Assembly: GCA_020724585.1 (NCBI GenBank)
Contig: DYGS01000001.1
Coordinates: 287,832-351,831 of the forward strand
Direction of reading: 5' to 3'
From: Candidatus Microgenomatus sp.
GTDB lineage: Bacteria; Patescibacteriota; Microgenomatia; UBA8517
Length of the DNA: 64,000 nt
Shown: positions 1-64,000 of the stretch, in pieces
Position numbering within the stretch: the first letter of the stretch is position 1
Layout: every line of letters begins with the position of its first letter
The notes under the pieces: generated by a model
Seen by the model: only the letters and a program-made list of their open reading frames with translations
The model's database searches: none
What the model was told of the DNA's origin: nothing
Position numbers and translations under genes: made by a program

Positions 1-675
1 TGCTAAAAAGAGAAAATTAGATATTATCTGCGGCGGATTGCCGCTTGCACTTTGGGGCTGTGTGGCCCAAAAGACGCTTTCTCCCTTGCCAATTAAATAG
101 CCAAAACTGCCTGCAAAAAAACTAAAAATAGTTGCCCAAATTGATGCACTTTCACTTTTTGTTAATTTGTATGTTAGGAAGTAGGCTGAGGCACCAAATA
201 ATATACTGTAAAGAGTCGGAAAGATTCTAAAGTACAAATCAAGGTCAGAAAGATTAAAGTATTTACTAGCAACTGCCGGCAAAATATCAGAAAAGAAATG
301 GTAGTTGGTAAGCTTTTCCCCTGCCATAACTGGCATTTCGAAAGGATAGCCTTTTTTAATTTCATTCATCAGGGCAATATGCCAAGGGCCATCGTGGCCA
401 TGACTGCTGTAAAAAATGATATCTCCCCCTTCATTTATTGTTCCGCTTGGTGCAATTACTACCATTTGGCCGATTATTCCAATTGCAAAGACAATTATCA
501 TAATCAATGTTTGCAAATTAAATTTAATTTTTACGCTCTTAAGGTTTTTGTAAATATTTTTTTTACAGAAAAAAATGAGCAAAATAAATATCGGAATGAT
601 TAAAAAAGGAATATTTAGTACAATAAGAATGTATGAAATCAGAGTTGATAAGGAAAATGAAAATATCAAGCTCAT
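1..675 (-). CDS. Integral membrane protein; 5' end in window, runs off the left edge (partial). N-terminus uncertain: ATG at 675, 690, 501 or 465
   Basis: Hand translation of the minus strand (codon positions congruent to 0 mod 3) has no stop from 744 down to position 1, far longer than chance in AT-rich DNA. Predicted TM helices and a loop 'FYSSHGHDGPWHIALMNEIKKGYPFEMP'. Possible RBS GGAAAAG 6 nt before the ATG at 675. Not in the ORF track because it is partial. Confidence 0.4.
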   Translation of the reverse strand, partial: MSLIFSFSLSTLISYILIVLNIPFLIIPIFILLIFFCKKNIYKNLKSVKIKFNLQTLIMIIVFAIGIIGQMVVIAPSGTINEGGDIIFYSSHGHDGPWHIALMNEIKKGYPFEMPVMAGEKLTNYHFFSDILPAVASKYFNLSDLDLYFRIFPTLYSILFGASAYFLTYKLTKSESASIWATIFSFFAGSFGYLIGKGESVFWATQPQSASGNPPQIISNFLFLA

Positions 676-2282
676 TAAAAGCTTTTCCATATCAAAAGTA
701 TATACTAATTTTATTTTGTATTCTTGGCTTTTTAGTAAGATTTAATAAAATTGAGAGTCTTCCAATGTATGGCGACGAATTAACTTTAGCCTACGATTCA
801 TATTCAATTTTAAAGACAGGGATGGATCAAACTGGTCAGTATCTTCCGTTAACTACAAAAATGGGGGCAGGCAGGCCTGCGGGTTATGTTTATGCAAGTT
901 TGCCGTTTATCGCCATCTTTGGGCCAACGGAAATTGGAATTAGGATGTTATCGCTACTTTCTGGAACTATCTTAATTATTGCTGTTTACTTCCTGGCGCT
1001 TAAAATTTTTGAAAATAACGAGAATAAAGCAAAGATTGCACTCTTTGCTTCTTTTTTGCAATCAATTTCTATTTGGGACATATCCCTTTCAAAGGGAGGT
1101 TTTGAGGCACATTTTGCGCTACTGCTTGCTGCAGTTGGTGTTTTAATGTTTTTATATAGAAGATATATCTTAACGGCCCTTTTGTGGGGTATAACCATAT
1201 TTACTTATCCTACTTTCAAGTTAACACTACCTCTAATTTTTATAGTACTTATAACAACATTCAAGAAAACCACGGGCGATAAGCCTGTGGATGAATTGAA
1301 CGCTGATATGTCATCCTCGTTTAGACGGATACCCCGCCAGTATGGCGGGGAGGATGTTATATTTTATGAGGGTTATAAGAATTTAATAATAAGTAAAAAA
1401 TTTTGGGTTTCCATTTTAGTTCTACTATTTTTTACAGGAGTTTCACTTTTTGAAACATCAAAAGGTTTATCCGAATCTAGATTTTTAAGCATCAGTATTC
1501 TAACTAATAAAGAGATAGAGCAGCGAATAATTCAAAAAATAAATAACCAAAGATTTTTGTCTCCAATGCCTGAGGTTGTTGATAAATTATTTTTTAATAA
1601 ACCATTCGAATACACAAGACTTTTAATTGATAATTATGTTGAGAATTTTAATTTTTCTTACCTTTTTTTAAGGGGAGATAGAAACCCAAGACATAATCCA
1701 ACAGAATTCGGCAGTCTGTATTTGATTGAATTTGTAACTATTCTGATTGGAATCACCTCCATTTATAAAAAAGATAGAAGGAATTTTATTTTTTTAGTTT
1801 TTTGGATATTAATAACTCCGCTTGCAACCATGCTGATGGGTCAAACCCATGCCCTAAGAAACGGTTTTATGCTGCCGCCATTAATATTAATATCAGCCTA
1901 TGGAATTTATAGTTTGAGGATGAAATCTCGATTTGTTGTCATATTATTTATATTGGTTCAATTTATGATAGGGATTTATTATATAAACTCTTACATACCG
2001 GTTAAATTTGCAGATTTTTGGTCAGCAGAGGCTAAAAATGCCACTATCTTGGCAAATCAAAGCCTTAACAAATATGACAAAATCGTAATCTCATCTAGAA
2101 TAAATGACATAGAGTATGCATATCCAGCATATTCAAAGATTGATCCATTTTTAGTTATATCGAACTATGGCAAATTTCCAAAGGTGTATGGTAGGGTGAT
2201 AATAGATGATGATTTAGAAAAATATAAATCTTTTGATAGTGTAGTAATAATAAGTGAGGACTCGATATTTAAGAAAAAATGA
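657..2282 (+). CDS. GT-C membrane glycosyltransferase, PMT/ArnT-like (GT39/83 family), paralog 1 of 4
   Basis: N-terminal TM helix then 'YGDELTLAYDSYSIL' (DE loop-1 motif) and multiple further TM segments. Aligns with the paralogs downstream. AAGGA RBS before the ATG at 657 (the track's 633 start is probably too early). Confidence 0.65.
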   Translation: MKISSSLKAFPYQKYILILFCILGFLVRFNKIESLPMYGDELTLAYDSYSILKTGMDQTGQYLPLTTKMGAGRPAGYVYASLPFIAIFGPTEIGIRMLSLLSGTILIIAVYFLALKIFENNENKAKIALFASFLQSISIWDISLSKGGFEAHFALLLAAVGVLMFLYRRYILTALLWGITIFTYPTFKLTLPLIFIVLITTFKKTTGDKPVDELNADMSSSFRRIPRQYGGEDVIFYEGYKNLIISKKFWVSILVLLFFTGVSLFETSKGLSESRFLSISILTNKEIEQRIIQKINNQRFLSPMPEVVDKLFFNKPFEYTRLLIDNYVENFNFSYLFLRGDRNPRHNPTEFGSLYLIEFVTILIGITSIYKKDRRNFIFLVFWILITPLATMLMGQTHALRNGFMLPPLILISAYGIYSLRMKSRFVVILFILVQFMIGIYYINSYIPVKFADFWSAEAKNATILANQSLNKYDKIVISSRINDIEYAYPAYSKIDPFLVISNYGKFPKVYGRVIIDDDLEKYKSFDSVVIISEDSIFKKK

Positions 2283-3922
2283 AATTTAAAGAAAATCTAT
2301 TAATATTCTTAGTCTTATTACTATCGTTAATAATTCGTGTTTATGGCATCGGTAAAATTCCGCCATCTCTAAACTGGGATGAAGTTTCAATTGCCTACAA
2401 TGCCTACTCAATTTTAAAAACAGGTCGTGACGAATGGGGAGAATTTTTACCTCTCCATTTTAGATCGTTTGGTGAATACAAGCTTCCTGTACAAATTTAT
2501 GCTTCAATTCCTGCTATTTATGTGTTTGGGCTTAATGAGTTTGGGGTTAGGATAACACCTGCAGTTTATGGTGTTTTAACAGTATTTTTACTTTATTTAT
2601 TGGTCCAAGAACTTTTTAAAAGAAATGAAATATCACTAATTAGTGCTTTTCTACTTGCAGTATCACCATGGCATATACAACTAACGAGAGGTTCGTTTGA
2701 ATCTTCATTTTCTCTTTTTTGGTTTTTACTTGGACTACTACTTTTGTATAAAGGATTTAAGAACAAAAAATTAATTTTGTTTTCAATGGTTCCTTTCGCT
2801 ATCTCTGTTTATACCTATAATACCGCCAGGGTTTTTGTACCGATGTTTTTGTTTGTTTATTATCTTTTAAATTTAAAGTTCTTTTTAAAAAATATTAAGT
2901 ATTTTATTTTCAGTACTTTAATTTTTGTTGTTCTAATGATTCCACTTATTCCTTTTGTTTTGTCGGGTGAAGCTTCGGCAAGATATAAATTGGTTAGTAT
3001 CACAGACGATGCTGGCCTTATTCCAAGAATTGAGGAGAGAAGAAATAATTCTAATTTGCCGGAAATTGTAACTAAACTAATTCACAATAGATACACCTAC
3101 AACACATATTATTTTAGTCTTAACTATTTGTCTCATTTTACTCCTGATTTTCTATTTATAAGCGGTGCAGGCCACAGGCAACACCATGTCCAAGGGGTTG
3201 GCCAGTTGTATTGGATCCAAGCTCCATTTTTAATTTATGGACTTTATCTTCTTCTAAAGAAGAAAGAAGAAAATTTAAAGATGGTTATTCCCTGGATGCT
3301 TCTTGCTTATGTCCCAGTTTCAATGACTAACGATAGTATTCCTAATGCCTTAAGGACATTAATTTCTGTCCCTACCTACCAAATATTAACAGCTTACGGC
3401 ATGTTTTATTTCTTTAGCATCTTAAAAAATCGAAGAGTAAAAATATTAGCAGTTTTACTGTCGATATTGATGTTTGTAATTAATTTTGGAATTTATTTAA
3501 ATAATTATTTTGTAAAATATCCAGTTAACTATTCACGCGACTGGCAGTATGGGTATAAAGAAGTTGTTGACTATATTAAAGAAAATCAGGATAAATATGA
3601 TTTAATTGTTTTTAGCAGACATTATGGTGAACCACACATTTTTACACTTTTCTATTTAAATTATGATCCGCAAAAGTTTCAAAATTCTTCCAACCTAGAA
3701 AGATTTGAAACATACGATTGGGTCAGGGTTTTAAGATTTGATAAATATTATTTCCCAGATTTAGGAGATGAAGGTACAAAGTATAATGATATTGTTAAAG
3801 AGAATCCAGACAAAAAGATATTATTCATTGGTAAAAGTGGTGATTTCCCAGAGAATGTAAAGATATTAGAAAGGATTAACTTTTTAAACAATGAACCAGC
3901 ATTCGAAATTGTCGAAAATTGA
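2279..3922 (+). CDS. GT-C membrane glycosyltransferase, PMT/ArnT-like, paralog 2
   Basis: 'SLNWDEVSIAYNAYSILKTGRDEWGEFLPLHFRSFGEYKLPV' closely matches paralogs 3 and 4. ATGA start/stop overlap with the upstream gene. Confidence 0.7.
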   Translation: MKFKENLLIFLVLLLSLIIRVYGIGKIPPSLNWDEVSIAYNAYSILKTGRDEWGEFLPLHFRSFGEYKLPVQIYASIPAIYVFGLNEFGVRITPAVYGVLTVFLLYLLVQELFKRNEISLISAFLLAVSPWHIQLTRGSFESSFSLFWFLLGLLLLYKGFKNKKLILFSMVPFAISVYTYNTARVFVPMFLFVYYLLNLKFFLKNIKYFIFSTLIFVVLMIPLIPFVLSGEASARYKLVSITDDAGLIPRIEERRNNSNLPEIVTKLIHNRYTYNTYYFSLNYLSHFTPDFLFISGAGHRQHHVQGVGQLYWIQAPFLIYGLYLLLKKKEENLKMVIPWMLLAYVPVSMTNDSIPNALRTLISVPTYQILTAYGMFYFFSILKNRRVKILAVLLSILMFVINFGIYLNNYFVKYPVNYSRDWQYGYKEVVDYIKENQDKYDLIVFSRHYGEPHIFTLFYLNYDPQKFQNSSNLERFETYDWVRVLRFDKYYFPDLGDEGTKYNDIVKENPDKKILFIGKSGDFPENVKILERINFLNNEPAFEIVEN

Positions 3923-3924
3923 AT

Positions 3925-4566
3925 ATGAAAATTTTTGAAATATACAAAAAATTTGGCATACCACCTAACTTGCAACAGCATATGATTTTGGTTGCCGGAG
4001 TTGCAGAATTCATTGCTAGAAACTGGAAAAATGGCCGAATCGATAAAAACAAATTAATAAAGGCTTCATTAGTACATGACTTGGGTAATATAGTAAAGTT
4101 TAATTTTGATAAATACCCCGAATTTCTGGGGGATGAAGTAAAAAATATTAATTATTGGAAAGAGAAACAAGAAGAAATTATTAATAAATATGGTAGGGAT
4201 GACCATGAGGTTACACAAAGAATGTTAAATGAAATAGGATTAGATAGAGAGTCAATCGAAGCCGTTTCAGCTAAGAGTTTTGCAAACTCAATTGAAACAG
4301 CAAATTCAAACAATTGGTATTTAAAAATACTTTTATATTCAGACATGAGGGTGTTACCATTTGGTGTATGCACCATAGAAGAGCGATTGGAGGATATTAT
4401 GAAAAGAATGCCCCAATATTATACAAGACCAAATATTAACGATTTATTAAATGCATGTAGACAGGTGGAGTCAGAAATACAACAAAATATGAGTTGTGCT
4501 ATTGCAGAAATTAATCAACAAAATATAAATAAATCAAATAAAGAATTTATGGAAATGGAAATATGA
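3925..4566 (+). CDS. HD-domain phosphohydrolase-like protein
   Basis: 'HMILVAGVAEFIA...LVHDLGN' matches the H...HD metal-binding signature. The track start 3919 is TTG, so the in-frame ATG at 3925 is used. Confidence 0.5.
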   Translation: MKIFEIYKKFGIPPNLQQHMILVAGVAEFIARNWKNGRIDKNKLIKASLVHDLGNIVKFNFDKYPEFLGDEVKNINYWKEKQEEIINKYGRDDHEVTQRMLNEIGLDRESIEAVSAKSFANSIETANSNNWYLKILLYSDMRVLPFGVCTIEERLEDIMKRMPQYYTRPNINDLLNACRQVESEIQQNMSCAIAEINQQNINKSNKEFMEMEI

Positions 4567-5918
4567 AAAAATTAACCAACTTTTTTAAAAGTAATATAGT
4601 TTTGGTTTTAATTTGTCTTTTATTTTTAGTAACTAGAATTTATAGAGTTGACTCAATACCGGAATCCGTTTATTGGGATGAGGCATCAATTGGATATAAT
4701 GCTTATAGTATATTGTTGACAGGAAAAGATGAGTGGGGAGAATTTTTACCACTTCACTTCAGAGCCTTTGGTGAATTTAAATTACCTGTTTATATTTATT
4801 CAGTAGTTATATCTGAATTCTTTTTTGGATTAACAAATTTTGCTATAAGGCTACCTGCAATAATATTTGGTTTACTTTCCGTAATAGGAATATATTTTGT
4901 CACATTAAGACTTACTAATAATCGTACACTTTCGCTTTTAAGTTCTTTTACTTTTTCTATTACTCCTTGGTTTTTTATATTCTCACGGACAGGTTATGAG
5001 GCAACAGCAGGTTTAGCATTTTTTATATGGTCTTTGTATTTTTTGATTTTATCTTTTCAAAATTACAAATTATTAATACTGTCAACAATGTTATTCATTG
5101 TATCGATGTATAGTTATAACAGTTTTAGAATATTATCACCATTAATTTTGGGACCATTTCTAATATACTTTTTACTAAAAAAGAAATTTGTACATGTTTT
5201 AATACCTATTATTTTTATACTTTTAAGTATATTACCGATATATAAGCTATATAGTAAAGACTCGGGACTGGCCAGATTTAACACTGTTGGATCAAATAAT
5301 TATATAAGTAATTTTTTAAAAAACTTCTCACCTACATATTTATTTTTAGAAGGAGATATTAATCCAAGAAGCCAAGTACCAAAGCACGGCCAAGTCTATT
5401 ATTTAGATAGTTTATTTATAATTTTGGGGGTTTTATATATCTTAAAAACTAAAAACCTAAAACTATATTTTATATTAATGTTCCTTTTGTTAGCTCCGAT
5501 ACCAGCAAGTATTACTAAAGAAAATCCACACGCATTGCGTGCTATTTTAACGAGCCCAATACTTTCAGTCATATCTGCAATGGGAATATATTTTGTTTCA
5601 AAAAACAATAGATTAATATTGGTATTTATATCAGTATTGTATTTGTTGTTTTTTGGAAATTATTTTTATAGATTCATTAATGAATACAATAATATTTCTT
5701 CAAGTGCGTGGCAGTTAGAATATAAAGAAATATTTAAAAATCAAAAAAGTGGATGTATATCAGATGAATTTGCACAGCCATATATATTTGCACTTTACTA
5801 TAATAAATTTGATCCAAATGAATTTGTTACAACTAAAAAGTTAAATCCTGTTTCCGATTGGGGTTTTTCTACAGTCAAATCTTTTGGCAATTTTGAATTT
5901 AAAAAAGAGTGCAGATGA
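4563..5918 (+). CDS. GT-C membrane glycosyltransferase, PMT/ArnT-like, paralog 3
   Basis: 'SVYWDEASIGYNAYSILLTGKDEWGEFLPLHFRAFGEFKLPV'. ATGA overlap with the HD gene. Confidence 0.7.
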   Translation: MKKLTNFFKSNIVLVLICLLFLVTRIYRVDSIPESVYWDEASIGYNAYSILLTGKDEWGEFLPLHFRAFGEFKLPVYIYSVVISEFFFGLTNFAIRLPAIIFGLLSVIGIYFVTLRLTNNRTLSLLSSFTFSITPWFFIFSRTGYEATAGLAFFIWSLYFLILSFQNYKLLILSTMLFIVSMYSYNSFRILSPLILGPFLIYFLLKKKFVHVLIPIIFILLSILPIYKLYSKDSGLARFNTVGSNNYISNFLKNFSPTYLFLEGDINPRSQVPKHGQVYYLDSLFIILGVLYILKTKNLKLYFILMFLLLAPIPASITKENPHALRAILTSPILSVISAMGIYFVSKNNRLILVFISVLYLLFFGNYFYRFINEYNNISSSAWQLEYKEIFKNQKSGCISDEFAQPYIFALYYNKFDPNEFVTTKKLNPVSDWGFSTVKSFGNFEFKKECR

Positions 5919-7540
5919 GGAAAATAATAATATATCTATCACTAGCAGTTATTGTTGGCATCGCCGCTTTTTTCAGACTCTATAATGTTTCAACTAATCC
6001 GCCATCATTAACTTGGGATGAGGCTGCCGTTGGATATAATGCATATACAATTTTAAATTGGGGAAAAGATGAATGGGGTAATAACTATCCATTATTTTTT
6101 AAATCATTTGGTGATGATAAAAATCCAATTCATATTTATTTAACAATTCCATTTATTGCATGTTTTGGTTTAAATGATTTTGCAGTAAGGCTGCCGGCAG
6201 CTATTTTTGGGGTACTTAATGTTTTAATAATATTTTTTGTTGCCAGACAATTAACTAAAAGTAATATAATTTCGCTTTTTTCTAGTTTATTTCTGGCAAT
6301 CTCTGCTTATAACATTCAATTTTCCAGATTTAATCATGAACTTAATTTTGCGATATTCTTCTTTCTTTTGGGCCTATACTTTTTCTTAACGGCGGTAAAT
6401 AGCGATAAAAAATATTTATTGCCGCTTTCTTTTATGTCCTTTGGTTTGGATTTATTTACATATCCAAGTGCAAAGGTGGTAACACCAATACTTATATTTT
6501 TTTTAATTTTATTAAACATTAAAAAACTTTTAAAAAATATAAAGATTTTTGCAATTAGTATTTCTGTTTATCTATTCTTTGTTGGAACAATTATTGTAAA
6601 TCCCGAGCTTTTAGGAACTGCAAGACTTGAACAAAATCAAATAAAAGAGGAGCTAATTATCAATACTAATTTATATCAAAAAACTAATAGTCTTTTATTG
6701 GGTAAGGCAGAAATAGTTTTTGAAAGATATTTAAAATATTATCAAAGTGACTTTTTATATTTAACTGGAGATAAAAATCCCAGACATTCAGTACAAGCCT
6801 TTGGTACATTTTATAAATTCCAAATACCACTTTTAATTATTGGTCTTCTGTATTTAATATATGCAGTTATAAAATACAAAAACTACAATCTTCTTTTAAT
6901 ACTTCTTTGCTTTTTTATTGCTCCGCTTCCTGGTGCAGTTAGTAGTGATATGCCTCATGCATCAAGATCAATGTTTATTACATTTAGTCACTACTTACTC
7001 ATTGCTATGGGTGTATTTGCAATTGCTAGTTTGTTTAAAAATTTTTACTATAAAATTTTAGCTGTTGTAGTAATAGTTATTCTAACTGCATTCAACTTTT
7101 ATAACTACAATAATTATTACTATAGCGAATATAAAAATAAATATTCAGTTGAGTGGATTTATGGAATGAAAGAAATTATTGAAGAAGCCAAAAAAGATGA
7201 ATACTATCGTGTATATATTACAGACTCTAGAATGCAGCCCTATATCTTTGCCCTTTTTTACAATCAAACTAGCCTGCCTGATTTTCTCAAAACTGTTAAG
7301 TACAATGAAACACAAAGTAAACCACACAATTTAGTTAGAAGTTTTGATAAATATAGATTTGTTTGGAATGAATATGAAATTGTCCCAAATCAAAAAGTTT
7401 TGTTTGTTGTTAAACCTAGTGTTTATGATGGACTTTATTTTAAAAACGACTTTAAAGTGGTGAAAGTGATAAAATATCTAAACAATATAGATGCATTTTA
7501 TTTAATTACTGGAAAGGAAGAAATAAAAAATGAAGAATAA
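5915..7540 (+). CDS. GT-C membrane glycosyltransferase, PMT/ArnT-like, paralog 4
   Basis: 'SLTWDEAAVGYNAYTILNWGKDEWGNNYPLFFKSFGDDKNPI'. ATG at 5915 overlaps the upstream stop (ATGA); the track's 5909 start is GTG. Confidence 0.7.
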   Translation: MRKIIIYLSLAVIVGIAAFFRLYNVSTNPPSLTWDEAAVGYNAYTILNWGKDEWGNNYPLFFKSFGDDKNPIHIYLTIPFIACFGLNDFAVRLPAAIFGVLNVLIIFFVARQLTKSNIISLFSSLFLAISAYNIQFSRFNHELNFAIFFFLLGLYFFLTAVNSDKKYLLPLSFMSFGLDLFTYPSAKVVTPILIFFLILLNIKKLLKNIKIFAISISVYLFFVGTIIVNPELLGTARLEQNQIKEELIINTNLYQKTNSLLLGKAEIVFERYLKYYQSDFLYLTGDKNPRHSVQAFGTFYKFQIPLLIIGLLYLIYAVIKYKNYNLLLILLCFFIAPLPGAVSSDMPHASRSMFITFSHYLLIAMGVFAIASLFKNFYYKILAVVVIVILTAFNFYNYNNYYYSEYKNKYSVEWIYGMKEIIEEAKKDEYYRVYITDSRMQPYIFALFYNQTSLPDFLKTVKYNETQSKPHNLVRSFDKYRFVWNEYEIVPNQKVLFVVKPSVYDGLYFKNDFKVVKVIKYLNNIDAFYLITGKEEIKNEE

Positions 7541-8405
7541 AAAGGTTTTCTTGTCTGTTGTTTTGGCAACAAGAAATGAGGAAGAAAATATATCCAGATG
7601 CCTTGAGTCAGTTAAGGATATTGCGAGTGAGATAATAATTTACGATGAATATTCAAAGGATGCCACAGTTTCTATTGCAAAAAAATATGGTGCAAAAGTT
7701 TTTCTCGAACCCCATCATGACATTTTTCATATAACCAAGCAAAAGGCTATAGATAAAGCGACTGGAGAATGGATATTGCAGCTAGATGCAGATGAAGTTG
7801 TAACACCAGAACTCTCTCGAGAGATTCTTAAAATTACAAATTCTAAATTACAAATTACAAATACTAACCTTTTATTTTTAAGACATCAACAACTTATAGA
7901 AGCACGAGATGGCAAGATTGGCAAGGATAGTGGAGAGGTTATTGCTTATTTTATACCTAGAAAAAACATGTTTTTAGGTAAACCCTTAATACATGCAGGC
8001 GTATATCCCGATGGTGTTATCAGATTATTTAAAAAAGGTTATGCCAAGTGGCCATGCAAATCTGTACATGAACAAATGGAGATAAAAGGTAGAGTAGGTT
8101 GGCTTAATAATGATTTACTGCACTTCGATTCACCAACATTAAAGCGTTACTTCATGAGATTAAATAGATATACAGACCTTCAAGCTCAAGAACTCAAAAC
8201 AAAAAAGGTTTCAAAGGGCCTTTTTCGGTTTTTACAATATACTATATACTATCCTCTATATACTTTTGCCAATTTATATATAAGACATAAAGGTTTTTTA
8301 GATGGTGTAAATGGTTTTCTTTGGAGTTTGTTTTCCTCTTGGCACTTCCCAATTGCTTATTTTAAATACTTAACAGATCCTTCCAGCAAGAAGGCGTATC
8401 CGTAG
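7530..8405 (+). CDS. Glycosyltransferase family 2 (GT-A fold)
   Basis: 'VVLATRNEEENI...LQLDADEVV' (DxD); typical GT2 N-terminal domain. Confidence 0.7.
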   Translation: MKNKKVFLSVVLATRNEEENISRCLESVKDIASEIIIYDEYSKDATVSIAKKYGAKVFLEPHHDIFHITKQKAIDKATGEWILQLDADEVVTPELSREILKITNSKLQITNTNLLFLRHQQLIEARDGKIGKDSGEVIAYFIPRKNMFLGKPLIHAGVYPDGVIRLFKKGYAKWPCKSVHEQMEIKGRVGWLNNDLLHFDSPTLKRYFMRLNRYTDLQAQELKTKKVSKGLFRFLQYTIYYPLYTFANLYIRHKGFLDGVNGFLWSLFSSWHFPIAYFKYLTDPSSKKAYP

Positions 8406-8415
8406 ACTAGTCTAC
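8397..8415. promoter_or_regulatory. Palindrome TATCCGTAGACTAGTCTAC (perfect 14-bp core GTAGACTAGTCTAC) at the convergent junction between the GT2 gene and abiEii; related to the repeats at 52847 and 53300
   Basis: Read directly from the sequence. Shares TATCCGT and ACTAGTCTAC with the 22-bp repeat flanking the TrpR-like gene. Overlaps the GT2 stop codon (TAG within gTAGac). Confidence 0.5.
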
Positions 8416-9063
8416 TGAACCAAATTTTGCAACTTTTTTAACCTCTTCTAGCAAAAACCTCTTAATAACTTCAGGGTTTATATCTTTATCAACATATTCG
8501 ATTCTATAGTTGTATATATCGTTCCAATAAATAAGTTGTTCTAAAAACAACTTTTTAGAAAAATCGTTACCAAATTTTTTTAAACAATTTATAATTAGTT
8601 TCTCCAAGGTTACATGATTTTCTTTTAGAATAAAATATAAATCAACATAGTCTCGCCATTTAGGTCTCCTTCCTTGTATAAAAGCTTTATTGCAAGCAAT
8701 ATCTTGTATACTCATGAGATTTATATCATTACTCTTTATTACTGGGAACATGCTTTTATAATCATCTAAAAAGAATGTAAGGTTTACACCATTTTGAGTA
8801 ACCACATCTAATTGATCTTGGGTATCAAGAGTTTTGTAAGAATTTGCTCCAAAAGTATCCTTAACTTTTTTCCAGATATACTTTGAAATTGGCTCATTTA
8901 CAAAAAAGTCAAAATCGTAAGATTTCCTATGCCCAATTTGAAGTGCGAGAGCTGTTCCTCCACCCAAAACTCCATATTGGCTGAAATCTTTAAGTTTTTT
9001 AAATACTTCTAGTCTTTTGTTGTCTAATGTATCTAGGAAAAGTTTTGACATATCTTTTTTCAT
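8407..9063 (-). CDS. abiEii: Nucleotidyltransferase AbiEii/AbiGii-family toxin (type IV TA / abortive infection)
   Basis: 'YGVLGGGTALALQIGHRKSYDFDFF' matches the AbiEii (DUF1814) GGTAL...R.S.D.D motif near the N-terminus; about 220 aa. Confidence 0.6.
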   Translation of the reverse strand: MKKDMSKLFLDTLDNKRLEVFKKLKDFSQYGVLGGGTALALQIGHRKSYDFDFFVNEPISKYIWKKVKDTFGANSYKTLDTQDQLDVVTQNGVNLTFFLDDYKSMFPVIKSNDINLMSIQDIACNKAFIQGRRPKWRDYVDLYFILKENHVTLEKLIINCLKKFGNDFSKKLFLEQLIYWNDIYNYRIEYVDKDINPEVIKRFLLEEVKKVAKFGSVD

Positions 9064-9322
9064 CTAATGGTTTGCTTATTTCAAGCAAAACATTTTTACT
9101 AAAATTATAGCCTTGGGGTGTGTAGTCTTTTTCAGGGTATTTTTCGAAAGATTCTCGTATTTCATTGATTGTGTAATTTTTGAAAAGCCAAACTAGATGA
9201 TCCCAGGTGCCATAAGCCAAAACTTGATGGATTACATAGGCTTTGTTTTTGATAAAATCAAAATTATTAATATCAACACTCCATAAAACACCTTGAAGGT
9301 TAGTAGGTATTTTTGATGTCAT
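8999..9322 (-). CDS. Small protein upstream of and overlapping abiEii; putative cognate antitoxin/partner (no recognised domain)
   Basis: 107-aa ORF that overlaps abiEii by 65 nt in another frame, i.e. an operonic pair. Shorter than the canonical AbiEi antitoxin. Confidence 0.4.
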   Translation of the reverse strand: MTSKIPTNLQGVLWSVDINNFDFIKNKAYVIHQVLAYGTWDHLVWLFKNYTINEIRESFEKYPEKDYTPQGYNFSKNVLLEISKPLDEKRYVKTFPRYIRQQKTRSI

Positions 9323-9366
9323 AATACTCTTGTATTATACCATGTTTCAGGAGTATATTTAAGGGA

Positions 9367-10095
9367 ATGAATTTAAAAAATAAAACTGCAGTTATAATAG
9401 GAGCAACGGGGGGAATTGGCAGTGAGGTCGCAAAGTCTTTGGATAAAGAAGGCGCTGATTTAATACTTATATCCAAGACTTTAGATAAATTAAGTAACCT
9501 TAATAATCTTTTGGGTAAAAAACATGAAACTCATGCTTTAGATTTGACAAATCAGAAAAAAGTTGAAGAGTATGCCAAAAGTTTCTCTAAAAAAATTGAC
9601 CTTTTTGTAAATTGTGCTGGCATTGGCGTTTATAAACAGATCGAGGAAATTTCGCTTGACGAATGGAATGACACTTTTAATATTGGATTAACCTCAACAT
9701 TTTTGATTATTAGAGAAATAATTAAAAATAAGTTGTATGCAGAGAATGCATTGTTTGTAAATATTGGCTCCGGGATGGGTGTTATCCCATCTGCGGGTAG
9801 GAGCCTATATTGTGCATCAAAATTCGCACTGCGCGGCTTTGCTTTATCCCTGGCAGAGGAATTTAAAAGAGTGGGCAACCCAAAATTTTGTTTGATAACT
9901 TTAGGCAGTACTTTGACGGAATTTGGACCCATGACTTTGGAGGAAAAAAAGAAAGATATGGAATCAGGCAAGGCCTATTTTACTCCGGAATGGGTAGGAA
10001 ATAAGTTGATGGAAATAATTAAAGACGATAATCGGGAAGTTGAATATGTACTATATCCTAGCGACTATGGTTTTGGTGATAGGAATACCCCCTGA
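9367..10095 (+). CDS. Short-chain dehydrogenase/reductase (SDR)
   Basis: 'VIIGATGGIGSEVA' Rossmann motif and 'YCASKFAL' catalytic YxxxK. Confidence 0.75.
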   Translation: MNLKNKTAVIIGATGGIGSEVAKSLDKEGADLILISKTLDKLSNLNNLLGKKHETHALDLTNQKKVEEYAKSFSKKIDLFVNCAGIGVYKQIEEISLDEWNDTFNIGLTSTFLIIREIIKNKLYAENALFVNIGSGMGVIPSAGRSLYCASKFALRGFALSLAEEFKRVGNPKFCLITLGSTLTEFGPMTLEEKKKDMESGKAYFTPEWVGNKLMEIIKDDNREVEYVLYPSDYGFGDRNTP

Positions 10096-10128
10096 AACCC
10101 AAGTAATCTGATATAATTCACTCTGCAG

Positions 10129-11670
10129 ATGAAAATAGTCCAAATATTTATCTTTCTAATATTAATTGCAATTGGGTTTGCTGATTCTGTCTTTTTAACA
10201 TACGAACACTACGCATTAACTAATATTGGTTGTCCTGTTAGTCCGTGGATAAATTGTTTAGCTGTAACTACTTCCAAGTATTCTGAAATATTTGGAATAC
10301 CACTGGCCTTATTTGGGGTTATTTACTATCTTTTAATGGGCATTTTTGTTTATTTTGGTAGAACTAGTAAAATGTTTAGACACTTTTTTATTATAACCTC
10401 AACCTTTGGAGCTTTATTTTCGGTTTATTTAATTTTTGTTCAAGCAGTTCTGCTTAAAGTCTTTTGTGCTTATTGTTTGCTTTCTGCTGCAACATCATTT
10501 TTGATTTTTGGTTTCTCATTGATATTTTTTGAAAAAGAATGGAAAACTGTAGTTCTTGATACTTTTGGTTATGCATATACTTTAGTTTTAAGACCTATCT
10601 TTTGGAAGATTGATGCTAAAACTGTACATGAAGGAATGACATCTTTTGGTGAAGTTTTAGGGAGAAACGATTTAATTAAAAAATTATTTAGTTTTATCTT
10701 TGTTAAAAAACACAAAAATTTAAAGTCCACATATCATGGCATAAAATTTGATAATCCAGTAGGTCTTGCTGCAGGTTTTGACTACAACGCACAAATAACA
10801 CAAATATCAAGACATATTGATTTTGGTTTTCAAACAGTTGGTACAATAACAAATATTGAATATGCAGGCAATCCTGCACCACAACTAGGTAGACTTCCAA
10901 AGTCTAAATCACTACTTGTTAATAAAGGCTACAAAAACAAAGGTTCACTTGTTATTTCAGATAAATTATCTAAATTCAAGAAATTTGATTTACCACTTGG
11001 TATCTCAATTGGTCGCTCAAATAATTCCACCTTAGATACTTTGGAATCTTCCATAGAAGATATTGTTAAATCGTTTAAAATGTTTGAGAAAGCCAATGCC
11101 AAAAATAGTTATTATGAACTAAATATTAGTTGCCCAAATATTATAAATGCTGTTCATGTCAGTTTTTATGAACCTAAGAATTTAGAAAAATTACTTTCTA
11201 GGGTGGATAGATTAAGAATCAAAAAACCAATTTTTGTAAAGATGCCAATTGACAAAAGTGATAGGGAGTTTAAAAAGATGCTTGATGTAATTGTTAAACA
11301 TAAAATTAAAGGTGTAATTATCGGAAACCTACAGACAAATAAAGAACACAAGACGCTAGTTAAATCAGAAGTTAGAAAGTTTAAGATGGGTAATTTCTCA
11401 GGCAAACCAACATTTGAAGATAGCAATAGACTCATAAAACTTGCCTACAAGTCTTATAAAGACAGACTAACCATTATTGGTTGTGGTGGGGTATTTAACA
11501 GTGATGATGCTTGGATCAAGTTTACAAATGGTGCAAGTTTAATTCAACTTATTACAGGTATGATTTTCGAAGGACCACAGCTAATTGCACAGATAAATAG
11601 AGATCTGTCAGAAAGACTAACTAAAAAAGGATATAAGAGTATTAAGGAAATAGTGGGAACTGCGGTATAA
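10129..11670 (+). CDS. pyrD: Fusion protein: N-terminal VKOR (vitamin K epoxide reductase-like) membrane domain plus C-terminal class-2 dihydroorotate dehydrogenase (PyrD)
   Basis: N-terminal 4–5 TM helices with the loop cysteine pair 'GCPVSPWINC' and the TM CxxC 'CAYCL' (VKOR signature). C-terminus has 'FDNPVGLAAGFDYNAQ...FGFQTVGTIT' and 'IIGCGGVFNSDDAWIKFTNGASLIQL', matching PyrD motifs. Confidence 0.65.
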   Translation: MKIVQIFIFLILIAIGFADSVFLTYEHYALTNIGCPVSPWINCLAVTTSKYSEIFGIPLALFGVIYYLLMGIFVYFGRTSKMFRHFFIITSTFGALFSVYLIFVQAVLLKVFCAYCLLSAATSFLIFGFSLIFFEKEWKTVVLDTFGYAYTLVLRPIFWKIDAKTVHEGMTSFGEVLGRNDLIKKLFSFIFVKKHKNLKSTYHGIKFDNPVGLAAGFDYNAQITQISRHIDFGFQTVGTITNIEYAGNPAPQLGRLPKSKSLLVNKGYKNKGSLVISDKLSKFKKFDLPLGISIGRSNNSTLDTLESSIEDIVKSFKMFEKANAKNSYYELNISCPNIINAVHVSFYEPKNLEKLLSRVDRLRIKKPIFVKMPIDKSDREFKKMLDVIVKHKIKGVIIGNLQTNKEHKTLVKSEVRKFKMGNFSGKPTFEDSNRLIKLAYKSYKDRLTIIGCGGVFNSDDAWIKFTNGASLIQLITGMIFEGPQLIAQINRDLSERLTKKGYKSIKEIVGTAV

Positions 11671-11677
11671 TTAAGTT

Positions 11678-12085
11678 GTGAATTATTATCAAACAAAGTC
11701 TAAGTTGATATCTGGAACAAACTACAAAGAGGTGATGAAGAAGGCTGAACGGTCATTTAACAAAATTGAGAAAAAAACCAAGAGACAGCCCTATCTTAGA
11801 TCCGCTTATTTTTTAAAGCGAAAAGTATTTTTTAACATTTTTTGGAAACACCTTTTTGATAAGAAGCATGCGTTTAGAATGGAACGATTACGATTTTTTG
11901 ATGCGTGTTTAGAGCTAATTCAAAAATCTAGAAACCATCCGACAACCTCTGAAAATCCTAACAACAAAGGCGAGGTGCTTCACAGGTTTTATGGATTAAC
12001 TAAAGAAAAATGTAAGTTCATAATTCAAATAAAGGAAATTAAGAGAAATGATAAATTATATCTTATGTCGATATTTCCAAGTTAA
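11678..12085 (+). CDS. Hypothetical basic protein (start uncertain: GTG at 11678 or ATG at 11735)
   Basis: ORF only. AAGAGG sits just before the in-frame ATG at 11735. No recognised domain. Confidence 0.35.
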   Translation: MNYYQTKSKLISGTNYKEVMKKAERSFNKIEKKTKRQPYLRSAYFLKRKVFFNIFWKHLFDKKHAFRMERLRFFDACLELIQKSRNHPTTSENPNNKGEVLHRFYGLTKEKCKFIIQIKEIKRNDKLYLMSIFPS

Positions 12086-12091
12086 AAAGAA

Positions 12092-12134
12092 ATCTCTCCG
12101 CCAGGTTGAAGTACGTAAACTTCGGCCGAGAGAT
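12092..12134 (+). terminator. Imperfect nested hairpin after the 11678 ORF (outer stem 11 bp with 1 mismatch, inner stem GAAG/CTTC), followed by TATTATAAT just upstream of the next ATG
   Basis: ATCTCTCCGCC...GGCCGAGAGAT read from the sequence. No strong T-tract, so function as a terminator is uncertain. Confidence 0.35.
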
Positions 12135-12160
12135 TATCTTATGTATTATAATAGCATATT

Positions 12161-13195
12161 ATGTCAATAAAAACAATTAAAGTATATTTCTCCTCAGGTG
12201 TTCATAGTGGTCTTGATGCTACCCGTGGAATTGGTGCAAATACCAGTGAAATGGTAAAGGCTTTAGATAAAACAGCTGGAATTACTATAGTAAATAACCC
12301 AAATGAGGCCAATGTTGTGCATTACACAAAATTTAATCCATTTTTCATTAGTATTCCATTTTTTAAACCGACTAATCAGAAGTGGTTTCTAACAATTCAT
12401 GATTTGATCCCACTTATATATCCAAAACATTATCCATCGGGAGTCAAAGGCTATATAAAATTTTTAATTAACAAATTTTTAGTTTGGAAAAACATTGATG
12501 TAATCGTTACAATTTCTGAAACTTCAAAAAAAGATATTTGTAGATTTTTAGGTGTAAAACCTGAAATAGTGAAAGTTATCTATATTGCGCCTAAAGAGTC
12601 GATCAAAAAACTAAAAGGCGGTTCGTGGGAAGAAGAAATAAGAAAAAAATTTAATTTACCTGATAAATTTATTCTTTTTAATCATGGACTAAATTACAAT
12701 AAGAACCTAAAAACTCTAATTGAGGCATGTAACAGATTAAAATTTCCTCTAGTTGCAATCGATGAAGATACAAAAAATGTCGATAAATTAGATTTAAATC
12801 ACCCTGAATTAAGACATTTGAAAGGTGTTGATTTTTCAAAAGTAATAAGACCAGGTTATGTTTCTGATGAAGACTTAAACAAACTTTTTAATATGGCCTA
12901 TCTTTGTGTTCAACCCTCTTACTATGAAGGTTTTGGTATGCCACCAATAGAAGCAATGACGGTTGGTTGCCCTGTTATTTGTTCAAAAACCCAGGCTTTG
13001 GTAGAAGTTTGTGGAGATGCTTGTTTGTATTTTGATCCCAATAGCCCTGATGATTTAGTTGAAAAAATAAAATTGATTCAAGAAGATACAAAGTTGAGGC
13101 AGGAATTAATAAAAAGAGGTTATAAGCAGGCTAAAAAATATTCTTGGGAAAAAACTGCCAGAGAAACAATATCTTTATATGAAAAAGTTGTATAA
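12161..13195 (+). CDS. Glycosyltransferase family 4 (GT-B, group 1)
   Basis: 'EGFGMPPIEAMTVGCPVICSKTQALVEVCGDACLYFDP' is the GT4 E-x7-E region. Confidence 0.75.
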   Translation: MSIKTIKVYFSSGVHSGLDATRGIGANTSEMVKALDKTAGITIVNNPNEANVVHYTKFNPFFISIPFFKPTNQKWFLTIHDLIPLIYPKHYPSGVKGYIKFLINKFLVWKNIDVIVTISETSKKDICRFLGVKPEIVKVIYIAPKESIKKLKGGSWEEEIRKKFNLPDKFILFNHGLNYNKNLKTLIEACNRLKFPLVAIDEDTKNVDKLDLNHPELRHLKGVDFSKVIRPGYVSDEDLNKLFNMAYLCVQPSYYEGFGMPPIEAMTVGCPVICSKTQALVEVCGDACLYFDPNSPDDLVEKIKLIQEDTKLRQELIKRGYKQAKKYSWEKTARETISLYEKVV

Positions 13196-14330
13196 CTCTT
13201 TAGTATTTAAATTCATAATTTGGAGGGTTGTCTTAATTTTTGCGGCATTTTTGGCAATAACATACATTCCAATCTTTAGTGATAATTTTTTCGGCGGCAA
13301 GTATATTAATTATTCCCAAAATCCACTTCTCTGGACTTGGGCCAATTTCGACGGAGAACACTATTTATCAATTGCACAAAATGGGTATAAAAGTTTACAG
13401 CAGGCTTTTTTCCCTTTGTATCCATTATTTATTCGTTTTTTTGCATTTGGAGGAACAAGTGAAAATTTGATGCCATTTTTGGTGAGCGGACTCATTTTAT
13501 CTAATCTATTTTTTTTAGTTTCTCTATTTTTTTTAGAAAAAGTAATAAATTTAGATTACGATCAAAAGACCTCAAATTTAGCTGTATTATTACTTTTATT
13601 TTTCCCTACATCTTTTTTCTTCGGTGGCATATACACAGAATCGTTATTTTTTTTATTATCCCTAGCTACATACTATTTCTATAGAAAAGAAAGATATTTT
13701 CTATCTTTAGTTTTTGGAATATTAACCACACTAACGAGATTTTTGGGCCTGTTTGTTATATTGATGATTGTTATTGACCTGATTGTTAAGAAGACAAGTT
13801 TAATTAAAATAATTCAAAATAAAATCTATTTAGTTTTTCTTTCTGGAATAGGACTATTTGGATATATGTATTATTGTTTTGTTAAGTGGGGTGATGCCCT
13901 CGCTTTTTTTAATTTACAAACTCTATCAGGCGAACAAAGATCGACAAATTTAATATTACTGCCGCAAGTCTTTTATAGATATTTTGCAAAAATAATACCT
14001 AACTTGAATTTTGATTATTTTCCATTTGTTTTTACTATCTTTTTAGAAATCTCGATAGCAACTCTTTTTTTGATACTACTCATTTTTTCGTTCAAAAAGG
14101 TTCGTTGGGATTATTGGTTTTATATGTTGTCGAGTTATATGATTCCAACGCTAACCGGAAGTTTTTCTTCACTTCCGAGATATGTTTTGGTCATTTTTCC
14201 AACATATATTGTGATGGCGAGTTACCTAAAAAGTAAAAATAAATTTCTGACTTTCTGTATTTTGGCAGTTTTAGCTATAATTAGCATTATTGCCCAGTCT
14301 CTTTTTGTCAGAGGATATTTTATAAGCTAG
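13179..14330 (+). CDS. GT-C-like membrane mannosyltransferase (PIG-V/GT87-like)
   Basis: 'FDGEHYLSIAQNGYKSLQQAFFPLYPLFI' motif typical of PIG-V/DUF2029-type polyprenol-phosphate-sugar-dependent transferases; many TM helices. Confidence 0.5.
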   Translation: MKKLYNSLVFKFIIWRVVLIFAAFLAITYIPIFSDNFFGGKYINYSQNPLLWTWANFDGEHYLSIAQNGYKSLQQAFFPLYPLFIRFFAFGGTSENLMPFLVSGLILSNLFFLVSLFFLEKVINLDYDQKTSNLAVLLLLFFPTSFFFGGIYTESLFFLLSLATYYFYRKERYFLSLVFGILTTLTRFLGLFVILMIVIDLIVKKTSLIKIIQNKIYLVFLSGIGLFGYMYYCFVKWGDALAFFNLQTLSGEQRSTNLILLPQVFYRYFAKIIPNLNFDYFPFVFTIFLEISIATLFLILLIFSFKKVRWDYWFYMLSSYMIPTLTGSFSSLPRYVLVIFPTYIVMASYLKSKNKFLTFCILAVLAIISIIAQSLFVRGYFIS

Positions 14331-14336
14331 ATATAT

Positions 14337-15008
14337 ATGAAAATTGCAATCGTATTGCCTGTTTTTAATGAAGAGAAACATATAGAGAATGTATTAAAGA
14401 ATCTTGCCAAAAGTAAGCTTACTATTATTGCAGTTGATGATGGAAGCAAAGACATGAGTTCTCAAAAACTCAAAGGAAAAATTCCAAAAATCAAAGTTCT
14501 AACCCACAAGGTTAATTTAGGCAAGGGTTCAGCAATGAAGACAGGTTGCGAATATGCATTTAATAATGGTTATGATGCAGTAATTTTTATGGATTCAGAC
14601 GGTCAACATTCTATAAATGATTTGCCTAAATTTATAGAAAAACTTGAAACAGAAAAATTTGATATTGTTTTTGGTTCAAGAAATTTAGGTTTAGATATGC
14701 CTTTAATTAGATTTCTAGGTAATAAGTTTGCTTCAGTTTTTGTCAATTTGTTATTTGGAATTTATGTTTCAGATCTATTAAGCGGTTATAGAGCTATAAC
14801 TAAAAAAGCTTACCAAAAAATAAAATGGGAGTCTCAAGGATATGGCGTTGAAACTGAAATGGTAATAAAGACAAAGCAGGAAAAACTTAAATACACCGAG
14901 GTGCCAATTGAAACTATATATTTAGATGGATTTAAAGGGGTTTCGATACTAGATGCTTTTGGAATACTTCTTAATGTAGTTTATTGGAGATTAAAAAGAT
15001 ATAATTGA
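14337..15008 (+). CDS. GT2 polyprenol-phosphate glycosyltransferase (DPM1/GtrB-like)
   Basis: 'IAIVLPVFNEEKHI...AVDDGSKD...DSDGQH'. Confidence 0.7.
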   Translation: MKIAIVLPVFNEEKHIENVLKNLAKSKLTIIAVDDGSKDMSSQKLKGKIPKIKVLTHKVNLGKGSAMKTGCEYAFNNGYDAVIFMDSDGQHSINDLPKFIEKLETEKFDIVFGSRNLGLDMPLIRFLGNKFASVFVNLLFGIYVSDLLSGYRAITKKAYQKIKWESQGYGVETEMVIKTKQEKLKYTEVPIETIYLDGFKGVSILDAFGILLNVVYWRLKRYN

Positions 15009-15013
15009 TAATT

Positions 15014-15346
15014 ATGATACTAGGTTTACAAATAACAGGAATATTATTTTCGTTAGCAATGATTTATTTTGCTCTGCTTCACTACAAGAAGGATAATTTA
15101 AATAGTTTAGAGATTGCTTCATGGATAACGATTTGGGTTCTTGTTATTTTAATTGTAATTTTTCCTGAAATAGTTAGGGCTTATGCAGCTAGTATTGCAG
15201 TATCAAGAGTTCTAGATCTTTTAATTGGCGGTGCTTTTATAGTTATATTTATAATGGTTGGGAGTGCCTATATTAGAGTTAATAAATTAGAAAAAAAACT
15301 TGAAGATTTGGTTAGAAAGTTGGCCATTAAGGATAAAAAAGCGTAA
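15014..15346 (+). CDS. Small membrane protein (DUF2304-like) coupled to the GT2 gene
   Basis: Three TM helices plus a C-terminal coiled-coil 'LEKKLEDLVRKLA'. The ATG at 15014 follows the upstream stop; the track start 15005 is TTG. Confidence 0.45.
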   Translation: MILGLQITGILFSLAMIYFALLHYKKDNLNSLEIASWITIWVLVILIVIFPEIVRAYAASIAVSRVLDLLIGGAFIVIFIMVGSAYIRVNKLEKKLEDLVRKLAIKDKKA

Positions 15347-15401
15347 CAAATGTTTTCTTGGCATAAAGAAACTTTTGTTTATTACATCGGATTAATTGTA
15401 A

Positions 15402-16154
15402 ATGACAAATTCTAAAAATTACTATTTATTTCTTGATGAATCTGGACATCATGGACTCAAAAATATAAATACAGAATTTCCAATTTTTTTATTGTGTGGG
15501 TGTTTAATATCCGAAGATGACTATGTCCATCTTAAGAAAAAAATAAATACGATCAAGGCTAAATACTTTGGGACAAAGGATTTGATTTTACACTCAACGG
15601 ATATTAGAAAATGGCAAAAAGAATTCAAAATTTTAGGAGACTTAAGGCTACGGAACGATTTTTATAATGATTTAAACAAAATAATTGATAATACGAACTT
15701 TACAGTAATATCGTCGGCAGTGATAAAAGAAGATCTAGTAAAACAATATGGGCCACAAGCAAGTAACCCATATGAGATATCATTATCTTTTATATTGGAT
15801 AGAGTAATAATGTTTTCAGACAAAAACGATAATGCAAATATTAAGTTAATTGTAGAATCAAGAGGTAAAAAGGAGGATTCTCAGTTGCATAGTCAGTATC
15901 AATTAATTTTAAATAATGGCACCATTAACAATATGAGTCAAAAGTTCAAGGATACATTTATAGATATTGATTTTAAGAAAAAGAAAGACAATGAAATTGG
16001 CACTCAATTATGTGATTTAATTGCTTATCCGTTAGCCACAAAGGTGATATTTCCAGATAGAGTTAATTTTGCCTTTAATCTAATTGAAAAGAAGCTTTAT
16101 AAGCAGTTTGAGAATGGTGATTATATCGAATATGGATTGAAAATATTTCCTTAA
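15402..16154 (+). CDS. DUF3800-family protein (uncharacterised)
   Basis: N-terminal 'YYLFLDESGHHG' matches the DUF3800 'DESG' start; 250 aa. Stand-alone gene with its own upstream AT-rich region. Confidence 0.5.
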   Translation: MTNSKNYYLFLDESGHHGLKNINTEFPIFLLCGCLISEDDYVHLKKKINTIKAKYFGTKDLILHSTDIRKWQKEFKILGDLRLRNDFYNDLNKIIDNTNFTVISSAVIKEDLVKQYGPQASNPYEISLSFILDRVIMFSDKNDNANIKLIVESRGKKEDSQLHSQYQLILNNGTINNMSQKFKDTFIDIDFKKKKDNEIGTQLCDLIAYPLATKVIFPDRVNFAFNLIEKKLYKQFENGDYIEYGLKIFP

Positions 16155-16162
16155 AAAACAAA

Positions 16163-16197
16163 CCCCTTGCGGGGCTTGCCGATCGTGATCCACGATC
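16163..16197. terminator. Two adjacent hairpins downstream of the DUF3800 gene: CCCC-TTGC-GGGG (preceded by an A-tract, so terminator-shaped on the minus strand) and GATCGTG-ATC-CACGATC
   Basis: Inverted repeats read from the sequence at 16163..16174 and 16181..16197. Confidence 0.4.
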
Positions 16198-16219
16198 CAA
16201 TAGATATATTATACTAAAA

Positions 16220-17011
16220 ATGTCAATTATGTCAAATCAAAATCCTTTAATCTCAATTGTTATACCTTCATATAATAAAGTTAAATATATTAAAAAAACT
16301 CTAGATTCTATAGTTTCCCAATCGTACAAAAGCTATGAAGTAATTATTCAAGATGGTGGATCAACAGATGGAACATTAAATGTAATCAAAAAATATGCAA
16401 AAAAATACCCAAAGCATATTAGATATGAATCAAAAAAAGACGGAGGTCAACTAAATGCGATTAATATTGGACTAAAAAAAGCAAAAGGGGAATTAGTTAC
16501 ATTCATAAACGCAGACGATGTATATGAGAAAGATGCGTTTGAAGCTGTTGTTGGACATTACTTGGAAAACCCTAACGCGTTATGGTTTGCAGGAAAGGGA
16601 ATTGTTATTGATGAGAATGACAATGAAATTGCAAAGTTTGCAACTTGGTATAAAAGTTTGTTATTAAATTGGAATTTAAGGACCTTTCTTCTAATTACAA
16701 ATTATTTGATGCAGCCTTCTGTTTTTTTAACCAAGAAAGCACTCAAAAAATATGGTTTATTTACTGGTACAAAATTTGCAGTAATGGAATATGATATGTG
16801 GCTTAAAATAAGTATAGATAGAATGCCGGTTCTGATAAATAAAGTTTTAACAAAGTTTAGACTAGAAAAAGATACCAAAACTAGCACAAATTCCAAATTA
16901 TTACTTTATGAAGATGAAAAAATTATTAAAAAATATACAAAAAACAAATTGACACTATTTTTGCATATTTTACATAATTATTTTAGGGTTATAATTGGAA
17001 AAATTATATGA
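16220..17011 (+). CDS. Glycosyltransferase family 2
   Basis: 'ISIVIPSYNKVKYI...IIQDGGSTDGT...NADD'. Confidence 0.7.
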   Translation: MSIMSNQNPLISIVIPSYNKVKYIKKTLDSIVSQSYKSYEVIIQDGGSTDGTLNVIKKYAKKYPKHIRYESKKDGGQLNAINIGLKKAKGELVTFINADDVYEKDAFEAVVGHYLENPNALWFAGKGIVIDENDNEIAKFATWYKSLLLNWNLRTFLLITNYLMQPSVFLTKKALKKYGLFTGTKFAVMEYDMWLKISIDRMPVLINKVLTKFRLEKDTKTSTNSKLLLYEDEKIIKKYTKNKLTLFLHILHNYFRVIIGKII

Positions 17012-17685
17012 AAATTTCAGTTATTTTGCCTACTAGAAACGAAGAAGCTCTTATCAGAGGAACTCTTATGGATATATCAAGATATTTGAACTCTAAGAAA
17101 TATCGATATGAAATTTTAGTTGTTTTAAATGGTTGCACTGATAATACTGAGAAAATAGTTAGAAAATTAACTTTAAAAAATAGAAGTATTAAGATTTTAA
17201 AATCAAAACCCGGTTATGGCACAGCGCTTAAAAAAGGTATGCAAGTTGCAAAGGGCGATTATATAGCTGTATTTAATGTTGATTTTTATGATCTTGATTT
17301 AATTAAGTTAATAGATGTAAATATGTGTGGTAAGGACATGATAATCGGGTCAAAAATGTCCTTTTGGTCAGTGGATAATAGATCAATGGTTAGAAAAATG
17401 ATTTCTAAAATTTATAACCTTTATCTTAAGTTGTTTGTCGGGTTTAATGGTTCAGATACGCACGGAATTAAGTTGGTGAAAAGCTATCCACTTAAAACAG
17501 TTTTAAAAAAGTGTAGAACAAGTAGCGGAATAATGGACACCGAGTTTGTTATTCGTTTTCAACGCCTTGGCTTTAAAATAATGGATTTTCCTGTTGTAGT
17601 TGAGGAAAAAAGATTGCCAAGGTTCACAGGAAGACTTTTACAGACGCCAATCGACATAATTGAATTACATAAAGCATTAAAATGA
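17008..17685 (+). CDS. Glycosyltransferase family 2 (DPM/GtrB-like)
   Basis: 'ISVILPTRNEEALI...NGCTDNT'. Confidence 0.65.
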   Translation: MKISVILPTRNEEALIRGTLMDISRYLNSKKYRYEILVVLNGCTDNTEKIVRKLTLKNRSIKILKSKPGYGTALKKGMQVAKGDYIAVFNVDFYDLDLIKLIDVNMCGKDMIIGSKMSFWSVDNRSMVRKMISKIYNLYLKLFVGFNGSDTHGIKLVKSYPLKTVLKKCRTSSGIMDTEFVIRFQRLGFKIMDFPVVVEEKRLPRFTGRLLQTPIDIIELHKALK

Positions 17686-19322
17686 ACAGAATATATCTAT
17701 TTTTTGAAAAACATAGCTTTATTGTTTCTTTAGCTGCTATTTTTATTGTCGGTTTTGGAATCTTAAAAATGCCTTGGCAACTTGTTGATGATGGTAAAAG
17801 TGCACAAATTTCACAAATTTTAACTGATTCATTCCTTAATAAGGACATAAAATCTTTTTTAGGTGGTTTAGTTGAACCACAAAGTGGGAGATTTAGACCA
17901 CTTTATTGGATTTATTTATGGTTTACATTTCTTGTTTTTGGGTACCAACCACTTGGACATTACATTCTTCACCTGGTTTTATTTATAACAACTGTATGGT
18001 TAGTTTTTAGATTAATTCTTATGGGCGGTGGTTCTCGAAAGGCTGCTATTATAGGATCAAGTCTATTTGCAATTGACTGGAGAATATTGGAAAATTGGTA
18101 TCGTTTGGGTCCACAGGAACCATTACAAACACCTTTATTACTTGGATCAATATATCTTTTTTTGAAACAACGAAATACTAAGAACAAATTTCAATTAGCT
18201 TGGTCTATTGTATTAATCATCTTGGCAATGTTTCTTAAAGAGACAAATATTGCTTTTGTAGCTATCCCCATTTACTTATTAATATCTGATTTGATTTTAA
18301 AAAATAAATTACACATAAGAAATGATTGGATTTATTTTTTCTTTACTTTAATGGGCGTAATTATTTCAAGATTTATTGCAAGTAGTATTTATCCTGTCTC
18401 TGGTTATGGTTCACTTTATATGATAAAGCTAGATTTCATTATAAGTAATTTAAATTCTTATGTTGAAATGATCAGGGCAAGTTATAGCCCTTTAATTGAA
18501 ATAATAATTGCTTATTTTGTAATAAGTATCTTCTTATTGTTTATTAAAAAAGGATACAAAGAAATTTTATCAACCTACTACTTTGCTGGGCTTTTCGGAA
18601 CATTCTTTATTTCTTTTTTTGTTATCCAACTACCATGGGGTTTTACTGTAGGCAGATATCTTTTGACTGCATTTTCCGGATCCTTTATAGCTCTGTCACT
18701 AGTAGGTGAAAGACTCTTTTCGCTGTTTGACAAAGCAAATAGGGATAGCGATAGGAGTGGTGATAAAGCGTCGAACCTATTTTTTTACATGATTAGATTT
18801 TCAGTAATTTTGCCACTCGTTTTAGTGATTTTTTATAACTTAATTATGTCCTTTAATTATATTTCTTGGGTTACAAAAGTAGGCAATTTTAATGACAGAT
18901 TTATAAAACAAATTGTAAAAAGTACACCTGAAAACGGAAGAGTGTTTTTAAATGTTGTACACGATGATAATGAAGAATTGGAATTATTTGTAGAGATAAG
19001 ATGGCACTTTGATTATTTTTACAATCGAAAGGATATTGTTTTAGATTACCTGCCCGAAAATTTAAATCTGAAGCCAGAAGACTTAGTTGTAGTACATACC
19101 TCGGCCCCACTTGTAAGCATTGATAAACTCAACCAAAATAAACAATTGGAATTTGTCACGAAGGATTACATCAATATTGAAAATGTTGTACTAGCCGGCC
19201 CTTTAGGTTTTCTTAAAGAAGGTGGTAAGCTTTTGACTGCTGTTTCTAGCGATAAATTTGTCAATAACTTTTATTCTATTGGAAAGTATACATATGAGTG
19301 GAACATATATAAAGCAAAATAA
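17682..19322 (+). CDS. GT-C membrane glycosyltransferase (ArnT/PMT-like)
   Basis: Twelve or more predicted TM helices, with an N-terminal loop 'RFRPLYWIYLWFTFLVFGYQPLGHYILHL' typical of the ArnT-like family. Confidence 0.5.
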   Translation: MNRIYLFFEKHSFIVSLAAIFIVGFGILKMPWQLVDDGKSAQISQILTDSFLNKDIKSFLGGLVEPQSGRFRPLYWIYLWFTFLVFGYQPLGHYILHLVLFITTVWLVFRLILMGGGSRKAAIIGSSLFAIDWRILENWYRLGPQEPLQTPLLLGSIYLFLKQRNTKNKFQLAWSIVLIILAMFLKETNIAFVAIPIYLLISDLILKNKLHIRNDWIYFFFTLMGVIISRFIASSIYPVSGYGSLYMIKLDFIISNLNSYVEMIRASYSPLIEIIIAYFVISIFLLFIKKGYKEILSTYYFAGLFGTFFISFFVIQLPWGFTVGRYLLTAFSGSFIALSLVGERLFSLFDKANRDSDRSGDKASNLFFYMIRFSVILPLVLVIFYNLIMSFNYISWVTKVGNFNDRFIKQIVKSTPENGRVFLNVVHDDNEELELFVEIRWHFDYFYNRKDIVLDYLPENLNLKPEDLVVVHTSAPLVSIDKLNQNKQLEFVTKDYINIENVVLAGPLGFLKEGGKLLTAVSSDKFVNNFYSIGKYTYEWNIYKAK

Positions 19323-20352
19323 CATATCAACTGAATCTAAAAGTATTTTAAAATTCTTAAATCTGTTGTGGAGTGTTAATTATAAAATTTTCCCTTCATT
19401 GGTTGTGATTGCAATTTTATTTTCATTAATAGAAGGCGTTACATATCAAGGTTTTGTTGCTAAATATTTTTTGGTTGACATAAAGTTGATAATTATACTT
19501 GTTGCAATGTCAGGTTTATTTGTGTTTTTACATGCAAAAAACAAAAGTTCAGTAACCCCTGAAAGCTATATTTTTCTTAAGAATTTGTTAAATATATTAA
19601 TTATTGCGTTTTTACTCGTTACTTATTTACTTTATCTAAAGTTACCCTCAGCAAGAAATTCAATATATTTTGGTAGTAACAACCTGGTTTATCCTAACAG
19701 GTTTTTAATAGCATCTTTAATGTCTGTATATTATTTTATAATATATTATCTTTGTTTTGGGAAAATCAATTTACCGTTTCAATCCAAAATTACAAAGTTA
19801 GATACGCAAGGTATTATGTACACATTATTTTTGATAGGTGCGATTTTATGGACTTTGTCAACGAGTGCAATAAAAGATCTTTACATATTCAAAGTCAATG
19901 TAATACCTATTATTCGAAATGCCGGCGCTACCTATGATTGGAAAGTCAGATCACAAATAGGGCCTATATTTGATTACTATAAATTTGTGGTTAATAATAC
20001 TCCTGAATCAGCATTGATATTGGGTCCAAAACAGCAGGGTCAGTGGCCAGATGTGAGCAATCAAGGCTTTACTAGATATTTTGTTTATCCAAGGAATTTA
20101 ATTTCAGAAGATTTTGAAGGATTTAAAAAACAATCTCCAACCTTCGCCTTTTTAATAGGAGGAAGGAAATTACATGATAATAGCCTGCAGAATCGTTGGC
20201 CGGATTTTTATATACCAGCTAAAAAGATCATTTTCTATCCAAACGATAAAGATGGTAAAACAATAGAAGTCTATGGTGACTATAATCCCAAAAAAGTTGT
20301 TTATCCTGATTATTGGGGGATAATAGAAATTGATAACGCACGATGGAAGTAA
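19294..20352 (+). CDS. Polytopic membrane protein (hypothetical, possibly GT-C-like)
   Basis: ORF with many hydrophobic segments. ATG at 19294 preceded by GGAAAG (the track's 19258 is TTG). Overlaps the upstream gene by 29 nt. Confidence 0.45.
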   Translation: MSGTYIKQNNISTESKSILKFLNLLWSVNYKIFPSLVVIAILFSLIEGVTYQGFVAKYFLVDIKLIIILVAMSGLFVFLHAKNKSSVTPESYIFLKNLLNILIIAFLLVTYLLYLKLPSARNSIYFGSNNLVYPNRFLIASLMSVYYFIIYYLCFGKINLPFQSKITKLDTQGIMYTLFLIGAILWTLSTSAIKDLYIFKVNVIPIIRNAGATYDWKVRSQIGPIFDYYKFVVNNTPESALILGPKQQGQWPDVSNQGFTRYFVYPRNLISEDFEGFKKQSPTFAFLIGGRKLHDNSLQNRWPDFYIPAKKIIFYPNDKDGKTIEVYGDYNPKKVVYPDYWGIIEIDNARWK

Positions 20353-21653
20353 TAATCGGAATCATATTTACGACAATGTTTGGCTTATCGCTTGTAAATT
20401 TAATGCAAGTGAGAATAAGTGTGCTTGGAAAAATGGCTCTTTCCTATTTACTGGGATTAGGTCTTCAAACATTAATAATGTTTTATTTGGCTGTCTTACA
20501 TATAAAATTAACCGCTTTAAATGTAACAATTGCTGTTCTTATCCCAACGCTACTTATTATCTTATTAAATGTTTTATTTAAGAAGAAATTTTTATCAAAT
20601 GTTAACTTGAATTTTAAGAAGCTCAATTTTGTCGAAAAGTTAATGATTGTAATATTTTTTGGATTAGCAGCATATGTGTTGGCGGCGGGTATATACTGGC
20701 CGGTAGTTGGGTGGGATTCAATTGCTTTATATGATTTTAGAGCTAAAGTATTTTCAATAACTGGATATATGGATGATGCTATCAGAAGAGGTTATTTTTT
20801 TGGGTATCCTCTTATGACGAGCATGGCTCATACTTGGATTTATATTTTAGGTGGTCATTATCCAAAGTTTCTATACTCACTTATGTATATAAGTTTTGGA
20901 CTATTATTTTATGAGTTTTCCCAAAAATGGGCAAACAGAACAATTGCAATGGTTTTTACTATTATTTCAATGACAGCATATCCAATTTTTGCGCAAGCAG
21001 CTTACGATTATACAAATGTTCCTTACACAATTTATTTCTTTATCAGCTCGGCGGCGCTGTTTTATTGGACAACAACGAATGAAAAAAAATGGTTGATTGT
21101 TTCTGCTTTGATGATGGGTATTGCGACCTGGATTAGAAGCACTGATCCGTTTTGGATCGTTAATATAATTGTTATAGTGTGGTGGAGTATTAAAAACAAG
21201 TCAATTTCCCCAATTCTTATTTACATATTATTTTTTCTACCAATACAGCAATCCTGGAACCTATTTATAACGAAAATGTCCCCATCTGTATCCAGCCAAT
21301 CTTTATTGGCAGGTGGTTTCAGTGTATTGGTAAGCAAACTTGACTTGAATCGACTAGCCCAAACATCTTCGTTTGTTATTCAGGTATTATTTTCGATGCT
21401 TATTCCTTATTCGATCTTATTATTAATATCACTAACCATGGCAAAAAAGAAGATTCTAGATACATTTTATTTCCTTTTAATTCTTTTTGGAAACATTTCG
21501 CTGTTGTTTGTCGGTGCTTATATATTTAGTTATATATGGGAAGGTTGGGGGTTGATTGGCGAGTCTTTGGGACGAATGGGATCAGTGTTTATTCCTCTCT
21601 TTACTTTTGCAGCAGCAATAAATTTAAACGAAAAGGTGATTTACAAAAAATGA
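20343..21653 (+). CDS. Polytopic membrane protein (hypothetical, possibly GT-C-like)
   Basis: 436-aa ORF, about 12 TM helices, 'YWPVVGWDSIALYDFRAKVF'. Confidence 0.45.
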   Translation: MEVIIGIIFTTMFGLSLVNLMQVRISVLGKMALSYLLGLGLQTLIMFYLAVLHIKLTALNVTIAVLIPTLLIILLNVLFKKKFLSNVNLNFKKLNFVEKLMIVIFFGLAAYVLAAGIYWPVVGWDSIALYDFRAKVFSITGYMDDAIRRGYFFGYPLMTSMAHTWIYILGGHYPKFLYSLMYISFGLLFYEFSQKWANRTIAMVFTIISMTAYPIFAQAAYDYTNVPYTIYFFISSAALFYWTTTNEKKWLIVSALMMGIATWIRSTDPFWIVNIIVIVWWSIKNKSISPILIYILFFLPIQQSWNLFITKMSPSVSSQSLLAGGFSVLVSKLDLNRLAQTSSFVIQVLFSMLIPYSILLLISLTMAKKKILDTFYFLLILFGNISLLFVGAYIFSYIWEGWGLIGESLGRMGSVFIPLFTFAAAINLNEKVIYKK

Positions 21654-21657
21654 AAAC

Positions 21658-22587
21658 ATGATTGAAGCTCCTATTTTGTTTATTATATTTAACAGACCTC
21701 GAACTACAGAAATTGTTTTTGAAAGAATTAAAAAACTTCAACCAAAAGTGTTATATATTGCAGCTGACGGTCCGAGGACAAATAATGATAAAGATGTGCA
21801 ATTATGTACAGAAGCAAGACGGATTACTGAAAATATAAACTGGAAATGCAAGGTAAAAAGACTTTATAGGGTTAGTAACTTAGGTTGTGGAAAAGCGGTA
21901 AGTGGTGCAATTAGTTGGTTTTTTAAAAATGTTACCGCGGGCGTAATAATAGAAGATGATTGTTTATTTGACGAAAGTTTTTATCGATTTACCTGCAAGA
22001 TGCTTGATAAGTTTAAAGATGACACAACAGTGATGCATATATCCGGTGACAACTTTTTAAGTAAAAACATGTTGGACAGTAGTGTTTATTATTTTTCAAA
22101 ATATGTACATGTATGGGGATGGGCGACCTGGAGATATTCTTGGAATAAATATGATTACCATATGAAAAATTGGAATAATAAAAACTTACTTCAAAAAATA
22201 AACTTTATTGAAGGAAGTTTGTGGGAAAAATTATATTGGACCTCAAAATTTGATAGCGTGTCTTACAAAATAACAGATACTTGGGATTATCAGTGGATAT
22301 ATACAGTTATGGAAAATAAAGGTAGAGCAATTGTCCCGGGTACAAATCTTGTATCAAATATAGGGTTTGGTAACGAAGCTTCACACACAAGCGGCGTTAA
22401 TCATTATATGTCAGAACTAAAAACCAAATCAATGGATGCAAAAATACATTTAAGTGATCCCAAAGATAACACAAAACTTGATGAATACGAAAGTAAAAAA
22501 GTGTTTAAGTTTAAGTCGATTAGTACAATTCTCTATTTCGGATATTTTTCTATATTTTGTATGATTTACAATAAGTTTCGCAAGTAG
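21658..22587 (+). CDS. HlpA-like nucleotide-diphospho-sugar transferase (GT-A-like)
   Basis: N-terminus 'PILFIIFNRPRTTEIVFERIKKLQPKVLYIAADGPR' resembles the HlpA-like GT family signature. Confidence 0.5.
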   Translation: MIEAPILFIIFNRPRTTEIVFERIKKLQPKVLYIAADGPRTNNDKDVQLCTEARRITENINWKCKVKRLYRVSNLGCGKAVSGAISWFFKNVTAGVIIEDDCLFDESFYRFTCKMLDKFKDDTTVMHISGDNFLSKNMLDSSVYYFSKYVHVWGWATWRYSWNKYDYHMKNWNNKNLLQKINFIEGSLWEKLYWTSKFDSVSYKITDTWDYQWIYTVMENKGRAIVPGTNLVSNIGFGNEASHTSGVNHYMSELKTKSMDAKIHLSDPKDNTKLDEYESKKVFKFKSISTILYFGYFSIFCMIYNKFRK

Positions 22588-22597
22588 CAAATCGATT

Positions 22598-23290
22598 ATG
22601 AAAAAAGATTTATATTATTCTGTAAAGCCAATGAAGACTTATGATTCATGGTTGAGTGGTTTGCTAAATAAGTTTACAAGAAATTATACACGTGAGGAAA
22701 TTGCAGCAAGTTTTAATTTAAGTGGAAAAAGTTGCTTAGATATAGCTTGTGGAGATGGCGATCTGATAAATAATTATTTAAGTGGTAGGTATATCGAGGC
22801 CACGGGTATTGACATTTCTCCGAAATTAATTAAACAGGCAAAGTTAAGAAAGGCCAACAACGCCTTTTTTAAAGTTGGGGATATTGATCAGTTTGTTGAC
22901 CAGATGGTTATACAGGGGAAGAAGTATAATGATATTTACTTACTCGCTATATTGGAGCATATTCAGTGGCCAACAATTTTTATTAAAAAGCTAACAAAAA
23001 TATTAGATAAACAAGGGCGAATTATAATTGAAGTACCCAATTCTGTCTGGCTGCCACACAGATTAAGCATGGTTCTTGGTAAATTCCCGGTTACTGCGCC
23101 AACAGTTGGAGTAATTCCCGGGGTTTTTGATGAACATATACGCTTTTTTACCCATAAAACACTAAATAAAATTATGAAAGATACAGGTTTTAAGTTATTA
23201 AAAACAGACTGTTCGGGGAAGTTTAGATTTATTAAGAAACTATATCCAAGCTTATTTTCGCCTGATATTGTCGCAGTTTATGAAAAGTAA
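22598..23290 (+). CDS. Class I SAM-dependent methyltransferase
   Basis: 'CLDIACGDGDLI' motif I. Confidence 0.65.
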   Translation: MKKDLYYSVKPMKTYDSWLSGLLNKFTRNYTREEIAASFNLSGKSCLDIACGDGDLINNYLSGRYIEATGIDISPKLIKQAKLRKANNAFFKVGDIDQFVDQMVIQGKKYNDIYLLAILEHIQWPTIFIKKLTKILDKQGRIIIEVPNSVWLPHRLSMVLGKFPVTAPTVGVIPGVFDEHIRFFTHKTLNKIMKDTGFKLLKTDCSGKFRFIKKLYPSLFSPDIVAVYEK

Positions 23291-24428
23291 AACAATAGCT
23301 ATAAATACTCTCTTTCTTATCCCCGGTAAAGTTGGGGGGACCGAAGTTTTTTTAAGACAGCAAATTGAAAAACTATCAAAGCTAGACAGAGTCAATAAAT
23401 ATATTATCTACGCAAATAAAGAAAATAAAGATACATTTGGAAAATTACCAAAGAATTTTAAAATACATGGCACAAAAATAAATGCTTCAAATAGGTTTGT
23501 GAGGGTTTTTTATGAACAGCTTATCTTGCCAACGCTTTTAATAAAGCACAAAGTAAATTTACTCCATTCGCCAGGTTACACAACTCCAATATTTACTCAC
23601 TGTCCAAAAATTACTACTATATTCGATTTAAATTATCATTTCCATCCAGAAGACATTAGTTTATTGGAAAGATTGTCATATAAATTACTCATACCATTAG
23701 GTGCGTATTTTTCAAACAAGATAATAGTCCATAGCAACAAATCTAAAAGGGATATGATAAAAGTTTTAAAAGTTACCAGCGACAAAATAGAAGTGATATA
23801 TGGGGGTGTTCCGGAGGACTTTAAAAGAAATATATCACTCAATGCGTCTATCAAGTTTATAAAGAGATATAATATTGAAAGACCTTATATACTTGCCAAT
23901 GCGACTATACATAGACACAAAAATTTAGATAACCTAATACGTGCCTTTTCATTGCTTATTAAAAATAAACGATTTTGTAAATATAAACTTGTTCTAATTG
24001 GTATATATGGTAGTGCGTATAGTAGAATAGACAATCTTATAAAAGAATTAAGAGTTGGTGACAGGATAGTATTTACTAATACTTGGATAGATCATAAATA
24101 CATGAAATATTTTAATCGCGCAGCTGATGTATTTGTAATGCCATCTTTCTACGAAGGTTTTGGACTTCCTACCGCTGAAGCGATGGCTTGTGGCACTCCA
24201 CTTGTTGTATCAAAATATTCGTGTAGCCCTGAGATAGCAGGTAATGGAGGTTTTATTGTTGATGCAAAAAAGCCAAGCGAAATATTAGGAGCAGTTGTTA
24301 AAATATTAACAAATAAAAATTTAAGAAATAAGCTAGTAGTTGAAGGAAAAAAACGAGCAAAGATTTTTTCATGGAAAACAATGGCAACAAAGTTGTTGGT
24401 TGTATATGAGACTTTGTTAAAAGATTAG
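23280..24428 (+). CDS. Glycosyltransferase family 4
   Basis: 'EGFGLPTAEAMACGTPLVVSKYSCSPEIAGNGGFIVD'. ATG at 23280 (the track start is TTG). Confidence 0.75.
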   Translation: MKSKTIAINTLFLIPGKVGGTEVFLRQQIEKLSKLDRVNKYIIYANKENKDTFGKLPKNFKIHGTKINASNRFVRVFYEQLILPTLLIKHKVNLLHSPGYTTPIFTHCPKITTIFDLNYHFHPEDISLLERLSYKLLIPLGAYFSNKIIVHSNKSKRDMIKVLKVTSDKIEVIYGGVPEDFKRNISLNASIKFIKRYNIERPYILANATIHRHKNLDNLIRAFSLLIKNKRFCKYKLVLIGIYGSAYSRIDNLIKELRVGDRIVFTNTWIDHKYMKYFNRAADVFVMPSFYEGFGLPTAEAMACGTPLVVSKYSCSPEIAGNGGFIVDAKKPSEILGAVVKILTNKNLRNKLVVEGKKRAKIFSWKTMATKLLVVYETLLKD

Positions 24429-24429
24429 G

Positions 24430-25131
24430 TTACATTTTTGAAACATTCGGAGTGATTCCGCCTATATGGGTAAGTTTGTTTTTGTTTAATCTTTTGTACA
24501 CAAAATCTCTAGTTAAATAAAATGAAGTTGTTGATGTGTAATGATTTGAAGGTGCAAAACCATTGAAATTAATTTCTATAAGGTTATTATTTGTTAAAAA
24601 TTTACTTGATTTTTGAAACCAGTCAGAATTATCTAAAATGATAAAACCTCCATTTTTTAGGTAGTTAATCGCTACTTTTACACATTCATCTCTATAATCC
24701 CCATCAACAATAATCAAATCAAATTTCTTACCTGTTTTTTTGATTGAATTTATATAATTCTGTTTGTTGGTTTCTAAAATATACCTAGTTCTTTTTAGTA
24801 AGCCTTTTATATAATCATACCAATTTTTGTTACTCTCAACTGATGTAACATACTTTGCCCTTTTAGTCCAATAAATAGTTGAATTTCCTGATCCATATTC
24901 AAAAACTGATTTTTGACTTAAATCCATTGCATTAAGGTATTCAATTGAGGGATAAGTAAACCAAGGTATTGCTTCAAGCTTGTTGTTTATAGGTTTCAAA
25001 TGATAAGAAGATAGAAAATGACCAAAATCTATCTCTAAAATTTTCATTACTGATAAAGCATTAAAAAATGGAAGAATCTTGGTAAATTTCAAAAGTGAAT
25101 ATATCACTGATTTTATATAATTTATTAACAT
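24430..25131 (-). CDS. SAM-dependent methyltransferase-like protein
   Basis: 'VFEYGSGNSTIYW' glycine-rich motif and 'DLIIVDGDYR...GGFIILDNSDW'. Only minus-strand gene in this stretch. Confidence 0.5.
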   Translation of the reverse strand: MLINYIKSVIYSLLKFTKILPFFNALSVMKILEIDFGHFLSSYHLKPINNKLEAIPWFTYPSIEYLNAMDLSQKSVFEYGSGNSTIYWTKRAKYVTSVESNKNWYDYIKGLLKRTRYILETNKQNYINSIKKTGKKFDLIIVDGDYRDECVKVAINYLKNGGFIILDNSDWFQKSSKFLTNNNLIEINFNGFAPSNHYTSTTSFYLTRDFVYKRLNKNKLTHIGGITPNVSKM

Positions 25132-25176
25132 ATTAAATTGATCTTTGCTATTACATAGGTGATAATATAGTAGAAT

Positions 25177-26649
25177 ATGATCGGAATCAACTATCTTACT
25201 TTTTCTGATGCAGCAAAGTATGCTGATTTAGCTAGGAATATTTTAAGTGGTAGTTATACTACCTCATTTAATTTCTGGGATGGTAATAATGCATTAAGTA
25301 TTCAGCCCTTTATGGCTTACTCAATTAGTGTTTTATATAAGATTTTTGGTATCAATGATTTGGCTGTAATATTAACATCTTTTATATACTATATATTTAC
25401 TTTATTATTCGGTTTTCTTCTCGCTCAAAAAATATTCGGAAATAAAATTGTATCCTACCTTTCCACAATTTCAATTGGTTTTAATTATAATTATTTACTT
25501 TACGCAACTAGTGGAGCTTCTGAGATGCTGTTTACATTTGAGACTCTAGCATCAGCTTATTTTTTGACACATAAAAAGTGGTGGGGGAATATGTTGGGAA
25601 TATTGTTTATGTTCTTGATGTATTTTACCCGCCCGCAGGCAATAGTTTATATTTTTGGTTTGTTTTTGTATTATTTTATTTTAAACTTTCAATGGAAAAA
25701 GGGATTAATATATGCCATAGTAACTTTTTGTATTGGAACATTTTTTTATTTTATATTTTCAAAACAGGGTCTTATTGCCGTGACACAAAACTTACCTGGA
25801 ACTGCAGTTTCTGATTCGCTCCGAGGTATGACTGTAGAATCAAGTCCAATAGAGTTATTTAAAAAAGTTTTTTACAATTTATATAATTTTTATAAAGCAA
25901 TTCCTCAAATAATGAATCCATATCTTTTTGCATTGTCTATTCTTGGTTTGTTTAGTTGGGGAAAGGATAAGTTACTTAATTCATTTAAAATTACATCACT
26001 CTTTATGGTTCTTGCTACATTTTTTGTTACGGCTCTAACAATTCCATTTTATAGATATATACATCCAGTAATTCCATTTATTTATATTATTGGAGTAATA
26101 ACTCTATATGAAATAATCAATAACCAACAACCAATAATCAAACAAATTCCAAATTTTAAATTCCAAATTTTAAATAAATACAGAACAGCAATTTTAACTA
26201 CACTTTTGGCTTTGTTTTTTGCTGTTGGACAAACTTTGGGGATAATATTTTTAGACAGTAGATTTGAAAGAAAAACTAAAAATGTAGATAAACCACCTGT
26301 ATATGTTTTGATGTCATGGAAATTAAAAGTAGTTACGGATAAAGATCAAATAATAGTCACAAACTTGGATACTTGGGGGAGCTGGTATGGAGAAAGGAAA
26401 ACAGTTTGGTTTCCATTAGAACCAGATATGATTTTACCCGTGCAAGATAATATTGATGCCATATATTTAACTTCCTATAAAATGGATGATGAAAATTACT
26501 ATATGGGGCAAAGGTGGCGTGAAATTTTTGAAAACCCTGAAACACAATCAATTTTGCCTGATTATAAATTTGTTGGGCAGTATGAATTTAAGGCAGAAGA
26601 TAATTACGAAAGGGAAAACGGTAGGGCAATACTTCTTGTAAGAAATTGA
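25177..26649 (+). CDS. GT-C membrane glycosyltransferase (ArnT/PMT-like)
   Basis: 'FSDAAKYADLARNIL' N-terminal loop plus about 11 TM helices. Confidence 0.5.
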   Translation: MIGINYLTFSDAAKYADLARNILSGSYTTSFNFWDGNNALSIQPFMAYSISVLYKIFGINDLAVILTSFIYYIFTLLFGFLLAQKIFGNKIVSYLSTISIGFNYNYLLYATSGASEMLFTFETLASAYFLTHKKWWGNMLGILFMFLMYFTRPQAIVYIFGLFLYYFILNFQWKKGLIYAIVTFCIGTFFYFIFSKQGLIAVTQNLPGTAVSDSLRGMTVESSPIELFKKVFYNLYNFYKAIPQIMNPYLFALSILGLFSWGKDKLLNSFKITSLFMVLATFFVTALTIPFYRYIHPVIPFIYIIGVITLYEIINNQQPIIKQIPNFKFQILNKYRTAILTTLLALFFAVGQTLGIIFLDSRFERKTKNVDKPPVYVLMSWKLKVVTDKDQIIVTNLDTWGSWYGERKTVWFPLEPDMILPVQDNIDAIYLTSYKMDDENYYMGQRWREIFENPETQSILPDYKFVGQYEFKAEDNYERENGRAILLVRN

Positions 26650-26673
26650 CAAAATATAGTACAATATAGCTGT

Positions 26674-27210
26674 ATGAGGATCCCCCTGGGTAAGTTAAAG
26701 GCTATATTAATATATTTTTCAAACTTCACAAATACGAAATATCTTGGAAAAGTAAAATTAATGAAACTGTTTTATTTTTTGGATTTTATGCACTTAAAAC
26801 AATTTGGTACGCCAGTTACATATGATACCTATATCAAATTGGAACATGGCCCAATTCCTTCCACGGTTAAAAACTTAATTGACACAGCTGCAGAAGATAT
26901 TGATATATCAGAACTCTCAGATACGATTCATTTTGAAAGACCGGTTGGCACAGCTATGGCGCGGATATTGCCAAACAGACAATTTACAGATAGTGATAAG
27001 GGTTACTTCTCTGAAACAGAACTATTGGTTCTCGAGAAAGTATGCGCAATTTATGGTGACAAGAACACTAAATTTATAGAAGATGCTTCGCACAATGAGG
27101 CGCCTTGGAAAGAGACAGAATTTTTAGATAACATTCCTTACACCTTGGCAGCTAATGATTTAGATAGCAAAGTAAGCGTTTCTGACATCGAACTTCTTAA
27201 TAAAATATGA
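26674..27210 (+). CDS. Panacea-domain (DUF4065, SocA-like) protein; putative PanA antitoxin
   Basis: 'LGKVKLMKLFYFLDFMHLKQFGTPVTYDTYIKLEHGPIP' matches the Panacea/DUF4065 core (KLxKLLYF...G.P....GPV). Confidence 0.65.
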   Translation: MRIPLGKLKAILIYFSNFTNTKYLGKVKLMKLFYFLDFMHLKQFGTPVTYDTYIKLEHGPIPSTVKNLIDTAAEDIDISELSDTIHFERPVGTAMARILPNRQFTDSDKGYFSETELLVLEKVCAIYGDKNTKFIEDASHNEAPWKETEFLDNIPYTLAANDLDSKVSVSDIELLNKI

Positions 27211-27596
27211 CCTTGTTTGCGTTCGGAGATTTATTTAGGTATAAAAACAATGAGTATATCTATCTTGCTGAGACGGAAGATGTTTTGTTTGCTGCTAGAA
27301 TCTTGAGTTTTGATCAAAGTAAAACTCTTACAAAATATTACGAAGCCGCAATTAAAAAAAATTCAGGTGCTGTTGATGGTCCAGTATATTCATTTGTCAT
27401 GTTAGAGACAAAGGATCTTCTTAAGCGAGCCGCTTATTTTCGTGATACAGGCAATGAAAGATTTGAGTCTTATTTATTTACGCCTATTAATATTAAATTA
27501 AGTAAAAAAGACCTTCTTGAAATTAAAAACGAAATAACTAAGAAAAAATGTATATCAATAAAACTTCAAGAGTTAGTAAGAGATATTCAAATATAA
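27207..27596 (+). CDS. Hypothetical 129-aa protein translationally coupled to the Panacea gene; candidate PanT-type toxin (no recognised domain)
   Basis: ATGA overlap with the Panacea gene; no similarity recognised. Confidence 0.4.
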   Translation: MTLFAFGDLFRYKNNEYIYLAETEDVLFAARILSFDQSKTLTKYYEAAIKKNSGAVDGPVYSFVMLETKDLLKRAAYFRDTGNERFESYLFTPINIKLSKKDLLEIKNEITKKKCISIKLQELVRDIQI

Positions 27597-27597
27597 T

Positions 27598-28932
27598 ATG
27601 CGATTGCTTTTCCAACAAAGAAATCAATCAAATCTAAGTTGGTCTGTTATTGTTCCTACTGTCGCTTTGTTTTTTATTTTTATTTTTAACATTTTGTTAA
27701 CAATTCCAAATATTCGTTTTTGGGCTGATGATTTTTGTTCATCAGTTTTTTTAAGGAATAATGGGTATTTTGGTGCACAGGTTGCTTGGTGGAATAGTTG
27801 GACTGGAAGATATTCATATATCGCATTTCTTGATTTAGTTTTATTAAATGGTTCAGTTTTTGTAAAGCTGCTGCCAATAGTATTGCTAATATCATTTATA
27901 GTTCCATTAATTCCAGTTTTTGGTGTTATTTCTTCTCTAGTTTTTTCTTCTGTAGTTTTATTAAATTCCCCAAATATCATTCAAACTTTTTATTGGGCGA
28001 CTGGCTCACTTAATTATTATATCCCGTTTGTTTTTCTAAATTTCTTTTTATTTTTATTATTTAAAAAAGAGGTTAAATACAAAAATATACTTATATTTAT
28101 AAACTTTTTAATTGCAGGCGGTTTTTCTGAAAGTTTTGCTGTTGCTTCACTTGTATTCTTTTTCTACTTGTATATATTTTTAAGCTTTGTAAAGCATGAT
28201 AAAATTGAAAATTTTAAAAAAAATATTTTGTTTGCTGTTTTTGGGGTGGGGTCGTCTTTAGCTATAATGTATCTTTCTCCTGGGAATGAAGTTAGATCAT
28301 CTCTAGTCTCACACCCTGTAAGTATATTTAGTTGGGCAAGAGATACATTTTATTATTCAAAATGGTTTATTTTAAGTAGATTTAATATTGATTATTTTAA
28401 TGTTTCAATACTAACAATATTTTTACTTCCACTATTATTTCCTAATGCTATAGATAAAAAAATAGTTATTAAAAATAAAAACTTGATAATGCTATTTTTA
28501 CTTTCATTTATTCCTGTCATAACACTTACTGTAGTTGGTTTAACTTACTACGCATTAAACTGGGAACCACCCGAAAGAGTAATGTTTTTAGTTACAACTT
28601 ATATCTTTTATATATTTACACTATTTTCTTTTGTCTTTTGGCATAATCTCAATTTCAAATATACAAAATACTTAAGGGTGGTGTTGACAGTTTTAATTTT
28701 ACTTCTTACCTTTTATGTTAATAAATATTTTTTGATAAATAAGCGTGAGATAGCGGAATATGCTTTAAAATGGGATATTATAGAAAACAAAATTCTAACC
28801 TCAAACAAAAAAGATATTGAGGTTCAGTATATTAAGCCGGTAGGTAAATTAGATGGTTTTGTTGAAAACAAAGGCTGGGTTTTGGGCTGTATAAAGGGTT
28901 ACTATAATTTGGACAGTCTACGAGTTAAGTAA
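27598..28932 (+). CDS. Polytopic membrane protein (hypothetical, possibly GT-C-like or polymerase-like)
   Basis: 444-aa ORF, highly hydrophobic. Confidence 0.45.
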   Translation: MRLLFQQRNQSNLSWSVIVPTVALFFIFIFNILLTIPNIRFWADDFCSSVFLRNNGYFGAQVAWWNSWTGRYSYIAFLDLVLLNGSVFVKLLPIVLLISFIVPLIPVFGVISSLVFSSVVLLNSPNIIQTFYWATGSLNYYIPFVFLNFFLFLLFKKEVKYKNILIFINFLIAGGFSESFAVASLVFFFYLYIFLSFVKHDKIENFKKNILFAVFGVGSSLAIMYLSPGNEVRSSLVSHPVSIFSWARDTFYYSKWFILSRFNIDYFNVSILTIFLLPLLFPNAIDKKIVIKNKNLIMLFLLSFIPVITLTVVGLTYYALNWEPPERVMFLVTTYIFYIFTLFSFVFWHNLNFKYTKYLRVVLTVLILLLTFYVNKYFLINKREIAEYALKWDIIENKILTSNKKDIEVQYIKPVGKLDGFVENKGWVLGCIKGYYNLDSLRVK

Positions 28933-28940
28933 ATAATTAG

Positions 28941-28970
28941 GCAATATTTGGCAATATTTGGTAACATTAA
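28941..28970. repeat. Tandem 10-bp repeat GCAATATTTG x2 plus a degenerate third copy, just upstream of wzx
   Basis: Read from the sequence (28941..28950 is identical to 28951..28960). Confidence 0.6.
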
Positions 28971-28980
28971 TGTATAAGCA

Positions 28981-30261
28981 ATGCAAAATATCATCGCAAG
29001 AGGCAAATCTATTATTCTTTCTGCAACGGCCAAAGATACTTATATTTTATTTTTGGGCAATTTAAATTCGGCGTTTCTGGGATTTCTGTTTACTTTTTTT
29101 GTTGCTAGGAATTTAGGTCGTGACGAATTTGGTATTTTTTCTGCTGCTCTAAACCTGGTGGTCATATTAACATCTCTTTCTGATCTTGGGATAACTTCGG
29201 CTCTTGTTAATTTCATTGCTAAAGCTGATTCAGAGAACGATGAGTCAACATCTTTAAAATACCAAAAGGCGGGTGTGATTATTAAGTTTGGAGTCACGAT
29301 TTTTCTTTCAGCTCTTGTAATTCTTTTTGCCCCACTCATATCAGATAAACTTCTAGCAACAAGCGATTATATGGTTGCTGTCTGGGTATCTATTATTTCA
29401 TTCGCTCTTTTTGTTCCTATGTATTTTTCTTATGTTTTGCAGGCAAAAAAGAAATTTTTTCAGTCGATGGTTGTTGATAACATTTATTATTTATTTAGGC
29501 TTTTAGGTTTACTTATTTTAATTTATTACGGCAATTTAACTCTTTTTGGCTCATTTTCAACAGCTATTTATGGGTTTATGGCAAGTCTTATTTTTAGTTT
29601 TTATTTTTTAGGTTTTAAATTTTTAGGACAGAAAGTTCCCGGCGGAATCTATTTTAATTTAATTAAATTTTCCGGTTGGATTGGGGTAAATAGAATAATC
29701 TCAGCCATTTCAGGCAGACTTGATATACAAATGTTGGCTGTACTAACAACAGCCTCAACGACCGCTTTATATTCAATACCCGCAAGACTTGCCTCGTTTA
29801 TAGTTATATTAACTTCAAGTTTTTCTTCTGTTTTAGCACCAAGGTTTGCAAGCTTTGGAGACAAAACTCAAGAAAAAAAATATTTAGTAAAATCCACTTT
29901 GGCATTAATACCGATTATTATTGTTACTGTAATTTGGGTCATCTTAGCAAAGCCGTTTATGGCAATTGTATTTCCTAATTATTTGGATTCAGTACCAGTA
30001 TTTCAGGCTTTAACGCTTTCAATGATTCCGTTTATTTTAACAGCACCATCTGTTGCCGCAATTATATATGCTATGGGGAAAAATGTTTATATTGGGTTAT
30101 TTAGTTTTTTTCAGTTGGCCGCAATATTTTTGCTCAACAGTTATTTCATCCCTAAATATGGTGCAATTGGGCCAACTATAACTTATGCTATAACAAATGC
30201 AATACTTGCACTTTATACCTGGGTCATTGTGATTAAGTATTATTGGTTTTCAAAAAAATAA
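28981..30261 (+). CDS. wzx: Oligosaccharide flippase (Wzx/MOP superfamily, polysaccharide biosynthesis protein)
   Basis: About 12 TM helices; N-terminus 'SAFLGFLFTFFVARNLGRDEFGIFSAALNLV' typical of Wzx. Confidence 0.65.
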   Translation: MQNIIARGKSIILSATAKDTYILFLGNLNSAFLGFLFTFFVARNLGRDEFGIFSAALNLVVILTSLSDLGITSALVNFIAKADSENDESTSLKYQKAGVIIKFGVTIFLSALVILFAPLISDKLLATSDYMVAVWVSIISFALFVPMYFSYVLQAKKKFFQSMVVDNIYYLFRLLGLLILIYYGNLTLFGSFSTAIYGFMASLIFSFYFLGFKFLGQKVPGGIYFNLIKFSGWIGVNRIISAISGRLDIQMLAVLTTASTTALYSIPARLASFIVILTSSFSSVLAPRFASFGDKTQEKKYLVKSTLALIPIIIVTVIWVILAKPFMAIVFPNYLDSVPVFQALTLSMIPFILTAPSVAAIIYAMGKNVYIGLFSFFQLAAIFLLNSYFIPKYGAIGPTITYAITNAILALYTWVIVIKYYWFSKK

Positions 30262-32018
30262 TTCTTAAGCCATAGTTCCAACATTAATATATTCCATTTT
30301 TTTCTATTGTCACTAAAGTCAATATTTTCCAAGTTTATATATCTATTGATCCTAGAATTTTTGTTAATTTTACTTTTGAAATATTTTGCTAAATCTCCTT
30401 TAAACCAATCTTCGAGCGATATTGTAAACCCCATTTTTTCTCTATATAAATTTTCCCTAGGTACAATTCTTTCCAATGCCTTTTTAAATATGTATTTTGA
30501 TTCACCATCTTTTATTTTTAAGTCAAATGGTATTTTGTTGGCCAGTTCAATCATGTTTTGGTCTAAGATTGGTGATCTTGCTTCAAGTGAGTAGTGCATC
30601 GAGGCGATATCCATTTTGGTTAAAAGAAGGTCAGGTAAAAAGTACTGTTGATCAAATTTTAAGCCAGCATCTTTTAAATCCGTGCCTTCAAATTTCTTAA
30701 ATACTTTTTTCTCAAGAGCATAATCATTGGTTTCAAAAATCCTATTATATGAGGCAAATTTTTGATAGATGGGCTTTTTTGATTTTTCTATAAAATTATC
30801 GATTTTTATAACGCCTGTTTTAAATGGAAATTTATTTATAACATTAATTAAAAAGTTATAGTCAACATCCCTTCTAAGTCTTAAGTATCTATTAGGATAT
30901 CCCGCAAACAATTCATCTCCACCATCGCCATTTAATACAACTTTGACATGTTTAGCTGCTTCGCGGCATACCATAAATGAAACAAGACCGCTATTATCAG
31001 AAAATGGTTCTTCGTAAGCTGCTGCAATTTCTTCTAAATTTGTAAAATTGTTAGGTTTTGCGAGTATCTCAGTATGATCAGTTTTATATCTTTTAACTAT
31101 TAGATTGGCATATTTTTCTTCACTCCACCTTTTATTTTCATACTTAATAGTAAATGTTTTAATTTTAGATCTAGAGTTTAAGGCCATCATTGCAACAACT
31201 GCACTGCTATCTACTCCACCTGAAAGAAAAGCGCCAAGAGGTACATCTGAAATCATTCTTAATTTGGTAGATTCTTCCAAAGTTTCGAGTATTTTTTGAG
31301 ACCACTGCTTTTCACTTAAATCTAATTTTTCTTTGAAATTAACTTCCCAGTACTTTTTTTTAACAAACTCTTTCCTTTTGATATTAATTTTAATAAAATG
31401 GCCTGGTTCGAGTTTTTTGATGTTTTTAAAACCAGTTAAAGAAGCTGGAACATAGCCATACAATAAATATTTTTGAATGGCAATTAAGTCCGGCTCTTTT
31501 TTAATTTCTCTTTGAGTTAAGATTGCCTTAAGTTCTGATGCAAATATAAAGACATTACTATCAAAATAATATTTCAGAGGCTTTTTACCTATTCTGTCTC
31601 GAGCAAGAAATATGGTTTGGTCGTGATTATCATATATTGCAAATGCAAACATGCCGCGAAGATATTTGAGACAGCCCTCTTTATATTTTGAATAAAGCGC
31701 GAGTATTACTTCAGTATCGGTTTTAGATTTAAATTTGTAACCCTCAATTAAAAGTGAATTTCTTAGTTCTTGAAAATTATATATTTCCCCATTAAAGATT
31801 ATTATGTACCTATTTAAATAGGACATCGGTTGATGACCCTTTTTTGAAAGATCTATAATTGAAAGCCTATTATGTCCAAATCCAACATTTCTCTCTTCAT
31901 TTATATAATAACCAGTATCATCTGGCCCACGATGGTTAATTTTTAAGGTCATTAAACTTAGTTGATGCCTAGTAACTTCTCTTTTATCAAAATAAACCTT
32001 GCCCGATATCCCACACAT
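30240..32018 (-). CDS. asnB: Asparagine synthetase B-type glutamine amidotransferase (AsnB/WbpS-like)
   Basis: N-terminal 'MCGISG' Ntn Cys and the 'SGGVDSS' PP-loop. Its 3' end overlaps wzx convergently by 22 nt. Confidence 0.8.
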   Translation of the reverse strand: MCGISGKVYFDKREVTRHQLSLMTLKINHRGPDDTGYYINEERNVGFGHNRLSIIDLSKKGHQPMSYLNRYIIIFNGEIYNFQELRNSLLIEGYKFKSKTDTEVILALYSKYKEGCLKYLRGMFAFAIYDNHDQTIFLARDRIGKKPLKYYFDSNVFIFASELKAILTQREIKKEPDLIAIQKYLLYGYVPASLTGFKNIKKLEPGHFIKINIKRKEFVKKKYWEVNFKEKLDLSEKQWSQKILETLEESTKLRMISDVPLGAFLSGGVDSSAVVAMMALNSRSKIKTFTIKYENKRWSEEKYANLIVKRYKTDHTEILAKPNNFTNLEEIAAAYEEPFSDNSGLVSFMVCREAAKHVKVVLNGDGGDELFAGYPNRYLRLRRDVDYNFLINVINKFPFKTGVIKIDNFIEKSKKPIYQKFASYNRIFETNDYALEKKVFKKFEGTDLKDAGLKFDQQYFLPDLLLTKMDIASMHYSLEARSPILDQNMIELANKIPFDLKIKDGESKYIFKKALERIVPRENLYREKMGFTISLEDWFKGDLAKYFKSKINKNSRINRYINLENIDFSDNRKKWNILMLELWLKNYFFENQ

Positions 32019-32058
32019 ATAAGTGTAATTTTAATCAATTTGGGCTAAAATTAAATAG

Positions 32059-32886
32059 ATGAAAATTTGGGCACATACACTTTTTAAGAATGAGGAGAGA
32101 TGGTTGTGGTTTGCAGTTACTTCCGTTATTGATTCAGTCGATAAAATTTTGCTTTGGGACACAGGATCAACTGATAGATCTTGGGAAATAGCAAAAGAGT
32201 TAAAGTCTAAGTATAAGGACAAGATTGATATTAAATGTTATGGAGATACAACACCTGAAACTTTTCCAAAAGTTCGCCAAGCAATGCTTGATGCAACTAA
32301 GGCTGACTGGTTTATTGTTGTTGATGCGGATGAAATATGGTGGGATGACTCAATTAGAAATTTAGTATCAAGTATTAAGAATGAAAAGCAGGCAGAAGCA
32401 TTTGTGGTACCAAATTACAATGTAGTAGGCGATATTTTTCATTATTTACCTCAATCTGCAGGTAATTACAGATTTGGTAGTAAAAAAGGCAATTATGCCT
32501 TAAGAGCTGTTAAGGTAATTGATGGATTAAAGTCTGTGGGGCAGCATGGCGTATGGGGCTGGGCAGATTCTGATGGCAAACAAATACAAGAGAGAAACAC
32601 TTTTAAATTTATTGACGCGCCCTATATTCATACAACTTTTTTACCAAGAGGGGAGAGTAGAGAATTTGATTTATTAGTCCCTAAAAGGTCAAAAAAATTA
32701 AAATATGAAATTGGAATCAAGTTCCCAAGGGATTTTTATTATCCAGAAAGTTTTTTTAAAAGTCGACCTGATTTTATACTATCTCCCTGGCAGACGATGA
32801 CAAATAGTTACAGACTAAAAGCATATATTCAAACACCAATCAAAAAAATGAAAAGAAGATTTGTTAAAAACAAAATAGGGTATTAA
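32059..32886 (+). CDS. GT2-like glycosyltransferase (GT-A fold)
   Basis: 'LFKNEERWLWFAV...DTGSTDRS...VVDADEIW'. Confidence 0.55.
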   Translation: MKIWAHTLFKNEERWLWFAVTSVIDSVDKILLWDTGSTDRSWEIAKELKSKYKDKIDIKCYGDTTPETFPKVRQAMLDATKADWFIVVDADEIWWDDSIRNLVSSIKNEKQAEAFVVPNYNVVGDIFHYLPQSAGNYRFGSKKGNYALRAVKVIDGLKSVGQHGVWGWADSDGKQIQERNTFKFIDAPYIHTTFLPRGESREFDLLVPKRSKKLKYEIGIKFPRDFYYPESFFKSRPDFILSPWQTMTNSYRLKAYIQTPIKKMKRRFVKNKIGY

Positions 32887-32891
32887 AAACT

Positions 32892-35381
32892 ATGAATATA
32901 AATAAATATTTTGCAATAGGGTTGATAGACCGTGATATTCCTTCCCTGAGGGCGAAATTTGGTTTTAACCAAATTGAGAGACAAAATAGGTTTTTTTTAA
33001 TTAAGTCTTTTTTGAGTCAATTTAATAATTTTCTGGTAATTTTATTGATTGCCGCCGCAATTATTTCTTTGTTGGTTGGAGAAAAATTAGATTCAATTTT
33101 TATATTTTTAGTAGTTTTACTAAATGCTTTTTTTGGTCTTTTTCAAGAATACAAAGCGGAAAAATCAATTGCACTTTTGTCGCAAATGGCTACTACCAAA
33201 GTAAGAGTTGTAAGAAACGGAAAAGAGGAGGAAGTTGATAGCCGCGAGCTTTTGCCAAGCGACATAGTTTATCTTGAGGAAGGATCAAAAATTCCCGCCG
33301 ATTGCGTTGTTTTGGAATCGAAAAATCTTGAGGTTAATGAGGCATCGTTAACGGGTGAATCTTTACCTGTTTTTAAGCGCGAGGGCGATGAGAAGAATAG
33401 CCTGCTTTTTATGGGTACTGTAGTTGCACAAGGTCGTTGTTTTGCGAAAGTTATTTCAATTGGAGTAGATACCAAGTTTGGGCGAGTTGCAAGAACATTA
33501 TCTCAAATCAAAGAGGTAAAAACTCCATTGCAGATAAAACTTGAGAAATTAACAAAAGTTATAGCAATAATTGGCATTGGGGCATCAACAATTGTTTTTG
33601 GCCTTTCTTTTATCAGTGACAAAAGCGCTATTGAGAGTTTTATATTTGCAGTAAGCTTAGCTGTTGCGGCTGTCCCCGAAGGACTTCCTGCAGTTATGAC
33701 AATTATTCTCTCAATTGGGGTTGAAAAAATGGCCAAAAAAGGCGCAATCGTTAGAAAATTAACAGCAATTGAGACATTTGGTTCGTTGACCCTAATTGCA
33801 ACGGACAAGACGGGAACACTGACCACAAATAGAATGCGGGTTAAAAATATTAAAACTTATGGAGCCGCATCAAAATCTTTGATTTATTTAAATAGCGCCG
33901 TTTGTTCAACCGCGTCACTGGTTAAAAAACACGACCACAATGATTATGATGTGATTGGTGACACAACCGAAGGATCGCTTTTGGTGTTTGCAAAGGAAAA
34001 AAAGGTTGATTACGAAAGTTTACGGCAAAAGTGGAAGCTTAAAAGCGAAATTCCATTTAGCCCTATTACAAAAAGAATGACAGTTTTAGTAAGTGACGGC
34101 AGAAGAGATTTTGTCTTTTCAAAAGGAGCTCCCGAATCAATCCTTTCTATATGCAAGTTTGTGCAAATGGGGACAAAAAAAGTCAGACTTACGACTACTA
34201 GAATTGCTGATATTAAAAAATCTCTTGATCAATATGCGATGCAGGGTTTGCGCGTAATCGGCTTTTCGTATAAAAGTAACTCTTTCAAAAATCTTGAAAA
34301 AGACCAAACTTTTTTGGGATTTGTGGGGATAACCGATCCTATAAGACCCGAGGTGTTTTCTGCGGTATCCGATGCTAAAAAAGCGGGAATTAGAGTGGTT
34401 ATGATAACAGGTGATAACGAACTAACAGCAAAAATGGTGGGTGTAGAAACTGGAATAGCTACTCGGGATGATAGTGTAATAACTGGTAAAGAGTTAACAG
34501 AATTGACCGATGAAGAATTATTAAAAATAATTGGTGAAGTGAAAATATTTGCCCGAACAACTCCCGAGGACAAATATAGACTTGTAAAGCTCTATCAGAG
34601 TTTAGGTGAGGTAGTTGCTGTTACTGGTGATGGGGTTAATGATGCACTGGCTTTAAAACAGGCAAATGTTGGAGTGGCTATGGGGTTAACGGGCACTGAT
34701 GTTGCCAAAGATACTGCGCACATAATTATAACAGATGATAACTTTGCAACGCTGGTTCACGCAATTGAAATGGGCCGAAACATCTATAAAAACATCAAAA
34801 ATGCCATAAAATATTTACTGACTTGTAATGTTGGTGAAGTCGTTTATATTATTTTTGCACTACTTTTTAAACTTCCGATTTTAGCTCCGCTTCAGCTTCT
34901 ATATATGAATTTGATAACGGACGGTTTGCCCGCAATCTCTCTTGCTTTTTCTCCCCACACGAGAGAGGTATTAAATGAAAAACCGCAAAAAGATTTAAAT
35001 ATTTTAGGTAAAAAAGATTTTAAATATATTTTTGGAGTGGGTTTATTAACAGTTGTCATGTCGATAATACCGATCTTTGCAGAAAAGGCCTTAACTGTTA
35101 TTTTTACAACAATGATGTTTATACAGCACTTTATATTGGTTCATCTCTATGCTCCCGAAAAAAGCGTTTTTAAAAATTTTAAAATATTTACCCATCCTGT
35201 TTTTCTTATTGCCTTTATTTTGCCATTTATTTTGCATCCGTTTTTGATTTATTTGCCGGTTTTAAGGGATGTTTTTGAGGTTGAAAGAATAAATTTTAGC
35301 AAACTTATCTTGATTTCTATATATTCGGCGATTTCACTTATAATAATTAAGTATTTGTACAGAAAGGAACATGTTTATTAA
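32892..35381 (+). CDS. P-type cation-transporting ATPase (P2 type, Ca2+-ATPase-like)
   Basis: 'IATDKTGTLT' phosphorylation motif, 'TGDGVNDALALKQANVGVAMG' hinge, TGES-like 'LTGES'. Confidence 0.85.
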   Translation: MNINKYFAIGLIDRDIPSLRAKFGFNQIERQNRFFLIKSFLSQFNNFLVILLIAAAIISLLVGEKLDSIFIFLVVLLNAFFGLFQEYKAEKSIALLSQMATTKVRVVRNGKEEEVDSRELLPSDIVYLEEGSKIPADCVVLESKNLEVNEASLTGESLPVFKREGDEKNSLLFMGTVVAQGRCFAKVISIGVDTKFGRVARTLSQIKEVKTPLQIKLEKLTKVIAIIGIGASTIVFGLSFISDKSAIESFIFAVSLAVAAVPEGLPAVMTIILSIGVEKMAKKGAIVRKLTAIETFGSLTLIATDKTGTLTTNRMRVKNIKTYGAASKSLIYLNSAVCSTASLVKKHDHNDYDVIGDTTEGSLLVFAKEKKVDYESLRQKWKLKSEIPFSPITKRMTVLVSDGRRDFVFSKGAPESILSICKFVQMGTKKVRLTTTRIADIKKSLDQYAMQGLRVIGFSYKSNSFKNLEKDQTFLGFVGITDPIRPEVFSAVSDAKKAGIRVVMITGDNELTAKMVGVETGIATRDDSVITGKELTELTDEELLKIIGEVKIFARTTPEDKYRLVKLYQSLGEVVAVTGDGVNDALALKQANVGVAMGLTGTDVAKDTAHIIITDDNFATLVHAIEMGRNIYKNIKNAIKYLLTCNVGEVVYIIFALLFKLPILAPLQLLYMNLITDGLPAISLAFSPHTREVLNEKPQKDLNILGKKDFKYIFGVGLLTVVMSIIPIFAEKALTVIFTTMMFIQHFILVHLYAPEKSVFKNFKIFTHPVFLIAFILPFILHPFLIYLPVLRDVFEVERINFSKLILISIYSAISLIIIKYLYRKEHVY

Positions 35382-36600
35382 TTTTACAGCTTGGCCCGAA
35401 ATGCTTGCCTGGCCTTATTTAATGTTAAATGGTTTTTTACCATATAGAGATATTGCTATTGCACATAATCCACTGCTTCTATTCGATTTAGCCATATTTT
35501 TTAAATTATTTGGAATTGGCGTAGTTCAACTTAAAATTTATACATGGATTTTAATTTTATTAAATTTATATCTTACTTATTTTGTAGCTAATAAGTTCTG
35601 GAACAAAAAAATAGCTATTCTATCTACTATATTCTATATACTATATACTATTATCTTTGAAGGTAATGGTTTATGGTTTGATTTAGCATTGACTCCATTT
35701 GCGCTACTACTATTTTATTTTGTCAGAACGAAAAATTATTTATGGGCGGGCATTATATTTGCGTTAGGATTTTTAACCAAGCAAACATTTATATATTTTG
35801 CGATTCCTATTGGAATCACAACAGTACAGAGTACAAAGTACATAGTACAGAGACTAAAACAACTTGTTTTTGGTGCTGGAATAATATTTTTATTTTCTGC
35901 AATTACTCTTTATATACTTGGTATTTTGGATGATTATTATAGTTGGGCAGTAAAGTTTGGAATATTATATTTACCTAGTGCAGTTGGGCAAATTAGTTTA
36001 CCCAGTTTAAAGCAATTTTTGTTTGCCATGTCTCCATTTTTGATATCAGTACTTAGTACAGAGTACTTAGTACTAAGTTTTATGATCGCTGGGATGCTGG
36101 GAGTTTATCCTAGATGGGAATTATTTCATTTTCAACCCGCACTACCATTTCTGGCTATAACACTATCAAGTTTTATTTTTTCAAAAAGAAACATCGTTTT
36201 AAAGGTTACATTTATCTTTTTAGCATTTGTATTTTTAGCATTCGGATTTAAGAGGCAAATTGGTAATAATACGCGTTTTTATGAAGAAGATGTAATTAAA
36301 ATAACTCAAAAAATCAAAGATTCAAAAACTGAAAGTTTATATGTTATTAATTATTGGGATAGTTTATATGCATTAACGGATACTTTGCCATCAAAACCAC
36401 TGATTCCTTACATCCCGTGGTATTTGAACTATAATGATAATTTGGAATTAGTAATTAATAATTTAATAATTAATATGCCAGAGGTAATTGTAATTGGAGA
36501 AAGACAAAACAACTATCCTAAACTGTATAATTTTGTAGATAAATTTTATAGCTGTAGCATAGTTACAAAAAGAGTTGAAATTTGTTACAAAAATAATTAA
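35371..36600 (+). CDS. Polytopic membrane protein (hypothetical, GT-C-like)
   Basis: AAAGGAAC RBS; 409 aa, hydrophobic throughout. Confidence 0.5.
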   Translation: MFINFTAWPEMLAWPYLMLNGFLPYRDIAIAHNPLLLFDLAIFFKLFGIGVVQLKIYTWILILLNLYLTYFVANKFWNKKIAILSTIFYILYTIIFEGNGLWFDLALTPFALLLFYFVRTKNYLWAGIIFALGFLTKQTFIYFAIPIGITTVQSTKYIVQRLKQLVFGAGIIFLFSAITLYILGILDDYYSWAVKFGILYLPSAVGQISLPSLKQFLFAMSPFLISVLSTEYLVLSFMIAGMLGVYPRWELFHFQPALPFLAITLSSFIFSKRNIVLKVTFIFLAFVFLAFGFKRQIGNNTRFYEEDVIKITQKIKDSKTESLYVINYWDSLYALTDTLPSKPLIPYIPWYLNYNDNLELVINNLIINMPEVIVIGERQNNYPKLYNFVDKFYSCSIVTKRVEICYKNN

Positions 36601-36604
36601 ACAT

Positions 36605-37516
36605 ATGAAAATCGCCATAATTAATAAATATCAAGGAAAAGTAAATAGAGGCGCAGAAACTTTTGTCAATGAACTTTCCAAAAGATTATCAAAAAAACAT
36701 GAAGTGGATGTTTTAAATGAAATAAATTTATTTAAAAGATACGATGTGATAATCCCTACGAATGGTAGACTGCAAGTTTTTTTGGTTAGAATTTTGACAT
36801 GGATTACAAAATCAAAAATGATAGTTTCGGGTCAATCGGGAATCGGTCTGGATGATAGATTAAATTTATATGCATTTCCAAATTATTTTATTCCACTAAC
36901 AAACTATGCAAAAAAATGGGCAGATAAAATAAACCCATTTGTGAGAAAAGTAGTAATTCCGAATGGTGTAGATTTACAGAAGTTTACCTTTAAGGGTGTA
37001 ACCCTTAAAGGTGGTCGTACAATATTAGCTGTCGGGGCGTTTACTAAAGATAAGAGGCATGATTTGACTATTAAAGCGATATCCAAACTTAGCGGGGTAA
37101 AACTTATTATTGCAGGCGGTGGTGGTGATTTAAAACAACAGATTTATGATTTGGGACTAGAGTGTTTAGGAGAAGATAGGTTTAAAATTATTCAAACAAC
37201 GCAAGATAAAATGCCTGAAATATACAAAAAGGCAGATTTATTTGTATATCCCACAGTTGCCTGGGAATCGTTTGGAATTGCAATGGTTGAAGCAATGGCC
37301 ACAAATCTTCCTGTTGTTGCAACAGATGATCCAATAAGAAGGGAAATTGTTGGTAATGCAGGACTATTTGTTGATCCAACAGATACAGAAGCATATGCAA
37401 AAGCAATTGAAAAAGCATTAAACACAAATTGGGGAGACAAACCCAGAAAACAGGCTGAGAAATTTAGTTGGGATAAAATAGCAGAACAATATGAAAAATT
37501 ATTTAGTACTCTTTAG
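36605..37516 (+). CDS. Glycosyltransferase family 4
   Basis: 'ESFGIAMVEAMATNLPVVATDDPIRREIVGNAGLFVDP'. ATG at 36605 (the track start 36575 is TTG). Confidence 0.7.
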   Translation: MKIAIINKYQGKVNRGAETFVNELSKRLSKKHEVDVLNEINLFKRYDVIIPTNGRLQVFLVRILTWITKSKMIVSGQSGIGLDDRLNLYAFPNYFIPLTNYAKKWADKINPFVRKVVIPNGVDLQKFTFKGVTLKGGRTILAVGAFTKDKRHDLTIKAISKLSGVKLIIAGGGGDLKQQIYDLGLECLGEDRFKIIQTTQDKMPEIYKKADLFVYPTVAWESFGIAMVEAMATNLPVVATDDPIRREIVGNAGLFVDPTDTEAYAKAIEKALNTNWGDKPRKQAEKFSWDKIAEQYEKLFSTL

Positions 37517-38729
37517 CATCCTTTTTATTGCACTGATGGTGAGAATTTATAATTTCTCAGATAGGTTAACTTTCGGGCCTGAACAGGCAAGAAGTTTGAT
37601 GGTATCTGCAAACTACATTAAAGATAAGCCATCGCTTTTGGGACAAGAATACTTTAGGGTTAATTCATTGGGCCATAAGCTTTATACAAGTGCAATTTTT
37701 AACTACTCTCTTGTCCCTTTTATATTATTATTTAATTACGACCCCTTGCCCATCAGCTATTATTTTGCGATGTTAAATATTATAACGGGAGTGGTTTTAT
37801 ATCTTGTTGCCAAAAAGATATTTAATCAATTTGTGGCCGTGATCTCACTTTTTTTGTTTTTATTCAATTCCACAATGATATATCATTCGATGTTTATCTG
37901 GGTTTTAAATTACCTTCCTTTAATTGGAATTCTAAGTGTCTATTTTGCTTGGAAATTAATTAAAAATAAATATAAATTATTTGATATATTAATGTTAGGA
38001 GTTCTATCAGGAATAGGTTTTGGTTTGCAATATCTATATCTAATAGCGATTTTGATAATTCTTGCGATATTATTTAGATACTCGAAAAATAGAATAGTTG
38101 ATATTTTTGCTTTTACTTTGGGCGGAATAGTCGGAGATATTACTAGAATTGTTTTTGATTTAAAACATAATTTTTATCATCTTCGCACTCTTTGGCAATA
38201 TGCTGTTGATACAATAAATGGAGTGTCAGATGCAGGTTTTACATATTATCATTTTTTACATTTTTGGCCTGTCTTAATTTTAGCTATTGGCCTGATTCTA
38301 TGGCAAATTTATATCAAAAATAAGTATTTGTTTATTTTATTAACCTCTGCTTATTTATTTATTAATTTAAACTCAACCTTTGTAAGTTTCGACAAACCAG
38401 TTGGCATGATTGACGGATTAACAATTGCAGATATTAAAAATGCATCTGAAATAATTGCAAAAAATGCTAAATATAATTTTAATGTAGTTACCCTTTATGA
38501 TTTTGATACCAGGGGATACACTCTTCGATATTATCTTGAACATGTCTACAATAAAAAACCATTGAGCGATGTTGAATATCAATCCGCAAGCGAAATTTAT
38601 GCTTTGGCAAAAGCAAATTACGATTTTGATAATAATAATCCATGGGAATTAAATGTTTATAAGCCTTATAATGTAGTAACTATGGAGAGTATAGGTGATG
38701 GGTTTGTTTTATCTAAAATTGTAAAATGA
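37491..38729 (+). CDS. Polytopic membrane protein (GT-C-like)
   Basis: 412-aa ORF, about 10 TM helices. Confidence 0.45.
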   Translation: MKNYLVLFSILFIALMVRIYNFSDRLTFGPEQARSLMVSANYIKDKPSLLGQEYFRVNSLGHKLYTSAIFNYSLVPFILLFNYDPLPISYYFAMLNIITGVVLYLVAKKIFNQFVAVISLFLFLFNSTMIYHSMFIWVLNYLPLIGILSVYFAWKLIKNKYKLFDILMLGVLSGIGFGLQYLYLIAILIILAILFRYSKNRIVDIFAFTLGGIVGDITRIVFDLKHNFYHLRTLWQYAVDTINGVSDAGFTYYHFLHFWPVLILAIGLILWQIYIKNKYLFILLTSAYLFINLNSTFVSFDKPVGMIDGLTIADIKNASEIIAKNAKYNFNVVTLYDFDTRGYTLRYYLEHVYNKKPLSDVEYQSASEIYALAKANYDFDNNNPWELNVYKPYNVVTMESIGDGFVLSKIVK

Positions 38730-39556
38730 TATCAGTAATTATTCCTGTATATAATGAAGAAGGCGTAATTTTGGATTGTCTTAAGTCATTAGAAAATCAA
38801 AGCTATCAAGATTTTGAAGTTATTGTCATTGACGATGGGAGTGTAGACAAAACATTGCAAAAACTCCAAAACTCCAAAACTCAAAAAATCAATATATTCA
38901 CGCAAAAACACAAGGGGGCGGGTGCGGCGAGAAATTTAGGTGCTAAACATGCCAAAGGCGATATTTTGGTTTTTGTAGATAGCGACATGACTTTTGATAG
39001 AGATTTCTTGAAAAATTTAACCAAACCTATAATTAAAGGGAAAACTAAAGGAACATTTTCTAAAGATGAATATGTTGCTAACTGGGATAATATTTGGGCA
39101 AGATGCTACAACTATAACGAAGGTTGGGAAGATAAAAAAAGACACCCAAAAAATTATCCTGATACACAGCCAGTTTTCCGTGCAATACTCAAGTCTGAAT
39201 TTGATAAAGTTGGGGGGTTTATTGCTGGGGGATATGATGATGACTGGAGTTTGTCTAAAAAACTTGGCTACGAAGCTGCAATTGCCCCAAATGCCATTTA
39301 TTATCATAAAAACCCAGAAACTTTGACAGAAATTTATAATCATGCCAAGTGGGTGGGTAAAAGAAGGTATAAGTTATATGCTTTAGGTTATATGGTTGCA
39401 TTACTGAGATCTAGTTTGCCTGTTTCAATAATCATCGGTCTTTTTAAATCAATCAGATTTAAAACATATCAATTTATAATTTTTAAAATAATATATGATT
39501 TTGGAGCCTTTGTTGGAATCTTAAATTATATATTTACTAAAGACGGATCAAAATGA
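38726..39556 (+). CDS. Glycosyltransferase family 2
   Basis: 'ISVIIPVYNEEGVI...VIVIDDGSVDKT...VDSD'. Confidence 0.7.
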   Translation: MISVIIPVYNEEGVILDCLKSLENQSYQDFEVIVIDDGSVDKTLQKLQNSKTQKINIFTQKHKGAGAARNLGAKHAKGDILVFVDSDMTFDRDFLKNLTKPIIKGKTKGTFSKDEYVANWDNIWARCYNYNEGWEDKKRHPKNYPDTQPVFRAILKSEFDKVGGFIAGGYDDDWSLSKKLGYEAAIAPNAIYYHKNPETLTEIYNHAKWVGKRRYKLYALGYMVALLRSSLPVSIIIGLFKSIRFKTYQFIIFKIIYDFGAFVGILNYIFTKDGSK

Positions 39557-40863
39557 TTTATTTTGTTTTATTGGCGGGGTTTATACTTAGGCTAATTTCT
39601 TTAAATCAATCCCTGTGGCTTGATGAGGCAACGACAGGAATTGTTGCCAGAATGACTTTGGGAGAATTTTTTAACTATTTTATAGTTAATGATTTTCACC
39701 CACCACTGTATTATTTAACCGTTTGGCTTTGGTCAAAACTATTTGGTACTAGTGAAATAGCACTTCGTATACCTTCGGTATTTTTTGGAATTGCCACGAT
39801 TTATGTGGCTTATTTAATTGCCAAAAAATTTGAGAGTTATGGTACTGGTAAAATTAAATGGCCGCTGGCACCAAGCCTTTTTTTAGCCACATCTGGACTT
39901 CATATCTATTATTCACAGGAGGCTAGGATGTATTCAATGGCTACATTTTTAGTAACTCTAATTATTTATTTATTTATCTTAAAAAAGTGGACATGGTTAT
40001 CACTCTTATTTGTTTTACTTTTTTTAACTGATTATCTTGCTATGATTGTTATCCCTGTTTTATTTACATATCTATACATCGACGACAAGAAAAATTTTAA
40101 AAAACTTGTTTATTCAGTAATTCCTGTTGTAGTAGCTTTTACATTTTGGTGGCCAACATTTCAACAACAGCTTTTTGCAGGAATAGCCTTGAAAGAGACA
40201 TCATCAGCTTGGTGGAATGCGCTTGGCCCTGTTACTTTTAAAAATGTAGCACTTATCCCAACGAAATTTTTAATAGGCAGAGTTGGTTTTGAAAATAAGT
40301 TGTTATATGGAGTCGTGATGATTACTATTTCTGCAATTTTTATCTATGTCATTGGTAAGGCCAAGAACAAGCTAGTTTGGTATTGGTTTGCTGGCAGTTT
40401 AGTAGCTGGAATCTTCCTTTCAATTTATATCCCAACACTAACCTATTTTAGATATTTATTTATACTTCCCGCCTTTTACTTACTTTTATCTGAAACTAGA
40501 AGTAAACTATTTATTGCTTTTGTTGTATTTATAAATTTACTATCATCTTACTTTTATCTTGCCTGGCCAAGATTTCAAAGGGAAAATTGGAGAGGATTAC
40601 CCAATGTAATTAAAAATGATAGGATAGTCTATCCAAATTATTCACAAAGAGAAGCTTTAATTTATTATGGTTTAAATGACCAAGTGATACTTCCTGATAA
40701 AATTGACACAAACACACATAAAACGCTTTGGCTCTCAAGATATGTGGTTAATATAGCAGATCCAACTGATTTTGCTCGTCGAAAGTTAGAGGAGTTGGGA
40801 TATAATTGGGTAGAGGAAGTTAACCTAAATGGTGTAATCTTCTGGAAATATACAAAACAATAA
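39553..40863 (+). CDS. GT-C membrane glycosyltransferase, ArnT/PMT-like (GT39/83)
   Basis: 'LDEATTGIVARMTLGEFFNYFIVNDFHPPLYYLTVWLW' is a classic ArnT-family N-terminal loop. Confidence 0.65.
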   Translation: MIYFVLLAGFILRLISLNQSLWLDEATTGIVARMTLGEFFNYFIVNDFHPPLYYLTVWLWSKLFGTSEIALRIPSVFFGIATIYVAYLIAKKFESYGTGKIKWPLAPSLFLATSGLHIYYSQEARMYSMATFLVTLIIYLFILKKWTWLSLLFVLLFLTDYLAMIVIPVLFTYLYIDDKKNFKKLVYSVIPVVVAFTFWWPTFQQQLFAGIALKETSSAWWNALGPVTFKNVALIPTKFLIGRVGFENKLLYGVVMITISAIFIYVIGKAKNKLVWYWFAGSLVAGIFLSIYIPTLTYFRYLFILPAFYLLLSETRSKLFIAFVVFINLLSSYFYLAWPRFQRENWRGLPNVIKNDRIVYPNYSQREALIYYGLNDQVILPDKIDTNTHKTLWLSRYVVNIADPTDFARRKLEELGYNWVEEVNLNGVIFWKYTKQ

Positions 40864-40864
40864 T

Positions 40865-41923
40865 ATGCGTATTGCAATTGATTTAAGCCAGATACCTTAT
40901 GATACTGGTGTTTCAAAATATACTAAAAACTTAGTAAATAATTTACTTAGTTTGGACAAAGAAAACGAATATTTATTTTTTGCAGGCGCTTTGCGAAGAA
41001 AAAGCGAGATTTTAGAATTTAATAGTTCAACAAGAATATTTCCCATATCTCCAAAAATTGCAGATATGATCTGGAATAGACTCCATATTTTACCTATTGA
41101 AAAAATATTAGGCCAAGTTGATTTGATCCATACATCGGATTGGGCAGAACCACCATCCAACCTACCTAAAGTTACAACAGTTCATGACCTCGCTCCGCTT
41201 ATTTTACCTAAATTTACACCTAAAATAATTGTTGAAACACATAGACGAAGACTAAAATGGGTAGCTAAAGAATCAAGAATGGTTATTGTTCCCAGCCAAA
41301 GTACGAAAGATGATTTAGTGAAACTGGGATTTGATAGACAAAAAGTAAGAATTATCTATGAAGCTCCTAACATTACAAAAGCGAGCAAGTGGCAAGTACA
41401 AAATGTGTTGAAGAAGTATAAAATATATGATGAGTATGTTATCTCGATTGGTACCAATCCACGCAAGAATTTAGAAAAATCCATCGAAGCGTTTAATTTA
41501 GCCAAACATGGCAAAAACCTGAAATACTTAATAGTTGGTGAGAATCAAAATTATAAAAACCTAAATTTAAGGGGAGTCAGGTTTCTGGGCCATGTTCCCG
41601 ACCAGGATCTGGCGCCTTTGGTGAGTGGTGCAAAACTTTTACTTTTTGCAACTCTTTATGAAGGTTTGGGTATCCCCGTCTTGGAAGGTTTTAATTGCGA
41701 AGTACCTGTGGTTACATCTAACATATCATGCTTGCCAGAAGTTTCAAAAGGAGCGGCTGTTTTGGTTGATCCTTATGATGTTAAATCAATTGCCAGTGGA
41801 ATTGAAGAGGCTTTAAGCAAGCCCAAAACATTAATTGCCAAGGGTTTAAAAGTAGTAAAAGATTTTTCCTGGCAAAAATGCGCCAAAGAAACACTTGGAG
41901 TATATAAGGAGGCAATGGGATGA
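40865..41923 (+). CDS. Glycosyltransferase family 4
   Basis: 'EGLGIPVLEGFNCEVPVVTSNISCLPEVSKGAAVLVDP'. Confidence 0.75.
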   Translation: MRIAIDLSQIPYDTGVSKYTKNLVNNLLSLDKENEYLFFAGALRRKSEILEFNSSTRIFPISPKIADMIWNRLHILPIEKILGQVDLIHTSDWAEPPSNLPKVTTVHDLAPLILPKFTPKIIVETHRRRLKWVAKESRMVIVPSQSTKDDLVKLGFDRQKVRIIYEAPNITKASKWQVQNVLKKYKIYDEYVISIGTNPRKNLEKSIEAFNLAKHGKNLKYLIVGENQNYKNLNLRGVRFLGHVPDQDLAPLVSGAKLLLFATLYEGLGIPVLEGFNCEVPVVTSNISCLPEVSKGAAVLVDPYDVKSIASGIEEALSKPKTLIAKGLKVVKDFSWQKCAKETLGVYKEAMG

Positions 41924-42384
41924 ATATAACTATAAAGAAGGCCGAATCCAAAGATTGGAAGGTTATCCAAAAACTAAATAATGATGTTTTTGAAAGCGAT
42001 TCAAAAAATGATGACGATTTGGACTCAGGCTGGCCATTTTCAAAAGAGGGTATCAGATATTATCAGAGCTTGGCAAATGGGGAATATGGAAATTGTGTTA
42101 TTGTATGGGTTGGTGAAAAAGCAGTTGGCTATGCAGCTATGTCGATTAAGGATTTTGGGTATAGGAAAAGTAATTATGTTGAAATTGAAAACATGGGTGT
42201 CTCACCTGAATATAGATCTCTAGGAATTGGCAAAAAGCTAATTGAGGAAGCAAAAAAATGGGCTAAAAGTCAGGGAATAAATAAACTATTTGTTGTTGCT
42301 TATTACAATAATGAAAAGGCAGTTAAATTTTATCGAAGAGAAGGATTTGAGCCAATTGGACTTGAGCTTCAAATGGATATTTGA
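41920..42384 (+). CDS. GNAT family N-acetyltransferase
   Basis: Strong AAGGAGG RBS. 'VGYAAMS...IENMGVSPEYRSLGIGKKLIEEA' is the GNAT motif A. Confidence 0.7.
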   Translation: MNITIKKAESKDWKVIQKLNNDVFESDSKNDDDLDSGWPFSKEGIRYYQSLANGEYGNCVIVWVGEKAVGYAAMSIKDFGYRKSNYVEIENMGVSPEYRSLGIGKKLIEEAKKWAKSQGINKLFVVAYYNNEKAVKFYRREGFEPIGLELQMDI

Positions 42385-42401
42385 TATGTTACAATCAGAT
42401 C

Positions 42402-42734
42402 ATGGGTGTTTTAATTCTCTCAGACAAAGCTTCAGTTGAACAGGTTAGAGTGGTTTCTGAACATTTTCAAGGATATATCAAGGTTGTTGTTGATATCGAA
42501 CAAGAAATACTTTGTGCTGGTGCAGATAGGCATGTGGATGAAGAACAGGAACTTTTAAAAAATGGTTCTAAACAATCAAATTTGTGGGGTGGAGGAATTG
42601 ATATCGAAACGGGTGAGATTGACTATAACTCTATGATTAATTTAAGACCTAATCAAGATAATCCCAGTAGGGAGATACTCTCAAAAGATATCAGGTCACA
42701 ATTTGATGAAATAGTTAGAAAAATTTTCTTATGA
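42402..42734 (+). CDS. Hypothetical small protein (start uncertain: track TTG at 42381, in-frame ATG at 42402)
   Basis: ORF only; acidic; no recognised domain. Confidence 0.35.
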   Translation: MGVLILSDKASVEQVRVVSEHFQGYIKVVVDIEQEILCAGADRHVDEEQELLKNGSKQSNLWGGGIDIETGEIDYNSMINLRPNQDNPSREILSKDIRSQFDEIVRKIFL

Positions 42735-43015
42735 GTAAAGTAAAACAAACTGTTTTGGATATTGCTATGAATATGAATAGGATTGGTAACTGGATTGCCG
42801 ATGATTACAATACTAATAAAAATAAAATAAATGTCTTTATTAAAAATAACGATGGATATATTGACTTGGTGAGTAGCTTTAACGACAAATTTGTAAATAC
42901 TTGGGATGGATACATAGAAGCTTATAGGCAAATGAAAGATAATTTACCAGAAAATGCAGAGAATTTTATGACTTGGGGTAACATTTTGACACATAGAAGC
43001 AAGTTATTAGACTAA
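42731..43015 (+). CDS. Hypothetical small protein (94 aa) overlapping the previous ORF by 4 nt
   Basis: ATGA overlap. A weak 'NILTH' resemblance to a HEPN-like R/NxxTxH motif is noted but not supported. Confidence 0.35.
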   Translation: MSKVKQTVLDIAMNMNRIGNWIADDYNTNKNKINVFIKNNDGYIDLVSSFNDKFVNTWDGYIEAYRQMKDNLPENAENFMTWGNILTHRSKLLD

Positions 43016-43016
43016 T

Positions 43017-44156
43017 ATGAATATCGGCATTGATGGCAATGAGGCGAATATTGATAACCGAGTGGGAGTTAATGTTTATGCTTTCAATTTACTGCATAAC
43101 CTTAAAAAAATAAACGAAAAGAAACAAAACCCAAACTATCTTATAGTTTATCTTAAAAATAGGCCGTTTTTTGACATGCCTAAAGAGTCAGACTACTTCA
43201 AATATATTGTTTTAGATGATGGTAAATTTTGGGTTTTAACAAAACTCACCAAACATTTATTATTTAATCCTGAAAAAATTGATGTTTTGTTTACCCCTAG
43301 TCATTATGCGAGCCCATTTGTTTTTGTGCCTAAAGTATGCTCAATAATGGATCTAAAATACCTCGAAAATCCGACCAGCTTTAAAAAATTTACATTTTGG
43401 CAGTTGAAGTATTGGACTGCTATTTCAATTTTTGTATCAAAGAGGGTACTAAGTATATCAAAAGATGTAAAGAAAGATATTGTACGACATTATCCATTTG
43501 CTTCGAGAAAAACTGAAGTTGTTTATCTTTCCCACGATTTGAGGCCAAAAGACTTTAAAGTTACAGACAAAGATGTGCGACGCATTAAAAATAAGTATTC
43601 TATAGTATCAAGCTATATTCTATATTTAGGAACATTAAAACCAAGTAAAAATGTAGACGGAATTATCAAAGCCTTCGCAATGCTAAATGCTAAAAATGTA
43701 AATGCTAAAGAATTGCAATTGGTTATTGCTGGTAAAAAAGGTTGGCTATATGAATCTTTGTTTAAATTGGTTGATGAGTTAAATTTAAAAGACAAAGTTA
43801 TCTTTACTGACTTTTTCCCCGAGGAAGACAAGGCAATAATAAGAAAAGGGGCTAGAGTTTTTGTCCAGCCGTCACATACTGAAGGTTTTGGTATTGATAC
43901 GCTATCAGTAATGGCATTGGGAACGCCTGTTGTTGTGTCAAGAGTGGGTAGTCTTTCAGAAATCGTGGGCAATGCGGGAATATATGTTGACCACAATGAC
44001 CCTAAAGATATCGCGAGAGGTATAAAAAAAGTTTTAAACATGAATAAAAACGAATATAATAAATTAGTTGAAGACGGAATTAAGCGGTCAAAGCTTTTTA
44101 GCTGGGACAAGTGCGCACGGGAGACTTTAGAAATATTAGAAAATGTTTGTAGATAA
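43017..44156 (+). CDS. Glycosyltransferase family 4
   Basis: 'EGFGIDTLSVMALGTPVVVSRVGSLSEIVGNAGIYVD'. Confidence 0.75.
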   Translation: MNIGIDGNEANIDNRVGVNVYAFNLLHNLKKINEKKQNPNYLIVYLKNRPFFDMPKESDYFKYIVLDDGKFWVLTKLTKHLLFNPEKIDVLFTPSHYASPFVFVPKVCSIMDLKYLENPTSFKKFTFWQLKYWTAISIFVSKRVLSISKDVKKDIVRHYPFASRKTEVVYLSHDLRPKDFKVTDKDVRRIKNKYSIVSSYILYLGTLKPSKNVDGIIKAFAMLNAKNVNAKELQLVIAGKKGWLYESLFKLVDELNLKDKVIFTDFFPEEDKAIIRKGARVFVQPSHTEGFGIDTLSVMALGTPVVVSRVGSLSEIVGNAGIYVDHNDPKDIARGIKKVLNMNKNEYNKLVEDGIKRSKLFSWDKCARETLEILENVCR

Positions 44157-44739
44157 ATACGGAAACAAATTAACTCTAAGACAGGCTATGCCTAAGATTT
44201 TAAATAGGCTTAATAATTATTGGTTGGATTTTGAGCTGATGCTACTTCGCCTAGCGGGTCATGTTCCTTCACATACAGTTAGAAAATTAATATATAAGTT
44301 TTTTGGTGTGGGAATGGGTAGTGGTTCAACTATTCATATGTGGGCTAATTTTTTTAATCCTAAAAATATTGAAATAGGTGCGGATACTATAATTGGAGAT
44401 CATGCCTTTTTGGATGGTAGAGCTAAACTTACGATAGGAAATCATGTAGACATAGCTTCACAAGTAATGATTTATAACAGCGAACATAATTTGGAATCCG
44501 AAAAATTTGAGGCAATTGAAGAGCCTGTAACTATCAAAGACTATGTCTTTATTGGTCCAAGAGCAATCATTATGCCTGGTGTGACAATTGGGAAAGGCGC
44601 AGTTGTTGCGGGTGGCGCTGTAGTTACTAAGGATGTCCCCGATTTTGCAATTGTAGGAGGCGTCCCTGCAAAAATAATAGGTGAGAGAAAAAGTAAAAAT
44701 TTAAATTATCGTCTTGGCCGCGCAAGGCTGTTTCAGTGA
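44143..44739 (+). CDS. Hexapeptide-repeat (LbH) sugar O-acetyltransferase
   Basis: Repeated [LIV]-G-x-x-x-x hexapeptides: 'IGADTIIGDHAFLDGRAKLTIGNHVDIASQVMI...IGPRAIIMPGVTIGKGAVVAGGAVV'. Confidence 0.7.
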   Translation: MFVDKYGNKLTLRQAMPKILNRLNNYWLDFELMLLRLAGHVPSHTVRKLIYKFFGVGMGSGSTIHMWANFFNPKNIEIGADTIIGDHAFLDGRAKLTIGNHVDIASQVMIYNSEHNLESEKFEAIEEPVTIKDYVFIGPRAIIMPGVTIGKGAVVAGGAVVTKDVPDFAIVGGVPAKIIGERKSKNLNYRLGRARLFQ

Positions 44740-45257
44740 TGAAAAAATATTTTCTCGAAATTTTGACATGTGGACTTTTTCTCTTTGGTGTTTTTTATGT
44801 CGCGCCTAAATCTCCGGATTTTCCTCCTCCGCATAAAGATTTTGTTCAGTCATTCGAACCTGCAGATATAGAAACACCGATGAGACGGGGTTATTATACA
44901 AATTTGACTAGAGAAGAAGTCATGAATTATTACATCAGAAATTTCAATAATGGTTTTAATTATACATTAAGACTTAATTACCCGCCTGAAAGTGCTCAGA
45001 GCATAATTCGCGATCAGACAAAAAGCACTTATTTAGAAGAAATTGTACATCCCCTAAGGGAATCGGTTTATATTAACGGGTTTGAACCACCAACCCCTGA
45101 GTACGCCTTAGTCATTAACGGAGTGAATTATGGTCAAAAAATAATTATCAAATATGTTCCAAGTAGTTTGATTGTCCGCCTTTTTGTAGTTTTATTGTCG
45201 TCGATTTCATTTTATGTTTTAACTCGAGAAATTTTATATGCAAAAAAACAGGCCTAA
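44739..45257 (+). CDS. Hypothetical membrane-anchored protein
   Basis: ORF with N- and C-terminal TM segments. ATG at 44739 (the track's 44736 is GTG). Confidence 0.4.
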   Translation: MKKYFLEILTCGLFLFGVFYVAPKSPDFPPPHKDFVQSFEPADIETPMRRGYYTNLTREEVMNYYIRNFNNGFNYTLRLNYPPESAQSIIRDQTKSTYLEEIVHPLRESVYINGFEPPTPEYALVINGVNYGQKIIIKYVPSSLIVRLFVVLLSSISFYVLTREILYAKKQA

Positions 45258-46164
45258 ATTATCAATAGTTATCGTCTCATTTAATACAGCAAAACTTACC
45301 ATAGATTGTATTAAATCGATTTATAAACATACTAAAAACCTTGATTTTGAGGTTGTTGTTGTTGACAATGGTTCAAGTGATAAAAGCTTGAAAGAATTGA
45401 AGAAATTGAGTTACCTGAATTTAAAAATTATTGAAAGCAAAACAAATTTGGGTTTTGGACAAGGGAATAATTTGGGAATCAAAAGCTCAAGCGGTCAATA
45501 TATCTTACTGCTAAACAGCGACACACTTTTAGTAATGGATATATTAAAAGATATGGTCGATTGGATGGATAAAAATCCTAAGATTGGTGTTTTATCTTGC
45601 GCCTTAAAAAATAAAGATGGATCAATTCAAGGAAGCGGAGGCTATTTTCCAACGCCTTTAAGAGTTTTTAGTTGGCTTACATTTTTAGAAGATTTACCGC
45701 TTATTTCAAATATTATTAAACCTTTTCATCCCATGCATTTAAAATCGCCAATTTGGAAAAATGAAGAATTTTTTAATAAAGAAGATGAAAGGGATTGGGT
45801 AACAGGAGCATTTATGCTTATCAAAAAGGAAGTATTCAAAGTTGCGGGAATGTTTGATCCCGAGTATTTTATGTACATGGAGGAAGTTGATTTATGCTTT
45901 AGAATTAAAAAAGCGGGATATAAGATAATGTATGTGCCAAGATGGGAAATTATTCATTTAGGTGGGGGTTCTGGGTCGGGAGAAAAAACAATTTTAAATG
46001 AATTTAAAAGCCTGCGTATATTTTACAAAAAATGGTATAAAAATTATCTTTTGTTTATGAATTTAATGATTAGGCTAGGAATCGTTTTGAGGATTATACT
46101 TTTTGGAATTCTAGGGAAAACAAACGAATCGAAAACTTATGCAAAAATTTTTAATCAGATATAA
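45238..46164 (+). CDS. Glycosyltransferase family 2 (rhamnosyl/galactosyl-transferase-like)
   Basis: 'LSIVIVSFNTAKLT...VVVVDNGSSD...LLNSD'. Confidence 0.7.
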   Translation: MQKNRPKLSIVIVSFNTAKLTIDCIKSIYKHTKNLDFEVVVVDNGSSDKSLKELKKLSYLNLKIIESKTNLGFGQGNNLGIKSSSGQYILLLNSDTLLVMDILKDMVDWMDKNPKIGVLSCALKNKDGSIQGSGGYFPTPLRVFSWLTFLEDLPLISNIIKPFHPMHLKSPIWKNEEFFNKEDERDWVTGAFMLIKKEVFKVAGMFDPEYFMYMEEVDLCFRIKKAGYKIMYVPRWEIIHLGGGSGSGEKTILNEFKSLRIFYKKWYKNYLLFMNLMIRLGIVLRIILFGILGKTNESKTYAKIFNQI

Positions 46165-47422
46165 CGACTTTTTAAAGTATATAATAACGGCACTTATAAT
46201 TTTTGTGCCTCTTTATCCTAAATTTCCTGCATTCAGAATATCTGAATCGTATGTTGCCATAAGACTTGAGGATTTTTTGATCCTCTTTACTTTATTTACA
46301 ATCTTTCCCATATTAATTAAATACTCTAAGGAATTAATCAAAAATAAACTTATTAGGTCAATTTTAATATTTTTATTAATTGGGTCTGTGTCTTTAATTT
46401 CAGGCGTGTATTTAACACAAACTACAAATTTGACTCAGGGGCTACTTCATTATCTGAGAAGAATTGAATATTTTTCACTTTTTTTTGTTGGATTTGTTTA
46501 CATCCGCTACTTAAATAAAGATAAAAATTTCTTTGAATATGTAATTAAACTTTTATTGTTGGTTAATTTCTTCATATTTATATATGGGTTTGGACAAAGA
46601 TATTTTGAATTCCCAGTAATTATTACCCAAAATGAAGAGTATTCGAAGGGCGTAGCATTGCGCTGGGTTCCTGGGGCTCATATAAATTCAACATTTGCGG
46701 GCCACTATGATCTTGCGTCGTATCTGGTATTGGTTTTACCAATTTTTGTTGCCAGCATTTTTATTTATAAGGATAGATTATCAAAGATAATATTTATTGG
46801 ATCTACAATATTGGGTTTATGGCTCTTGTCAATGGCCGCATCCAGGATATCCGTTGCTGCTTTATTTATATCAGTTACTTTAGTTTTTGTCTTTCTGAAA
46901 CGATTTAAAGAACTTGCTTTAACAATATTTATTTTATTTATAATTTTTGCGACAAGCCCCGATTTGCAAGTCAGATATAAAAGGTTGTTTGATGTTGTGA
47001 TTAATAAAATTAGCTTAGTGCAAATAGCGTATGCACAAAACATTAACAATGAGATAGTGTTTGAAGACCGATCATCATCAATTAGACTAAATGTTGAGTG
47101 GCCAAGAGCAATAAGGGCATTCTCTAAGAATCCAATACTTGGGACTGGTTATTCTTCAATTGGTTTGGCAACAGATAACGATTACTTGCGGCTATTGGGT
47201 GAAGTTGGAATTTTAGGTTTTAGCGCCTTTTTATATGTTATTTACAATATTTTTAAGTATTTTACAAAAGACAGCCTATTTAAAGTTGCGATTATGTCTT
47301 CATTAGTTGGTATACTAGTAATCGCTTTATTTATAGATATATTTGAGGCATCAAAGTTCGCTTTAATGTTTTGGCTGTTCATTGGCTTGATTGTGGGAAG
47401 TAAAAACAAAAATTATGAATAA
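46139..47422 (+). CDS. O-antigen ligase/polymerase-like protein (Wzy_C / WaaL family)
   Basis: About 10 TM helices. Periplasmic loop 'GTGYSSIGLATDNDYLRLLGEVGILGF' resembles the O-antigen ligase signature. Confidence 0.6.
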   Translation: MQKFLIRYNDFLKYIITALIIFVPLYPKFPAFRISESYVAIRLEDFLILFTLFTIFPILIKYSKELIKNKLIRSILIFLLIGSVSLISGVYLTQTTNLTQGLLHYLRRIEYFSLFFVGFVYIRYLNKDKNFFEYVIKLLLLVNFFIFIYGFGQRYFEFPVIITQNEEYSKGVALRWVPGAHINSTFAGHYDLASYLVLVLPIFVASIFIYKDRLSKIIFIGSTILGLWLLSMAASRISVAALFISVTLVFVFLKRFKELALTIFILFIIFATSPDLQVRYKRLFDVVINKISLVQIAYAQNINNEIVFEDRSSSIRLNVEWPRAIRAFSKNPILGTGYSSIGLATDNDYLRLLGEVGILGFSAFLYVIYNIFKYFTKDSLFKVAIMSSLVGILVIALFIDIFEASKFALMFWLFIGLIVGSKNKNYE

Positions 47423-48809
47423 ATTAATTACTCTCGTGAAAACATATATGAAAAACGGATATATAATTTTATCATTTATACTGGTAATTGGATTTATTGT
47501 TCGACTATATAAAGTCAATAATCCCATAGCAGATTGGCACTCTTGGCGACAGGCAGATACTGCGGCAGTTTCCAGAAACTATGTCAAAGATGGTATAAAC
47601 TTATTTTATCCGAGATACGATGATATAAGCAGTATCCAAAGCGGCAAAGATAATCCAACGGGCATAAGGATGGTTGAATTTCCTCTCTATAATGCTCTTC
47701 ATGCAATTTTATATAAATCATTTGGAGTCTTTACTCTTGAAATCTGGGGGAGAATATTAACTGCTCTAATTACAGTAGTTTCTGGTCTATTTATATTTTT
47801 ACTTGGTAAAAAACATTATTCAGAAAAGATAGGTTTAATTGCTTCTTTTTTCTTCATGTTTTTGCCTTTTAATATTTACTTTTCTAGAGTGATCCTGCCT
47901 GACCCATTTGGAGTTATGTTTGGTTTAATCGGACTTTATTTTTATGGAATTAATAATCTTTTCTCAATAATCTCTTTTGCTTTGATGCTACTTCAAAAAC
48001 CATATTTAGCCTTTTTCCTCTTTCCCTTAATTCCAGGCTTTTTGAAAAAGGAAAAGGTTAAATTTAATTTAGCATTTTTATTTTTAGCGTTCTTGCCTTT
48101 TGTAGTATGGCGTTTTTATACCCAGCAGTATCCTGAAGGAATCCCTTTTTACGAATGGGCCTTTAATGGTGATAGGATTAGATTTCATCCGGCTTGGTTT
48201 AGGTGGCTTTTTGGAGAAAGGTTAGGGATATTAATACTTGGTACATGGGGATTAATACCTTTTGCAATAGGTTTAATTAGGAAATATAAAAACAATTTTA
48301 ATTTTTTCTTTAATTTAGGAGCTCTATTCTATTTAACCGTGGTTGCAACTGCCAATGTCCGTCATGATTACTACCAAATTCTTATTATCCCCGCGGTAAC
48401 ACTTAGTTTGGCACTTGGTGTAAGTTATCTTTGGAGAAAATCACCTCTAATTTTATTTATTTCTATGGTTACTATGTTTTTAATTTCCTGGGATAGAATC
48501 AAGCCTTTTTATCAGATTAATCATCCAGAAATTATTGAAGTTGGAAAATTTGTTGATGCAAATCTTCCTAAGGATGCTAAAGTAGTGGTTCCGTATAATG
48601 GTGACACTGCCTTTTTATATCAAACAAATAGAAAAGGCTGGCCCGCAGTTGATGATTCTATTGAAGGTCTTATCAAAAGAGGCGCAACGCACTATGTGTC
48701 ACTAGATCTTTTAAGTCCTGATACAATTAACTTTTCCAAAAGATTTAAAACTATTACCAAAACAAATGAGTATATAATTCTTGATTTACATAAAAATTTG
48801 AAAGAGTAA
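47415..48809 (+). CDS. GT-C-like membrane glycosyltransferase (ArnT-like)
   Basis: 'DWHSWRQADTAAVSRNYVKDG' N-terminal loop plus about 11 TM helices. ATG at 47415 (the track's 47391 is TTG). Confidence 0.5.
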   Translation: MNKLITLVKTYMKNGYIILSFILVIGFIVRLYKVNNPIADWHSWRQADTAAVSRNYVKDGINLFYPRYDDISSIQSGKDNPTGIRMVEFPLYNALHAILYKSFGVFTLEIWGRILTALITVVSGLFIFLLGKKHYSEKIGLIASFFFMFLPFNIYFSRVILPDPFGVMFGLIGLYFYGINNLFSIISFALMLLQKPYLAFFLFPLIPGFLKKEKVKFNLAFLFLAFLPFVVWRFYTQQYPEGIPFYEWAFNGDRIRFHPAWFRWLFGERLGILILGTWGLIPFAIGLIRKYKNNFNFFFNLGALFYLTVVATANVRHDYYQILIIPAVTLSLALGVSYLWRKSPLILFISMVTMFLISWDRIKPFYQINHPEIIEVGKFVDANLPKDAKVVVPYNGDTAFLYQTNRKGWPAVDDSIEGLIKRGATHYVSLDLLSPDTINFSKRFKTITKTNEYIILDLHKNLKE

Positions 48810-48814
48810 AACTT

Positions 48815-48861
48815 ACACAACTTCCTATCTTCTATCTATTATCCAAAATAGGAAGTTGTGT
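48815..48861. terminator. Bidirectional terminator: perfect 14-bp stem (ACACAACTTCCTAT/ATAGGAAGTTGTGT) with a 19-nt loop, between convergent genes, T-tracts on both sides
   Basis: Inverted repeat 48815..48828 / 48848..48861 read from the sequence; followed by TTTATT on the plus strand and preceded by AAAACTTA (T-tract on the minus strand). Confidence 0.7.
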
Positions 48862-48879
48862 TTATTGCCCCGCGTGGTA

Positions 48880-49251
48880 TTATCCGGCGCCGAGTAGGAA
48901 GAACAAAATGGCGCTCAGGATAAGCTTGCTCTGATTGACCACTCCTTCTGCGGTGACCGAGTTCGCCATTCCTTGAGCGAGTTTCAGCGAAATCCATTCC
49001 CAAAGCGGGAGGAGTCCCAGAAAGACACCGAGGAATAGCGCGTAGCATCCACAGCCAGAGCGTCGTGCGTCCTTGCTCACTATTGTGACGATGATGCCGA
49101 TGACCATGAACACGACCCAGATCCACCACGACGCCTTGAAAAACCATGTCTCAACGGCGACGAGTTGATCGAGGTAGTTATCCCACCAGATGACTCCGGT
49201 GAGGTTGTCTTGCGCCATGAACAGCGCAATCAAAGCGGACAGGTAACTCAT
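48880..49251 (-). CDS. Small integral membrane protein encoded by a GC-rich (foreign-looking) segment
   Basis: ATG at 49251 with GGAGG 4 nt upstream; 3–4 hydrophobic segments. The roughly 400-bp segment 48867..49270 is markedly more GC-rich, with GCG/CGC/GGC codons, than everything around it. Confidence 0.55.
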   Translation of the reverse strand: MSYLSALIALFMAQDNLTGVIWWDNYLDQLVAVETWFFKASWWIWVVFMVIGIIVTIVSKDARRSGCGCYALFLGVFLGLLPLWEWISLKLAQGMANSVTAEGVVNQSKLILSAILFFLLGAG

Positions 49252-49357
49252 TTTGCCTCCAATGTGCAAGTTAAATTTAGTCTTTATAAGACTATGGGGT
49301 GTAGTGTACAGAGAGAGAGAGTAAAAGTCAAGTTCGGTATGATAAAATCAATTTAAT

Positions 49358-50557
49358 ATGAAAATTTTGATGCTTTTACCATTTTTACCGATTGATCAGA
49401 TGTCTGGTGGGCAGACAAGATGGTATCATTTGATCAAATTTTTATCTAAAAAGCATAAGATTACAGTGATGTCCTTAATTAGAGGAGACAAAGAAAAAGA
49501 ACTATCATATCTCCCTGAAATCAAAAAATATTGTGAGAAAGTTTTAGTTTTTGATAGACCAAAAAGTCCTTGGACTATCCGAAATTTATTTTTGACACTG
49601 ATCAGTTTTAATCCGCTTGTAGTTATTAGAAATTTTTCTTTGGAAGAAAGACAAGCCATTAAAAAAGAGCTTGAGGAAAATAAATATGACATAATTCACG
49701 CTGAAACTTTTTATGTTATGCCTCATATACCTAATACTAAAGTACCAATAGTTTTGGTTGATCCTACTATTGAGTTTTCAGTTTATAAACATTATGTGGA
49801 CCATGAGGTTTTTTGGCTTTTAAAGCCAATTTATATGTTTGATGTTATTAAACTAAAGTTTTGGGAAAAATATTATTGGAGAAAAGCTAATAGAGTTTTT
49901 GCTGTATCGGAAGAAGACCGTAAAATTATGGAGAAAGAATTAAAAGATGTTGAGGTTGGTATTATTCCAAATGGGGTAGATGTTTCTTACTTTGAAGCCA
50001 AGAAAATAAATAAAAAATTTCCTCCCAGAATTTTATACCACGGCGATTACAAATGGATGCAAAATGTCGAGGCAGTAAATATATTAATTAAAAAAATATG
50101 GCCAAAAATTAAAGCTAAGTTGAAAAATGTAAAACTTTGGATATCGGGCAGGTCAATTCCTAGGTCAATATTGGAATATGCAAAACATGATAAAAATATT
50201 GAGATAAGTGAATCACCAAAGGATAATCGAGATGTTTTTAAGGCTTCTAGCGTGTTGGTAACACCTATAATGAGTCCGGGGGGAACTAGGCTTAAGGTGT
50301 TTGAATCTATGGCCTCCGGTCTCCCTGTTGTATCAACTCCAATTGGTGTTGCAGGATTAAAAATTAAGGACGGAGTCCATGCAATGGTTTCATCTGACCC
50401 AACAAAATTGGCAGAAAAAACTGTCAAGGTTTTGACGGATCAAAAATTGGCCAAAAATCTTGCAGTCGAAGGTAAGAAATATGTATTAAAAAATTTTAGC
50501 TGGCAGTCAATTGTCGATGGGTTAGATAAAATATATCAGTCATTAGTTTTTAAGTAA
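49358..50557 (+). CDS. Glycosyltransferase family 4
   Basis: 'FESMASGLPVVSTPIGVAGLKIKDGVHAMV'. Confidence 0.7.
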   Translation: MKILMLLPFLPIDQMSGGQTRWYHLIKFLSKKHKITVMSLIRGDKEKELSYLPEIKKYCEKVLVFDRPKSPWTIRNLFLTLISFNPLVVIRNFSLEERQAIKKELEENKYDIIHAETFYVMPHIPNTKVPIVLVDPTIEFSVYKHYVDHEVFWLLKPIYMFDVIKLKFWEKYYWRKANRVFAVSEEDRKIMEKELKDVEVGIIPNGVDVSYFEAKKINKKFPPRILYHGDYKWMQNVEAVNILIKKIWPKIKAKLKNVKLWISGRSIPRSILEYAKHDKNIEISESPKDNRDVFKASSVLVTPIMSPGGTRLKVFESMASGLPVVSTPIGVAGLKIKDGVHAMVSSDPTKLAEKTVKVLTDQKLAKNLAVEGKKYVLKNFSWQSIVDGLDKIYQSLVFK

Positions 50558-50559
50558 AA

Positions 50560-51396
50560 ATGGAAATAAAATTATCGATAATAATTTTAAATCACAATAC
50601 AAAAAATATTCTTTTTGATTGCTTAAAGTCGCTTGAAAAAGTAAGGGATGAAGTCAATTTCGAGGTGATTGTTTCAGATAATAATTCGAATGACGGTAGT
50701 TGTGAAATGGTTAGAAAAAATTTCTCTTGGGTAAAATTAATAACAGGTCCTAATATAAGCTTTTCGAATGGCAATAACCGTGCAAAATCGCATGTTAAAG
50801 GTAATTATGTTTTGTTTTTAAATTCGGATACCATAGTTTATAAAAATACACTTAATAGGTGCCTGCGGGTCATGGAAAAAGATAAGAAAATTGGTGCCCT
50901 GACTTGTAAATTAGTTCTTAAAGATGGAACATTGGATAAGGATACAAGACGAAGATTCCCGACTCCATTTGCAGCATTTTTCAAATTATTTCTTGGACTC
51001 AATACAAATTATTGGTATGAAGATCAAGATGAGGACACTACCCATGAGGTTGATGCAATTCAAGGTGCGTTTATTTTAACCAGAAAAAAAATATTAGATA
51101 AAGTTGAGTGGTTCGATGAAAAATTTATTTTTGATGGCGAAGATTTAGATTTATGTTTTCAAATAAAAAAACTAGGATATAAAATAATTTATTATCCGGA
51201 AGTAAAGATACTTCATTTGAAAAAAGCAACTAAAATGAAAATAGGAAATAATGTCAGGATTATGCAAGGTGTTGATTCAATGGAATATTTTTATAAAAAG
51301 AATTTATGGAAGAGATATCCTTTGGTTTTAAATTTTCTTGTTTTACTTGGAATTAAGTTTTTGAAGTTAATAAGATACATAAAATCGAAGATATGA
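50560..51396 (+). CDS. Glycosyltransferase family 2
   Basis: 'LSIIILNHNTKNIL...VIVSDNNSNDGS...LNSD'. Confidence 0.7.
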   Translation: MEIKLSIIILNHNTKNILFDCLKSLEKVRDEVNFEVIVSDNNSNDGSCEMVRKNFSWVKLITGPNISFSNGNNRAKSHVKGNYVLFLNSDTIVYKNTLNRCLRVMEKDKKIGALTCKLVLKDGTLDKDTRRRFPTPFAAFFKLFLGLNTNYWYEDQDEDTTHEVDAIQGAFILTRKKILDKVEWFDEKFIFDGEDLDLCFQIKKLGYKIIYYPEVKILHLKKATKMKIGNNVRIMQGVDSMEYFYKKNLWKRYPLVLNFLVLLGIKFLKLIRYIKSKI

Positions 51397-52499
51397 AGAT
51401 AGTTATAGACGCTAGACTGTATGGGACAAAGCACACTGGTAATGGTAGATATACTCAAAATTTAGTCGAAAATTTAACTAAAATAGACTCAACCAACACC
51501 TACTATATTTTGCTCCGTAAAGATGATTACGAATCATTAAATTTTCCTAAAAATTTTGTAAAAATACTAGCGGATTTTAAACATTATACTTTTAAGGAAC
51601 AATTTTTATTGCCAATAATTATATATAAAATAAAACCTGATATTGTTCACTTTCCTCATTTTAATGTCCCCATTTTTTATTTTGGAAAATTTATTGTGAC
51701 AATACACGACATGATTATGCATAAAAGTAAGGGGGGCGAAGCAACTACAAGGCCATTTCCAATTTATCAAATTTGGAGATTGGGGTACTATTTGGCATTT
51801 GCAAAAGCTGTATATTTTTCAAATTTAATTATTTGCCCAACAAATGTCGTAAAAGACGATTTATCTAGTTTTTATAAAATCAACAAAGATAAAATAAAAG
51901 TTACATATGAGGGAATCGACACTTCAACTAATCAAACCGATTTTAAAGCTGATAATTTGGGTAAATATATTTCATATGTTGGAAATGCTTACCCACATAA
52001 GAATTTAAGAAGACTAATAAAGGCTTTATCTATATACAACAAAAAAAATAAATTAAAAATTAATCTTGCTATATCAGCGGCTCGAAATGTATTCATTGAA
52101 CGAATTGAAAAATTAGCTAAAAAATACAAAGTACAAAAAAACCTAAAAATATTAGGCTATGTCCCTGATAATCAATTAATGTCTTTTTATAATAAATCTA
52201 TTGCTTTTATTTACCCAACATTAATTGAAGGATTTGGTTTACCTGGTTTGGAGGCAATGAGAGCTAAAACACTTGTTTACTCATCGAATATAGATGTACT
52301 AAAAGAAGTCTATAAAGACAATGTAAAGTATTTTAATCCAAAAAGTGTAAAAGAAATTGTCAATTCTATAAATGACGCAGTTCATTTGAATGAAGCTGAT
52401 AGGCAAAAAATAATCAGTAAGGCATATGAATTTACTAAAAACTATTCCTGGCAAAAAATGGCGAAAGAAACGCTAAATATTTACCAGATGGTTGTATAA
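51393..52499 (+). CDS. Glycosyltransferase family 4
   Basis: 'EGFGLPGLEAMRAKTLVYSSNIDVLKEVYKDNVKYFNP'. Confidence 0.7.
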   Translation: MKIVIDARLYGTKHTGNGRYTQNLVENLTKIDSTNTYYILLRKDDYESLNFPKNFVKILADFKHYTFKEQFLLPIIIYKIKPDIVHFPHFNVPIFYFGKFIVTIHDMIMHKSKGGEATTRPFPIYQIWRLGYYLAFAKAVYFSNLIICPTNVVKDDLSSFYKINKDKIKVTYEGIDTSTNQTDFKADNLGKYISYVGNAYPHKNLRRLIKALSIYNKKNKLKINLAISAARNVFIERIEKLAKKYKVQKNLKILGYVPDNQLMSFYNKSIAFIYPTLIEGFGLPGLEAMRAKTLVYSSNIDVLKEVYKDNVKYFNPKSVKEIVNSINDAVHLNEADRQKIISKAYEFTKNYSWQKMAKETLNIYQMVV

Positions 52500-52506
52500 T
52501 ACGCAT

Positions 52507-52845
52507 ATGGGATTTGAAGATAATCTAGAAAAAGGAAGTAGTTCAAAACAAGCAAGGTTGTATAAAATGACATTGCAAAAGGCAGTTGACATGGGAGAAT
52601 ACGATCCAAAATTTTTATCTACTTTTGCAGAATGGCACACTTTAAGTAGACATGTGCAGTTTCAATTTATAAGAACGGCCATTGAAAATAGAAGAAAACA
52701 CCTAGTTGTGCAGTATGCAGAGGTTAATAACATGTTGGACTTCTCTAAAAAACCTCATTTAGCAGATGCTCTTCGAAATATCGAAAGACAACTGAAGATT
52801 ATTGAAAACGATAGAGAAAAACTATTTGTAGAATATTCAAAATAG
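52507..52845 (+). CDS. Hypothetical protein (start uncertain: track TTG at 52492, ATG at 52507 preceded by TATAAT, possibly leaderless)
   Basis: ORF only. Confidence 0.3.
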   Translation: MGFEDNLEKGSSSKQARLYKMTLQKAVDMGEYDPKFLSTFAEWHTLSRHVQFQFIRTAIENRRKHLVVQYAEVNNMLDFSKKPHLADALRNIERQLKIIENDREKLFVEYSK

Positions 52846-52846
52846 T

Positions 52847-52868
52847 TCCGTGTACTAGTCTACGGATA
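52847..52868. promoter_or_regulatory. 22-bp imperfect palindrome TCCGTGTACTAGTCTACGGATA (copy 1), containing the TrpR-operator-like GTACTAGT core; immediately 3' of the TrpR-like gene
   Basis: Perfect direct repeat of 53300..53321; read from the sequence. Confidence 0.6.
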
Positions 52869-52872
52869 CAGG

Positions 52873-53283
52873 CTATCTTTTTACATCTTTTCGTCTGAAT
52901 CCGGTAAATTTAACATATTTTTTCCAGTTTAGAGAATTAACCTTCTCGATATATGCTTTACTATAATATTCGTTCTCAACCTTCTCCTCTCTTTGATTTA
53001 TCATATCAAAACACTTTGGGAACCTGCTTTTGAGTTTTTGCACCTGAAGTATTGTTTGTTTGCCGACTTTCAATATTTTTCTAATTTCATCATATGTTAA
53101 ATCTTCATCTAGTAGTTTAGCAATTATAATTCTTCTGCCAATTTTTATTCTTTCGTCGCTTGTTAATATGCCTTTTATAATTTGATCTACATCTGAGCCA
53201 TCTTTAGCGGCCAAAAAAACTGACCTTAGTTTATTAAATACTTCAAATATTGCCTCTTTTTCTAAAAAACTGTATCTTCTCAT
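52873..53283 (-). CDS. TrpR/YerC-family helix-turn-helix regulator
   Basis: 'LTSDERIKIGRRIIIAKLLDEDLTYDEIRKILKVGKQTILQV' resembles the YerC/YecD TrpR-like HTH region. Confidence 0.5.
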   Translation of the reverse strand: MRRYSFLEKEAIFEVFNKLRSVFLAAKDGSDVDQIIKGILTSDERIKIGRRIIIAKLLDEDLTYDEIRKILKVGKQTILQVQKLKSRFPKCFDMINQREEKVENEYYSKAYIEKVNSLNWKKYVKFTGFRRKDVKR

Positions 53284-53299
53284 TAAATAATTTCTTGTA

Positions 53300-53321
53300 T
53301 CCGTGTACTAGTCTACGGATA
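53300..53321. promoter_or_regulatory. 22-bp palindrome TCCGTGTACTAGTCTACGGATA (copy 2), 17–38 bp upstream of the TrpR-like gene start; candidate autoregulatory operator
   Basis: Identical to 52847..52868. Confidence 0.6.
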
Positions 53322-53422
53322 TATAGTAGCATATGTTGGTGGATGGGTTAAAATTAGCTAGAATATATTATTAGAGGAAGAATATGTAAGATGATATTAA
53401 ATAATAAAGGTTTTGGTTATAC

Positions 53423-54601
53423 ATGATGACAAGTAATTATAAAAAGACAATAATTGTTTTCAACAAAGTAGCTATAGTATATGACAGGGTGAATAAGTTT
53501 GGGGGGGCAGAGAGGGTTTTATTAACTCTTCATGAGATGTTTCCTGATGCTCCTCTTTATACTTCTGTTTATGATAAAAAAAATGCATCTTGGGCCTCAT
53601 GTTTTCCTAAAATTTATACCTCATTTTTACAGAAATTTAAATTTGTACGAAATCATCACGAATTGTTTGGTTGGCTAATGCCAATTGCGTTTGAGCAGTT
53701 TGATTTTAGTCAATATGACTTGGTTATTTCAGTAACTAGCGAGGCGGCAAAAGGTATTATTACTTTACCTAAAACAAAACACATATGTTATATGCTTACT
53801 CCAACAAGATATTTATGGAGCGGATATGATTTTTATTTAAATAATCCACCAAATATATTTAAATATATTCCTTTTTTTAAGTTATTATCAAAGCCTATTT
53901 TGGGATATTTAAGGTGGTGGGATAAAGTTGTTGCCAAGAGACCTGACAAAATTATCGCAATTTCAACAGAAGTTCAAAAAAGAATTAAAAAATATTATAA
54001 CCTTGAAAGTGAAATAATATTTCCTCCCGTCGATTTGCGGCATTTTAAAAAATCGCTCGTTGGAGGGCTCCGCTCAGAGAGTCGAGCAGCCGCTCGCAAT
54101 TTTTTGGAAAATGCCTATTCAAATAATTATTATTTTATTCATGGCCGGTTTGAACCATATAAAAAACTAGATTTGATACTTTCAATTTTTAAGAAGAATA
54201 AATTGCCTTTAGTTGTTTCAGGTAGTGGATCAGAATTTGAGAGGCTCAAAACAAATAGGTACAAAAACATTAAATTTATATCAAAGCCAAATGATCAAGA
54301 ATTAATAAATTTATATCAAAATGCAAAAGCATTTTTAATGCCGCAAGAAGAAGATTTTGGTATAACATCAGTCGAAGCTCAAGGCTTTGGCGTTCCCGTC
54401 ATTGCATATAATAAAGGTGGAAGTTTAGATACAATAATTGACGGGAAGACTGGAATATTGTTTAATGACCAGACTGTCGAGAGTTTATCAAAAGCAATTG
54501 AAAAATTTGACAGGACCAGCTTTGATAAGCAATACTTAATGACTAACGCAAAACGCTTTAGTAAAGAAAGGTTTATAAAAGAATTTATTAATATTTTATG
54601 A
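53423..54601 (+). CDS. Glycosyltransferase family 4
   Basis: 'EEDFGITSVEAQGFGVPVIAYNKGGSLDTIIDGKTGILF'. TAGAAT -10-like box about 60 nt upstream. Confidence 0.7.
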   Translation: MMTSNYKKTIIVFNKVAIVYDRVNKFGGAERVLLTLHEMFPDAPLYTSVYDKKNASWASCFPKIYTSFLQKFKFVRNHHELFGWLMPIAFEQFDFSQYDLVISVTSEAAKGIITLPKTKHICYMLTPTRYLWSGYDFYLNNPPNIFKYIPFFKLLSKPILGYLRWWDKVVAKRPDKIIAISTEVQKRIKKYYNLESEIIFPPVDLRHFKKSLVGGLRSESRAAARNFLENAYSNNYYFIHGRFEPYKKLDLILSIFKKNKLPLVVSGSGSEFERLKTNRYKNIKFISKPNDQELINLYQNAKAFLMPQEEDFGITSVEAQGFGVPVIAYNKGGSLDTIIDGKTGILFNDQTVESLSKAIEKFDRTSFDKQYLMTNAKRFSKERFIKEFINIL

Positions 54602-55653
54602 TTCCTGTAATAATTTGTGGTGGATTTGGTACTAAATTGTGGCCGGTAAGCCGTGAGCACAGACCTAAACATTTTATAAAACTTCTTGGCGATAAATCTT
54701 TGTTTCAATTGAATTATGAAGCTCTTTTAACCAGATTTAAAGCGCGCGAAATTTATGTTTCGACAAATCAAAATCAAGTTGATTTTGTCGAAAAACAAGC
54801 TCCTGATATACCTAAAGAGAATTATATAGTTGAGCCGGAAATGAGAAATCAAGGACCAGCTACGGGCCTAATTGCGGCCTTTTTGTACAAAAAGGGGCTA
54901 GCCGATGAGCCGTTTATGATTATTCAAGTTGATGATCTTCGCGAACCGACCGAAAAGTTTATTGCAATGATGGACGAGTGTGATAAATTAACAAGAGTTG
55001 ATTCCAGATATATCACAGGAGGAATTAAACCTAAGTTCCCGGTTATGGGTGTTGACTATCTTATTAAGGGCGAACAGGTTAATAGTAGCAGTATAGGCGT
55101 TTATAAGGTCAAGGAGTTTGTCTGGAGGGGGAGCAAAGAGCAGACTGAGGAGTTATTAAAAAATCCCGACATTTTAATTCATGCTAATCACACATGTATG
55201 ACCCCCAATAATATGCTCTTGCTTTTTAAAAAGTATAAACCTGATTGGTATGAGCCTCTTGCAAATTATATAAATGGCAAAGATCTAAATATAGAATATC
55301 TTAAAATGCCCCCTGGACCGCTTGAGGATATTACCCAGAAAGTTTATGAATCAGGCGAATCTTTAGTTATTGAATTGCCTTTTGAATGGCATGATTTTGG
55401 CACATTTGAAGCGATTGATGAATATCTTAGAAGCAGGAATTTATATAATGTTGGTGAAAACATAGTTGATGTTGACGGCGAATCAAATTTCATAAGACTT
55501 GATGATCCAAATAAAATTGTTGCTCTTGTAGGGGTTGATAATTTGGTTGTTATTGATACAGGGGATGTTTTATTAATTACCAACAAAAAAGCAAGCGGCA
55601 AAGTTGGCGAAGTATTAAAAGAGGTCAAAAAAAGAAAGTTATCTCTTACTTAA
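54598..55653 (+). CDS. manC: Mannose-1-phosphate guanylyltransferase (nucleotidyltransferase, ManC/CpsB-like)
   Basis: 'IPVIICGGFGTKLWPVSREHRPKHF' matches the NTP-transferase GGxGxRLWP motif. Confidence 0.7.
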   Translation: MIPVIICGGFGTKLWPVSREHRPKHFIKLLGDKSLFQLNYEALLTRFKAREIYVSTNQNQVDFVEKQAPDIPKENYIVEPEMRNQGPATGLIAAFLYKKGLADEPFMIIQVDDLREPTEKFIAMMDECDKLTRVDSRYITGGIKPKFPVMGVDYLIKGEQVNSSSIGVYKVKEFVWRGSKEQTEELLKNPDILIHANHTCMTPNNMLLLFKKYKPDWYEPLANYINGKDLNIEYLKMPPGPLEDITQKVYESGESLVIELPFEWHDFGTFEAIDEYLRSRNLYNVGENIVDVDGESNFIRLDDPNKIVALVGVDNLVVIDTGDVLLITNKKASGKVGEVLKEVKKRKLSLT

Positions 55654-55665
55654 AAAATTCTTAAT

Positions 55666-56316
55666 ATGTATTACGAAGTAATAAAAAGAACAATGGATAT
55701 TGTCGGCTCAATTGTAGCCATTATTATTTTTTCTCCAGTTATGCTTATAACTGCAATCATCATAAAACTCACATCTGACGGGCCAGTTTTAGTTGAGCCT
55801 GAAAATGCGCATTTAAGAAGACTTGGTAAAAACGGCAAGCCTTTTAGACTTTATAAATTTAGATCAATGTTTGTTAACGCCGATGCCACGCTAGAGCGCG
55901 ATCCAAAATACAAAAAACTTTACAAAGAATACAAGGAGAGTAACTATAAACTTTATAGAGATCCGAGAGTCACGCCGATCGGAAAATTTATTAGAAAATA
56001 CTCAATCGACGAGACACCCCAGTTTTTTAATGTTTTAAAGGGGGAAATGAGTTTGGTCGGACCCAGACCGTATCATGAAGACGAACTAATCGAGCAGCAG
56101 CAAAAATATCCGGGGACGGAAAAGTTCGTCAAAGAAATGCATAAAGTGAAGCCTGGTATTACCGGGTATTGGCAGGTTTCGGGAAGAAGCAGTATAAATT
56201 TTGATAAAAGAATTGAAATGGATGCCTACTATGCAAGAAAAAAATCTATTTTATTTGACATTTTGATTCTTCTCAAAACACCTTGGGCTATGATAAGCGG
56301 CAAAAATGCCGTATAA
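55666..56316 (+). CDS. Polyprenyl-phosphate sugar phosphotransferase (bacterial sugar transferase, WbaP/PglC-like); the glycan-priming enzyme
   Basis: 'KRTMDIVGSIVAIIIFSPVMLI' TM helix and 'YKFRSM...VGPRPY' motifs. Confidence 0.8.
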   Translation: MYYEVIKRTMDIVGSIVAIIIFSPVMLITAIIIKLTSDGPVLVEPENAHLRRLGKNGKPFRLYKFRSMFVNADATLERDPKYKKLYKEYKESNYKLYRDPRVTPIGKFIRKYSIDETPQFFNVLKGEMSLVGPRPYHEDELIEQQQKYPGTEKFVKEMHKVKPGITGYWQVSGRSSINFDKRIEMDAYYARKKSILFDILILLKTPWAMISGKNAV

Positions 56317-56330
56317 TTTTTTAATAAATT

Positions 56331-58286
56331 ATGGATAATAACTCTGCCGTTTTGATACCTAAAATTGAACCTAATGATAATTCCAATAGCGACGGGACTG
56401 TTGTTGAAGTTAAAAAAAAGAACAAATACAAAAAACCGCTTTTGATATCAGGAATAATTATGGCCGTAATTTTGGCCCTTTTGGTTCCCATTTTACTTTT
56501 TTATATTCAGGTCAAGAAGGTTTTAGGCAATATTGCTCCAATTGTTGCAGGCCAGTCATATGAGAGCGTTGACAAAATAAGAAGCGATTTTGAAATCGTT
56601 AGAAAGAATGTAGCCGATTTAAAAAAATCTTATGTTTTAATTTCATGGATGAGGTTTGTGCCGTTTTTGGGTAAATATGTGTCAGATTTGGGAGACGGAC
56701 TTAATGCTTCAGTTAAAATCTTTGATGCAGGAGAAATTGCTTTTACTACTCTCGACCCTCTGCTTTTAGAGCTTGGTTATAAGGATAGTAAAGAGAAGGA
56801 AACTTCAGAAAAATCTGCACAGGAAAGAATCGATTTTGTGGTAAATTCAATTCCTAGAATTTTTCCGCAAGTTGATCAGATTGTCAAAAATATTCAAGAC
56901 GCAAATTTTTATTTGTCGCGAATTGACCCAAATGACTATCCCGAGAATGTTAGGGGAATACCTGTGAGGGAAAAATTAGACAGCTATCTTGATAAATTTG
57001 AGGAAGCATCAAAATATATCGCCAGGAGTAAGCCATTGCTTGAAAGTACTCCTTATTTACTTGGAGTTGACGGCGATAGAAATTATTTAGTATTGTTTCA
57101 AAACGATAAAGAGCTTCGACCAACGGGGGGTTTTTTAACTGCTTATTCGATAATGAAGGTAAGAGATGCTAAATTTGAGCCTGTAACATCGGACGATATT
57201 TATAATTTAGATTCAAAATACAAACCTTGGCTACCCGCTCCAACTGCAATAGTTGATCTCATAAAAGGCCCTTACATTTTGTCCAAAAACATAAGACTTA
57301 GAGATATGAATTATAGTCCTGATTTTAAAGTTTCAATGGATTTATTTTCCAAAGAGGCGGAAAAGGCGGGTTTAAAAGGGGTTGATGGAATCATTGCAGT
57401 TGATACGCAATTGTTGGTTAATCTTTTGGAAGGGTTGGGAGAGATTGGTGTTCCAGGCTTTGGAAATTATTCGTCTAAAAATGACTCAAGATGTAATTGT
57501 CCTCAAGTTGTCTATGAGCTTGAAAGTTTTGCCGACATTGAAGGTCCGATTATCTGGGATCCTGTAACTGGAAAGATAATTTTAAAGCCGCCAAATTCTG
57601 ATAATAGAAAGAAAATAATTGGGCCTCTAATGAATTCTATTTTGGCAAATGCGATGGCTCAGCCAAAAGAAAAATTGCCAAATCTTATAAATTTAATTTT
57701 TAAATCAGTTACGGAGAAGCATGTTTTATTTTACCTTCATGATCAAGGTGCCCAAAAAGCAGTTGAAGATTTTGGTATTGCGGGAAGGATAGTTGATTAT
57801 CCTGGTGATTATCTTCACATATCCGACTCAAATTTAGGAGGTCGAAAGTCAAATTTATATGTAACTCAGGAAGTTGAACAGGAAATATCTGTAAATGGCG
57901 ACGGTTTAATTCAGAAAACTCTCACTTTAACTTATAAAAATCCTGAAAAACATGATGGATGGCTAAATTCGGTTCTCCCCAATTGGGTACGGGTTTATGT
58001 TCCAAAAGGAAGTAAACTTATTGACTCAAGCGGTCTTGAAAAGCAATATGATGTAGATGAGGATTTGGGAAAAACGGTTTTTTCGGGGTATTTTAAATTA
58101 AGGCCGGAAGGCGTTTCAAAGGTTTCATTTACTTATACTCTGCCATTTAAAAAAGGTACAGGTGATTTTAAAATATTGATCCAAAAACAACCGGGAGTTA
58201 ATGCTCCGCTTTATATTGTTAGAAGTCAAAAGTCGGAAGAGGAGTTTTTGCTAAATACTGACAAAGAAATAAAGATCAAATTGTGA
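56331..58286 (+). CDS. Large N-terminally anchored extracytoplasmic protein (DUF4012-like), commonly paired with the priming sugar transferase
   Basis: 651 aa with a single N-terminal TM helix. The family assignment is from memory and not certain. Confidence 0.4.
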   Translation: MDNNSAVLIPKIEPNDNSNSDGTVVEVKKKNKYKKPLLISGIIMAVILALLVPILLFYIQVKKVLGNIAPIVAGQSYESVDKIRSDFEIVRKNVADLKKSYVLISWMRFVPFLGKYVSDLGDGLNASVKIFDAGEIAFTTLDPLLLELGYKDSKEKETSEKSAQERIDFVVNSIPRIFPQVDQIVKNIQDANFYLSRIDPNDYPENVRGIPVREKLDSYLDKFEEASKYIARSKPLLESTPYLLGVDGDRNYLVLFQNDKELRPTGGFLTAYSIMKVRDAKFEPVTSDDIYNLDSKYKPWLPAPTAIVDLIKGPYILSKNIRLRDMNYSPDFKVSMDLFSKEAEKAGLKGVDGIIAVDTQLLVNLLEGLGEIGVPGFGNYSSKNDSRCNCPQVVYELESFADIEGPIIWDPVTGKIILKPPNSDNRKKIIGPLMNSILANAMAQPKEKLPNLINLIFKSVTEKHVLFYLHDQGAQKAVEDFGIAGRIVDYPGDYLHISDSNLGGRKSNLYVTQEVEQEISVNGDGLIQKTLTLTYKNPEKHDGWLNSVLPNWVRVYVPKGSKLIDSSGLEKQYDVDEDLGKTVFSGYFKLRPEGVSKVSFTYTLPFKKGTGDFKILIQKQPGVNAPLYIVRSQKSEEEFLLNTDKEIKIKL

Positions 58287-58828
58287 AACAAAAAACATAT
58301 TCTTCAGAAGGAATTATTTTAAAGAGAATTAATTACGGCGAGGCAGATAGAATTTTGACCGTTTTTACCCGTGATTTTGGAAAATTGTCCCTATTGGCAA
58401 AGGGTGTTCGAAAAATCAAATCAAAAAAGAGGGGGCACTTGGAAGTTTTTAGTCAAATTAAATTTTCTGCTCACAAAACCCCCGTTCTTGATGTATTAAC
58501 CGAGGTTTTAGCAATAAAAAACTTTGAAATAATAAGAGAGGATTTAAAAAAAGTTTCTTTGGCTTATTATTTTTGCGAAGTGATAAATAAAATTACCCAT
58601 GATGGCGAGCATCCATCTACAATTTATAACTTGTTATCAACTGTTTTGGAACAATTAGAGCATGAAACTAAGCTTAAGAAAATTCGTTTGGAATTTATAT
58701 ACAATTTACTGACGGAAATGGGCTATTGGCCGCGTGGTAAAAAAATGGCAGATCCTGATAACGAGCTATCAAATATTTTAGAACGGCAATTAACTTCTGT
58801 CAGGGTAGGAAAAAAAGTGCTAGAATAA
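58283..58828 (+). CDS. recO: DNA repair protein RecO (short form)
   Basis: 'SEGIILKRINYGEADRILTVFTRDFGKLSLLAKGVRK' aligns with the RecO N-terminal OB-fold (compare B. subtilis '[37 protein letters not shown]'). GTG start overlapping the upstream stop. Confidence 0.7.
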   Translation: MKQKTYSSEGIILKRINYGEADRILTVFTRDFGKLSLLAKGVRKIKSKKRGHLEVFSQIKFSAHKTPVLDVLTEVLAIKNFEIIREDLKKVSLAYYFCEVINKITHDGEHPSTIYNLLSTVLEQLEHETKLKKIRLEFIYNLLTEMGYWPRGKKMADPDNELSNILERQLTSVRVGKKVLE

Positions 58829-58834
58829 GTAGCT

Positions 58835-60199
58835 ATGGATTTAATGGATAAGGTTGTTTCTTTGGCAAAACGCAGGGGATTTGTTTTTCCTTCTTCAGAG
58901 CTTTATGGCGGCCTTGCAAATACTTGGGATTGGGGGCCAGCGGGAACGCTTCTTAAAAACAATATTAGAGATTTATGGCTAAAGACATTTGTTTATTCAA
59001 AAAATAACATGGTTTTAATTGATGCCGCAACTATTTTGAGGCCGGAAGTTTGGGAGGTAAGTGGGCATACAAGCGGATTTTCAGATACTATGGCCGATTG
59101 CAGGCAGTGTAATAGTAGAGTACGGGTTGATCATTTGATCGAGGATAATATTGAAGATATTAAAGCAGAAGGTTTATCTCTTGATGAACTGGATAAAATA
59201 ATTAAAGACAATAAAATAAAATGTCCTAAATGCAAAGCGTTCGATTGGACAAAATCAAGGAAATTTAATTTGTTGGTTGAAGCCAAACTTGGAACACTTG
59301 AAGAAGGAAAGCAGACAGCCTACTTAAGAGGTGAAATTGCCCAAGGAATATTTTTAAATTACAAGAATGTATTGGATACAACGCGCGTTAAAGTTCCATT
59401 TGGTATTGCTCAAGTTGGTAAAGCGTATAGAAATGAGATAACAATGGGACAGTTTACCCATAGAAGTTTTGAGTTTGATTTAATGGAGTTTGAATACTTC
59501 ATCAATCCAAATGATTGGGAAAATGTTTTTGAAGAATTTAGAGATAAAATGTGGAAATTTGCTTTAAGTCTTGGGATAAAAGAAGAAAACTTAAGATGGA
59601 GAGAGCATGAGGAATTTGAAAGAAGTCACTATAGTAAAAAAACAATGGATATTGAATACAAATATCCATTTGGTTTTAAAGAAATGTTTGGTATTGCCTA
59701 TAGAACTGATTTTGATTTAAAAAATCATCAAAAGTTCTCAGGCAAGGACTTGTCTTATTTAGATCCCAAAACCAATCAAAAATTTATTCCTCATGTTATA
59801 GAACCTACATTTGGACTATCGAGATTAACGGGCATCACTTTATTTGATGCGTATAGTGAAGATGGGGATAAGGTAGTCTTTAAACTAAATCCCAAAATAG
59901 CACCTTATAAAGTTGCAGTTTTTCCACTTCTTGCAAATAAATCAGAACTTGTTGAGAAAGCCAAGATGCTCTTCGACAAGCTCAGAGCTACGCTTCCTTC
60001 GGTCGCTTGGGATGATAGGGGAAATATTGGAAAACGCTACTTTGCTCAAGATGAAATAGGAACCCCTTGGTGTGTTACGGTTGATTTTCAAACACTAGAA
60101 GATAATACTGTTACAGTTAGAGATAGAGATAGTGCAGAGCAAGTTAGAATGTCTATTGACAAACTAGGGGATTATTTTCAAAATAAATTAGATGAATAA
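58835..60199 (+). CDS. glyQS: Glycine--tRNA ligase (class II, alpha2-type GlyRS)
   Basis: 'GFVFPSSELYGGLANTWDWGPAGTLLKNNI' N-terminus and the overall class II aaRS motifs. Confidence 0.85.
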   Translation: MDLMDKVVSLAKRRGFVFPSSELYGGLANTWDWGPAGTLLKNNIRDLWLKTFVYSKNNMVLIDAATILRPEVWEVSGHTSGFSDTMADCRQCNSRVRVDHLIEDNIEDIKAEGLSLDELDKIIKDNKIKCPKCKAFDWTKSRKFNLLVEAKLGTLEEGKQTAYLRGEIAQGIFLNYKNVLDTTRVKVPFGIAQVGKAYRNEITMGQFTHRSFEFDLMEFEYFINPNDWENVFEEFRDKMWKFALSLGIKEENLRWREHEEFERSHYSKKTMDIEYKYPFGFKEMFGIAYRTDFDLKNHQKFSGKDLSYLDPKTNQKFIPHVIEPTFGLSRLTGITLFDAYSEDGDKVVFKLNPKIAPYKVAVFPLLANKSELVEKAKMLFDKLRATLPSVAWDDRGNIGKRYFAQDEIGTPWCVTVDFQTLEDNTVTVRDRDSAEQVRMSIDKLGDYFQNKLDE

Positions 60200-60866
60200 G
60201 AAGGCGTTAATACTTTTTGGAGTTGGAGTTTTGTTCCTCGTTTTAGTTGTCGTATTAATTAATTTCAAGAAAAAGGATTCCGGAGTTGGGGACAATGATA
60301 TTGTAAAAGAGATATCATTTAGCGAGAGACCTTTTGTATCACTCATTCCTTCCCAAGACGGTCATTGGCTGACGCTAAAAGTGGAAAAGATAGTGATTGA
60401 TAAGGCAAGTTCCCTTGATTATGAACTTTTGTATTCTCTTCCCGATGGCAGGACCCAAGGAGTTCCTGGAACAGTTGACTTAAAGGGTGAAAAAAGTTTT
60501 GAAAGAAAACTACTTTTGGGTTCAGAATCTTCAGGAAAGTTTAGATACGATGAAGGTGTAAAAGAGGGTAGTTTAACAATTAGAGTTAGAGACCAAAAAG
60601 GAAAACTTTTAGCCAAGTTTTCAACCAAGTGGCATTTGCAGTCAGAGGAACAAGAACTGACAAGTGTTGATCAGAAATTTGTATATAAGTTCGATAAAAA
60701 ACCAAAAGGAATATTCTTTGTAACAATGGAAACATTTGGTTTACCTAACGGCGAAGCCCTGAGCACTGTCGAAGGGGGCCCATATGGAATATTTGCTTCA
60801 TCCGACCTGCCTTCTGGTACAGCCGAAGGTTGGCAGGCAACTTCAGGTAACTTGTTTTATAAGTAA
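60192..60866 (+). CDS. Hypothetical secreted or membrane-anchored protein
   Basis: ORF with an N-terminal TM/signal 'ALILFGVGVLFLVLVVVLI'. Confidence 0.45.
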   Translation: MNKKALILFGVGVLFLVLVVVLINFKKKDSGVGDNDIVKEISFSERPFVSLIPSQDGHWLTLKVEKIVIDKASSLDYELLYSLPDGRTQGVPGTVDLKGEKSFERKLLLGSESSGKFRYDEGVKEGSLTIRVRDQKGKLLAKFSTKWHLQSEEQELTSVDQKFVYKFDKKPKGIFFVTMETFGLPNGEALSTVEGGPYGIFASSDLPSGTAEGWQATSGNLFYK

Positions 60867-60908
60867 GATTTTATCTTTCGTTTAAGTTTATCCTCGTGAA
60901 ATTAGTCC

Positions 60909-60960
60909 TTGACAGGTTGTGAAAAAGATAGCAAAATGGTTGATAATGGTGAAATATGGT
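60909..60960 (+). promoter_or_regulatory. mraZ promoter region: TTGACA -35-like hexamer followed by three TGGT repeats at exact 10-bp spacing (60937, 60947, 60957); candidate MraZ-binding boxes
   Basis: Read from the sequence: aaaTGGTtgataaTGGTgaaataTGGTtagac. Confidence 0.5.
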
Positions 60961-60996
60961 TAGACTTTACCATTATTACTGCCTATACTACTAAAT

Positions 60997-61425
60997 ATGT
61001 TAGTTGGAAGTTATCAGGCAGTACTAAGCGATGCAAGACGCGTCGCAGTACCTAAAAAATTTATTACAGAATTGGGAGATAACCCAATAATTGCCAAGTG
61101 GTATGAAGACTGCTTGATAATAGTCCCCAAAAGTTTTTGGGATTCTTTATCAAAAAGGTTGGTTGGAGGCCGAAGGGCAATTGATCTTGGTGTCAGGGAT
61201 ATTGAAAGATTTATTTTGGGTTCAGCATTCGAACTGGAACCCGACGGGCAAGGAAGAATAATAATCCCTGAGTTATTGGCAAATTATGCAAAATTTGATA
61301 AAGACCTTGTCTTTGTAGGACTTATGGATAGGGTTGAAATATGGCCTAAAAAAGTTTGGGATGAAAAATCTGAAACGCTAGCGGCTGTAACCAAAGAGTA
61401 TATAGAAAGCATAAATCATGACTGA
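60997..61425 (+). CDS. mraZ: Transcriptional regulator MraZ
   Basis: 'VAVPKKFITELGDNPIIAKWYEDCLIIVPKSFWD' and a second 'RIIIPELLANYAKFDKDLVFVG' repeat; the MraZ double motif. Confidence 0.85.
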   Translation: MLVGSYQAVLSDARRVAVPKKFITELGDNPIIAKWYEDCLIIVPKSFWDSLSKRLVGGRRAIDLGVRDIERFILGSAFELEPDGQGRIIIPELLANYAKFDKDLVFVGLMDRVEIWPKKVWDEKSETLAAVTKEYIESINHD

Positions 61426-62236
61426 TAAATACCACCAAACAGTAATGCTTGAAGAGGTTTTAAATGAAATTCCAGGAGGAAAAGTAATTGATTGTACTCT
61501 GGGGACTGGAGGCCATACCCAAGGTTTGGTAAATAAAGGTTGCCAAGTCTTGGCAATTGAGGCGGATCCTAAAATGTTAAAAATTGCCAGAAAAAGGCTT
61601 GGCGATAAAGCCAAACTGATACTTGGTAATTTCGTGGAAATAGACAAAATTGCACAAAATCACAATTTTTTAAAGGTTGATGCAATTTTATTTGATTTAG
61701 GAGTTTCCAATTTGCACTTTAAAAGCGATGATCGAGGTTTTTCATTTGAAGATGAAAATCAGCTTCTTGATATGAGGCTAAATCCTGATACCCAAGGGGT
61801 GAAAGCACTCGATTTGTTAAATGCCTTAAATATTGGTCAGTTGATTGAATTGTTTTCTGTAGTTTTGAAGCCAAAAGATGCAAGAGAATTAGGCAGAAGG
61901 GTTATGGAAAATAGACCGATAACAACAGTTGGACAATTTAAGAAACTATGTTGGGGTTTGGGAGAAAAGAAAAAGTTGTCAATTTCAACTCTTCCAATGC
62001 TGGCTTTAAGAATTGCGGTAAACAGCGAGCTTACAAATCTTGAAGAGGTATTACCAAAGGCTTTTTCAATACTTAAAGAAAAAGGAAAGCTTTTAGTTAT
62101 AACTTTTCATTCGAAAGAAAGAGAGATTTTGGATAATTTTAAGTTGGGCAATAAGCGGGTTTTGTATCCAACTGAAAATGAAATCAGATTAAATCCAAGA
62201 TCAAGAAGTGCCAGGCTATATATAGTTGAGAAGTAA
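61418..62236 (+). CDS. rsmH: 16S rRNA (cytosine1402-N4)-methyltransferase RsmH (MraW)
   Basis: 'HQTVMLEEVLNEIPGGKVIDCTLGTGGHTQGL', and 'FDLGVSNLHF' matches the RsmH 'D.G.SS.Q.D' region. Confidence 0.85.
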   Translation: MTDKYHQTVMLEEVLNEIPGGKVIDCTLGTGGHTQGLVNKGCQVLAIEADPKMLKIARKRLGDKAKLILGNFVEIDKIAQNHNFLKVDAILFDLGVSNLHFKSDDRGFSFEDENQLLDMRLNPDTQGVKALDLLNALNIGQLIELFSVVLKPKDARELGRRVMENRPITTVGQFKKLCWGLGEKKKLSISTLPMLALRIAVNSELTNLEEVLPKAFSILKEKGKLLVITFHSKEREILDNFKLGNKRVLYPTENEIRLNPRSRSARLYIVEK

Positions 62237-62245
62237 ATTATAAAA

Positions 62246-62536
62246 ATGCAAAAAAAACTGCCCAGAATAATTTGGATTTTAAATTTGTTGATATTTACCC
62301 TATGCGTCTATTTAGGTATAGAACAAGCTGGAAAAGGGGCAATTGTTTCTATTCAAGAAGATAAAATCGGTGCATTAACTGAAGAAAGACAAAAACTTTC
62401 GGATTCTGTATTTGTAATGGGCAGGGACGATGAATTATCTGAAAAAGCAAATGATTTGGGTTTTGTCAAACCATCCAAACTTGTTTATTTTAATCAAATT
62501 GACGAGGCCTTAACTGCAAACTTAAATGGATTTTAA
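62246..62536 (+). CDS. ftsL: Cell division protein FtsL-like (small bitopic membrane protein)
   Basis: 96 aa with an N-terminal TM helix then a coiled-coil; sits between rsmH and ftsI. Confidence 0.55.
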   Translation: MQKKLPRIIWILNLLIFTLCVYLGIEQAGKGAIVSIQEDKIGALTEERQKLSDSVFVMGRDDELSEKANDLGFVKPSKLVYFNQIDEALTANLNGF

Positions 62537-64000
62537 ATGAGACTAAAACTTCTAAGTGCAATTTTTTTGATCTTTTTTATAAGTTTGACTGCAAGACTTT
62601 TTTATTGGCAAATAGTAAAAGGCGATGATTTAAGAAGACAAGCAAATGTTCAATATAAAGGTACAAAAATAACTTCCGCTCCAAGGGGCAATATTTTGGC
62701 TCGTGATAATACTTGGCTTGCAGTTATGCGCCCCGCCTGGCTTCTTTATGCAGATACTCCAAATATAAAAGAGGATAGTAAAAAAATTGCTGAGAGCATT
62801 TCACCTATTTTGATTGATGGAAATGGCAAATCTGAAAGCGAGTATAGGCAGGAGCTATTAAAAGAGATAGACAGAATTAAAAATTTGCTTGATAAAAGAG
62901 GCCTTGTTTGGATTGCTCTGAAACATAAAATTACAACAAAACAGAAAGAAGATATAGAAAAATTGGGGGTAAAAGGTCTTGGATTCGAACAGCAAGAAGC
63001 TAGATATTATCCTGAAGGATCAAGTTCTGCACATCTTTTGGGGTTCGTTGGCAAAAATGATAATGGTGAAGATGAGGGTTATTACGGGCTTGAAGGCTAT
63101 TACAATATTACTCTTTCAGGAAAAGAGGGGTATCTCTCCCGCGAAAAAGATTTAAAGGGAGCGCCAATTTTGTCAAACAGCATCAAAGAAATAGGATCGC
63201 GAGCCGGCAGTGATTTAAAAACATTTATTGATATAAGAGTCCAAAAAATGGTTGATCAGAGTTTGAAATCTGGTATTGAAAAATATGGGGCAAAAGCAGG
63301 AACAGTGGTTGTAATGGACCCTAAAACTGGAGGGATTCTTGCTATGAGTTCATATCCTTCATATGATCCATCAAAATACAGTGAATATGAGGCAGGTTTG
63401 TATAGAAATCCGGCAATTTCAGACACTTTTGAACCGGGATCGGTTTTTAAAGTAATAGTCATGGCCGCCGGCCTTGATTCAAAAGAGATAACAGCTCAAA
63501 CTGTTTGCGATATCTGTCAGGGGCCTTTAAAAGTTGATAAATATTTGATAGAAACATGGGATAAAAAATATTATCCGAATTCTAAAATGACAGATGTGCT
63601 GATTCATTCTGATAATGTGGGAATGAGTTTTATCGCGCAAAAATTAGGAGTTGGTAGAATGTATGAATATCTAGATAAATTTGGAATAGGCAGACTAACA
63701 GGTATTGATTTACAGGGAGAGAGCGCTGTTTCTATGAGAAAAAAAGGGACATGGAATATTGTTGATCTTGTGACATCTTCTTTTGGCCAGGGAATTGCCG
63801 TAACTCCGATTCAAATAGTTCGCGCTGTTTCAGCAATTGCCAATGATGGCTTGATGGTTACTCCAAAAGTGGTTGATGATGACAAAAAACCTGAGGCAGT
63901 TAAAGTTATTTCAAAAGAGGCGGCAAATGATGTTACTCAAATGATGGTTGCGGCGGCTCAAAAAGGGGAGGCTAAATGGACAAATTTGAGAGGTTTCAAT
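62537..64000 (+). CDS. ftsI: Penicillin-binding protein 2/FtsI-type transpeptidase (partial, continues past the window end)
   Basis: Hand translation gives 'MRLKLLSAIFLIFFISLTARLFYWQI...PRGNILARDNTWLA...' with the SxxK motif 'SVFK' and the SxN motif 'HSDNVG'. Not in the ORF track because there is no stop before position 64000. Confidence 0.8.
   Translation, partial: MRLKLLSAIFLIFFISLTARLFYWQIVKGDDLRRQANVQYKGTKITSAPRGNILARDNTWLAVMRPAWLLYADTPNIKEDSKKIAESISPILIDGNGKSESEYRQELLKEIDRIKNLLDKRGLVWIALKHKITTKQKEDIEKLGVKGLGFEQQEARYYPEGSSSAHLLGFVGKNDNGEDEGYYGLEGYYNITLSGKEGYLSREKDLKGAPILSNSIKEIGSRAGSDLKTFIDIRVQKMVDQSLKSGIEKYGAKAGTVVVMDPKTGGILAMSSYPSYDPSKYSEYEAGLYRNPAISDTFEPGSVFKVIVMAAGLDSKEITAQTVCDICQGPLKVDKYLIETWDKKYYPNSKMTDVLIHSDNVGMSFIAQKLGVGRMYEYLDKFGIGRLTGIDLQGESAVSMRKKGTWNIVDLVTSSFGQGIAVTPIQIVRAVSAIANDGLMVTPKVVDDDKKPEAVKVISKEAANDVTQMMVAAAQKGEAKWTNLRGFN

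What the first reader, a model, noticed from the sequence alone, without database searches (positions are those of the whole stretch)
657..7540. Four tandem PMT/ArnT-like GT-C paralogs in one translationally coupled operon, interrupted by an HD-domain gene
The genes at 657, 2279, 4563 and 5915 encode paralogous 450–550-aa GT-C membrane glycosyltransferases. They share near-identical loop-1 sequence ('[LY]xWDE[AV]S[IV][AG]YNAYSIL..G.DEWGEFLPLHFR.FGE.KLPV') but have diverged C-terminal halves, so they probably have distinct acceptor or donor specificities. All junctions are ATGA or short overlaps. An HD phosphohydrolase-like gene is wedged between paralogs 2 and 3. This looks like a diversifying gene-duplication array for surface protein or glycan mannosylation-type modification.
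Basis: seen in the sequence. Interest (0 to 1): 0.5.

Follow-up and report, generated by a model that had tools for sequence, protein, structure and literature searches.

The report
Ancient GT-C glycosyltransferase operon, CPR bacterium
A tiny-genome (Woesebacteria-like) bacterium carries four old, distinct copies of a membrane sugar-transferring enzyme in one operon, part of a very large cell-surface sugar-coat gene island; the arrangement is real and conserved in relatives, but it belongs to a known enzyme class and its sugar and target are still unknown.

Summary
Window 657-8405 (+) is one tightly packed operon, G1-G2-HD-G3-G4-GT2a. It is bounded by a divergent membrane-protein gene and a convergent AbiEii gene.

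This is neither an assembly duplication nor a recent one. Each paralog has its own orthologs, in the same order, in related Woesebacteria. Across Microgenomates, 1-7 such genes cluster with a conserved GT2-GT4-PIG-V-like trio and with DPM1/PpgS-type polyprenyl-phosphate-sugar synthases. G2 is strongly conserved (up to 77%). The G4 slot is variable (42-60%).

The HD gene encodes a cytoplasmic HD-superfamily phosphohydrolase with weak YfbR-like similarity. It sits in GT-C arrays only in two HD subclades (8 of 80 HD loci) and in none of 41 GT-C loci from other species.

Best reading: four non-redundant enzymes glycosylate an envelope glycopolymer or surface proteins outside the membrane, using polyprenyl-phosphate sugars, within a glycan island of at least 70 kb. 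The sugar and the acceptor are unknown. This is a new member of a known kind, of moderate-to-low interest.

The parts
1..501 (-). 5' part of a divergently transcribed 550-aa multi-pass membrane protein ('m550', no Pfam family). It marks the upstream boundary of the operon. The + strand ORF at 298-603 overlaps it and is probably spurious.
   Evidence: Orthologs sit at the same place in L053, L134 and L135.
502..656 (+). Intergenic region that should hold the operon promoter and the G1 ribosome-binding site (AAGGAAA before ATG 657).
   Evidence: The sigma-70 consensus scan gave nothing above chance.
657..2282 (+). G1: the most divergent GT-C paralog (541 aa from ATG 657; 549 aa from ATG 633). 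It has YGDE in loop 1 and an insertion of about 45 aa after TM7.
   Evidence: BLASTP to G2 E 4e-45. PMT_2 sub-threshold at 16.8 bits. Orthologs are 41-53% identical in L012, L053, L134 and L135. Forms its own clade in the tree.
2279..3922 (+). G2: the conserved core GT-C paralog (547 aa). It has D34-E35 in loop 1, an E66-x-K68-x-P70 motif that aligns with ArnT's E-K-P-P, and a YS[RK]DWQYG motif after the last TM helix.
3925..4566 (+). HD-domain phosphohydrolase (213 aa). Soluble, with no TM segment, and the H19...H51-D52...D140 residues are intact.
   Evidence: Pfam HD 25.8 bits. In the family alignment, 41/42 members hit HD, 18 hit HD_3 and 17 hit YfbR-like. Invariant residues. AF2 pLDDT 93.9. 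Only weak fold matches to HD proteins. No PADLOC hit. No hydrophobic peak.
4563..5918 (+). G3: a GT-C paralog (451 aa) that lacks the last ~95 residues of the C-terminal domain present in G2 and G4. Its loop 1 is 77% identical to G2's.
   Evidence: Orthologs are 61-66% identical in close relatives and 42-51% in L010-L014.
5915..7540 (+). G4: a GT-C paralog (541 aa) in the variable slot of the array.
   Evidence: PMT_2 54.2 bits. It is 42-44% identical to the L051 and L053 counterparts, which are 69% identical to each other, while the flanking genes are 65-75% identical. The best relative anywhere is 60% identical.
7530..8405 (+). GT2a: a soluble GT-A/GT2 glycosyltransferase (291 aa) and the last gene of the operon. 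It is the conserved follower of GT-C arrays across Microgenomates.
   Evidence: Pfam Glycos_transf_2 67.8 bits. It is 42-73% identical to the gene following the array in most related loci. The N-terminal 100 aa resemble GmaR and SunS.
12161..14330 (+). GT4a (12161-13195) and a PIG-V-like GT-C (13179-14330). Elsewhere these directly follow GT2a. Here they are separated from it by inserted genes: the AbiEii/DUF6922 pair, an SDR and a VKOR-DHODH fusion.
14337..15346 (+). GT2b (14337-15008), a candidate polyprenyl-phosphate-sugar synthase, plus the small membrane protein DUF2304 (15014-15346). Together they are the likely maker of the lipid-linked sugar donor.
   Evidence: NCBIfam PpgS hit over the full length at 107 bits, plus AglJ, PgfS and Dol-P-hexose transferase. 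PDB sequence hits to Dol-P-Man synthase 5mlz, GtrB and ArnC. DUF2304. The same pair is in L053.
35371..36600 (+). A further PMT_2-type GT-C gene in the same island.
   Evidence: PMT_2 32.6 bits.
39553..40863 (+). A further PMT_2-type GT-C gene in the same island.
   Evidence: PMT_2 28.1 bits; weak BLASTP matches to G3 and G4.

Best explanation
Window 657-8405 is a six-gene operon (G1-G2-HD-G3-G4-GT2a) in a Woesebacteria-like member of the Microgenomates (CPR/Patescibacteria). It lies inside a cell-envelope glycan island of at least 70 kb.

G1-G4 are four anciently separated, individually orthologous GT-C membrane glycosyltransferases of the PMT_2 type. The mechanism below is inferred from the family. 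Each enzyme takes a single sugar from a polyprenyl-phosphate carrier. That carrier is charged on the cytoplasmic face by a DPM1/PpgS/GtrB-type GT2 (GT2b with DUF2304, 6 kb downstream). The sugar is then transferred on the outer face of the membrane, using the loop-1 Asp-Glu as the catalytic acid/base.

Because the four copies are old, kept in a fixed order and differ outside the catalytic loop, they most likely perform four non-redundant steps, meaning different linkages, sugars or acceptor positions. The target would be an extracytoplasmic acceptor. My preferred acceptor is an envelope glycopolymer or lipoglycan primed by the conserved GT2a-GT4a-PIG-V-like partners, as in mycobacterial LM/LAM/arabinogalactan assembly. 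Ser/Thr-rich surface proteins are the main alternative.

G2 is the conserved core step. G4 is a variable, possibly strain-specific, terminal step.

The HD gene encodes a cytoplasmic metal-dependent phosphohydrolase with weak YfbR-like similarity. It was inserted between G2 and G3 in one sublineage and is co-expressed there. It is not a general component of the system.
For: Shown by tool results:
- Full-length paralogy.
- PMT_2/PMT membership of G2-G4.
- D-E invariant in all four paralogs and in 40 homologs, lying at the N-terminus of the helix that follows TM1.
- The ArnT E-K-P-P region aligns with G2 E66-x-K68-x-P70.
- Overlapping stop and start codons, with divergent and convergent neighbours, define the operon.
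- Each paralog clusters with its own orthologs, and the order G1-G2-G3-G4-GT2a recurs in L135, and with extras in L053 and L134. G2-G3-G4-GT2a-GT4a-PIGV recurs in L010, L013 and L014.
- 27 of 29 related 20-kb loci hold at least 2 such genes.
- GT2b is a full-length homolog of PpgS, AglJ, Dol-P-Man synthase, GtrB and ArnC, and is next to DUF2304.
- 10 of 10 GT2 genes lying directly upstream of GT-C arrays in other Microgenomates are of the same type.
- G2 is up to 77% identical to orthologs, against 60% at most for G4, and the window's G4 is an outlier between conserved flanks.
- HD: homologs at 46-50% identity lie in unrelated contexts. HD is absent from 41 GT-C loci and from L053, L134 and L135. 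It is GT-C-linked in only 8 of 80 HD loci. It has no TM segment, weak YfbR-like/HD_3 signals and no defence-system match.

From the literature:
- GT-A Und-P-sugar synthases feed GT-C enzymes that glycosylate polysaccharides or Ser/Thr-rich proteins outside the membrane (PMC12041528).
- PpgS, the small membrane protein Rv3632 and the GT-C Rv3779 form such a system, and LM/LAM is built by GT-C enzymes from polyprenyl-P-mannose (PMC3485146).
Against: - Nothing here identifies the sugar, the lipid carrier or the acceptor.
- Fold and sequence place G2 equally far from OST, PMT, ArnT and ALG enzymes, so the choice of acceptor is inference from neighbours only.
- GT2b is not in the operon and is separated from it by unrelated genes.
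- No GtrA-type flippase was identified.
- GT2a's nearest solved relatives by sequence, over the N-terminal 100 aa only, are the protein/peptide glycosyltransferases GmaR and SunS. That leans towards protein glycosylation.
- G1 is below the PMT_2 threshold.
- The membrane orientation of loop 1 is assumed from the family, not tested.
- The HD gene has kept its catalytic residues and its tight junctions in two HD subclades, all of whose sampled members are GT-C-linked. A functional tie in that lineage therefore cannot be excluded.
- Co-transcription is inferred from the overlaps, not shown.
Confidence: 0.65

Rival explanations
1. Protein O-glycosylation machinery (PMT/Pgf-like). The four GT-C enzymes transfer sugars from polyprenyl-phosphate carriers to Ser/Thr-rich regions of secreted or surface proteins such as pilins, S-layer proteins or membrane-anchored proteins. 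Different paralogs would serve different sugars or protein classes.
For: - G2 passes Pfam's PMT (PF02366) threshold, and G3 and G4 miss it by less than 1 bit.
- NCBI names the orthologs 'glycosyltransferase family 39'.
- The loop-1 D-E matches the PMT-type acidic motif (from my own knowledge of PMT).
- The streptococcal Pgf operon also pairs a GT2 with two GT-C paralogs for protein O-glycosylation (PMC12041528).
- GT2a resembles GmaR and SunS at its N-terminus.
- A conserved W-x-Y-G motif follows the last TM helix, at the position where OSTs carry WWDYG (the comparison is from memory).
Against: - The NCBIfam Pmt equivalog is failed (17 vs 800 bits).
- No PMT_4TMC or MIR domain is detected.
- The fold search ranks ArnT and ALG12/9 equally high.
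- The conserved neighbours (GT4, PIG-V-like, GT87, PTPS_related/YfhO-like, Wzx, Wzy_C, Bac_transf) look like glycopolymer or lipoglycan assembly.
- No candidate acceptor protein was identified.
Confidence: 0.3
2. One reading: a young, actively diversifying duplication array in which copies arise and diverge within this lineage to explore new specificities.
For: - Copy number differs among relatives. Extra GT-C genes lie between G1 and G2 in L053 and L134, G4 is missing in L011 and L095, and loci hold 1-7 genes.
- The G4 slot is much more variable than its flanks.
Against: - The paralogs are only 25-37% identical to each other, yet 58-77% (G2), 42-66% (G3) and 41-53% (G1) identical to orthologs in other species.
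- Each forms its own clade.
- The gene order is conserved.
- No pair of near-identical copies exists in the window.
Confidence: 0.1
3. The HD protein is a functional component of the glycosylation operon in this lineage. For example, it might hydrolyse the nucleoside di- or monophosphate by-products of donor synthesis, or a phosphorylated sugar or lipid intermediate, and so tune donor supply.
For: - HD lies between G2 and G3 in several lineages although HD identity has dropped to 46-49% there.
- H19, H51-D52 and D140 are retained and the junctions stay tight (L051/L054, L093, L095, L096).
- All sampled members of HD clades A and B are GT-C-linked.
- GT-C is the single most recurrent neighbour family of this HD family.
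Against: - 72 of 80 HD-family loci, and 4 of 4 long-contig homologs, have no GT-C neighbour.
- Equally close relatives of the array (L053, L134, L135; G2 74-77%) lack HD, as do all 41 other GT-C loci.
- The protein is soluble and cytoplasmic, whereas GT-C chemistry takes place outside the membrane.
- Vertical inheritance of one neutral insertion explains the pattern.
Confidence: 0.2
4. ArnT-type lipid modification. The enzymes would decorate a membrane lipid or glycolipid head group, as ArnT does with lipid A, rather than a polymer or a protein.
For: - ArnT is the only solved structure found by sequence (E 0.004-0.008).
- ArnT gives the best reciprocal Foldseek TM-score, 0.56/0.57.
- JGI names the orthologs 'ArnT-like'.
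Against: - The ArnT equivalog is failed (14.5-16.9 vs 567 bits).
- No arnA/B/D-type genes appear among the Pfam annotations of the window and its flanks.
- CPR bacteria of this group are not known to make lipid A (my own knowledge).
- Four conserved paralogs plus many other GT-C genes suggest something more complex than a single head-group modification.
Confidence: 0.07
5. Assembly or annotation artefact, meaning collapsed or duplicated repeats, or pseudogenes.
For: None found.
Against: - The same gene order is found in independent JGI and Logan assemblies, and the proteins are also held by NCBI on a 744,514-bp contig.
- The copies are only about 33% identical.
- All ORFs are intact and carry conserved catalytic residues.
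- Orthologous arrays exist in dozens of genomes.
Confidence: 0.01

Closest known systems
ArnT (GT83; lipid A 4-amino-4-deoxy-L-arabinose transferase; PDB 5ezm/5f15)
   Same: - Same Pfam family (PMT_2) and GT-C fold.
- Similar size (~550 aa): an N-terminal multi-TM module plus a small C-terminal soluble domain.
- The E-K-P-P region aligns with G2's E-x-K-x-P.
- ArnT uses a polyprenyl-phosphate monosaccharide made by a GT2 (ArnC), and GT2b here is distantly ArnC-like.
   Different: - Only 10-12% identity in the structural alignments.
- Fails the ArnT equivalog model.
- No Ara4N biosynthesis genes nearby.
- Four paralogs here rather than one enzyme.
- The host is a CPR bacterium not expected to have lipid A.
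Protein O-mannosyltransferases (GT39; yeast Pmt1/2/4 and actinobacterial Pmt)
   Same: - Pfam PMT N-terminal domain hit (G2).
- Acidic D-E motif in loop 1.
- The orthologs are annotated GT39.
   Different: - No PMT_4TMC or MIR domains.
- Fails the Pmt equivalog model.
- A protein acceptor is not shown.
- The gene neighbourhood looks like glycopolymer assembly.
Mycobacterial GT-C pathways: PpgS (Rv3631) + Rv3632 + Rv3779, and the LM/LAM/arabinogalactan GT-Cs including the tandem embC-embA-embB paralogs
   Same: - A GT2 polyprenyl-P-sugar synthase next to a small membrane protein (GT2b + DUF2304).
- Many GT-C enzymes, including GT87 types, that would act outside the membrane.
- GT4 enzymes for cytoplasmic priming.
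- Tandem GT-C paralogs with distinct roles.
(the emb operon is from my own knowledge)
   Different: - Different GT-C families (PMT_2 here, against Arabinose_trans/Emb and GT87 there).
- GT2b reaches only 107 bits against the 370-bit PpgS equivalog cut-off.
- Unrelated phylum with a genome of roughly 0.7 Mb (contig length).
- The product is unknown.
Streptococcal Pgf (PgfS-PgfM1-PgfE-PgfM2) and GtrB/PgtC2 protein O-glycosylation systems
   Same: - One operon combines a GT-A Und-P-sugar synthase with two or more GT-C paralogs that act extracellularly.
- GT2b hits the PgfS model.
   Different: - The Pgf and PgtC GT-Cs belong to the YfhO family, not PMT_2.
- In the window the synthase is outside the operon.
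- No epimerase lies in the operon.
- Acceptors are unknown.
Oligosaccharyltransferases STT3/AglB/PglB
   Same: - Same GT-C class, with a soluble domain after the last TM helix.
- A conserved aromatic W-x-Y-G motif at the start of that domain.
   Different: - No STT3 Pfam hit and no WWDYG motif as such.
- Much smaller C-terminal domain.
- OSTs use polyprenyl-diphosphate oligosaccharides.

Membership tests
GT-C fold glycosyltransferase superfamily | Multi-pass N-terminal transmembrane module with the GT-C architecture. | tested here: met
   [not shown]
GT-C fold glycosyltransferase superfamily | Conserved acidic catalytic residue(s) in the first extracytoplasmic loop. | tested here: met
   D34-E35 (G2 numbering) are invariant in the 4 paralogs and in 40 aligned sequences, and lie at the start of the helix after TM1. 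The sidedness of the loop is assumed, not tested.
GT-C fold glycosyltransferase superfamily | Lipid-phosphate-linked sugar donor. | not testable with these tools
   Context only. A DPM1/PpgS/GtrB/ArnC-like GT2 lies in the island, and similar genes lie directly upstream of arrays in 10 of 10 tested relatives.
Pfam PMT_2 (PF13231) | Score at or above the gathering threshold (26.1 bits). | tested here: met
   G2 47.2, G3 34.3 and G4 54.2 bits. G1 reaches only 16.8 bits, so it does not meet this test and is a member by paralogy only.
GT39 protein O-mannosyltransferase (PMT/Pmt) | PMT N-terminal domain (PF02366) at or above 22.7 bits. | tested here: inconclusive
   G2 34.9 bits (passes), G3 22.5 and G4 21.7 (just below), G1 no hit.
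GT39 protein O-mannosyltransferase (PMT/Pmt) | C-terminal PMT_4TMC domain (all PMTs) and MIR domains (eukaryotic PMTs). | tested here: not met
   No such Pfam hit at E <= 0.01 for any paralog.
GT39 protein O-mannosyltransferase (PMT/Pmt) | NCBIfam equivalog NF058602 (cut-off 800 bits). | tested here: not met
   G4 reaches 17 bits; the others have no hit.
GT39 protein O-mannosyltransferase (PMT/Pmt) | Transfers mannose from polyprenyl-P-mannose to protein Ser/Thr. | not testable with these tools
   No biochemical data exist and no acceptor was identified.
ArnT (GT83) | NCBIfam equivalog NF009784 (cut-off 567 bits). | tested here: not met
   G2 16.9 and G3 14.5 bits.
ArnT (GT83) | Genomic association with Ara4N synthesis genes (arnA, arnB, arnD) and a lipid A acceptor. 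| tested here: not met
   No formyltransferase, aminotransferase or deformylase families appear among the Pfam annotations of the window and 8 kb upstream. The absence of lipid A in this group is from my own knowledge and was not tested.
Oligosaccharyltransferase (STT3/PglB/AglB) | STT3 family signature and the WWDYG motif. | tested here: not met
   No STT3 Pfam hit. Only a loosely similar DWQYG motif follows the last TM helix of G2, with W422 alone invariant among the paralogs.
Polyprenyl-phosphate glycosyltransferase (DPM1/GtrB/ArnC/PpgS type GT2), for GT2b at 14337-15008 | Full-length similarity to characterised members, plus partner architecture. | tested here: inconclusive
   The best NCBIfam hits are PpgS (107 bits, model positions 3-218 of 226), AglJ, PgfS and Dol-P-hexose transferase, all below their equivalog cut-offs. 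The best PDB sequence hits are Dol-P-Man synthase, GtrB and ArnC. A DUF2304 small membrane protein is adjacent, as Rv3632 is to PpgS.
HD-domain metal-dependent phosphohydrolase, for the ORF at 3925-4566 | H...HD...D metal-binding residues and the HD Pfam domain. | tested here: met
   PF01966 at 25.8 bits against a 22-bit cut-off. H19 is nearly invariant, and H51, D52 and D140 are invariant in 42 homologs. 41 of 42 members hit HD.
YfbR-like 5'-deoxynucleotidase | A significant match to PF12917 or HD_3 by the protein itself. | tested here: inconclusive
   The window protein scores HD_3 16.7 bits, below the 22.5-bit cut-off. 17 of 42 homologs match YfbR-like weakly. The fold search gives E > 0.1 for all HD structures.

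The most novel reading that the evidence does not exclude
Microgenomates, despite genomes of roughly 0.7 Mb, may build their surface coat largely outside the membrane with a conserved 'assembly line' of a dozen or more GT-C enzymes fed by polyprenyl-phosphate sugars. That would be a CPR counterpart of mycobacterial LM/LAM/arabinogalactan assembly. In this reading G2 is a near-universal core step and the G4 slot is a swappable terminal step that sets strain-specific surface identity, relevant to host attachment or phage recognition. In one sublineage a dedicated HD phosphohydrolase would have been recruited into the operon as a functional partner. A sub-variant is that G2, with its conserved DWQYG motif at the position of the OST WWDYG motif, is a peptide-recognising protein glycosyltransferase of a new GT-C family.
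Probability: 0.2. Interest if true: 0.55.

Novelty: new member of a known kind. Interest (0 to 1): 0.3.

Why it matters
CPR/Patescibacteria are mostly uncultured epibionts, and their surface must mediate attachment to hosts. Almost nothing is known about their envelope glycans.

This locus shows that a Woesebacteria-like organism devotes a very large share of a small genome to extracytoplasmic glycosylation. The 64-kb window and the 8 kb upstream hold at least 11 genes that pass the threshold of a GT-C-type Pfam family. The genes follow a conserved order, with one slow-evolving enzyme (G2) and one fast-changing slot (G4).

That gives concrete targets for heterologous reconstitution: GT2b with DUF2304 as the donor synthase, and G1-G4 as the transferases. 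It also offers a marker set (G2, GT2a, GT4a, PIG-V-like) for comparing surface-glycan potential across Microgenomates.

It does not reveal a new kind of system. Tandem GT-C paralogs and GT2/GT-C pairings are well known in Actinobacteria and Firmicutes.

Tried and rejected
- **Assembly duplication.** Rejected, because the locus appears in independent assemblies and the copies are only 33% identical.
- **Recent duplication.** Rejected by the ortholog clades and the conserved gene order.
- **HD function by structure.** The model is confident, but every PDB match has E > 0.1. The PDB sequence hits are spurious PPR repeats. There is no PADLOC hit.
- **HD as a conserved partner.** I first thought it absent from all relatives. 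A metagenome scan then showed it in GT-C arrays in 8 of 80 loci, in two HD clades. The conclusion was softened to 'lineage-restricted'.
- **One or two HD insertions.** A neighbour-joining tree cannot decide this. Clade B has a long branch, and its highest identities are to clade A.
- **Promoter and terminator scans.** They gave fewer promoter-like sites than shuffled sequence, and the only terminator-like sites lie inside genes.
- **Compositional signal for HD.** None. GC and GC3 of HD match G2.
- **tRNA and Rfam scans.** Nothing was found in the window.
- **Literature.** Searches found no paper on GT-C arrays in Woesebacteria or CPR in the held library.
- **Not used.** The 1.84-billion-protein representative search was not run, because family size would not change the verdict.

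Full report
**1. What is there**

The window is AT-rich (about 30% G+C). It holds no tRNA gene and no Rfam match at gathering thresholds. It comes from a 644-kb JGI metagenome contig (3300029893, Ga0246236_1000003). The same locus is present in an independent Logan assembly, and the same proteins are held by NCBI on a 744-kb contig.

On the + strand, one search lists:
- G1 633-2282, with a better-supported start at ATG 657, which is preceded by AAGGAAA
- G2 2279-3922
- an HD-domain ORF at 3919/3925-4566
- G3 4563-5918
- G4 5909/5915-7540
- a GT2 gene (GT2a) at 7530-8405

The junctions are as follows:
- G1/G2, HD/G3 and G3/G4 are ATGA overlaps.
- G4/GT2a overlaps by 11 nt.
- G2/HD is either a TTGA overlap or a 2-nt spacer. 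With the ATG at 3925, which homolog N-termini support, it is the spacer.

Upstream, a 550-aa membrane-protein gene is transcribed divergently and starts at window position 501. Downstream, an AbiEii toxin gene converges on the array. The unit is therefore a six-gene operon spanning 657-8405. Co-transcription is inferred from the overlaps. Consensus promoter and terminator scans were uninformative.

**2. Are the four genes really paralogs?**

Yes, over the whole length.
- BLASTP gives about 33% identity for G2/G3/G4 (E 1e-52 to 1e-83) and 24-26% for G1 against the rest (E 1e-21 to 1e-45).
- Identity is highest in loop 1: G2/G3 77%, G4 against either 58%, and G1 33-44%.
- Identity falls to 14-36% in the C-terminal soluble domain.

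G3 lacks the last ~95 residues found in G2 and G4.

G2, G3 and G4 exceed the Pfam PMT_2 threshold, and G2 also exceeds the PMT threshold. G1 is sub-threshold.

**3. Fold and catalytic features**

An AlphaFold2 model of G2, built from 40 sequences, is confident (pLDDT 86.6, pTM 0.87).
- Foldseek agrees. ArnT gives the best reciprocal TM-score, 0.56/0.57.
- By sequence, only ArnT is detectable in the PDB, and only marginally (E 0.004-0.008). That alignment pairs ArnT's E-K-P-P stretch with G2's E66-x-K68-x-P70.
- D34-E35 sit at the N-terminus of the helix that follows TM1. They are invariant in all four paralogs and in 40 homologs.

The GT-C superfamily assignment is therefore solid, but the fold does not discriminate between the PMT, ArnT, OST and ALG families. 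The NCBIfam equivalogs for Pmt and ArnT are clearly failed.

**4. Age of the duplication and comparison with relatives**

G2 has 1957 homologs at E < 1e-10. The top 120 are 64-77% identical. Several come from records named Woesebacteria or Microgenomates and are annotated 'glycosyltransferase family 39' or 'ArnT-like'.

A scan of one genome per species returned 41 loci, and I annotated their ORFs by BLASTP against the window's proteins. In a neighbour-joining tree, G1, G2, G3 and G4 each cluster with genes from other genomes, and G3 and G4 are sister clades.

The gene order is conserved:
- L135, a Woesebacteria GWC2_33_12-type contig: G1(48%)-G2(74%)-G3(66%)-G4(53%)-GT2a(71%).
- L053: G1(52%), an extra GT-C, G2(76.5%), G3(64.5%), G4(43%), GT2a(73%), then SDR, GT4a, PIG-V-like, an epimerase, GT2b and DUF2304.
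- L134: two extra GT-C genes and a 178-aa membrane ORF lie between G1 and G2.
- L010, L013 and L014: G2-G3-G4-GT2a-GT4a-PIGV.

Among 29 loci of at least 15 kb from across Microgenomates, 27 hold two or more PMT_2-type genes within ±10 kb. The range is 1-7, with tandem runs of up to 5. These loci come from records titled Levy-, Shapiro-, Chisholm-, Gottesman- and Beckwithbacteria, among others.

The array is therefore old, its members are individually orthologous, and copy number varies by gain and loss rather than by recent local duplication.

**5. One variable slot**

Identity matrices show that the window's G4 is an outlier. G4 of L053 and of L051 are 69% identical to each other, but each is only 42-44% identical to the window's G4. 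The flanking G3 (65%), GT2a (69-73%) and G2 (75%) are conserved.

The best G4 relative in 5.8 billion proteins is 60% identical, against 77% for G2. This is the one respect in which 'diversifying' is apt. The G4 position has either been replaced by a divergent allele or evolves much faster than its neighbours.

**6. The HD gene**

The protein is soluble, with no hydrophobic segment. It has the H...HD...D residues and passes the Pfam HD threshold. It belongs to a compact family of about 213 aa. Of the 42 aligned members, 41 hit HD, 18 hit HD_3 and 17 hit YfbR-like weakly.

Its confident model (pLDDT 93.9) resembles solved HD proteins only distantly, with all E > 0.1. It matches no defence-system model. 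Its G+C content is like that of its neighbours.

Evidence against a general link to GT-C genes:
- Homologs at 46-50% identity on long contigs lie among NUDIX, MazG, HIT, kinase and unrelated genes, never next to GT-C genes.
- None of the 41 GT-C loci contains an HD homolog, and neither do L053, L134 or L135.

Evidence that the link is not purely accidental: a metagenome scan for the HD family found GT-C neighbours in 8 of 80 loci.
- Five of them form a clade with the window's HD (56-77% identity). This clade includes L054, which carries HD-G3(65%)-G4(42%).
- Three form a second, long-branched clade (46-49%): L095 with G2(72%)-HD-G3(62%)-GT2a(67%), L096 and L093.
- All sampled members of these two clades are GT-C-linked and keep the catalytic residues.
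- GT-C is the most recurrent neighbour of the HD family, ahead of an HAD-like hydrolase (6 loci).

The simplest reading is one insertion in a Woesebacteria sublineage that was then inherited vertically as part of the operon. A functional tie within that lineage cannot be excluded, and I put it at about 0.2.

**7. Donor and partners**

The conserved followers of the arrays are GT2a, a GT4 (GT4a) and a PIG-V-like GT-C. In the window these are split apart by an AbiEii/DUF6922 pair, an SDR and a VKOR-DHODH fusion.

Next comes GT2b (14337-15008). Its best NCBIfam matches are PpgS (full length, 107 bits), AglJ, PgfS and Dol-P-hexose transferase. Its best PDB sequence matches are P. furiosus Dol-P-Man synthase, GtrB and ArnC. 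All of these charge a polyprenyl phosphate with a single sugar.

GT2b is followed by a DUF2304 small membrane protein. This echoes the mycobacterial pair PpgS/Rv3632, which feeds the GT-C enzyme Rv3779 (PMC3485146).

In other Microgenomates, a GT2 of this type lies immediately upstream of the first GT-C gene of the array. All 10 that I tested have AglJ, PpgS or Dol-P-hexose synthase as their best matches.

The general scheme, in which a GT-A enzyme makes Und-P-sugar and a GT-C enzyme transfers it outside the membrane to polysaccharides or Ser/Thr-rich proteins, is documented in streptococci. There the pgf operon also contains two GT-C paralogs (PMC12041528).

**8. Wider context**

The whole window is a glycan island. 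It contains:
- two more PMT_2 genes above threshold (35371-36600 and 39553-40863), and two below threshold (25177-26649 and 47391-48809)
- a Wzx-type flippase, a Wzy_C protein and a Bac_transf initiating transferase
- a mannose-1-phosphate guanylyltransferase-like NTP transferase
- many GT1, GT2 and GT4 genes

The island ends at recO, glyS and the dcw cluster. The 8 kb upstream of the window adds two complete PTPS_related/YfhO-like proteins plus a partial third, and two GT87 proteins.

This mixture of cytoplasmic GT4 enzymes with many extracytoplasmic GT-C enzymes resembles lipoglycan or arabinogalactan assembly in Actinobacteria. That is why I favour a glycopolymer or lipoglycan acceptor (about 0.45) over a protein acceptor (about 0.3). 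This preference rests on inference from neighbours only.

**9. Verdict**

These are GT-C paralogs in one operon with probably distinct specificities, but they are ancient and orthologous rather than an actively diversifying duplication. 'Mannosylation' is unproven, and the HD gene is a lineage-restricted insertion.
- By kind, this is a new and uncharacterised member of a known class. GT2/GT-C extracytoplasmic glycosylation and tandem GT-C paralogs are known, for example embCAB (my own knowledge).
- I found no paper describing these arrays in Woesebacteria or CPR in the held library.
- Interest is moderate to low. The points worth keeping are the sheer GT-C load of a small genome (contig 0.64-0.74 Mb), the conserved core (G2) against the variable slot (G4), and the unexplained persistence of the HD gene at one junction.

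Noticed in passing
window 10129-11670 (+): A 513-aa fusion of a VKOR domain (residues 8-130) with a dihydroorotate dehydrogenase (residues 198-497). The same fusion is present in L135 at 62.6% identity. Pairing a quinone-dependent thiol oxidoreductase with DHODH is unusual in a CPR genome.
   Followed up: no
window 8407-9322 (-): An AbiEii toxin gene plus a DUF6922 gene (its likely antitoxin partner) are inserted between GT2a and the rest of the conserved GT2a-GT4a-PIGV module. The pair is absent at this place in L010, L013 and L053. Only AbiEii matches PADLOC.
   Followed up: partly
window 3539-3553 (G2 residues 421-425): A conserved YS[RK]DWQYG[NY]K motif lies directly after the last TM helix of G2 orthologs, and W422 is invariant in all four paralogs. 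Its position recalls the WWDYG motif of oligosaccharyltransferases, a comparison I make from memory.
   Followed up: partly
window 5915-7540 (G4), compared with L051, L053, L134 and L135: The G4 slot is hypervariable between conserved flanks. At least two G4 'types' occur among genomes whose G2 is 74-77% identical: the window type, which is 53-60% identical to the L134 and L135 genes, and the L051/L053 type, which is 42-44% identical to the window but 69% identical within the pair.
   Followed up: yes
L054-L058 versus L093, L095 and L096: Two separate HD subclades, A and B, occupy GT-C arrays. Clade B sits at the same G2|G3 junction with only 46-49% identity to the window's HD, on a long branch. 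Whether this reflects one insertion or two is unresolved.
   Followed up: partly
L134 3922-4458: In a close relative, a different small gene (178 aa, hydrophobic, no Pfam family) is wedged inside the GT-C array at another junction. Small inserted genes in these arrays are therefore not unique to the HD case.
   Followed up: no
window 35371-36600, 39553-40863, 25177-26649 and 47391-48809: Four further PMT_2-like membrane proteins (two above and two below Pfam's threshold) are scattered through the same island. Several multi-pass ORFs have no family at all: 17682-19322, 19258-20352, 20343-21653, 21658-22587, 27598-28932 and 37491-38729.
   Followed up: partly
window 30240-35381: An asparagine-synthase-like amidotransferase (minus strand, 30240-32018) and a P-type cation ATPase (32892-35381) sit in the middle of the glycan island.
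   Followed up: no
window 7530-8405 (GT2a): The closest solved relatives by sequence are GmaR (a flagellin O-GlcNAc transferase) and the peptide S-glycosyltransferases SunS and ThuS, over the N-terminal ~100 residues only. The C-terminal half has no detectable relative.
   Followed up: partly
L010, L012, L013, L017 and many others (titles): Many TPA metagenome-assembled genomes carrying these typical Microgenomates loci are titled 'uncultured Gammaproteobacteria' or 'Pseudomonadales' in the public records. This looks like a labelling error.
   Followed up: no
window 298-603 (+): This 101-aa ORF overlaps the 5' end of the minus-strand membrane-protein gene (1-501) and is probably not a gene. 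JGI called no gene there.
   Followed up: partly
window 15402-16154 and 26674-27210: A DUF3800 protein and a SocA_Panacea (antitoxin-type) domain protein are interspersed among the glycosyltransferase genes. Neither matches PADLOC.
   Followed up: partly

What the first reader, a model, noticed from the sequence alone, without database searches (positions are those of the whole stretch)
10129..11670. VKOR membrane domain fused to class-2 dihydroorotate dehydrogenase
Residues 1–135 have the VKOR hallmarks: loop Cys pair 'GCPVSPWINC', active-site 'CAYCL' in a TM helix, and 4–5 TM helices. The remaining 380 aa are a clear quinone-type DHODH (PyrD motifs 'GLAAGFD', 'IIGCGGVFNSDDAWIKFTNGASLIQL'). 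Class-2 DHODHs normally carry only a short amphipathic N-terminal quinone-docking segment. Replacing it with a complete quinone-reducing/oxidising VKOR module implies a direct intramolecular link between pyrimidine biosynthesis and a quinone/thiol-disulfide redox relay. That would be notable in an organism of this type, which probably lacks a respiratory chain. I am not aware of this architecture being described.
Basis: partly seen in the sequence, partly recalled or inferred. Interest (0 to 1): 0.55.

Follow-up and report, generated by a model that had tools for sequence, protein, structure and literature searches.

The report
Conserved VKOR–dihydroorotate dehydrogenase fusion enzyme
A candidate-phyla-radiation bacterium encodes one membrane protein joining a disulfide-forming, quinone-reducing VKOR domain to a complete but unusual (cysteine-type) quinone-class dihydroorotate dehydrogenase; the pairing recurs in many species that are not known to respire, so it may show how they dispose of electrons.

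Summary
Window 10129-11670 (+) is one uninterrupted 513-aa ORF with VKOR (PF07884, res 8-130) and DHO_dh (PF01180, res 198-497), both far above cut-off.

It is not an assembly artefact:
- The 120 best database homologs (47-68% identical) all have both domains.
- 54 of the best 80 species-level genome loci are fused (Woese-, Roizman-, Gottesman-, Pace-, Cerribacteria).

The interpretation needs three corrections:
1. VKOR does not replace the class-2 quinone-docking segment. That helical domain (res 135-191) is retained, and VKOR is added in front through a length-invariant junction.
2. VKOR has 4 TM helices. Its cysteines face outside and DHODH lies inside, so the two quinone sites are at opposite leaflets. 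Both families normally reduce quinone, so a "direct relay" is not implied.
3. The DHODH is atypical: Cys replaces the catalytic Ser, Tyr replaces a conserved Lys, and one substrate loop is shorter.

New evidence for a real functional partnership: five independent contigs carry the same DHODH subtype and a stand-alone VKOR as an abutting or overlapping DHODH→VKOR operon.

Best reading (about 0.42): both enzymes share one, probably scavenged, quinone. I found no paper describing the pairing. It is a new variant of known kinds. Interest 0.6.

The parts
10129..11670 (+). Single ORF, 513 aa: VKOR-DHODH fusion protein (the stop codon is included in the coordinates)
10150..10518 (+). VKOR domain (res 8-130). 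Four TM helices: TM1 res 3-29, TM2 59-76, TM3 81-109, TM4 114-133, plus a short loop helix at 43-47.
10231..10257 (+). Loop cysteine pair C35...C43, on the extracytoplasmic loop between TM1 and TM2. The conserved Ser49 follows.
   Evidence: C35 and C43 are invariant in 118 homologs; S49 is conserved in >=90%. Charge counts follow the positive-inside rule.
10465..10476 (+). Active-site CxxC (C113-A-Y-C116) at the outer end of TM4
   Evidence: Invariant in 118 homologs. Aligned onto the CMYC of Synechococcus VKOR.
10531..10701 (+). Retained class-2 DHODH N-terminal helical (quinone-docking) domain: helices 135-158, 163-179 and 181-191, with invariant Y150 and H167 in the motif (L/I)DAExVH
   Evidence: The spacing from C116 to H167 is 52 residues in 117 of 118 homologs.
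10720..11619 (+). DHODH FMN (beta/alpha)8 barrel (res 198-497)
11131..11133 (+). Cys335 at the catalytic-base position (N-I-S-C-P-N), where class-2 enzymes have Ser
   Evidence: 120 of 120 homologs have Cys. It aligns to the Ser of M. tuberculosis 'NVSSPN'.
10783..10785 (+). Tyr219, replacing the conserved Lys of 'GLAAGFDK'
   Evidence: Invariant. Canonical relatives have Lys.
10921..10929 (+). N265-K266-G267: a substrate-loop motif one residue shorter than the canonical N-R-M-G
9367..10095 (+). Upstream short-chain dehydrogenase gene on the same strand, with a 33-nt gap and no terminator. It may be co-transcribed and is a recurrent neighbour.

Best explanation
This is a real, conserved bifunctional inner-membrane enzyme of a Woesebacteria-like (Microgenomates, CPR) bacterium.

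Anatomy. The N-terminal 134 residues form a four-helix VKOR. Its loop cysteine pair and its CxxC face the outside, where VKORs take electrons from exported protein thiols and pass them to a membrane quinone. TM4 runs through a rigid, indel-free junction straight into a complete class-2-type DHODH on the cytoplasmic face. That DHODH has its own two-helix quinone-docking domain and an FMN barrel, which would oxidise dihydroorotate and pass the electrons via FMN to quinone.

Subfamily. The DHODH belongs to a CPR subfamily with Cys instead of Ser as catalytic base. In fungi this trait marks class-II DHODHs that work without respiration.

Most likely mechanism (inferred). The two activities run in parallel on one shared membrane quinone. 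The quinone is probably scavenged, because CPR genomes are reported to lack quinone synthesis. VKOR also gives DHODH a polytopic anchor, much as the single TM helix does for mitochondrial DHODH. Fusion or operon linkage keeps the two quinone-dependent enzymes identified here together.

What is shown: the architecture, the topology, intact catalytic residues in both halves, and a conserved partnership. What is inferred: the substrates, quinone use, and the direction of electron flow. What reoxidises the quinol is unknown.
For: Both domains are present and intact:
- Searches place both domains above curated cut-offs.
- C35, C43, C113, C116, C335, K371, N265, N332, N337 and N400 are invariant in 118 homologs of 47-67% identity.

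The fusion is widespread and independent of any one assembly:
- All 120 best homologs carry PF07884+PF01180.
- 54 of the 80 best species-level loci are fused.

The class-2 N-terminal domain is retained.

The geometry is rigid:
- The AF2 model has pLDDT 94.9 and pTM 0.91.
- The junction length is invariant.

Topology:
- There are 4 TM helices.
- K+R residues are enriched at the N-terminus, in the TM2-3 loop and after TM4.

The partnership exists beyond fusion:
- A DHODH->VKOR operon with abutting or overlapping stop/start occurs in 5 of 5 contexts examined.
- Those operons carry the same DHODH subtype.

Anchoring is a recurring theme. The same DHODH clade is also fused to PAP2, to single TM helices, or to VKOR plus 2 extra TM helices, and the TM count is even wherever VKOR is present.

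Background from papers:
- Cys-type class-II DHODHs work independently of respiration (PMC8520639).
- CPR lack respiratory chains and quinone synthesis (PMC7143001; PMC8407418).
- VKOR is common in CPR (PMC6744442).
Against: - Two quinone reducers gain no electron sink by being joined. Translationally coupled operons and a rigid fusion are more than co-use of a cofactor would seem to require.
- No quinone-synthesis gene, quinol oxidase, Trx/DsbA-like partner or other pyr gene was seen in the window or in 1.26 Mb of flanks.
- Whether these genomes make pyrimidines de novo, or contain quinone at all, could not be tested here.
- The active site is remodelled (Lys->Tyr219, shortened NKG loop, NTT->NLQ, Ser->Cys), so the substrate or acceptor may not be canonical.
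- About 23 of the 80 loci carry the same DHODH subtype with no VKOR within 8 kb, so the partnership is not obligatory.
Confidence: 0.42

Rival explanations
1. Serial relay, forward direction. Electrons flow from dihydroorotate to FMN to quinone at the inner leaflet. The quinol flips to the outer leaflet and is reoxidised by VKOR running backwards, which reduces extracytoplasmic disulfides through CxxC and the loop cysteines. VKOR would then be the missing quinol oxidase (the electron sink) for DHODH in a cell without a respiratory chain. It would also supply reducing power to the envelope.
For: - It explains why two enzymes are specifically coupled, both as a fusion and as an abutting or overlapping operon, with a rigid junction.
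- All four VKOR cysteines are invariant.
- CPR lack respiratory quinol oxidases.
- Overall the reaction is downhill: orotate/DHO is about -258 mV and DsbA-type disulfides about -120 mV (values from memory). DHOD-bound FMN is -242 to -330 mV (PMC8520639).
Against: - To my knowledge no VKOR or DsbB has been shown to work physiologically in reverse.
- The menaquinol-to-disulfide step is slightly uphill.
- CPR appear to need an oxidant for MdbA-type folding catalysts (PMC6744442), not a reductant.
- The two quinone sites lie at opposite leaflets, so quinone must flip.
- There is no biochemical evidence.
Confidence: 0.2
2. Serial relay, reverse direction. Exported protein thiols reduce VKOR, VKOR reduces quinone, and the quinol is reoxidised by the DHODH-like flavoprotein, which reduces a cytoplasmic acceptor (a fumarate-like enoate, or orotate). 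The DHODH-like partner would then be the terminal oxidase of disulfide-bond formation in an organism without an electron-transport chain.
For: - It would solve the open problem of how VKOR is recycled in CPR.
- A Cys base is what fumarate-reducing class-1A enzymes use.
- Fumarase mutations improved a Cys-type class-II DHOD in yeast (PMC8520639).
- The substrate pocket is remodelled.
Against: - Orotate (about -258 mV, from memory) is a very poor acceptor for quinol.
- Reducing DHODH-type FMN (-242 to -330 mV) with quinol is strongly uphill.
- The Asn residues that recognise the pyrimidine ring are all conserved.
Confidence: 0.1
3. The DHODH-like domain is not a dihydroorotate dehydrogenase at all. 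It would be a related FMN enzyme acting on another substrate, for example a dihydropyrimidine without the carboxylate.
For: - The Lys that contacts the orotate carboxylate and FMN in canonical enzymes (from memory) is an invariant Tyr here.
- The adjacent loop is one residue shorter, and NTT is replaced by NLQ.
- The NCBIfam equivalog score is only just above cut-off (268.4 against 267).
- No pyr genes were found in any flank.
- Some public records carry the label 'nonfunctional'.
Against: - TIGR01036 scores 216 against a cut-off of 200.
- Four ring-binding Asn residues, the FMN-binding Lys371 and the catalytic-base position are all conserved.
- New lysines K266 and K269 in the shortened loop could replace the lost Lys.
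Confidence: 0.15
4. VKOR serves only as a membrane anchor and has lost its own activity.
For: The same DHODH clade carries other N-terminal anchors, namely PAP2 and single TM helices. Mitochondrial DHODH has a TM anchor in the same position (established knowledge).
Against: All four cysteines are invariant and the loop Ser is conserved in >=90% of 118 homologs. In five contigs VKOR is a separate gene in an operon with DHODH, where it cannot act as a covalent anchor.
Confidence: 0.05
5. The fusion is an artefact: a misassembly, or a missed stop codon or frameshift.
For: Two of the 80 related loci do have the halves separated: L035 by a tRNA-Gly gene and L074 by a frameshift.
Against: - The reading frame is uninterrupted and only frame 1 is open across the junction, with equal GC and GC3 in both halves.
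- The identical protein occurs in several assemblies.
- 120 of the 120 best homologs and 54 of the 80 species-level loci are fused, with an invariant junction length.
Confidence: 0.01

Closest known systems
Bacterial class-2 (quinone-dependent) dihydroorotate dehydrogenase PyrD (E. coli, H. pylori 6b8s, M. tuberculosis 8ofw)
   Different: The catalytic Ser is Cys. The Lys of GLAAGFDK is Tyr. The NRMG loop is shortened to NKG. NTT is replaced by NLQ. A four-TM VKOR precedes the enzyme, where the bacterial relatives have a free amphipathic N-terminus.
Synechococcus VKOR-thioredoxin fusion (3kp9, 4nv2, 4nv5) and other bacterial VKORs
   Different: There is no fifth TM helix and no periplasmic thioredoxin-like domain. 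The fused partner here is cytoplasmic. It is another quinone reducer, not VKOR's electron donor.
Mitochondrial class-2 DHODH
   Same: Same order of parts: TM anchor, then the alpha1/alpha2 quinone domain, then the FMN barrel.
   Different: Here the anchor is TM4 of a catalytically intact four-TM enzyme, not a single helix. The catalytic domain faces the cytoplasm.
Anaerobically active fungal class-II DHODs with a Cys base (SjUra9, DbUra9, ArUra9; PMC8520639)
   Same: Class-II sequence type with Cys at the catalytic-base position, in organisms or conditions without respiration.
   Different: Those are eukaryotic, and ArUra9 has lost its N-terminal domain and uses free flavins. The CPR enzymes keep the quinone domain and are tied to VKOR.
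DsbB/VKOR-quinone disulfide-formation pathway (the MdbA-VKOR system of Actinomyces, which has homologues in CPR; PMC6744442)
   Same: The VKOR half has every feature needed for this role.
   Different: In the known systems the quinol is recycled by a respiratory chain. Here no chain is expected, and the partner gene is DHODH, not MdbA/DsbA.

Membership tests
VKOR (PF07884) | Profile match above the curated cut-off | tested here: met
   91 bits against a gathering score of 27.5, res 8-130 matching model positions 2-133 of 134
VKOR (PF07884) | Four-TM helical bundle fold | tested here: met
VKOR (PF07884) | CxxC active site at the start of TM4, plus a loop cysteine pair and a conserved loop Ser/Thr | tested here: met
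   C113/C116 and C35/C43 are invariant and S49 is conserved in >=90% of 118 homologs. The CxxC aligns onto that of Synechococcus VKOR.
VKOR (PF07884) | Thiol-dependent quinone (or epoxide) reductase activity with a thioredoxin-like partner | not testable with these tools
   No partner gene was found in the window or in the flanks. This needs biochemistry.
Class-2 (quinone) DHODH | Family profile above the curated cut-off | tested here: met
   TIGR01036 scores 216 against 200. NF003652 scores 268.4 against 267, which is marginal. PF01180 scores 174.8 against 27.
Class-2 (quinone) DHODH | N-terminal two-helix domain that forms the quinone tunnel | tested here: met
Class-2 (quinone) DHODH | Serine as the catalytic base | tested here: not met
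   Cys335 in N-I-S-C-P-N is invariant in 120 of 120 homologs. It aligns to the Ser of M. tuberculosis DHODH.
Class-2 (quinone) DHODH | Canonical FMN- and orotate-contacting residues (the Lys of AAGFDK, the N-x-x-G loop, N-T-T) | tested here: not met
   These positions are Tyr219, a shortened N265-K-G loop and N400-L-Q, all invariant. The ring-binding Asn residues and Lys371 are conserved.
Class-2 (quinone) DHODH | Quinone as the electron acceptor, and a role in de novo pyrimidine synthesis | not testable with these tools
No pyr genes were found in 1.26 Mb of flanks.
Class-1 DHODH (1A/1B) | Cys base combined with a class-1 sequence type and no N-terminal membrane domain | tested here: not met
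VKOR-thioredoxin fusion (cyanobacterial/actinobacterial type) | A fifth TM helix and an extracytoplasmic thioredoxin-like domain | tested here: not met
   There are only 4 TM helices, and the C-terminal domain is a DHODH on the cytoplasmic side.

The most novel reading that the evidence does not exclude
The VKOR/DHODH pair, whether fused or in an operon, is a minimal two-enzyme trans-membrane redox loop. The two halves are coupled in series through one shared, possibly tightly held, quinone. Either dihydroorotate oxidation is discharged onto extracytoplasmic disulfides by a VKOR running in reverse, or thiol oxidation outside is discharged onto a cytoplasmic acceptor by the Cys-type DHODH-like flavoenzyme. 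Either version would give CPR bacteria, which lack a respiratory chain, the electron sink they otherwise appear to lack.
Probability: 0.3. Interest if true: 0.85.

Novelty: new variant of a known kind. Interest (0 to 1): 0.6.

Why it matters
Microgenomates and other CPR bacteria are reported to lack respiratory chains and quinone biosynthesis. Yet they keep two enzymes whose families depend on membrane quinone: VKOR, for disulfide bonds in pili and surface proteins, and a class-2-type DHODH, for pyrimidines. How either enzyme gets rid of its electrons in these organisms is an open question.

These two enzymes are specifically linked. At least 54 species-level genomes carry the rigid fusion, and five contigs carry the abutting or overlapping operon. 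That makes them a defined unit that can be tested experimentally.

The work also defines a large bacterial clade of class-2-like DHODHs with a Cys catalytic base and a rebuilt substrate corner. This parallels the rare fungal class-II enzymes that work anaerobically. That is relevant to DHODH classification, to automatic annotation (these proteins are currently named plain 'quinone-dependent DHODH' or 'nonfunctional'), and to metabolic reconstructions of CPR.

Tried and rejected
- Misassembly, missed stop or frameshift: rejected.
- 'VKOR replaces the quinone-docking segment': rejected, because the segment is present.
- Five TM helices or a periplasmic C-terminus: rejected. There are four TM helices and the charge distribution follows the positive-inside rule.
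- Class-1 DHODH membership, despite the Cys base: rejected.
- Conserved pyr, Trx/DsbA or quinone-biosynthesis neighbours: none found.
  - BLAST clustering of 1095 flanking ORFs gave only lineage synteny: NUDIX, a small TM protein, an aminotransferase, SDR and PNPOx.
That hit is an ornithine carbamoyltransferase in an arg cluster.
- Literature: six full-text searches pairing VKOR or vitamin K epoxide reductase with dihydroorotate, pyrD, fused or CPR/Patescibacteria, and DHODH with CPR, found no description of the pairing.
- The afdb50 fold library was unavailable, so precedents in UniProt/AFDB could not be listed.
- My first junction regex was faulty. I redid the measurement from alignment columns.
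- A rough NJ tree interleaves fused and stand-alone DHODHs. It is too crude to count fusion and fission events, so I draw no firm conclusion from it.
- Model coordinates are not returned by the tool, so I could not measure the distance or orientation between the CxxC and the FMN/quinone tunnel.
- Genome-wide questions could not be addressed, because only about 20-kb neighbourhoods are retrievable: other pyr genes, men/ubi genes, quinol oxidases, MdbA, a second VKOR.
Full report
**The observation.** Window 10129-11670 (+) is a single 513-aa ORF with an ATG start and a TAA stop.
- Pfam finds VKOR (PF07884) at residues 8-130 (E=9.4e-26, 91 bits against a cut-off of 27.5). It finds DHO_dh (PF01180) at residues 198-497 (E=3e-51, 174.8 bits against 27).
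- NCBIfam places the C-terminal part in the quinone-dependent DHODH equivalogs. TIGR01036 scores 216 against 200. NF003652 scores 268.4 against 267. The class-1 models are far below their cut-offs.
- Only frame 1 is open across the junction, and both halves have the same GC and GC3.

**Not an artefact, and not rare.**
- The identical protein is on record from NCBI, JGI and Logan assemblies, on contigs up to 744 kb.
- The 120 best hits in the 5.8-billion-protein collection are 47-68% identical, and all carry PF07884+PF01180. Source names include Candidatus Woesebacteria, Roizmanbacteria and Microgenomates. Some records are named 'dihydroorotate dehydrogenase (quinone)' and some 'DHODH 2, nonfunctional'.
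- A scan of one genome per GTDB species found at least 587 stretches encoding relatives. I classified the best 80 loci with HMMs built from my own alignment:
  - 54 are fused (Woese-, Roizman-, Gottesman-, Pace-, Cerribacteria and unclassified Patescibacteria).
  - 23 carry the same DHODH subtype alone, with no VKOR within 8 kb (mostly Levybacteria).
  - 3 have the two halves adjacent but separate.
- The window itself is a Woesebacteria-like Microgenomates sequence. Its best species-level match is 63% identical (L006), its GC is about 31%, and the whole 64 kb is a glycosyltransferase/PMT_2 island.

**Anatomy.** AlphaFold2, run with a 118-sequence alignment, gives pLDDT 94.9 and pTM 0.91.
- *VKOR half.*
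  - There are four TM helices (3-29, 59-76, 81-109, 114-133) and a short loop helix (43-47).
  - The sequence alignment puts CAYC on that enzyme's CMYC.
- *Junction and quinone-docking domain.*
  - TM4 continues almost directly into helices 135-158, 163-179 and 181-191.
  - These helices are the class-2 DHODH N-terminal quinone-docking domain. NCBIfam models align from model position 3-5.
  - Residues 150-175 align to the H. pylori enzyme from its residue 11, including the DAExxHE motif.
  - Stand-alone homologs begin exactly at this helix.
  - So VKOR was added in front of a complete class-2-type enzyme. It did not replace the docking segment.
- *Rigidity.* The segment from C116 to H167 is 52 residues long in 117 of 118 homologs, while other loops vary in length. 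That fits the high pTM.
- *Topology.* K+R residues are enriched at the N-terminus, in the TM2-TM3 loop and after TM4. With four TM helices, this puts both cysteine pairs outside and the DHODH in the cytoplasm. This is the accepted VKOR topology (established knowledge from the Synechococcus and human structures).
- *Consequence.* The VKOR quinone site, near the outer surface next to the CxxC, and the DHODH quinone tunnel, on the inner surface, sit at opposite leaflets.

**Both halves are under selection.** In 118 homologs the following are invariant: C35, C43, C113 and C116; in the DHODH half N265-K266-G267, N332, S334-C335-P336-N337, K371, N400 and G453-G454; and Y150 and H167 in the docking helices. 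S49 is conserved in at least 90%.

**An atypical DHODH.**
- The catalytic-base position holds Cys335 (N-I-S-C-P-N), where class-2 enzymes have Ser. This holds in 120 of 120 homologs, in all 26 non-fused loci, and in most representatives down to about 35% identity.
- Motif analysis of 149 cluster representatives shows nested clades:
  - canonical enzymes with Lys, Ser and an N-x-x-G loop;
  - an intermediate clade with Lys, Cys and the canonical loop;
  - an innermost clade with Tyr instead of the Lys of GLAAGFDK, Cys, and a shortened N-K-G-F-K-N loop. This clade holds every VKOR-linked enzyme and also has N-L-Q in place of N-T-T.
- From memory, that Lys and that loop contact FMN and the orotate carboxylate in canonical enzymes. 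The substrate corner therefore looks rebuilt. I could not resolve whether K266 and K269 compensate or whether the specificity has changed.
- A relevant precedent is Bouwknegt et al. 2021 (PMC8520639). The few fungal class-II DHODs with Cys at this position are the ones that support anaerobic, respiration-independent pyrimidine synthesis.

**A partnership beyond fusion.**
- In L066, a stand-alone DHODH of the innermost clade is followed, 4 nt after its stop codon, by a complete stand-alone VKOR gene of 137 aa with a loop Cys pair and a CNWC motif.
- All eight database relatives of that VKOR are stand-alone proteins.
- In all four contexts I could retrieve, which are 55-62% identical to it, the VKOR gene abuts or overlaps the 3' end of a 373-379-aa DHO_dh gene. 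Those DHODHs are the same subtype: FDY, NISCPN, VNKGFKN, GNLQ.
- In L035, VKOR and DHODH are separate genes with a tRNA-Gly gene between them.
- The same two enzymes are therefore linked in two gene orders and as separate or fused polypeptides. That is the classic signature of a functional relationship, and it argues against VKOR being a mere anchor.
- The same DHODH clade is also found behind a PAP2 domain, behind single TM helices, or behind VKOR plus two extra TM helices. Membrane anchoring is therefore part of the story.

**Context.**
- No pyr genes, Trx/DsbA-like partners, quinone-biosynthesis genes or quinol oxidases are present in the window, nor consistently near the 89 loci with a DHODH gene.
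- Recurrent minority neighbours are a PNPOx-like FMN protein (within 3 kb in 11 of 89 loci, across all three architectures) and an SDR (9 of 89 loci, including the gene 33 nt upstream in the window).
- Papers state that Microgenomates lack respiratory chains and complete nucleotide synthesis (PMC7143001). They report that CPR genomes lack quinone-biosynthesis genes even when they carry a quinol oxidase (PMC8407418). They also report that VKOR is common in CPR, often beside an MdbA-like oxidoreductase (PMC6744442).

**How it most likely works.**
- *Shown:* a rigid two-enzyme membrane protein with all catalytic residues of both halves intact, VKOR thiols outside, the DHODH inside, and a conserved partnership.
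- *Inferred:* both halves use a common membrane quinone.
- Both families normally reduce quinone, so three schemes remain.
  - *(M1) Parallel reducers* around one scarce, probably scavenged, quinone, with VKOR also acting as anchor. This is the most conservative reading (about 0.42). It leaves the quinol sink unexplained.
  - *(M2) Forward series:* DHO to FMN to quinone to VKOR cysteines to external disulfides, with VKOR running in reverse (about 0.2). It is downhill overall and would give DHODH a sink. A reverse-running VKOR has no precedent that I know of.
  - *(M3) Reverse series:* external thiols to VKOR to quinone to flavin to a cytoplasmic acceptor (about 0.1). This is attractive for oxidative folding but thermodynamically difficult with orotate as acceptor.
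- Cutting across all three is the possibility (about 0.15) that the remodelled DHODH-like domain has a non-canonical substrate.

**Comparison and novelty.** Each half belongs to a known family. The VKOR half passes every membership test I could run. The DHODH half has the class-2 fold, docking domain and profile scores, but fails the 'Ser base' criterion and lacks some canonical contact residues. It is best called a Cys-type class-2-like DHODH. VKOR fusions to thioredoxin-like domains are known. I found no paper that mentions a VKOR-DHODH fusion or a pyrD-VKOR operon, although the proteins sit in public databases under generic names. I rate it a new variant of known kinds, with interest 0.6. 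It is a widespread, well-defined and experimentally tractable unit, and it bears directly on how CPR bacteria without a respiratory chain run quinone-dependent chemistry.

Noticed in passing
window 8407-9322 (-): An AbiEii (PF08843) plus DUF6922 gene pair, which looks like a toxin-antitoxin module, sits between a glycosyltransferase gene and the SDR gene just upstream of the fusion.
   Followed up: no
window 1-64000: The whole window is a glycosylation and polysaccharide island (many GT2, GT4, PMT_2, Wzy and Polysacc_synt genes), with almost every gene on the + strand. GC skew is positive in 31 of 32 2-kb bins. The one negative bin (30001-32000) coincides with the minus-strand asparagine synthase gene at 30240-32018. 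PMC7143001 describes strand composition asymmetry in some Microgenomates.
   Followed up: partly
window 10109-10117: TGATATAAT, which looks like an extended -10 element, ends 11 nt before the ATG at 10129, with no obvious Shine-Dalgarno sequence. No terminator lies between the SDR stop codon (10095) and the fusion gene. The transcript could be leaderless or short-leadered, or the gene could be co-transcribed with the SDR.
   Followed up: no
L035 7875-9578; L074 7953-9412: In L035 (Woesebacteria GW2011_GWC1_42_9), VKOR and DHODH are separate genes with a tRNA-Gly(TCC) gene (8382-8456) exactly between them. In L074 the halves are in different frames and part of the docking helix is missing, so it is a pseudogene or a sequencing error.
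   Followed up: partly
P0154, P0134, P0219, P0132 (representative proteins): The same Cys-type DHODH clade occurs with other additions: an N-terminal PAP2 membrane phosphatase domain (P0154), a C-terminal cytidylyltransferase-like domain (P0134), an unannotated 360-aa C-terminal extension (P0219), and VKOR plus two extra TM helices (P0132).
   Followed up: partly
L002, L006, L007, L008, L015, L066, L069, L088, L091; window 9367-10095: A PNPOx-like FMN-binding protein lies within 3 kb of the DHODH/VKOR genes in 11 of 89 loci, across fused, operon and stand-alone types. An SDR lies within 3 kb in 9 of 89 loci (the window's own locus is counted through the SDR at 9367-10095, not through a PNPOx-like gene). 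A nitroreductase is also present in the L002 lineage. These could be additional redox partners.
   Followed up: partly
L089 7227-8910: A squalene/phytoene-synthase-family gene and a UbiA-family prenyltransferase lie 2-3 kb downstream of a DHODH->VKOR operon. This may be relevant to prenylquinone or other prenyl-lipid synthesis.
   Followed up: no
L013, L017-L019, L022-L024 and many other loci: Many third-party MAG records that carry this CPR-type gene are titled 'uncultured Gammaproteobacteria' or 'Pseudomonadales', although the gene is 45-52% identical to Roizman- and Woesebacteria proteins. This is probably placeholder or wrong taxonomy.
   Followed up: no
L055, L089 and the P0280 context: A Crp-family regulator (cNMP_binding plus HTH_Crp_2, with no Fnr-type cysteines in the one sequence I read) lies upstream of DHODH or of the DHODH->VKOR operon on the same strand. 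It is immediately upstream in L055 and the P0280 context; in L089 two genes lie between. BLAST clustering places this regulator family within 6 kb in 8 loci.
   Followed up: no
window 11678-12085 (+): A 135-aa ORF with a GTG start lies directly downstream of the fusion gene and has no Pfam hit. The JGI gene call there is only 68 aa.
   Followed up: no

Follow-up and report, generated by a model that had tools for sequence, protein, structure and literature searches.

A probable envelope glycan locus of at least 68 kb, dense in GT-C-type membrane proteins, in a Microgenomates bacterium

Results

The window (the whole 64,000-nucleotide stretch of DNA analysed here) belongs to a Microgenomates (Woesebacteria/Levybacteria-like) bacterium of the CPR/Patescibacteria with a tiny genome. 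Between positions 633 and 58286, 57 mostly overlapping or abutting genes are located (Table 1; genes are named by their first position), 51 of them on the plus strand. Intergenic junctions measure 15 bp or less in 42 of 56 cases, and the largest gap (282 bp) lies directly 5' of the GT4 gene 43017. When every ORF of 100 aa or longer was scanned against Pfam, 38 of the 57 genes (67%) fell into glycan-assembly families, namely 12 GT-C-fold membrane proteins, eight GT2 and eight GT4 glycosyltransferases, a Wzx flippase, a Wzy_C ligase/polymerase, a Bac_transf priming enzyme, a ManC-like nucleotidyltransferase, a DUF2304 (GacJ-type) partner and five tailoring enzymes; about one quarter of the genes have no link to glycans. 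The original prediction of a lipid-linked glycan assembly locus is thereby borne out, as are nearly all of its family assignments, including the flippase, the ligase/polymerase, the priming transferase, the tailoring enzymes 30240, 22598, 41920 and 44143, and AbiEii, DUF3800 and Panacea. The GT2 proteins (7530, 14337, 16220, 17008, 32059, 38726, 45238 and 50560; 55 to 115 bits versus a cut-off of 23.3) and the GT4 proteins (12161, 23268, 36575, 40865, 43017, 49358, 51393 and 53423) all scored above gathering. The predicted minimum of 16 such enzymes is found in the window, but only 15 lie inside the interval 12161–58286 to which they had been assigned. A GtrA-type flippase, a Wzz/PCP co-polymerase or an LCP ligase was not found in the window.

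The sequence immediately 5' of the window encodes three PTPS_related and two GT87 proteins (all above their cut-offs) and one further polytopic protein. Together with this sequence, the locus spans at least 68 kb contiguously, about one tenth of the 644–744 kb contig, and the boundaries drawn originally were too narrow. The window starts within a minus-strand gene whose product (approximately 7–8 TM helices) had no match in the Pfam search and scored 23.7 bits on an HMM of the 47391 family (PMT_2-type), making it a candidate GT-C-like protein; the overlapping plus-strand ORF 298–603 is probably spurious. The source DNA is 100% identical in three independent assemblies, and strain-level variation is therefore not visible.

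Table 1. Features of the window
Position	Strand	Product	Evidence
1–501	-	Polytopic membrane protein, N-terminal third of 550 aa	Source-contig gene call (L112 8217–9869); runs off window start
633–2282	+	GT-C (PMT_2-type) paralogue a, four-gene tandem array	PMT_2 only 16.8 bits; GDE motif after TM1
2279–3922	+	GT-C (PMT_2/PMT) paralogue b	PMT_2 47.2, PMT 34.9 bits, both above cut-off; WDE motif
3919–4566	+	HD-domain protein	HD 25.8 bits; breaks up PMT_2 array
4563–5918	+	GT-C (PMT_2) paralogue c	PMT_2 34.3 bits; WDE motif
5909–7540	+	GT-C (PMT_2) paralogue d	PMT_2 54.2 bits; WDE motif
7530–8405	+	GT2	Glycos_transf_2 67.8 bits
8407–9063	-	AbiEii toxin-like nucleotidyltransferase	AbiEii 46.5 bits (Pfam), 30.7 bits (PADLOC)
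8999–9322	-	DUF6922 partner of AbiEii	DUF6922 45.2 bits; no PADLOC match
9367–10095	+	Short-chain dehydrogenase	adh_short 118.8 bits
10129–11670	+	VKOR-DHODH fusion, non-glycan passenger	VKOR 91 bits (aa 8–130), DHO_dh 174.8 bits (aa 198–497)
12161–13195	+	GT4	Glycos_transf_1 99.9 bits; orthologue in L087
13179–14330	+	GT-C, PIG-V/Mannosyl_trans2-type	Mannosyl_trans2 40.7 bits (cut-off 22.4); ~7 TM helices
14337–15008	+	Short soluble GT2	Glycos_transf_2 90.4 bits
15005–15346	+	DUF2304 small 3-TM protein (GacJ/Rv3632 family)	DUF2304 69.9 bits
15402–16154	+	DUF3800 protein	DUF3800 67.1 bits
16220–17011	+	GT2	Glycos_transf_2 109.2 bits
17008–17685	+	GT2	Glycos_transf_2 62.9 bits
17682–19322	+	memA: GT-C, divergent PMT_2-type	Homologue PF13231; invariant motif
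19294–20352	+	memB (also listed as 19258)	~5 TM helices, conserved C-terminal soluble domain
20343–21653	+	memC: GT-C fold protein	
21658–22587	+	309-aa soluble protein, conserved syntenic partner	L087 orthologue 47%, matching position
22598–23290	+	SAM methyltransferase (tailoring)	Methyltransf_23 67.1 bits
23268–24428	+	GT4	Glycos_transf_1 109.5 bits
24430–25131	-	Weak methyltransferase-like gene	Methyltransf_3 19.2, Methyltransf_24 19.5 bits, both below cut-off
25177–26649	+	GT-C (PMT_2-type)	PMT_2 23.6 bits, E 6.7e-5, below cut-off
26674–27210	+	SocA/Panacea antitoxin-domain protein	SocA_Panacea 70.8 bits
27207–27596	+	129-aa partner of Panacea protein	TA-like insertion with 26674
27598–28932	+	10-TM membrane protein, unclassified	ADD after TM1
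28981–30261	+	Wzx-type flippase	Polysacc_synt 86.8 bits; L087 orthologue 52%
30240–32018	-	AsnB-type glutamine amidotransferase (tailoring)	Asn_synthase 274.7, GATase_7 151.1 bits
32059–32886	+	GT2	Glycos_transf_2 55.5 bits
32892–35381	+	P-type cation ATPase, non-glycan passenger	E1-E2_ATPase 178 bits
35371–36600	+	GT-C (PMT_2)	PMT_2 32.6 bits
36575–37516	+	GT4	Glycos_transf_1 107.1 bits
37491–38729	+	memD: GT-C, distant 47391/PMT_2 family member	47391-family HMM 31.5 bits, E 2e-10
38726–39556	+	GT2, GtrB-like architecture	Glycos_transf_2 115.3 bits; ~2 C-terminal hydrophobic segments
39553–40863	+	GT-C (PMT_2)	PMT_2 28.1 bits; LDE motif after TM1
40865–41923	+	GT4	Glycos_transf_1 80.6 bits
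41920–42384	+	GNAT acetyltransferase	Acetyltransf_1 77 bits
42381–42734	+	DUF5674 protein	DUF5674 97.6 bits
43017–44156	+	GT4	Glycos_transf_1 119.5 bits
44143–44739	+	Hexapeptide-repeat acetyltransferase	Hexapep 50.1 bits
44736–45257	+	173-aa 2-TM protein	No family match
45238–46164	+	GT2	Glycos_transf_2 85.3 bits
46139–47422	+	Wzy_C-domain protein (O-antigen ligase/polymerase/O-oligosaccharyltransferase type)	Wzy_C 42.1 bits (cut-off 31.7)
47391–48809	+	memE: GT-C (PMT_2 family), first gene of conserved block	PMT_2 matches, hhalign
48880–49254	-	GC-rich (~53%) orphan, 124-aa 3–4 TM protein	Within 549-bp insertion
49358–50557	+	GT4, conserved core	Pfam
50560–51396	+	GT2, conserved core	Pfam
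51393–52499	+	GT4, conserved core	Pfam
52492–52845	+	117-aa protein	No assigned family
52873–53283	-	TrpR-like regulator	Trp_repressor 34.4 bits
53423–54601	+	GT4, conserved core	Glycos_transf_1 92.9 bits; 47–71% identity in relatives
54598–55653	+	ManC-like sugar-1-phosphate nucleotidyltransferase	NTP_transferase 49.2, ManC_GMP_beta-helix 36.6 bits
55666–56316	+	Small phosphoglycosyl (priming) transferase	Bac_transf 209 bits; 49–80% identity in relatives
56331–58286	+	DUF4012 membrane-anchored protein, last gene of block	DUF4012 72.2 bits; position conserved
58283–62236	+	Housekeeping flank: RecO, GlyRS, 224-aa protein, MraZ, RsmH (dcw cluster start)	Pfam

Thirteen membrane proteins of the window had been called GT-C-like. 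Sequence comparison supports twelve of them, all with an acidic motif after TM1; the exception is memB, a candidate accessory subunit. Six proteins reached the Pfam gathering score, five with PMT_2 (2279, 4563, 5909, 35371 and 39553) and 13179 with PIG-V. Protein 633 is related to 2279, 4563 and 5909 (phmmer E 1e-26 to 1e-44), and the HD-domain protein 3919 is a candidate passenger in this array. For 17682, 20343 and 47391, a GT-C assignment is backed by the Pfam matches of homologues. MemE has 2,593 representative homologues (E ≤ 1e-3), a PMT_2 match in 30 of 33 aligned family members and an hhalign probability of 98.8% against the PMT_2 paralogues (E 1e-16, 413 columns). MemA is more divergent (hhalign 81%; 15.8 bits on the 47391-family HMM); PF13231 was matched by 3 of 12 full-length homologues, and W32 and V35-D36-D37-G38-K39-S40 (VDDGKS after TM1) are invariant. 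The HMM that detected memD had been built without it, and memD also matched 47391 directly (phmmer E 9e-7). Protein 25177 lacks TM1 and may thus be impaired; its L087 orthologue (555 aa, 43% identity), which matches PMT_2, has an additional N-terminal TM helix. The description of ten of these proteins as ArnT/PMT-like holds at the fold or clan level only, as none of the GT-C proteins in the window matched an ArnT or Pmt equivalog and only 2279 passed the PMT model cut-off. Three starts were revised, the longest ORFs beginning at 633, 5909 and 47391 instead of 657, 5915 and 47415.

The locus had been proposed to be variable and accessory, which does not apply to its 3' block. The order memE-GT4-GT2-GT4-GT4-ManC-Bac_transf-DUF4012-RecO-GlyRS-MraZ is conserved in representatives of Woese-, Levy-, Roizman-, Ames- and Shapirobacteria, and since 47391–58286 keeps its order across many Microgenomates, this block is core rather than accessory. 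MemE keeps its position in at least 13 species loci, the GT4-GT2-GT4 order (49358–52499) is retained in L008, L010, L014, L027, L072 and others, and Bac_transf, DUF4012 and RecO occur together in 35 of the 56 loci with enough upstream sequence. Among the relatives, only L057 has the TrpR-like gene (64%); the others lack it at this junction. Beyond the flank, the contig carries PBP, MurE/F, MraY, FtsW and MurG. The Wzy_C protein (approximately 9–10 TM helices) has a homologue upstream of memE in L051.

The stretch 12161–30261 is likewise collinear with a relative (L087, 35–58% amino-acid identity), where an orthologue of 13179 (41%) is found and the GT2 pair 16220/17008 is kept directly upstream of memA. 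The 21658 protein had no match in Pfam, NCBIfam or PDB. Absent from the otherwise syntenic L087 are DUF3800, the Panacea pair, the methyltransferase-like gene 24430 and 27598, which for this reason appear to be lineage-specific insertions. Protein 27598 (no match in Pfam, NCBIfam or PDB, hhalign below 7%) may represent either a Wzy-type polymerase or a further GT-C. The GC-rich orphan also appears to be such an insertion: the memE-GT4 junction does not exceed 10 bp in L008, L014, L027 and L072, versus the 549-bp insertion here. It had no match in Pfam, NCBIfam, PADLOC, phages, plasmids, IMG/VR or Rfam. The compositional island predicted as a foreign gene exists, but in another frame, 48839–49147 (minus strand) having been dropped for the more plausible one in Table 1. 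AbiEii and DUF6922 form a putative TA/defence-like pair opposite the main strand. Among the insertion genes, AbiEii was the only one to match a defence-system model (PADLOC); DUF3800 and the Panacea pair did not. The TA/defence-like genes inside the locus appear to be insertions and not part of an ancestral operon; a phage-interaction hotspot, as had been suggested, would be a hypothetical explanation for them. For the P-type ATPase, the best relatives found show no more than 38% identity and are encoded away from glycan genes.

Discussion

The window probably holds most of an envelope glycan locus of at least 68 kb, consisting of a Wzx/Wzy-type pathway, extracytoplasmic GT-C modules and passengers, and made entirely of known enzyme families. 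In the scheme set out here, the donors and acceptors, the end product and the way the layers share the work are inferred. The class-wide operon 47391–58286 beside RecO-GlyRS-MraZ/dcw would encode a lipid-carrier-primed Wzx/Wzy-type pathway, in which the small phosphoglycosyl transferase (55666) would prime polyprenyl phosphate and the ManC-like enzyme (54598) would provide an NDP-sugar. The unit would be extended in the cytoplasm by GT4 and GT2 enzymes, tailored by the amidotransferase and the methyl- and acetyltransferases and flipped by Wzx (28981), after which the Wzy_C protein (46139) would polymerise it or ligate it to an acceptor. Lineage-inserted passengers would form a separate layer (AbiEii pair, DUF3800, Panacea pair, GC-rich orphan, P-type ATPase and VKOR-DHODH); the short-chain dehydrogenase 9367 is possibly a sugar-modifying enzyme.

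On top of the operon, many multi-component transmembrane glycosylation modules (GtrB/GacIJ plus GT-C) may act, with short GT2s supplying polyprenyl-phosphate monosaccharides. The clearest case is 14337 with 15005. The best NCBIfam match of 14337 is PpgS over the full length (106.9 bits, far below the equivalog cut-off of 370), followed by AglJ and dolichyl-P hexose transferase, making it a candidate PpgS/GacI-like polyprenyl-phosphate-sugar synthase. GacJ is a DUF2304 protein, PpgS is stimulated by Rv3632, and the GacJ/Rv3632 family activates GacI/PpgS (10.1101/180810); by analogy, 15005 is predicted to be the activating partner of 14337. The adjoining 13179 is a candidate extracytoplasmic transferase of this GacI/J/L-like module. 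The three genes match the architecture described in a review (PMC8035078), in which a GT-A C55-P-sugar synthase, in some cases accompanied by a small membrane protein, is combined with a GT-C and a flippase of the GtrA or Wzx type. GT2 38726 lies directly 5' of GT-C 39553; the remaining short GT2s are indistinguishable from ordinary cytoplasmic GT2s.

The GT-C genes are arranged partly in old tandem paralogue arrays and partly in the conserved memA-memB-memC trio. The window encodes 12 GT-C-fold enzymes and the adjoining upstream sequence five or more; on a contig of this size, such a density is very high and unusual, in line with the exceptional count originally noted; the relatives L088, L113 and L114 are GT-C-dense too. 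These enzymes would transfer sugars extracytoplasmically to glycan, lipid or surface proteins, so that the locus would provide this bacterium with at least 17 membrane glycosyltransferases predicted to act on the cell exterior.

Extent and composition of the glycan locus

All open reading frames of at least 100 aa in the window were listed and scanned against Pfam. From position 633 to 58286, 57 genes were found, 51 of which are located on the plus strand; neighbouring genes overlap or are at most 15 bp apart at 42 of 56 junctions, and the coding density is about 99%. The GC content ranges from 28 to 37% per 2-kb bin of the window, in which neither tRNA or tmRNA genes (ARAGORN) nor any Rfam matches were found. 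Glycan-assembly families cover the majority of the genes (38 of 57, 67%). Fifteen genes are without a link to glycans and encode an HD protein, an AbiEii pair, a VKOR-DHODH fusion, a 135-aa protein (11678), a DUF3800 protein, a Panacea pair, the 27598 protein, a P-type ATPase, a DUF5674 protein, a 173-aa protein, a GC-rich orphan, a 117-aa protein and a TrpR-like regulator. RecO, GlyRS, MraZ and RsmH are encoded at the 3' flank of the locus, and the dcw cluster continues on the source contig with a PBP, Mur ligases, MraY, FtsW and MurG.

Besides the GT-C-type proteins, 16 GT2 and GT4 enzymes are encoded in the whole window. At least this number had been claimed for the interval 12161 to 58286, in which 15 of them are located. 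The predicted flippase, ligase/polymerase and priming transferase were identified as Wzx, Wzy_C and Bac_transf proteins, with Pfam scores of 86.8 bits for Polysacc_synt, 42.1 bits for Wzy_C and 209 bits for Bac_transf, all above the cut-offs. The tailoring enzymes comprise AsnB, a methyltransferase, a GNAT protein and a hexapeptide acetyltransferase as predicted, while the second methyltransferase, encoded on the minus strand, stayed below the threshold. A ManC-like nucleotidyltransferase is also present.

The boundaries originally drawn were too narrow, since at least another 10 kb of the same contig, lying upstream of the window, belong to the glycan locus. This stretch encodes PTPS_related and GT87 proteins, which we take to be members of the GT-C clan (Pfam clan CL0111), so that at least 17 GT-C-type genes are located in about 68 kb, or 18 if the 550-aa polytopic protein at the window edge is counted. 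A plus-strand ORF overlapping the gene of the latter (298-603) is probably not real. The 68-kb locus corresponds to roughly 9-10% of a contig of 644-744 kb.

Positions, strands, acidic motifs and supporting evidence for features of the locus (single numbers are ORF starts)
Feature	Position	Strand	Acidic motif	Evidence
Three tandem PTPS_related proteins	upstream stretch L112, 1-9869		QDD/SDD after TM1	32.7-47.6 bits, cut-off 26.4
Two tandem GT87 proteins	L112			33.8 and 36.9 bits, cut-off 25
189-aa protein	L112
Additional GT2	L112, at locus edge
550-aa polytopic protein	N-terminus at 1-501 of window	-		23.7 bits on 47391-family HMM
GT2 (8)	7530, 14337, 16220, 17008, 32059, 38726, 45238, 50560			far above Pfam gathering score
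GT4 (8)	12161, 23268, 36575, 40865, 43017, 49358, 51393, 53423			Pfam
GT-C	633	+	GDE	PMT_2 16.8 bits only; paralogue of 2279/4563/5909 (E 1e-26 to 1e-44)
GT-C (3)	2279, 4563, 5909	+	WDE	at or above PMT_2 gathering score
GT-C	35371	+	WPE	at or above PMT_2 gathering score
GT-C	39553	+	LDE	at or above PMT_2 gathering score
GT-C	13179	+	FDGEHY	above PIG-V/Mannosyl_trans2 cut-off
GT-C (memA)	17682	+	VDDG	PF13231 in 3 of 12 full-length homologues; hhalign 81% to PMT_2 paralogue profile; weaker support
GT-C (memC)	20343			AF2 model
GT-C	25177	+	SDAAKY	PMT_2 23.6 bits; 555-aa L087 orthologue (43% identical) with PMT_2; weaker support
GT-C	37491	+	GPEQ	31.5 bits on 47391-family HMM built without 37491
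GT-C (memE)	47391	+	RQADTA	PMT_2 match in 30 of 33 aligned members; hhalign 98.8% to paralogue profile (E 1e-16, 413 columns)
memB	19294 (also given as 19258)
DUF2304	15005			69.9 bits, GacJ family
Wzx	28981
Wzy_C	46139
Bac_transf	55666
ManC-like	54598
AsnB	30240	-
Methyltransferase	22598
Methyltransferase-like	24430-25131	-		sub-threshold
GNAT	41920
Hexapeptide acetyltransferase	44143
VKOR-DHODH	10129-11670	+		VKOR aa 8-130 (91 bits); dihydroorotate dehydrogenase aa 198-497 (174.8 bits)
P-type cation ATPase	32892-35381	+
Largest intergenic gap	42735-43016
GC-rich insertion	48810-49357
14-bp perfect inverted repeat	48815-48862
124-aa protein of insertion	48880-49254	-
TrpR-like regulator	52873-53283	-
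GlyRS	58835-60199

Proteins of the window were also found on the JGI contig Ga0246236_1000003 (3300029893, 644 kb) and on a 744-kb NCBI contig, and the DNA of the Logan assemblies SRR5011275 and SRR28264341 is 100% identical over the recovered stretches. Given this identity across three independent assemblies, the main locus structure is not an assembly artefact, and no strain variation is visible.

The locus is split in the Logan assembly of SRR5011275, where one contig ends near 43 kb and another (SRR5011275_11182) begins at about 58.1 kb; the stretch from 43 to 58 kb is unbroken in the JGI assembly. This break could stem from problems with coverage or repeats, or else from hidden heterogeneity among strains. 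The largest intergenic gap of the locus (282 bp) lies directly before GT4 43017, is without an Rfam match and may contain an internal promoter.

GT-C-type membrane proteins

Thirteen GT-C-type proteins had been predicted in the window, 12 of which were upheld. The remaining one, memB, has about five TM helices and a soluble domain; no match was obtained in Pfam or NCBIfam and the hhalign probabilities against GT-C were 15% and 0.4%, a negative result limited by the low confidence of the model. Each of the 12 others contains 6 to 10 hydrophobic segments according to Kyte-Doolittle, a crude measure which under-calls, compared to about 8-13 TM helices as the GT-C norm. Every GT-C candidate contains an acidic motif (DE, DD, PE or D), positioned at the N-terminus or within some 10-30 residues behind TM1, in what would be the first extracytoplasmic loop of a GT-C protein. 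VDDGKS, located directly after TM1 of 17682, is invariant in 12 homologues. The family of 47391 comprises 2,593 cluster representatives at E<=1e-3.

Searches of 17682, 20343, 47391, 27598 and 21658 against PDB sequences, with single sequences and profiles, returned nothing useful, so that a fold comparison was needed. In its AF2 model, 20343 consists entirely of helices, at least 12 of which are long, and the protein resembles ArnT at the fold level only (12-14% identity). The original designation "ArnT/PMT-like" is appropriate with respect to PMT_2/PMT Pfam and fold similarity but not at the equivalog level: six supported GT-C candidates and 27598 gave no NCBIfam match, except for Agl23 with 47391 (15.6 bits).

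The 25177 protein starts 22 residues after its orthologue in a syntenic relative (L087, GCA_034680565.1) and therefore lacks the first TM helix. The missing 5' part coincides with the insertion of the methyltransferase-like gene, which is found in this lineage only, and the 25177 gene may be 5'-truncated or impaired. The 27598 protein, which was not among the predicted GT-Cs, contains 10 TM helices and an ADD motif after TM1. It has no Pfam match, scored below 7% as a single sequence against GT-C profiles (hhalign) and could be a Wzy-type polymerase or a GT-C candidate.

Conserved backbone and variable gene content

For comparison, the 10 kb upstream of GlyRS were inspected in 80 species-representative genomes. 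In 56 of the loci the upstream sequence was 6 kb or longer, and 35 of these encode Bac_transf, DUF4012 and RecO together. The full series memE-GT4-GT2-GT4-GT4-ManC-Bac_transf-DUF4012-RecO-GlyRS was found in the same order in 13 loci, including Woese-, Levy- and Microgenomatus representatives, and shorter versions are present in Roizman-, Ames- and Shapirobacteria. This order, conserved across the class, marks the 3' 11 kb as a core operon at the class level that is linked to the division cluster.

Further upstream, L087 is collinear with window positions 12161-30261 (35-58% identity), sharing the order GT4, PIG-V, GT2, DUF2304, GT2, GT2, memA, memB, memC, 309-aa protein, methyltransferase, GT4, PMT_2 and Wzx. 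DUF3800, the minus-strand methyltransferase-like gene, the Panacea pair and 27598 are missing there, and two epimerases and other genes are found in their place. The memA-memB-memC trio or parts of it are retained in three additional relatives (L088, L113 and L114), which encode at least five GT-C-type proteins per 20 kb and differ in their tailoring genes (radical SAM, cupin, dehydratases, methyltransferases). No TA or defence Pfam match was obtained in the 20-kb neighbourhoods of these four relatives. The predicted variability thus applies to tailoring genes and insertions but not to the 3' block of about 11 kb or the collinear 12-30 kb backbone. The picture drawn from these sequences is a conserved backbone with lineage-specific tailoring content and passenger insertions of this lineage, with which the GC-rich gene is also in line.

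The flanking genes are closest to those of Woesebacteria GW2011_GWF1_31_35 (CP011214.1), with 66% identity for memE, 67% for DUF4012 and 73% for MraZ. The organism belongs to the CPR bacteria of the Microgenomates group. GlyRS is 75% identical to that of Candidatus Woesebacteria CP066686.1 and 67-69% identical to those of Levybacteria, but only 51% identical to that of CP011214.1, of which memE, DUF4012, RecO, a 224-aa protein and MraZ are the closest relatives (61-73%). This discordant signal suggests a GlyRS replacement or two GlyRS lineages in Microgenomates. The conserved GT4-GT4 junction is split by the gene of the TrpR-like regulator; the same layout was found only in locus L057 (JBBTWD010000002.1, 1321-1731; 64% identity). 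In a sub-lineage, this gene product might regulate the core operon locally.

Insertions and passenger genes

The putative defence genes are scattered singly at 8.4, 15.4 and 26.7 kb and are not clustered. AbiEii gave the sole PADLOC match (30.7 bits), while its partner, DUF3800, the Panacea pair and other putative defence genes gave none. Among the genes earlier described as TA and defence-like modules, "defence-like" is therefore a weak description of all but AbiEii.

A GC-rich insertion of 549 bp (about 53% GC compared to 31% in the genome) separates memE from the next GT4 gene, a junction of at most 10 bp in four relatives (L008, L014, L027 and L072). The foreign GC-rich gene predicted here was confirmed as a high-GC insertion, with its frame corrected: the frame 48839-49147 (-) gave no matches, and the longer one, encoding a 124-aa protein with three to four TM helices, is preferred. 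This product, for which no gene call is recorded, had no match in Pfam, NCBIfam, PADLOC, plasmids, phages or IMG/VR. The inverted repeat on the memE side of the insertion is terminator-like. A known structured RNA was ruled out, as no Rfam match was obtained. Only the JGI contig contained this segment, the recovered Logan contigs covering flanking parts of the locus only, and it may be the result of assembly chimerism.

Two further genes without a glycan link are of note. VKOR and dihydroorotate dehydrogenase domains normally pass electrons to quinones, which makes the 513-aa VKOR-DHODH fusion odd in a CPR genome; it may indicate that electrons take an uncommon route in pyrimidine synthesis or in the formation of disulfides. 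The gene of the P-type cation ATPase lies amid the glycan operon genes and shares their strand, and its best relative in a metagenome pattern scan was only 38% identical, with the relatives located outside glycan contexts.

Proposed pathway of glycan assembly

Judged by protein families, including for donors, acceptors and products, the locus most likely combines a Wzx/Wzy-type pathway with multi-component transmembrane glycosylation. Bac_transf would prime polyprenyl phosphate, and the unit would be extended in the cytoplasm by GT4 and GT2 enzymes, with amidation, methylation and acetylation. It would then be flipped by Wzx and polymerised or ligated by the Wzy_C protein. For the second scheme, a GT-A enzyme, sometimes aided by a small membrane protein, makes a C55-P-monosaccharide, which is then translocated by a flippase of the GtrA or Wzx type, and the sugar is transferred outside by a GT-C protein (PMC8035078).

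The clearest such module consists of 13179 (GT-C), 14337 (GT2) and 15005 (DUF2304). The alignment of 14337 with PpgS is full-length (106.9 bits); AglJ and dolichyl-P hexose transferase models also match, all below the equivalog cut-offs, and 14337 is a candidate polyprenyl-phosphate-monosaccharide synthase. The other short GT2 proteins (17008, 38726 and 7530) may be such synthases or ordinary cytoplasmic GT2 enzymes. The DUF2304 proteins GacJ and Rv3632 bind and stimulate GacI and PpgS, respectively (10.1101/180810). Further GT2/GT-C adjacencies (17008-17682, 38726-39553 and 5909-7530) would fit the same module logic; the 13179-14337-15005 and 17008-17682 arrangements are kept in L087. Family membership and the adjacent PpgS/GacI-like GT2 point to a putative use of polyprenyl-phosphate donors outside of the membrane.

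Stop and start codons overlap within memA-memB-memC (17682-21653), the order is kept in three relatives (L087, L088 and L113), and homologues of memA and memC co-occur on eight contigs. Such features point to an enzyme of several subunits, and memB may contribute acceptor binding to the putative complex. Acceptor-binding partners of small GT-C enzymes have been the subject of speculation but never demonstrated (PMC8035078).

Comparison to characterized systems

Every component of the locus belongs to a known family. Among characterized systems, those of the Gac/Gtr/Csb type in monoderms come nearest. The combination of the short GT2 14337, DUF2304 protein 15005 and GT-C 13179 resembles GtrA/GtrB/GtrC, CsbB-GtcA-YfhO, GacI/GacJ/GacK/GacL and PpgS-Rv3632-Rv3779, and the further GT2/GT-C pairs and the acidic motif in the first loop are shared with such multi-component systems, as is the Wzx-type flippase with the Gac system. 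In contrast to the one to three GT-Cs per characterized locus, 12 are encoded in 58 kb here (at least 17 in 68 kb). No GtrA-family protein was found anywhere in the window, the candidate donor synthases are far fewer than the GT-Cs, and the genome harbouring them is that of a CPR bacterium and only about 0.65-0.75 Mb in size.

Bac_transf, GT4/GT2 enzymes, Wzx, Wzy_C, an NDP-sugar enzyme and tailoring genes are shared with Wzx/Wzy O-antigen, capsule and secondary cell wall polysaccharide loci. Unlike those, no Wzz/PCP, export or LCP attachment genes were found in the window; the Pfam search for Wzz, PCP and LytR_cpsA_psr (LCP) covered the window ORFs, and such genes could be encoded elsewhere. 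The 3' block also differs from a hypervariable serotype cassette in being conserved in the class and joined to RecO-GlyRS-dcw.

The next analogue is the dispersed arabinogalactan/LAM machinery of mycobacteria and corynebacteria (Emb, Aft, PimE/GT87, Mpt, Pmt, Rv3779), which the locus appears to resemble in its many different GT-C families (PMT_2, GT87, PIG-V-like and PTPS_related/YfhO-like) and its putative PpgS-Rv3632-type donor module. By analogy, polyprenyl-P sugars would be used for envelope glycans outside of the membrane. However, neither Emb/Aft equivalogs nor arabinose or galactan pathway genes were seen, and the genes are located in one locus instead of being dispersed. The genome of Mycobacterium tuberculosis is about six times larger than that studied here. 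ArnT (GT83) and Pmt (GT39) share the GT-C fold and PMT_2/PMT Pfam similarity, but there was no equivalog-level match among the proteins tested, the identity is 7-14% and MIR domains are absent. Moreover, ArnT acts on lipid A, which a monoderm CPR cell is not expected to contain.

In a bolder and unlikely reading, the main envelope polymer of Microgenomates would be built largely outside of the membrane by a mycobacterium-like battery of at least 17 GT-Cs encoded in one division-linked super-operon, within which the conserved and translationally coupled memA-memB-memC genes would encode a heteromeric complex of two catalytic GT-C proteins flanking the acceptor-binding 19294 protein.

Alternative explanations

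The GT-C array might consist mainly of Pmt-like O-glycosyltransferases acting on S-layer proteins, pilins or adhesins, with the Wzy_C protein being a PglL/PilO-type O-oligosaccharyltransferase and not a polysaccharide polymerase or ligase. The Wzy_C domain is generally known to be common to O-oligosaccharyltransferases, and LCP ligase and Wzz are absent from the window. Moreover, the PMT model (cut-off 22.7 bits) is passed by 2279 (34.9 bits) and barely missed by 4563 (22.5) and 5909 (21.7), with no match to the other candidates; in the 47391 family, 15 of 33 members match it. For Saccharibacteria, glycosylated pilins are a prediction that has yet to be demonstrated (PMC11623550). On the other hand, teichoic acids and wall polysaccharides are common substrates of PMT_2/GT-C proteins in monoderms (PMC8035078), GT87, PIG-V and PTPS_related proteins are glycan- or lipoglycan-type enzymes in known systems, and no acceptor proteins are encoded in the locus. 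We consider protein O-glycosylation as the main function possible, if rather on the unlikely side; it is compatible with the preferred combination of a Wzx/Wzy-type pathway and GT-C modules.

The presence of TA or defence genes and foreign DNA had originally been attributed to an accessory, hypervariable glycan island under phage pressure. The passenger genes missing from L087, the GC-rich insertion, the PADLOC match of AbiEii and the differing tailoring genes of relatives (including epimerases, dehydratases, a radical-SAM enzyme and extra PMT_2 proteins) are in line with this, and wall polysaccharides reportedly serve as phage receptors in other monoderms. Such an island appears improbable, however, with regard to the class-wide order of the 3' block, the collinear backbone, the lack of micro-diversity among the three assemblies, the single putative defence gene matching a defence model and the relatives' neighbourhoods devoid of TA/defence matches. 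It is very unlikely that the multiplicity of GT-Cs overstates the repertoire, with tandem duplicates representing structural or acceptor-binding subunits or decaying genes. The lost helix of 25177, the members below Pfam cut-offs and the resemblance of 19258 to a non-catalytic partner would fit, but all ORFs are intact and tightly packed, the acidic first-loop motif is kept in every candidate and relatives have retained orthologues. An identity of 28-37% among the paralogues shows that the duplications are old and have been maintained.

Implications for the cell envelope of Microgenomates

CPR bacteria (Patescibacteria) are mostly uncultured episymbionts, the surface chemistry of which presumably mediates host attachment and phage recognition. 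Glycosylation in this group has been called unexplored (PMC11623550), and full-text searches of a limited collection, which are not proof of novelty, returned no paper describing GT-C arrays or PMT expansions in CPR. As the individual enzymes all belong to known families, the interest lies in scale and organization and not in new chemistry. Unusual are the density of GT-Cs within a single locus of such a small genome, their arrangement as old tandem arrays and a conserved trio, and the fact that part of the locus is joined to the dcw region throughout the class. The PpgS/GacJ-like pair, the memA-memB-memC trio and the conserved memE-to-DUF4012 operon are concrete targets that could serve heterologous biochemistry, the development of probes or lectins directed at the glycan, and comparisons of glycan gene content with host range. 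With a genome of about 0.7 Mb, the organism devotes roughly a tenth of the contig to one glycan locus, and the class-wide conservation of part of it and the linkage of this part to division and cell-wall genes suggest that the glycan is a core structural component of the envelope and not an optional capsule.
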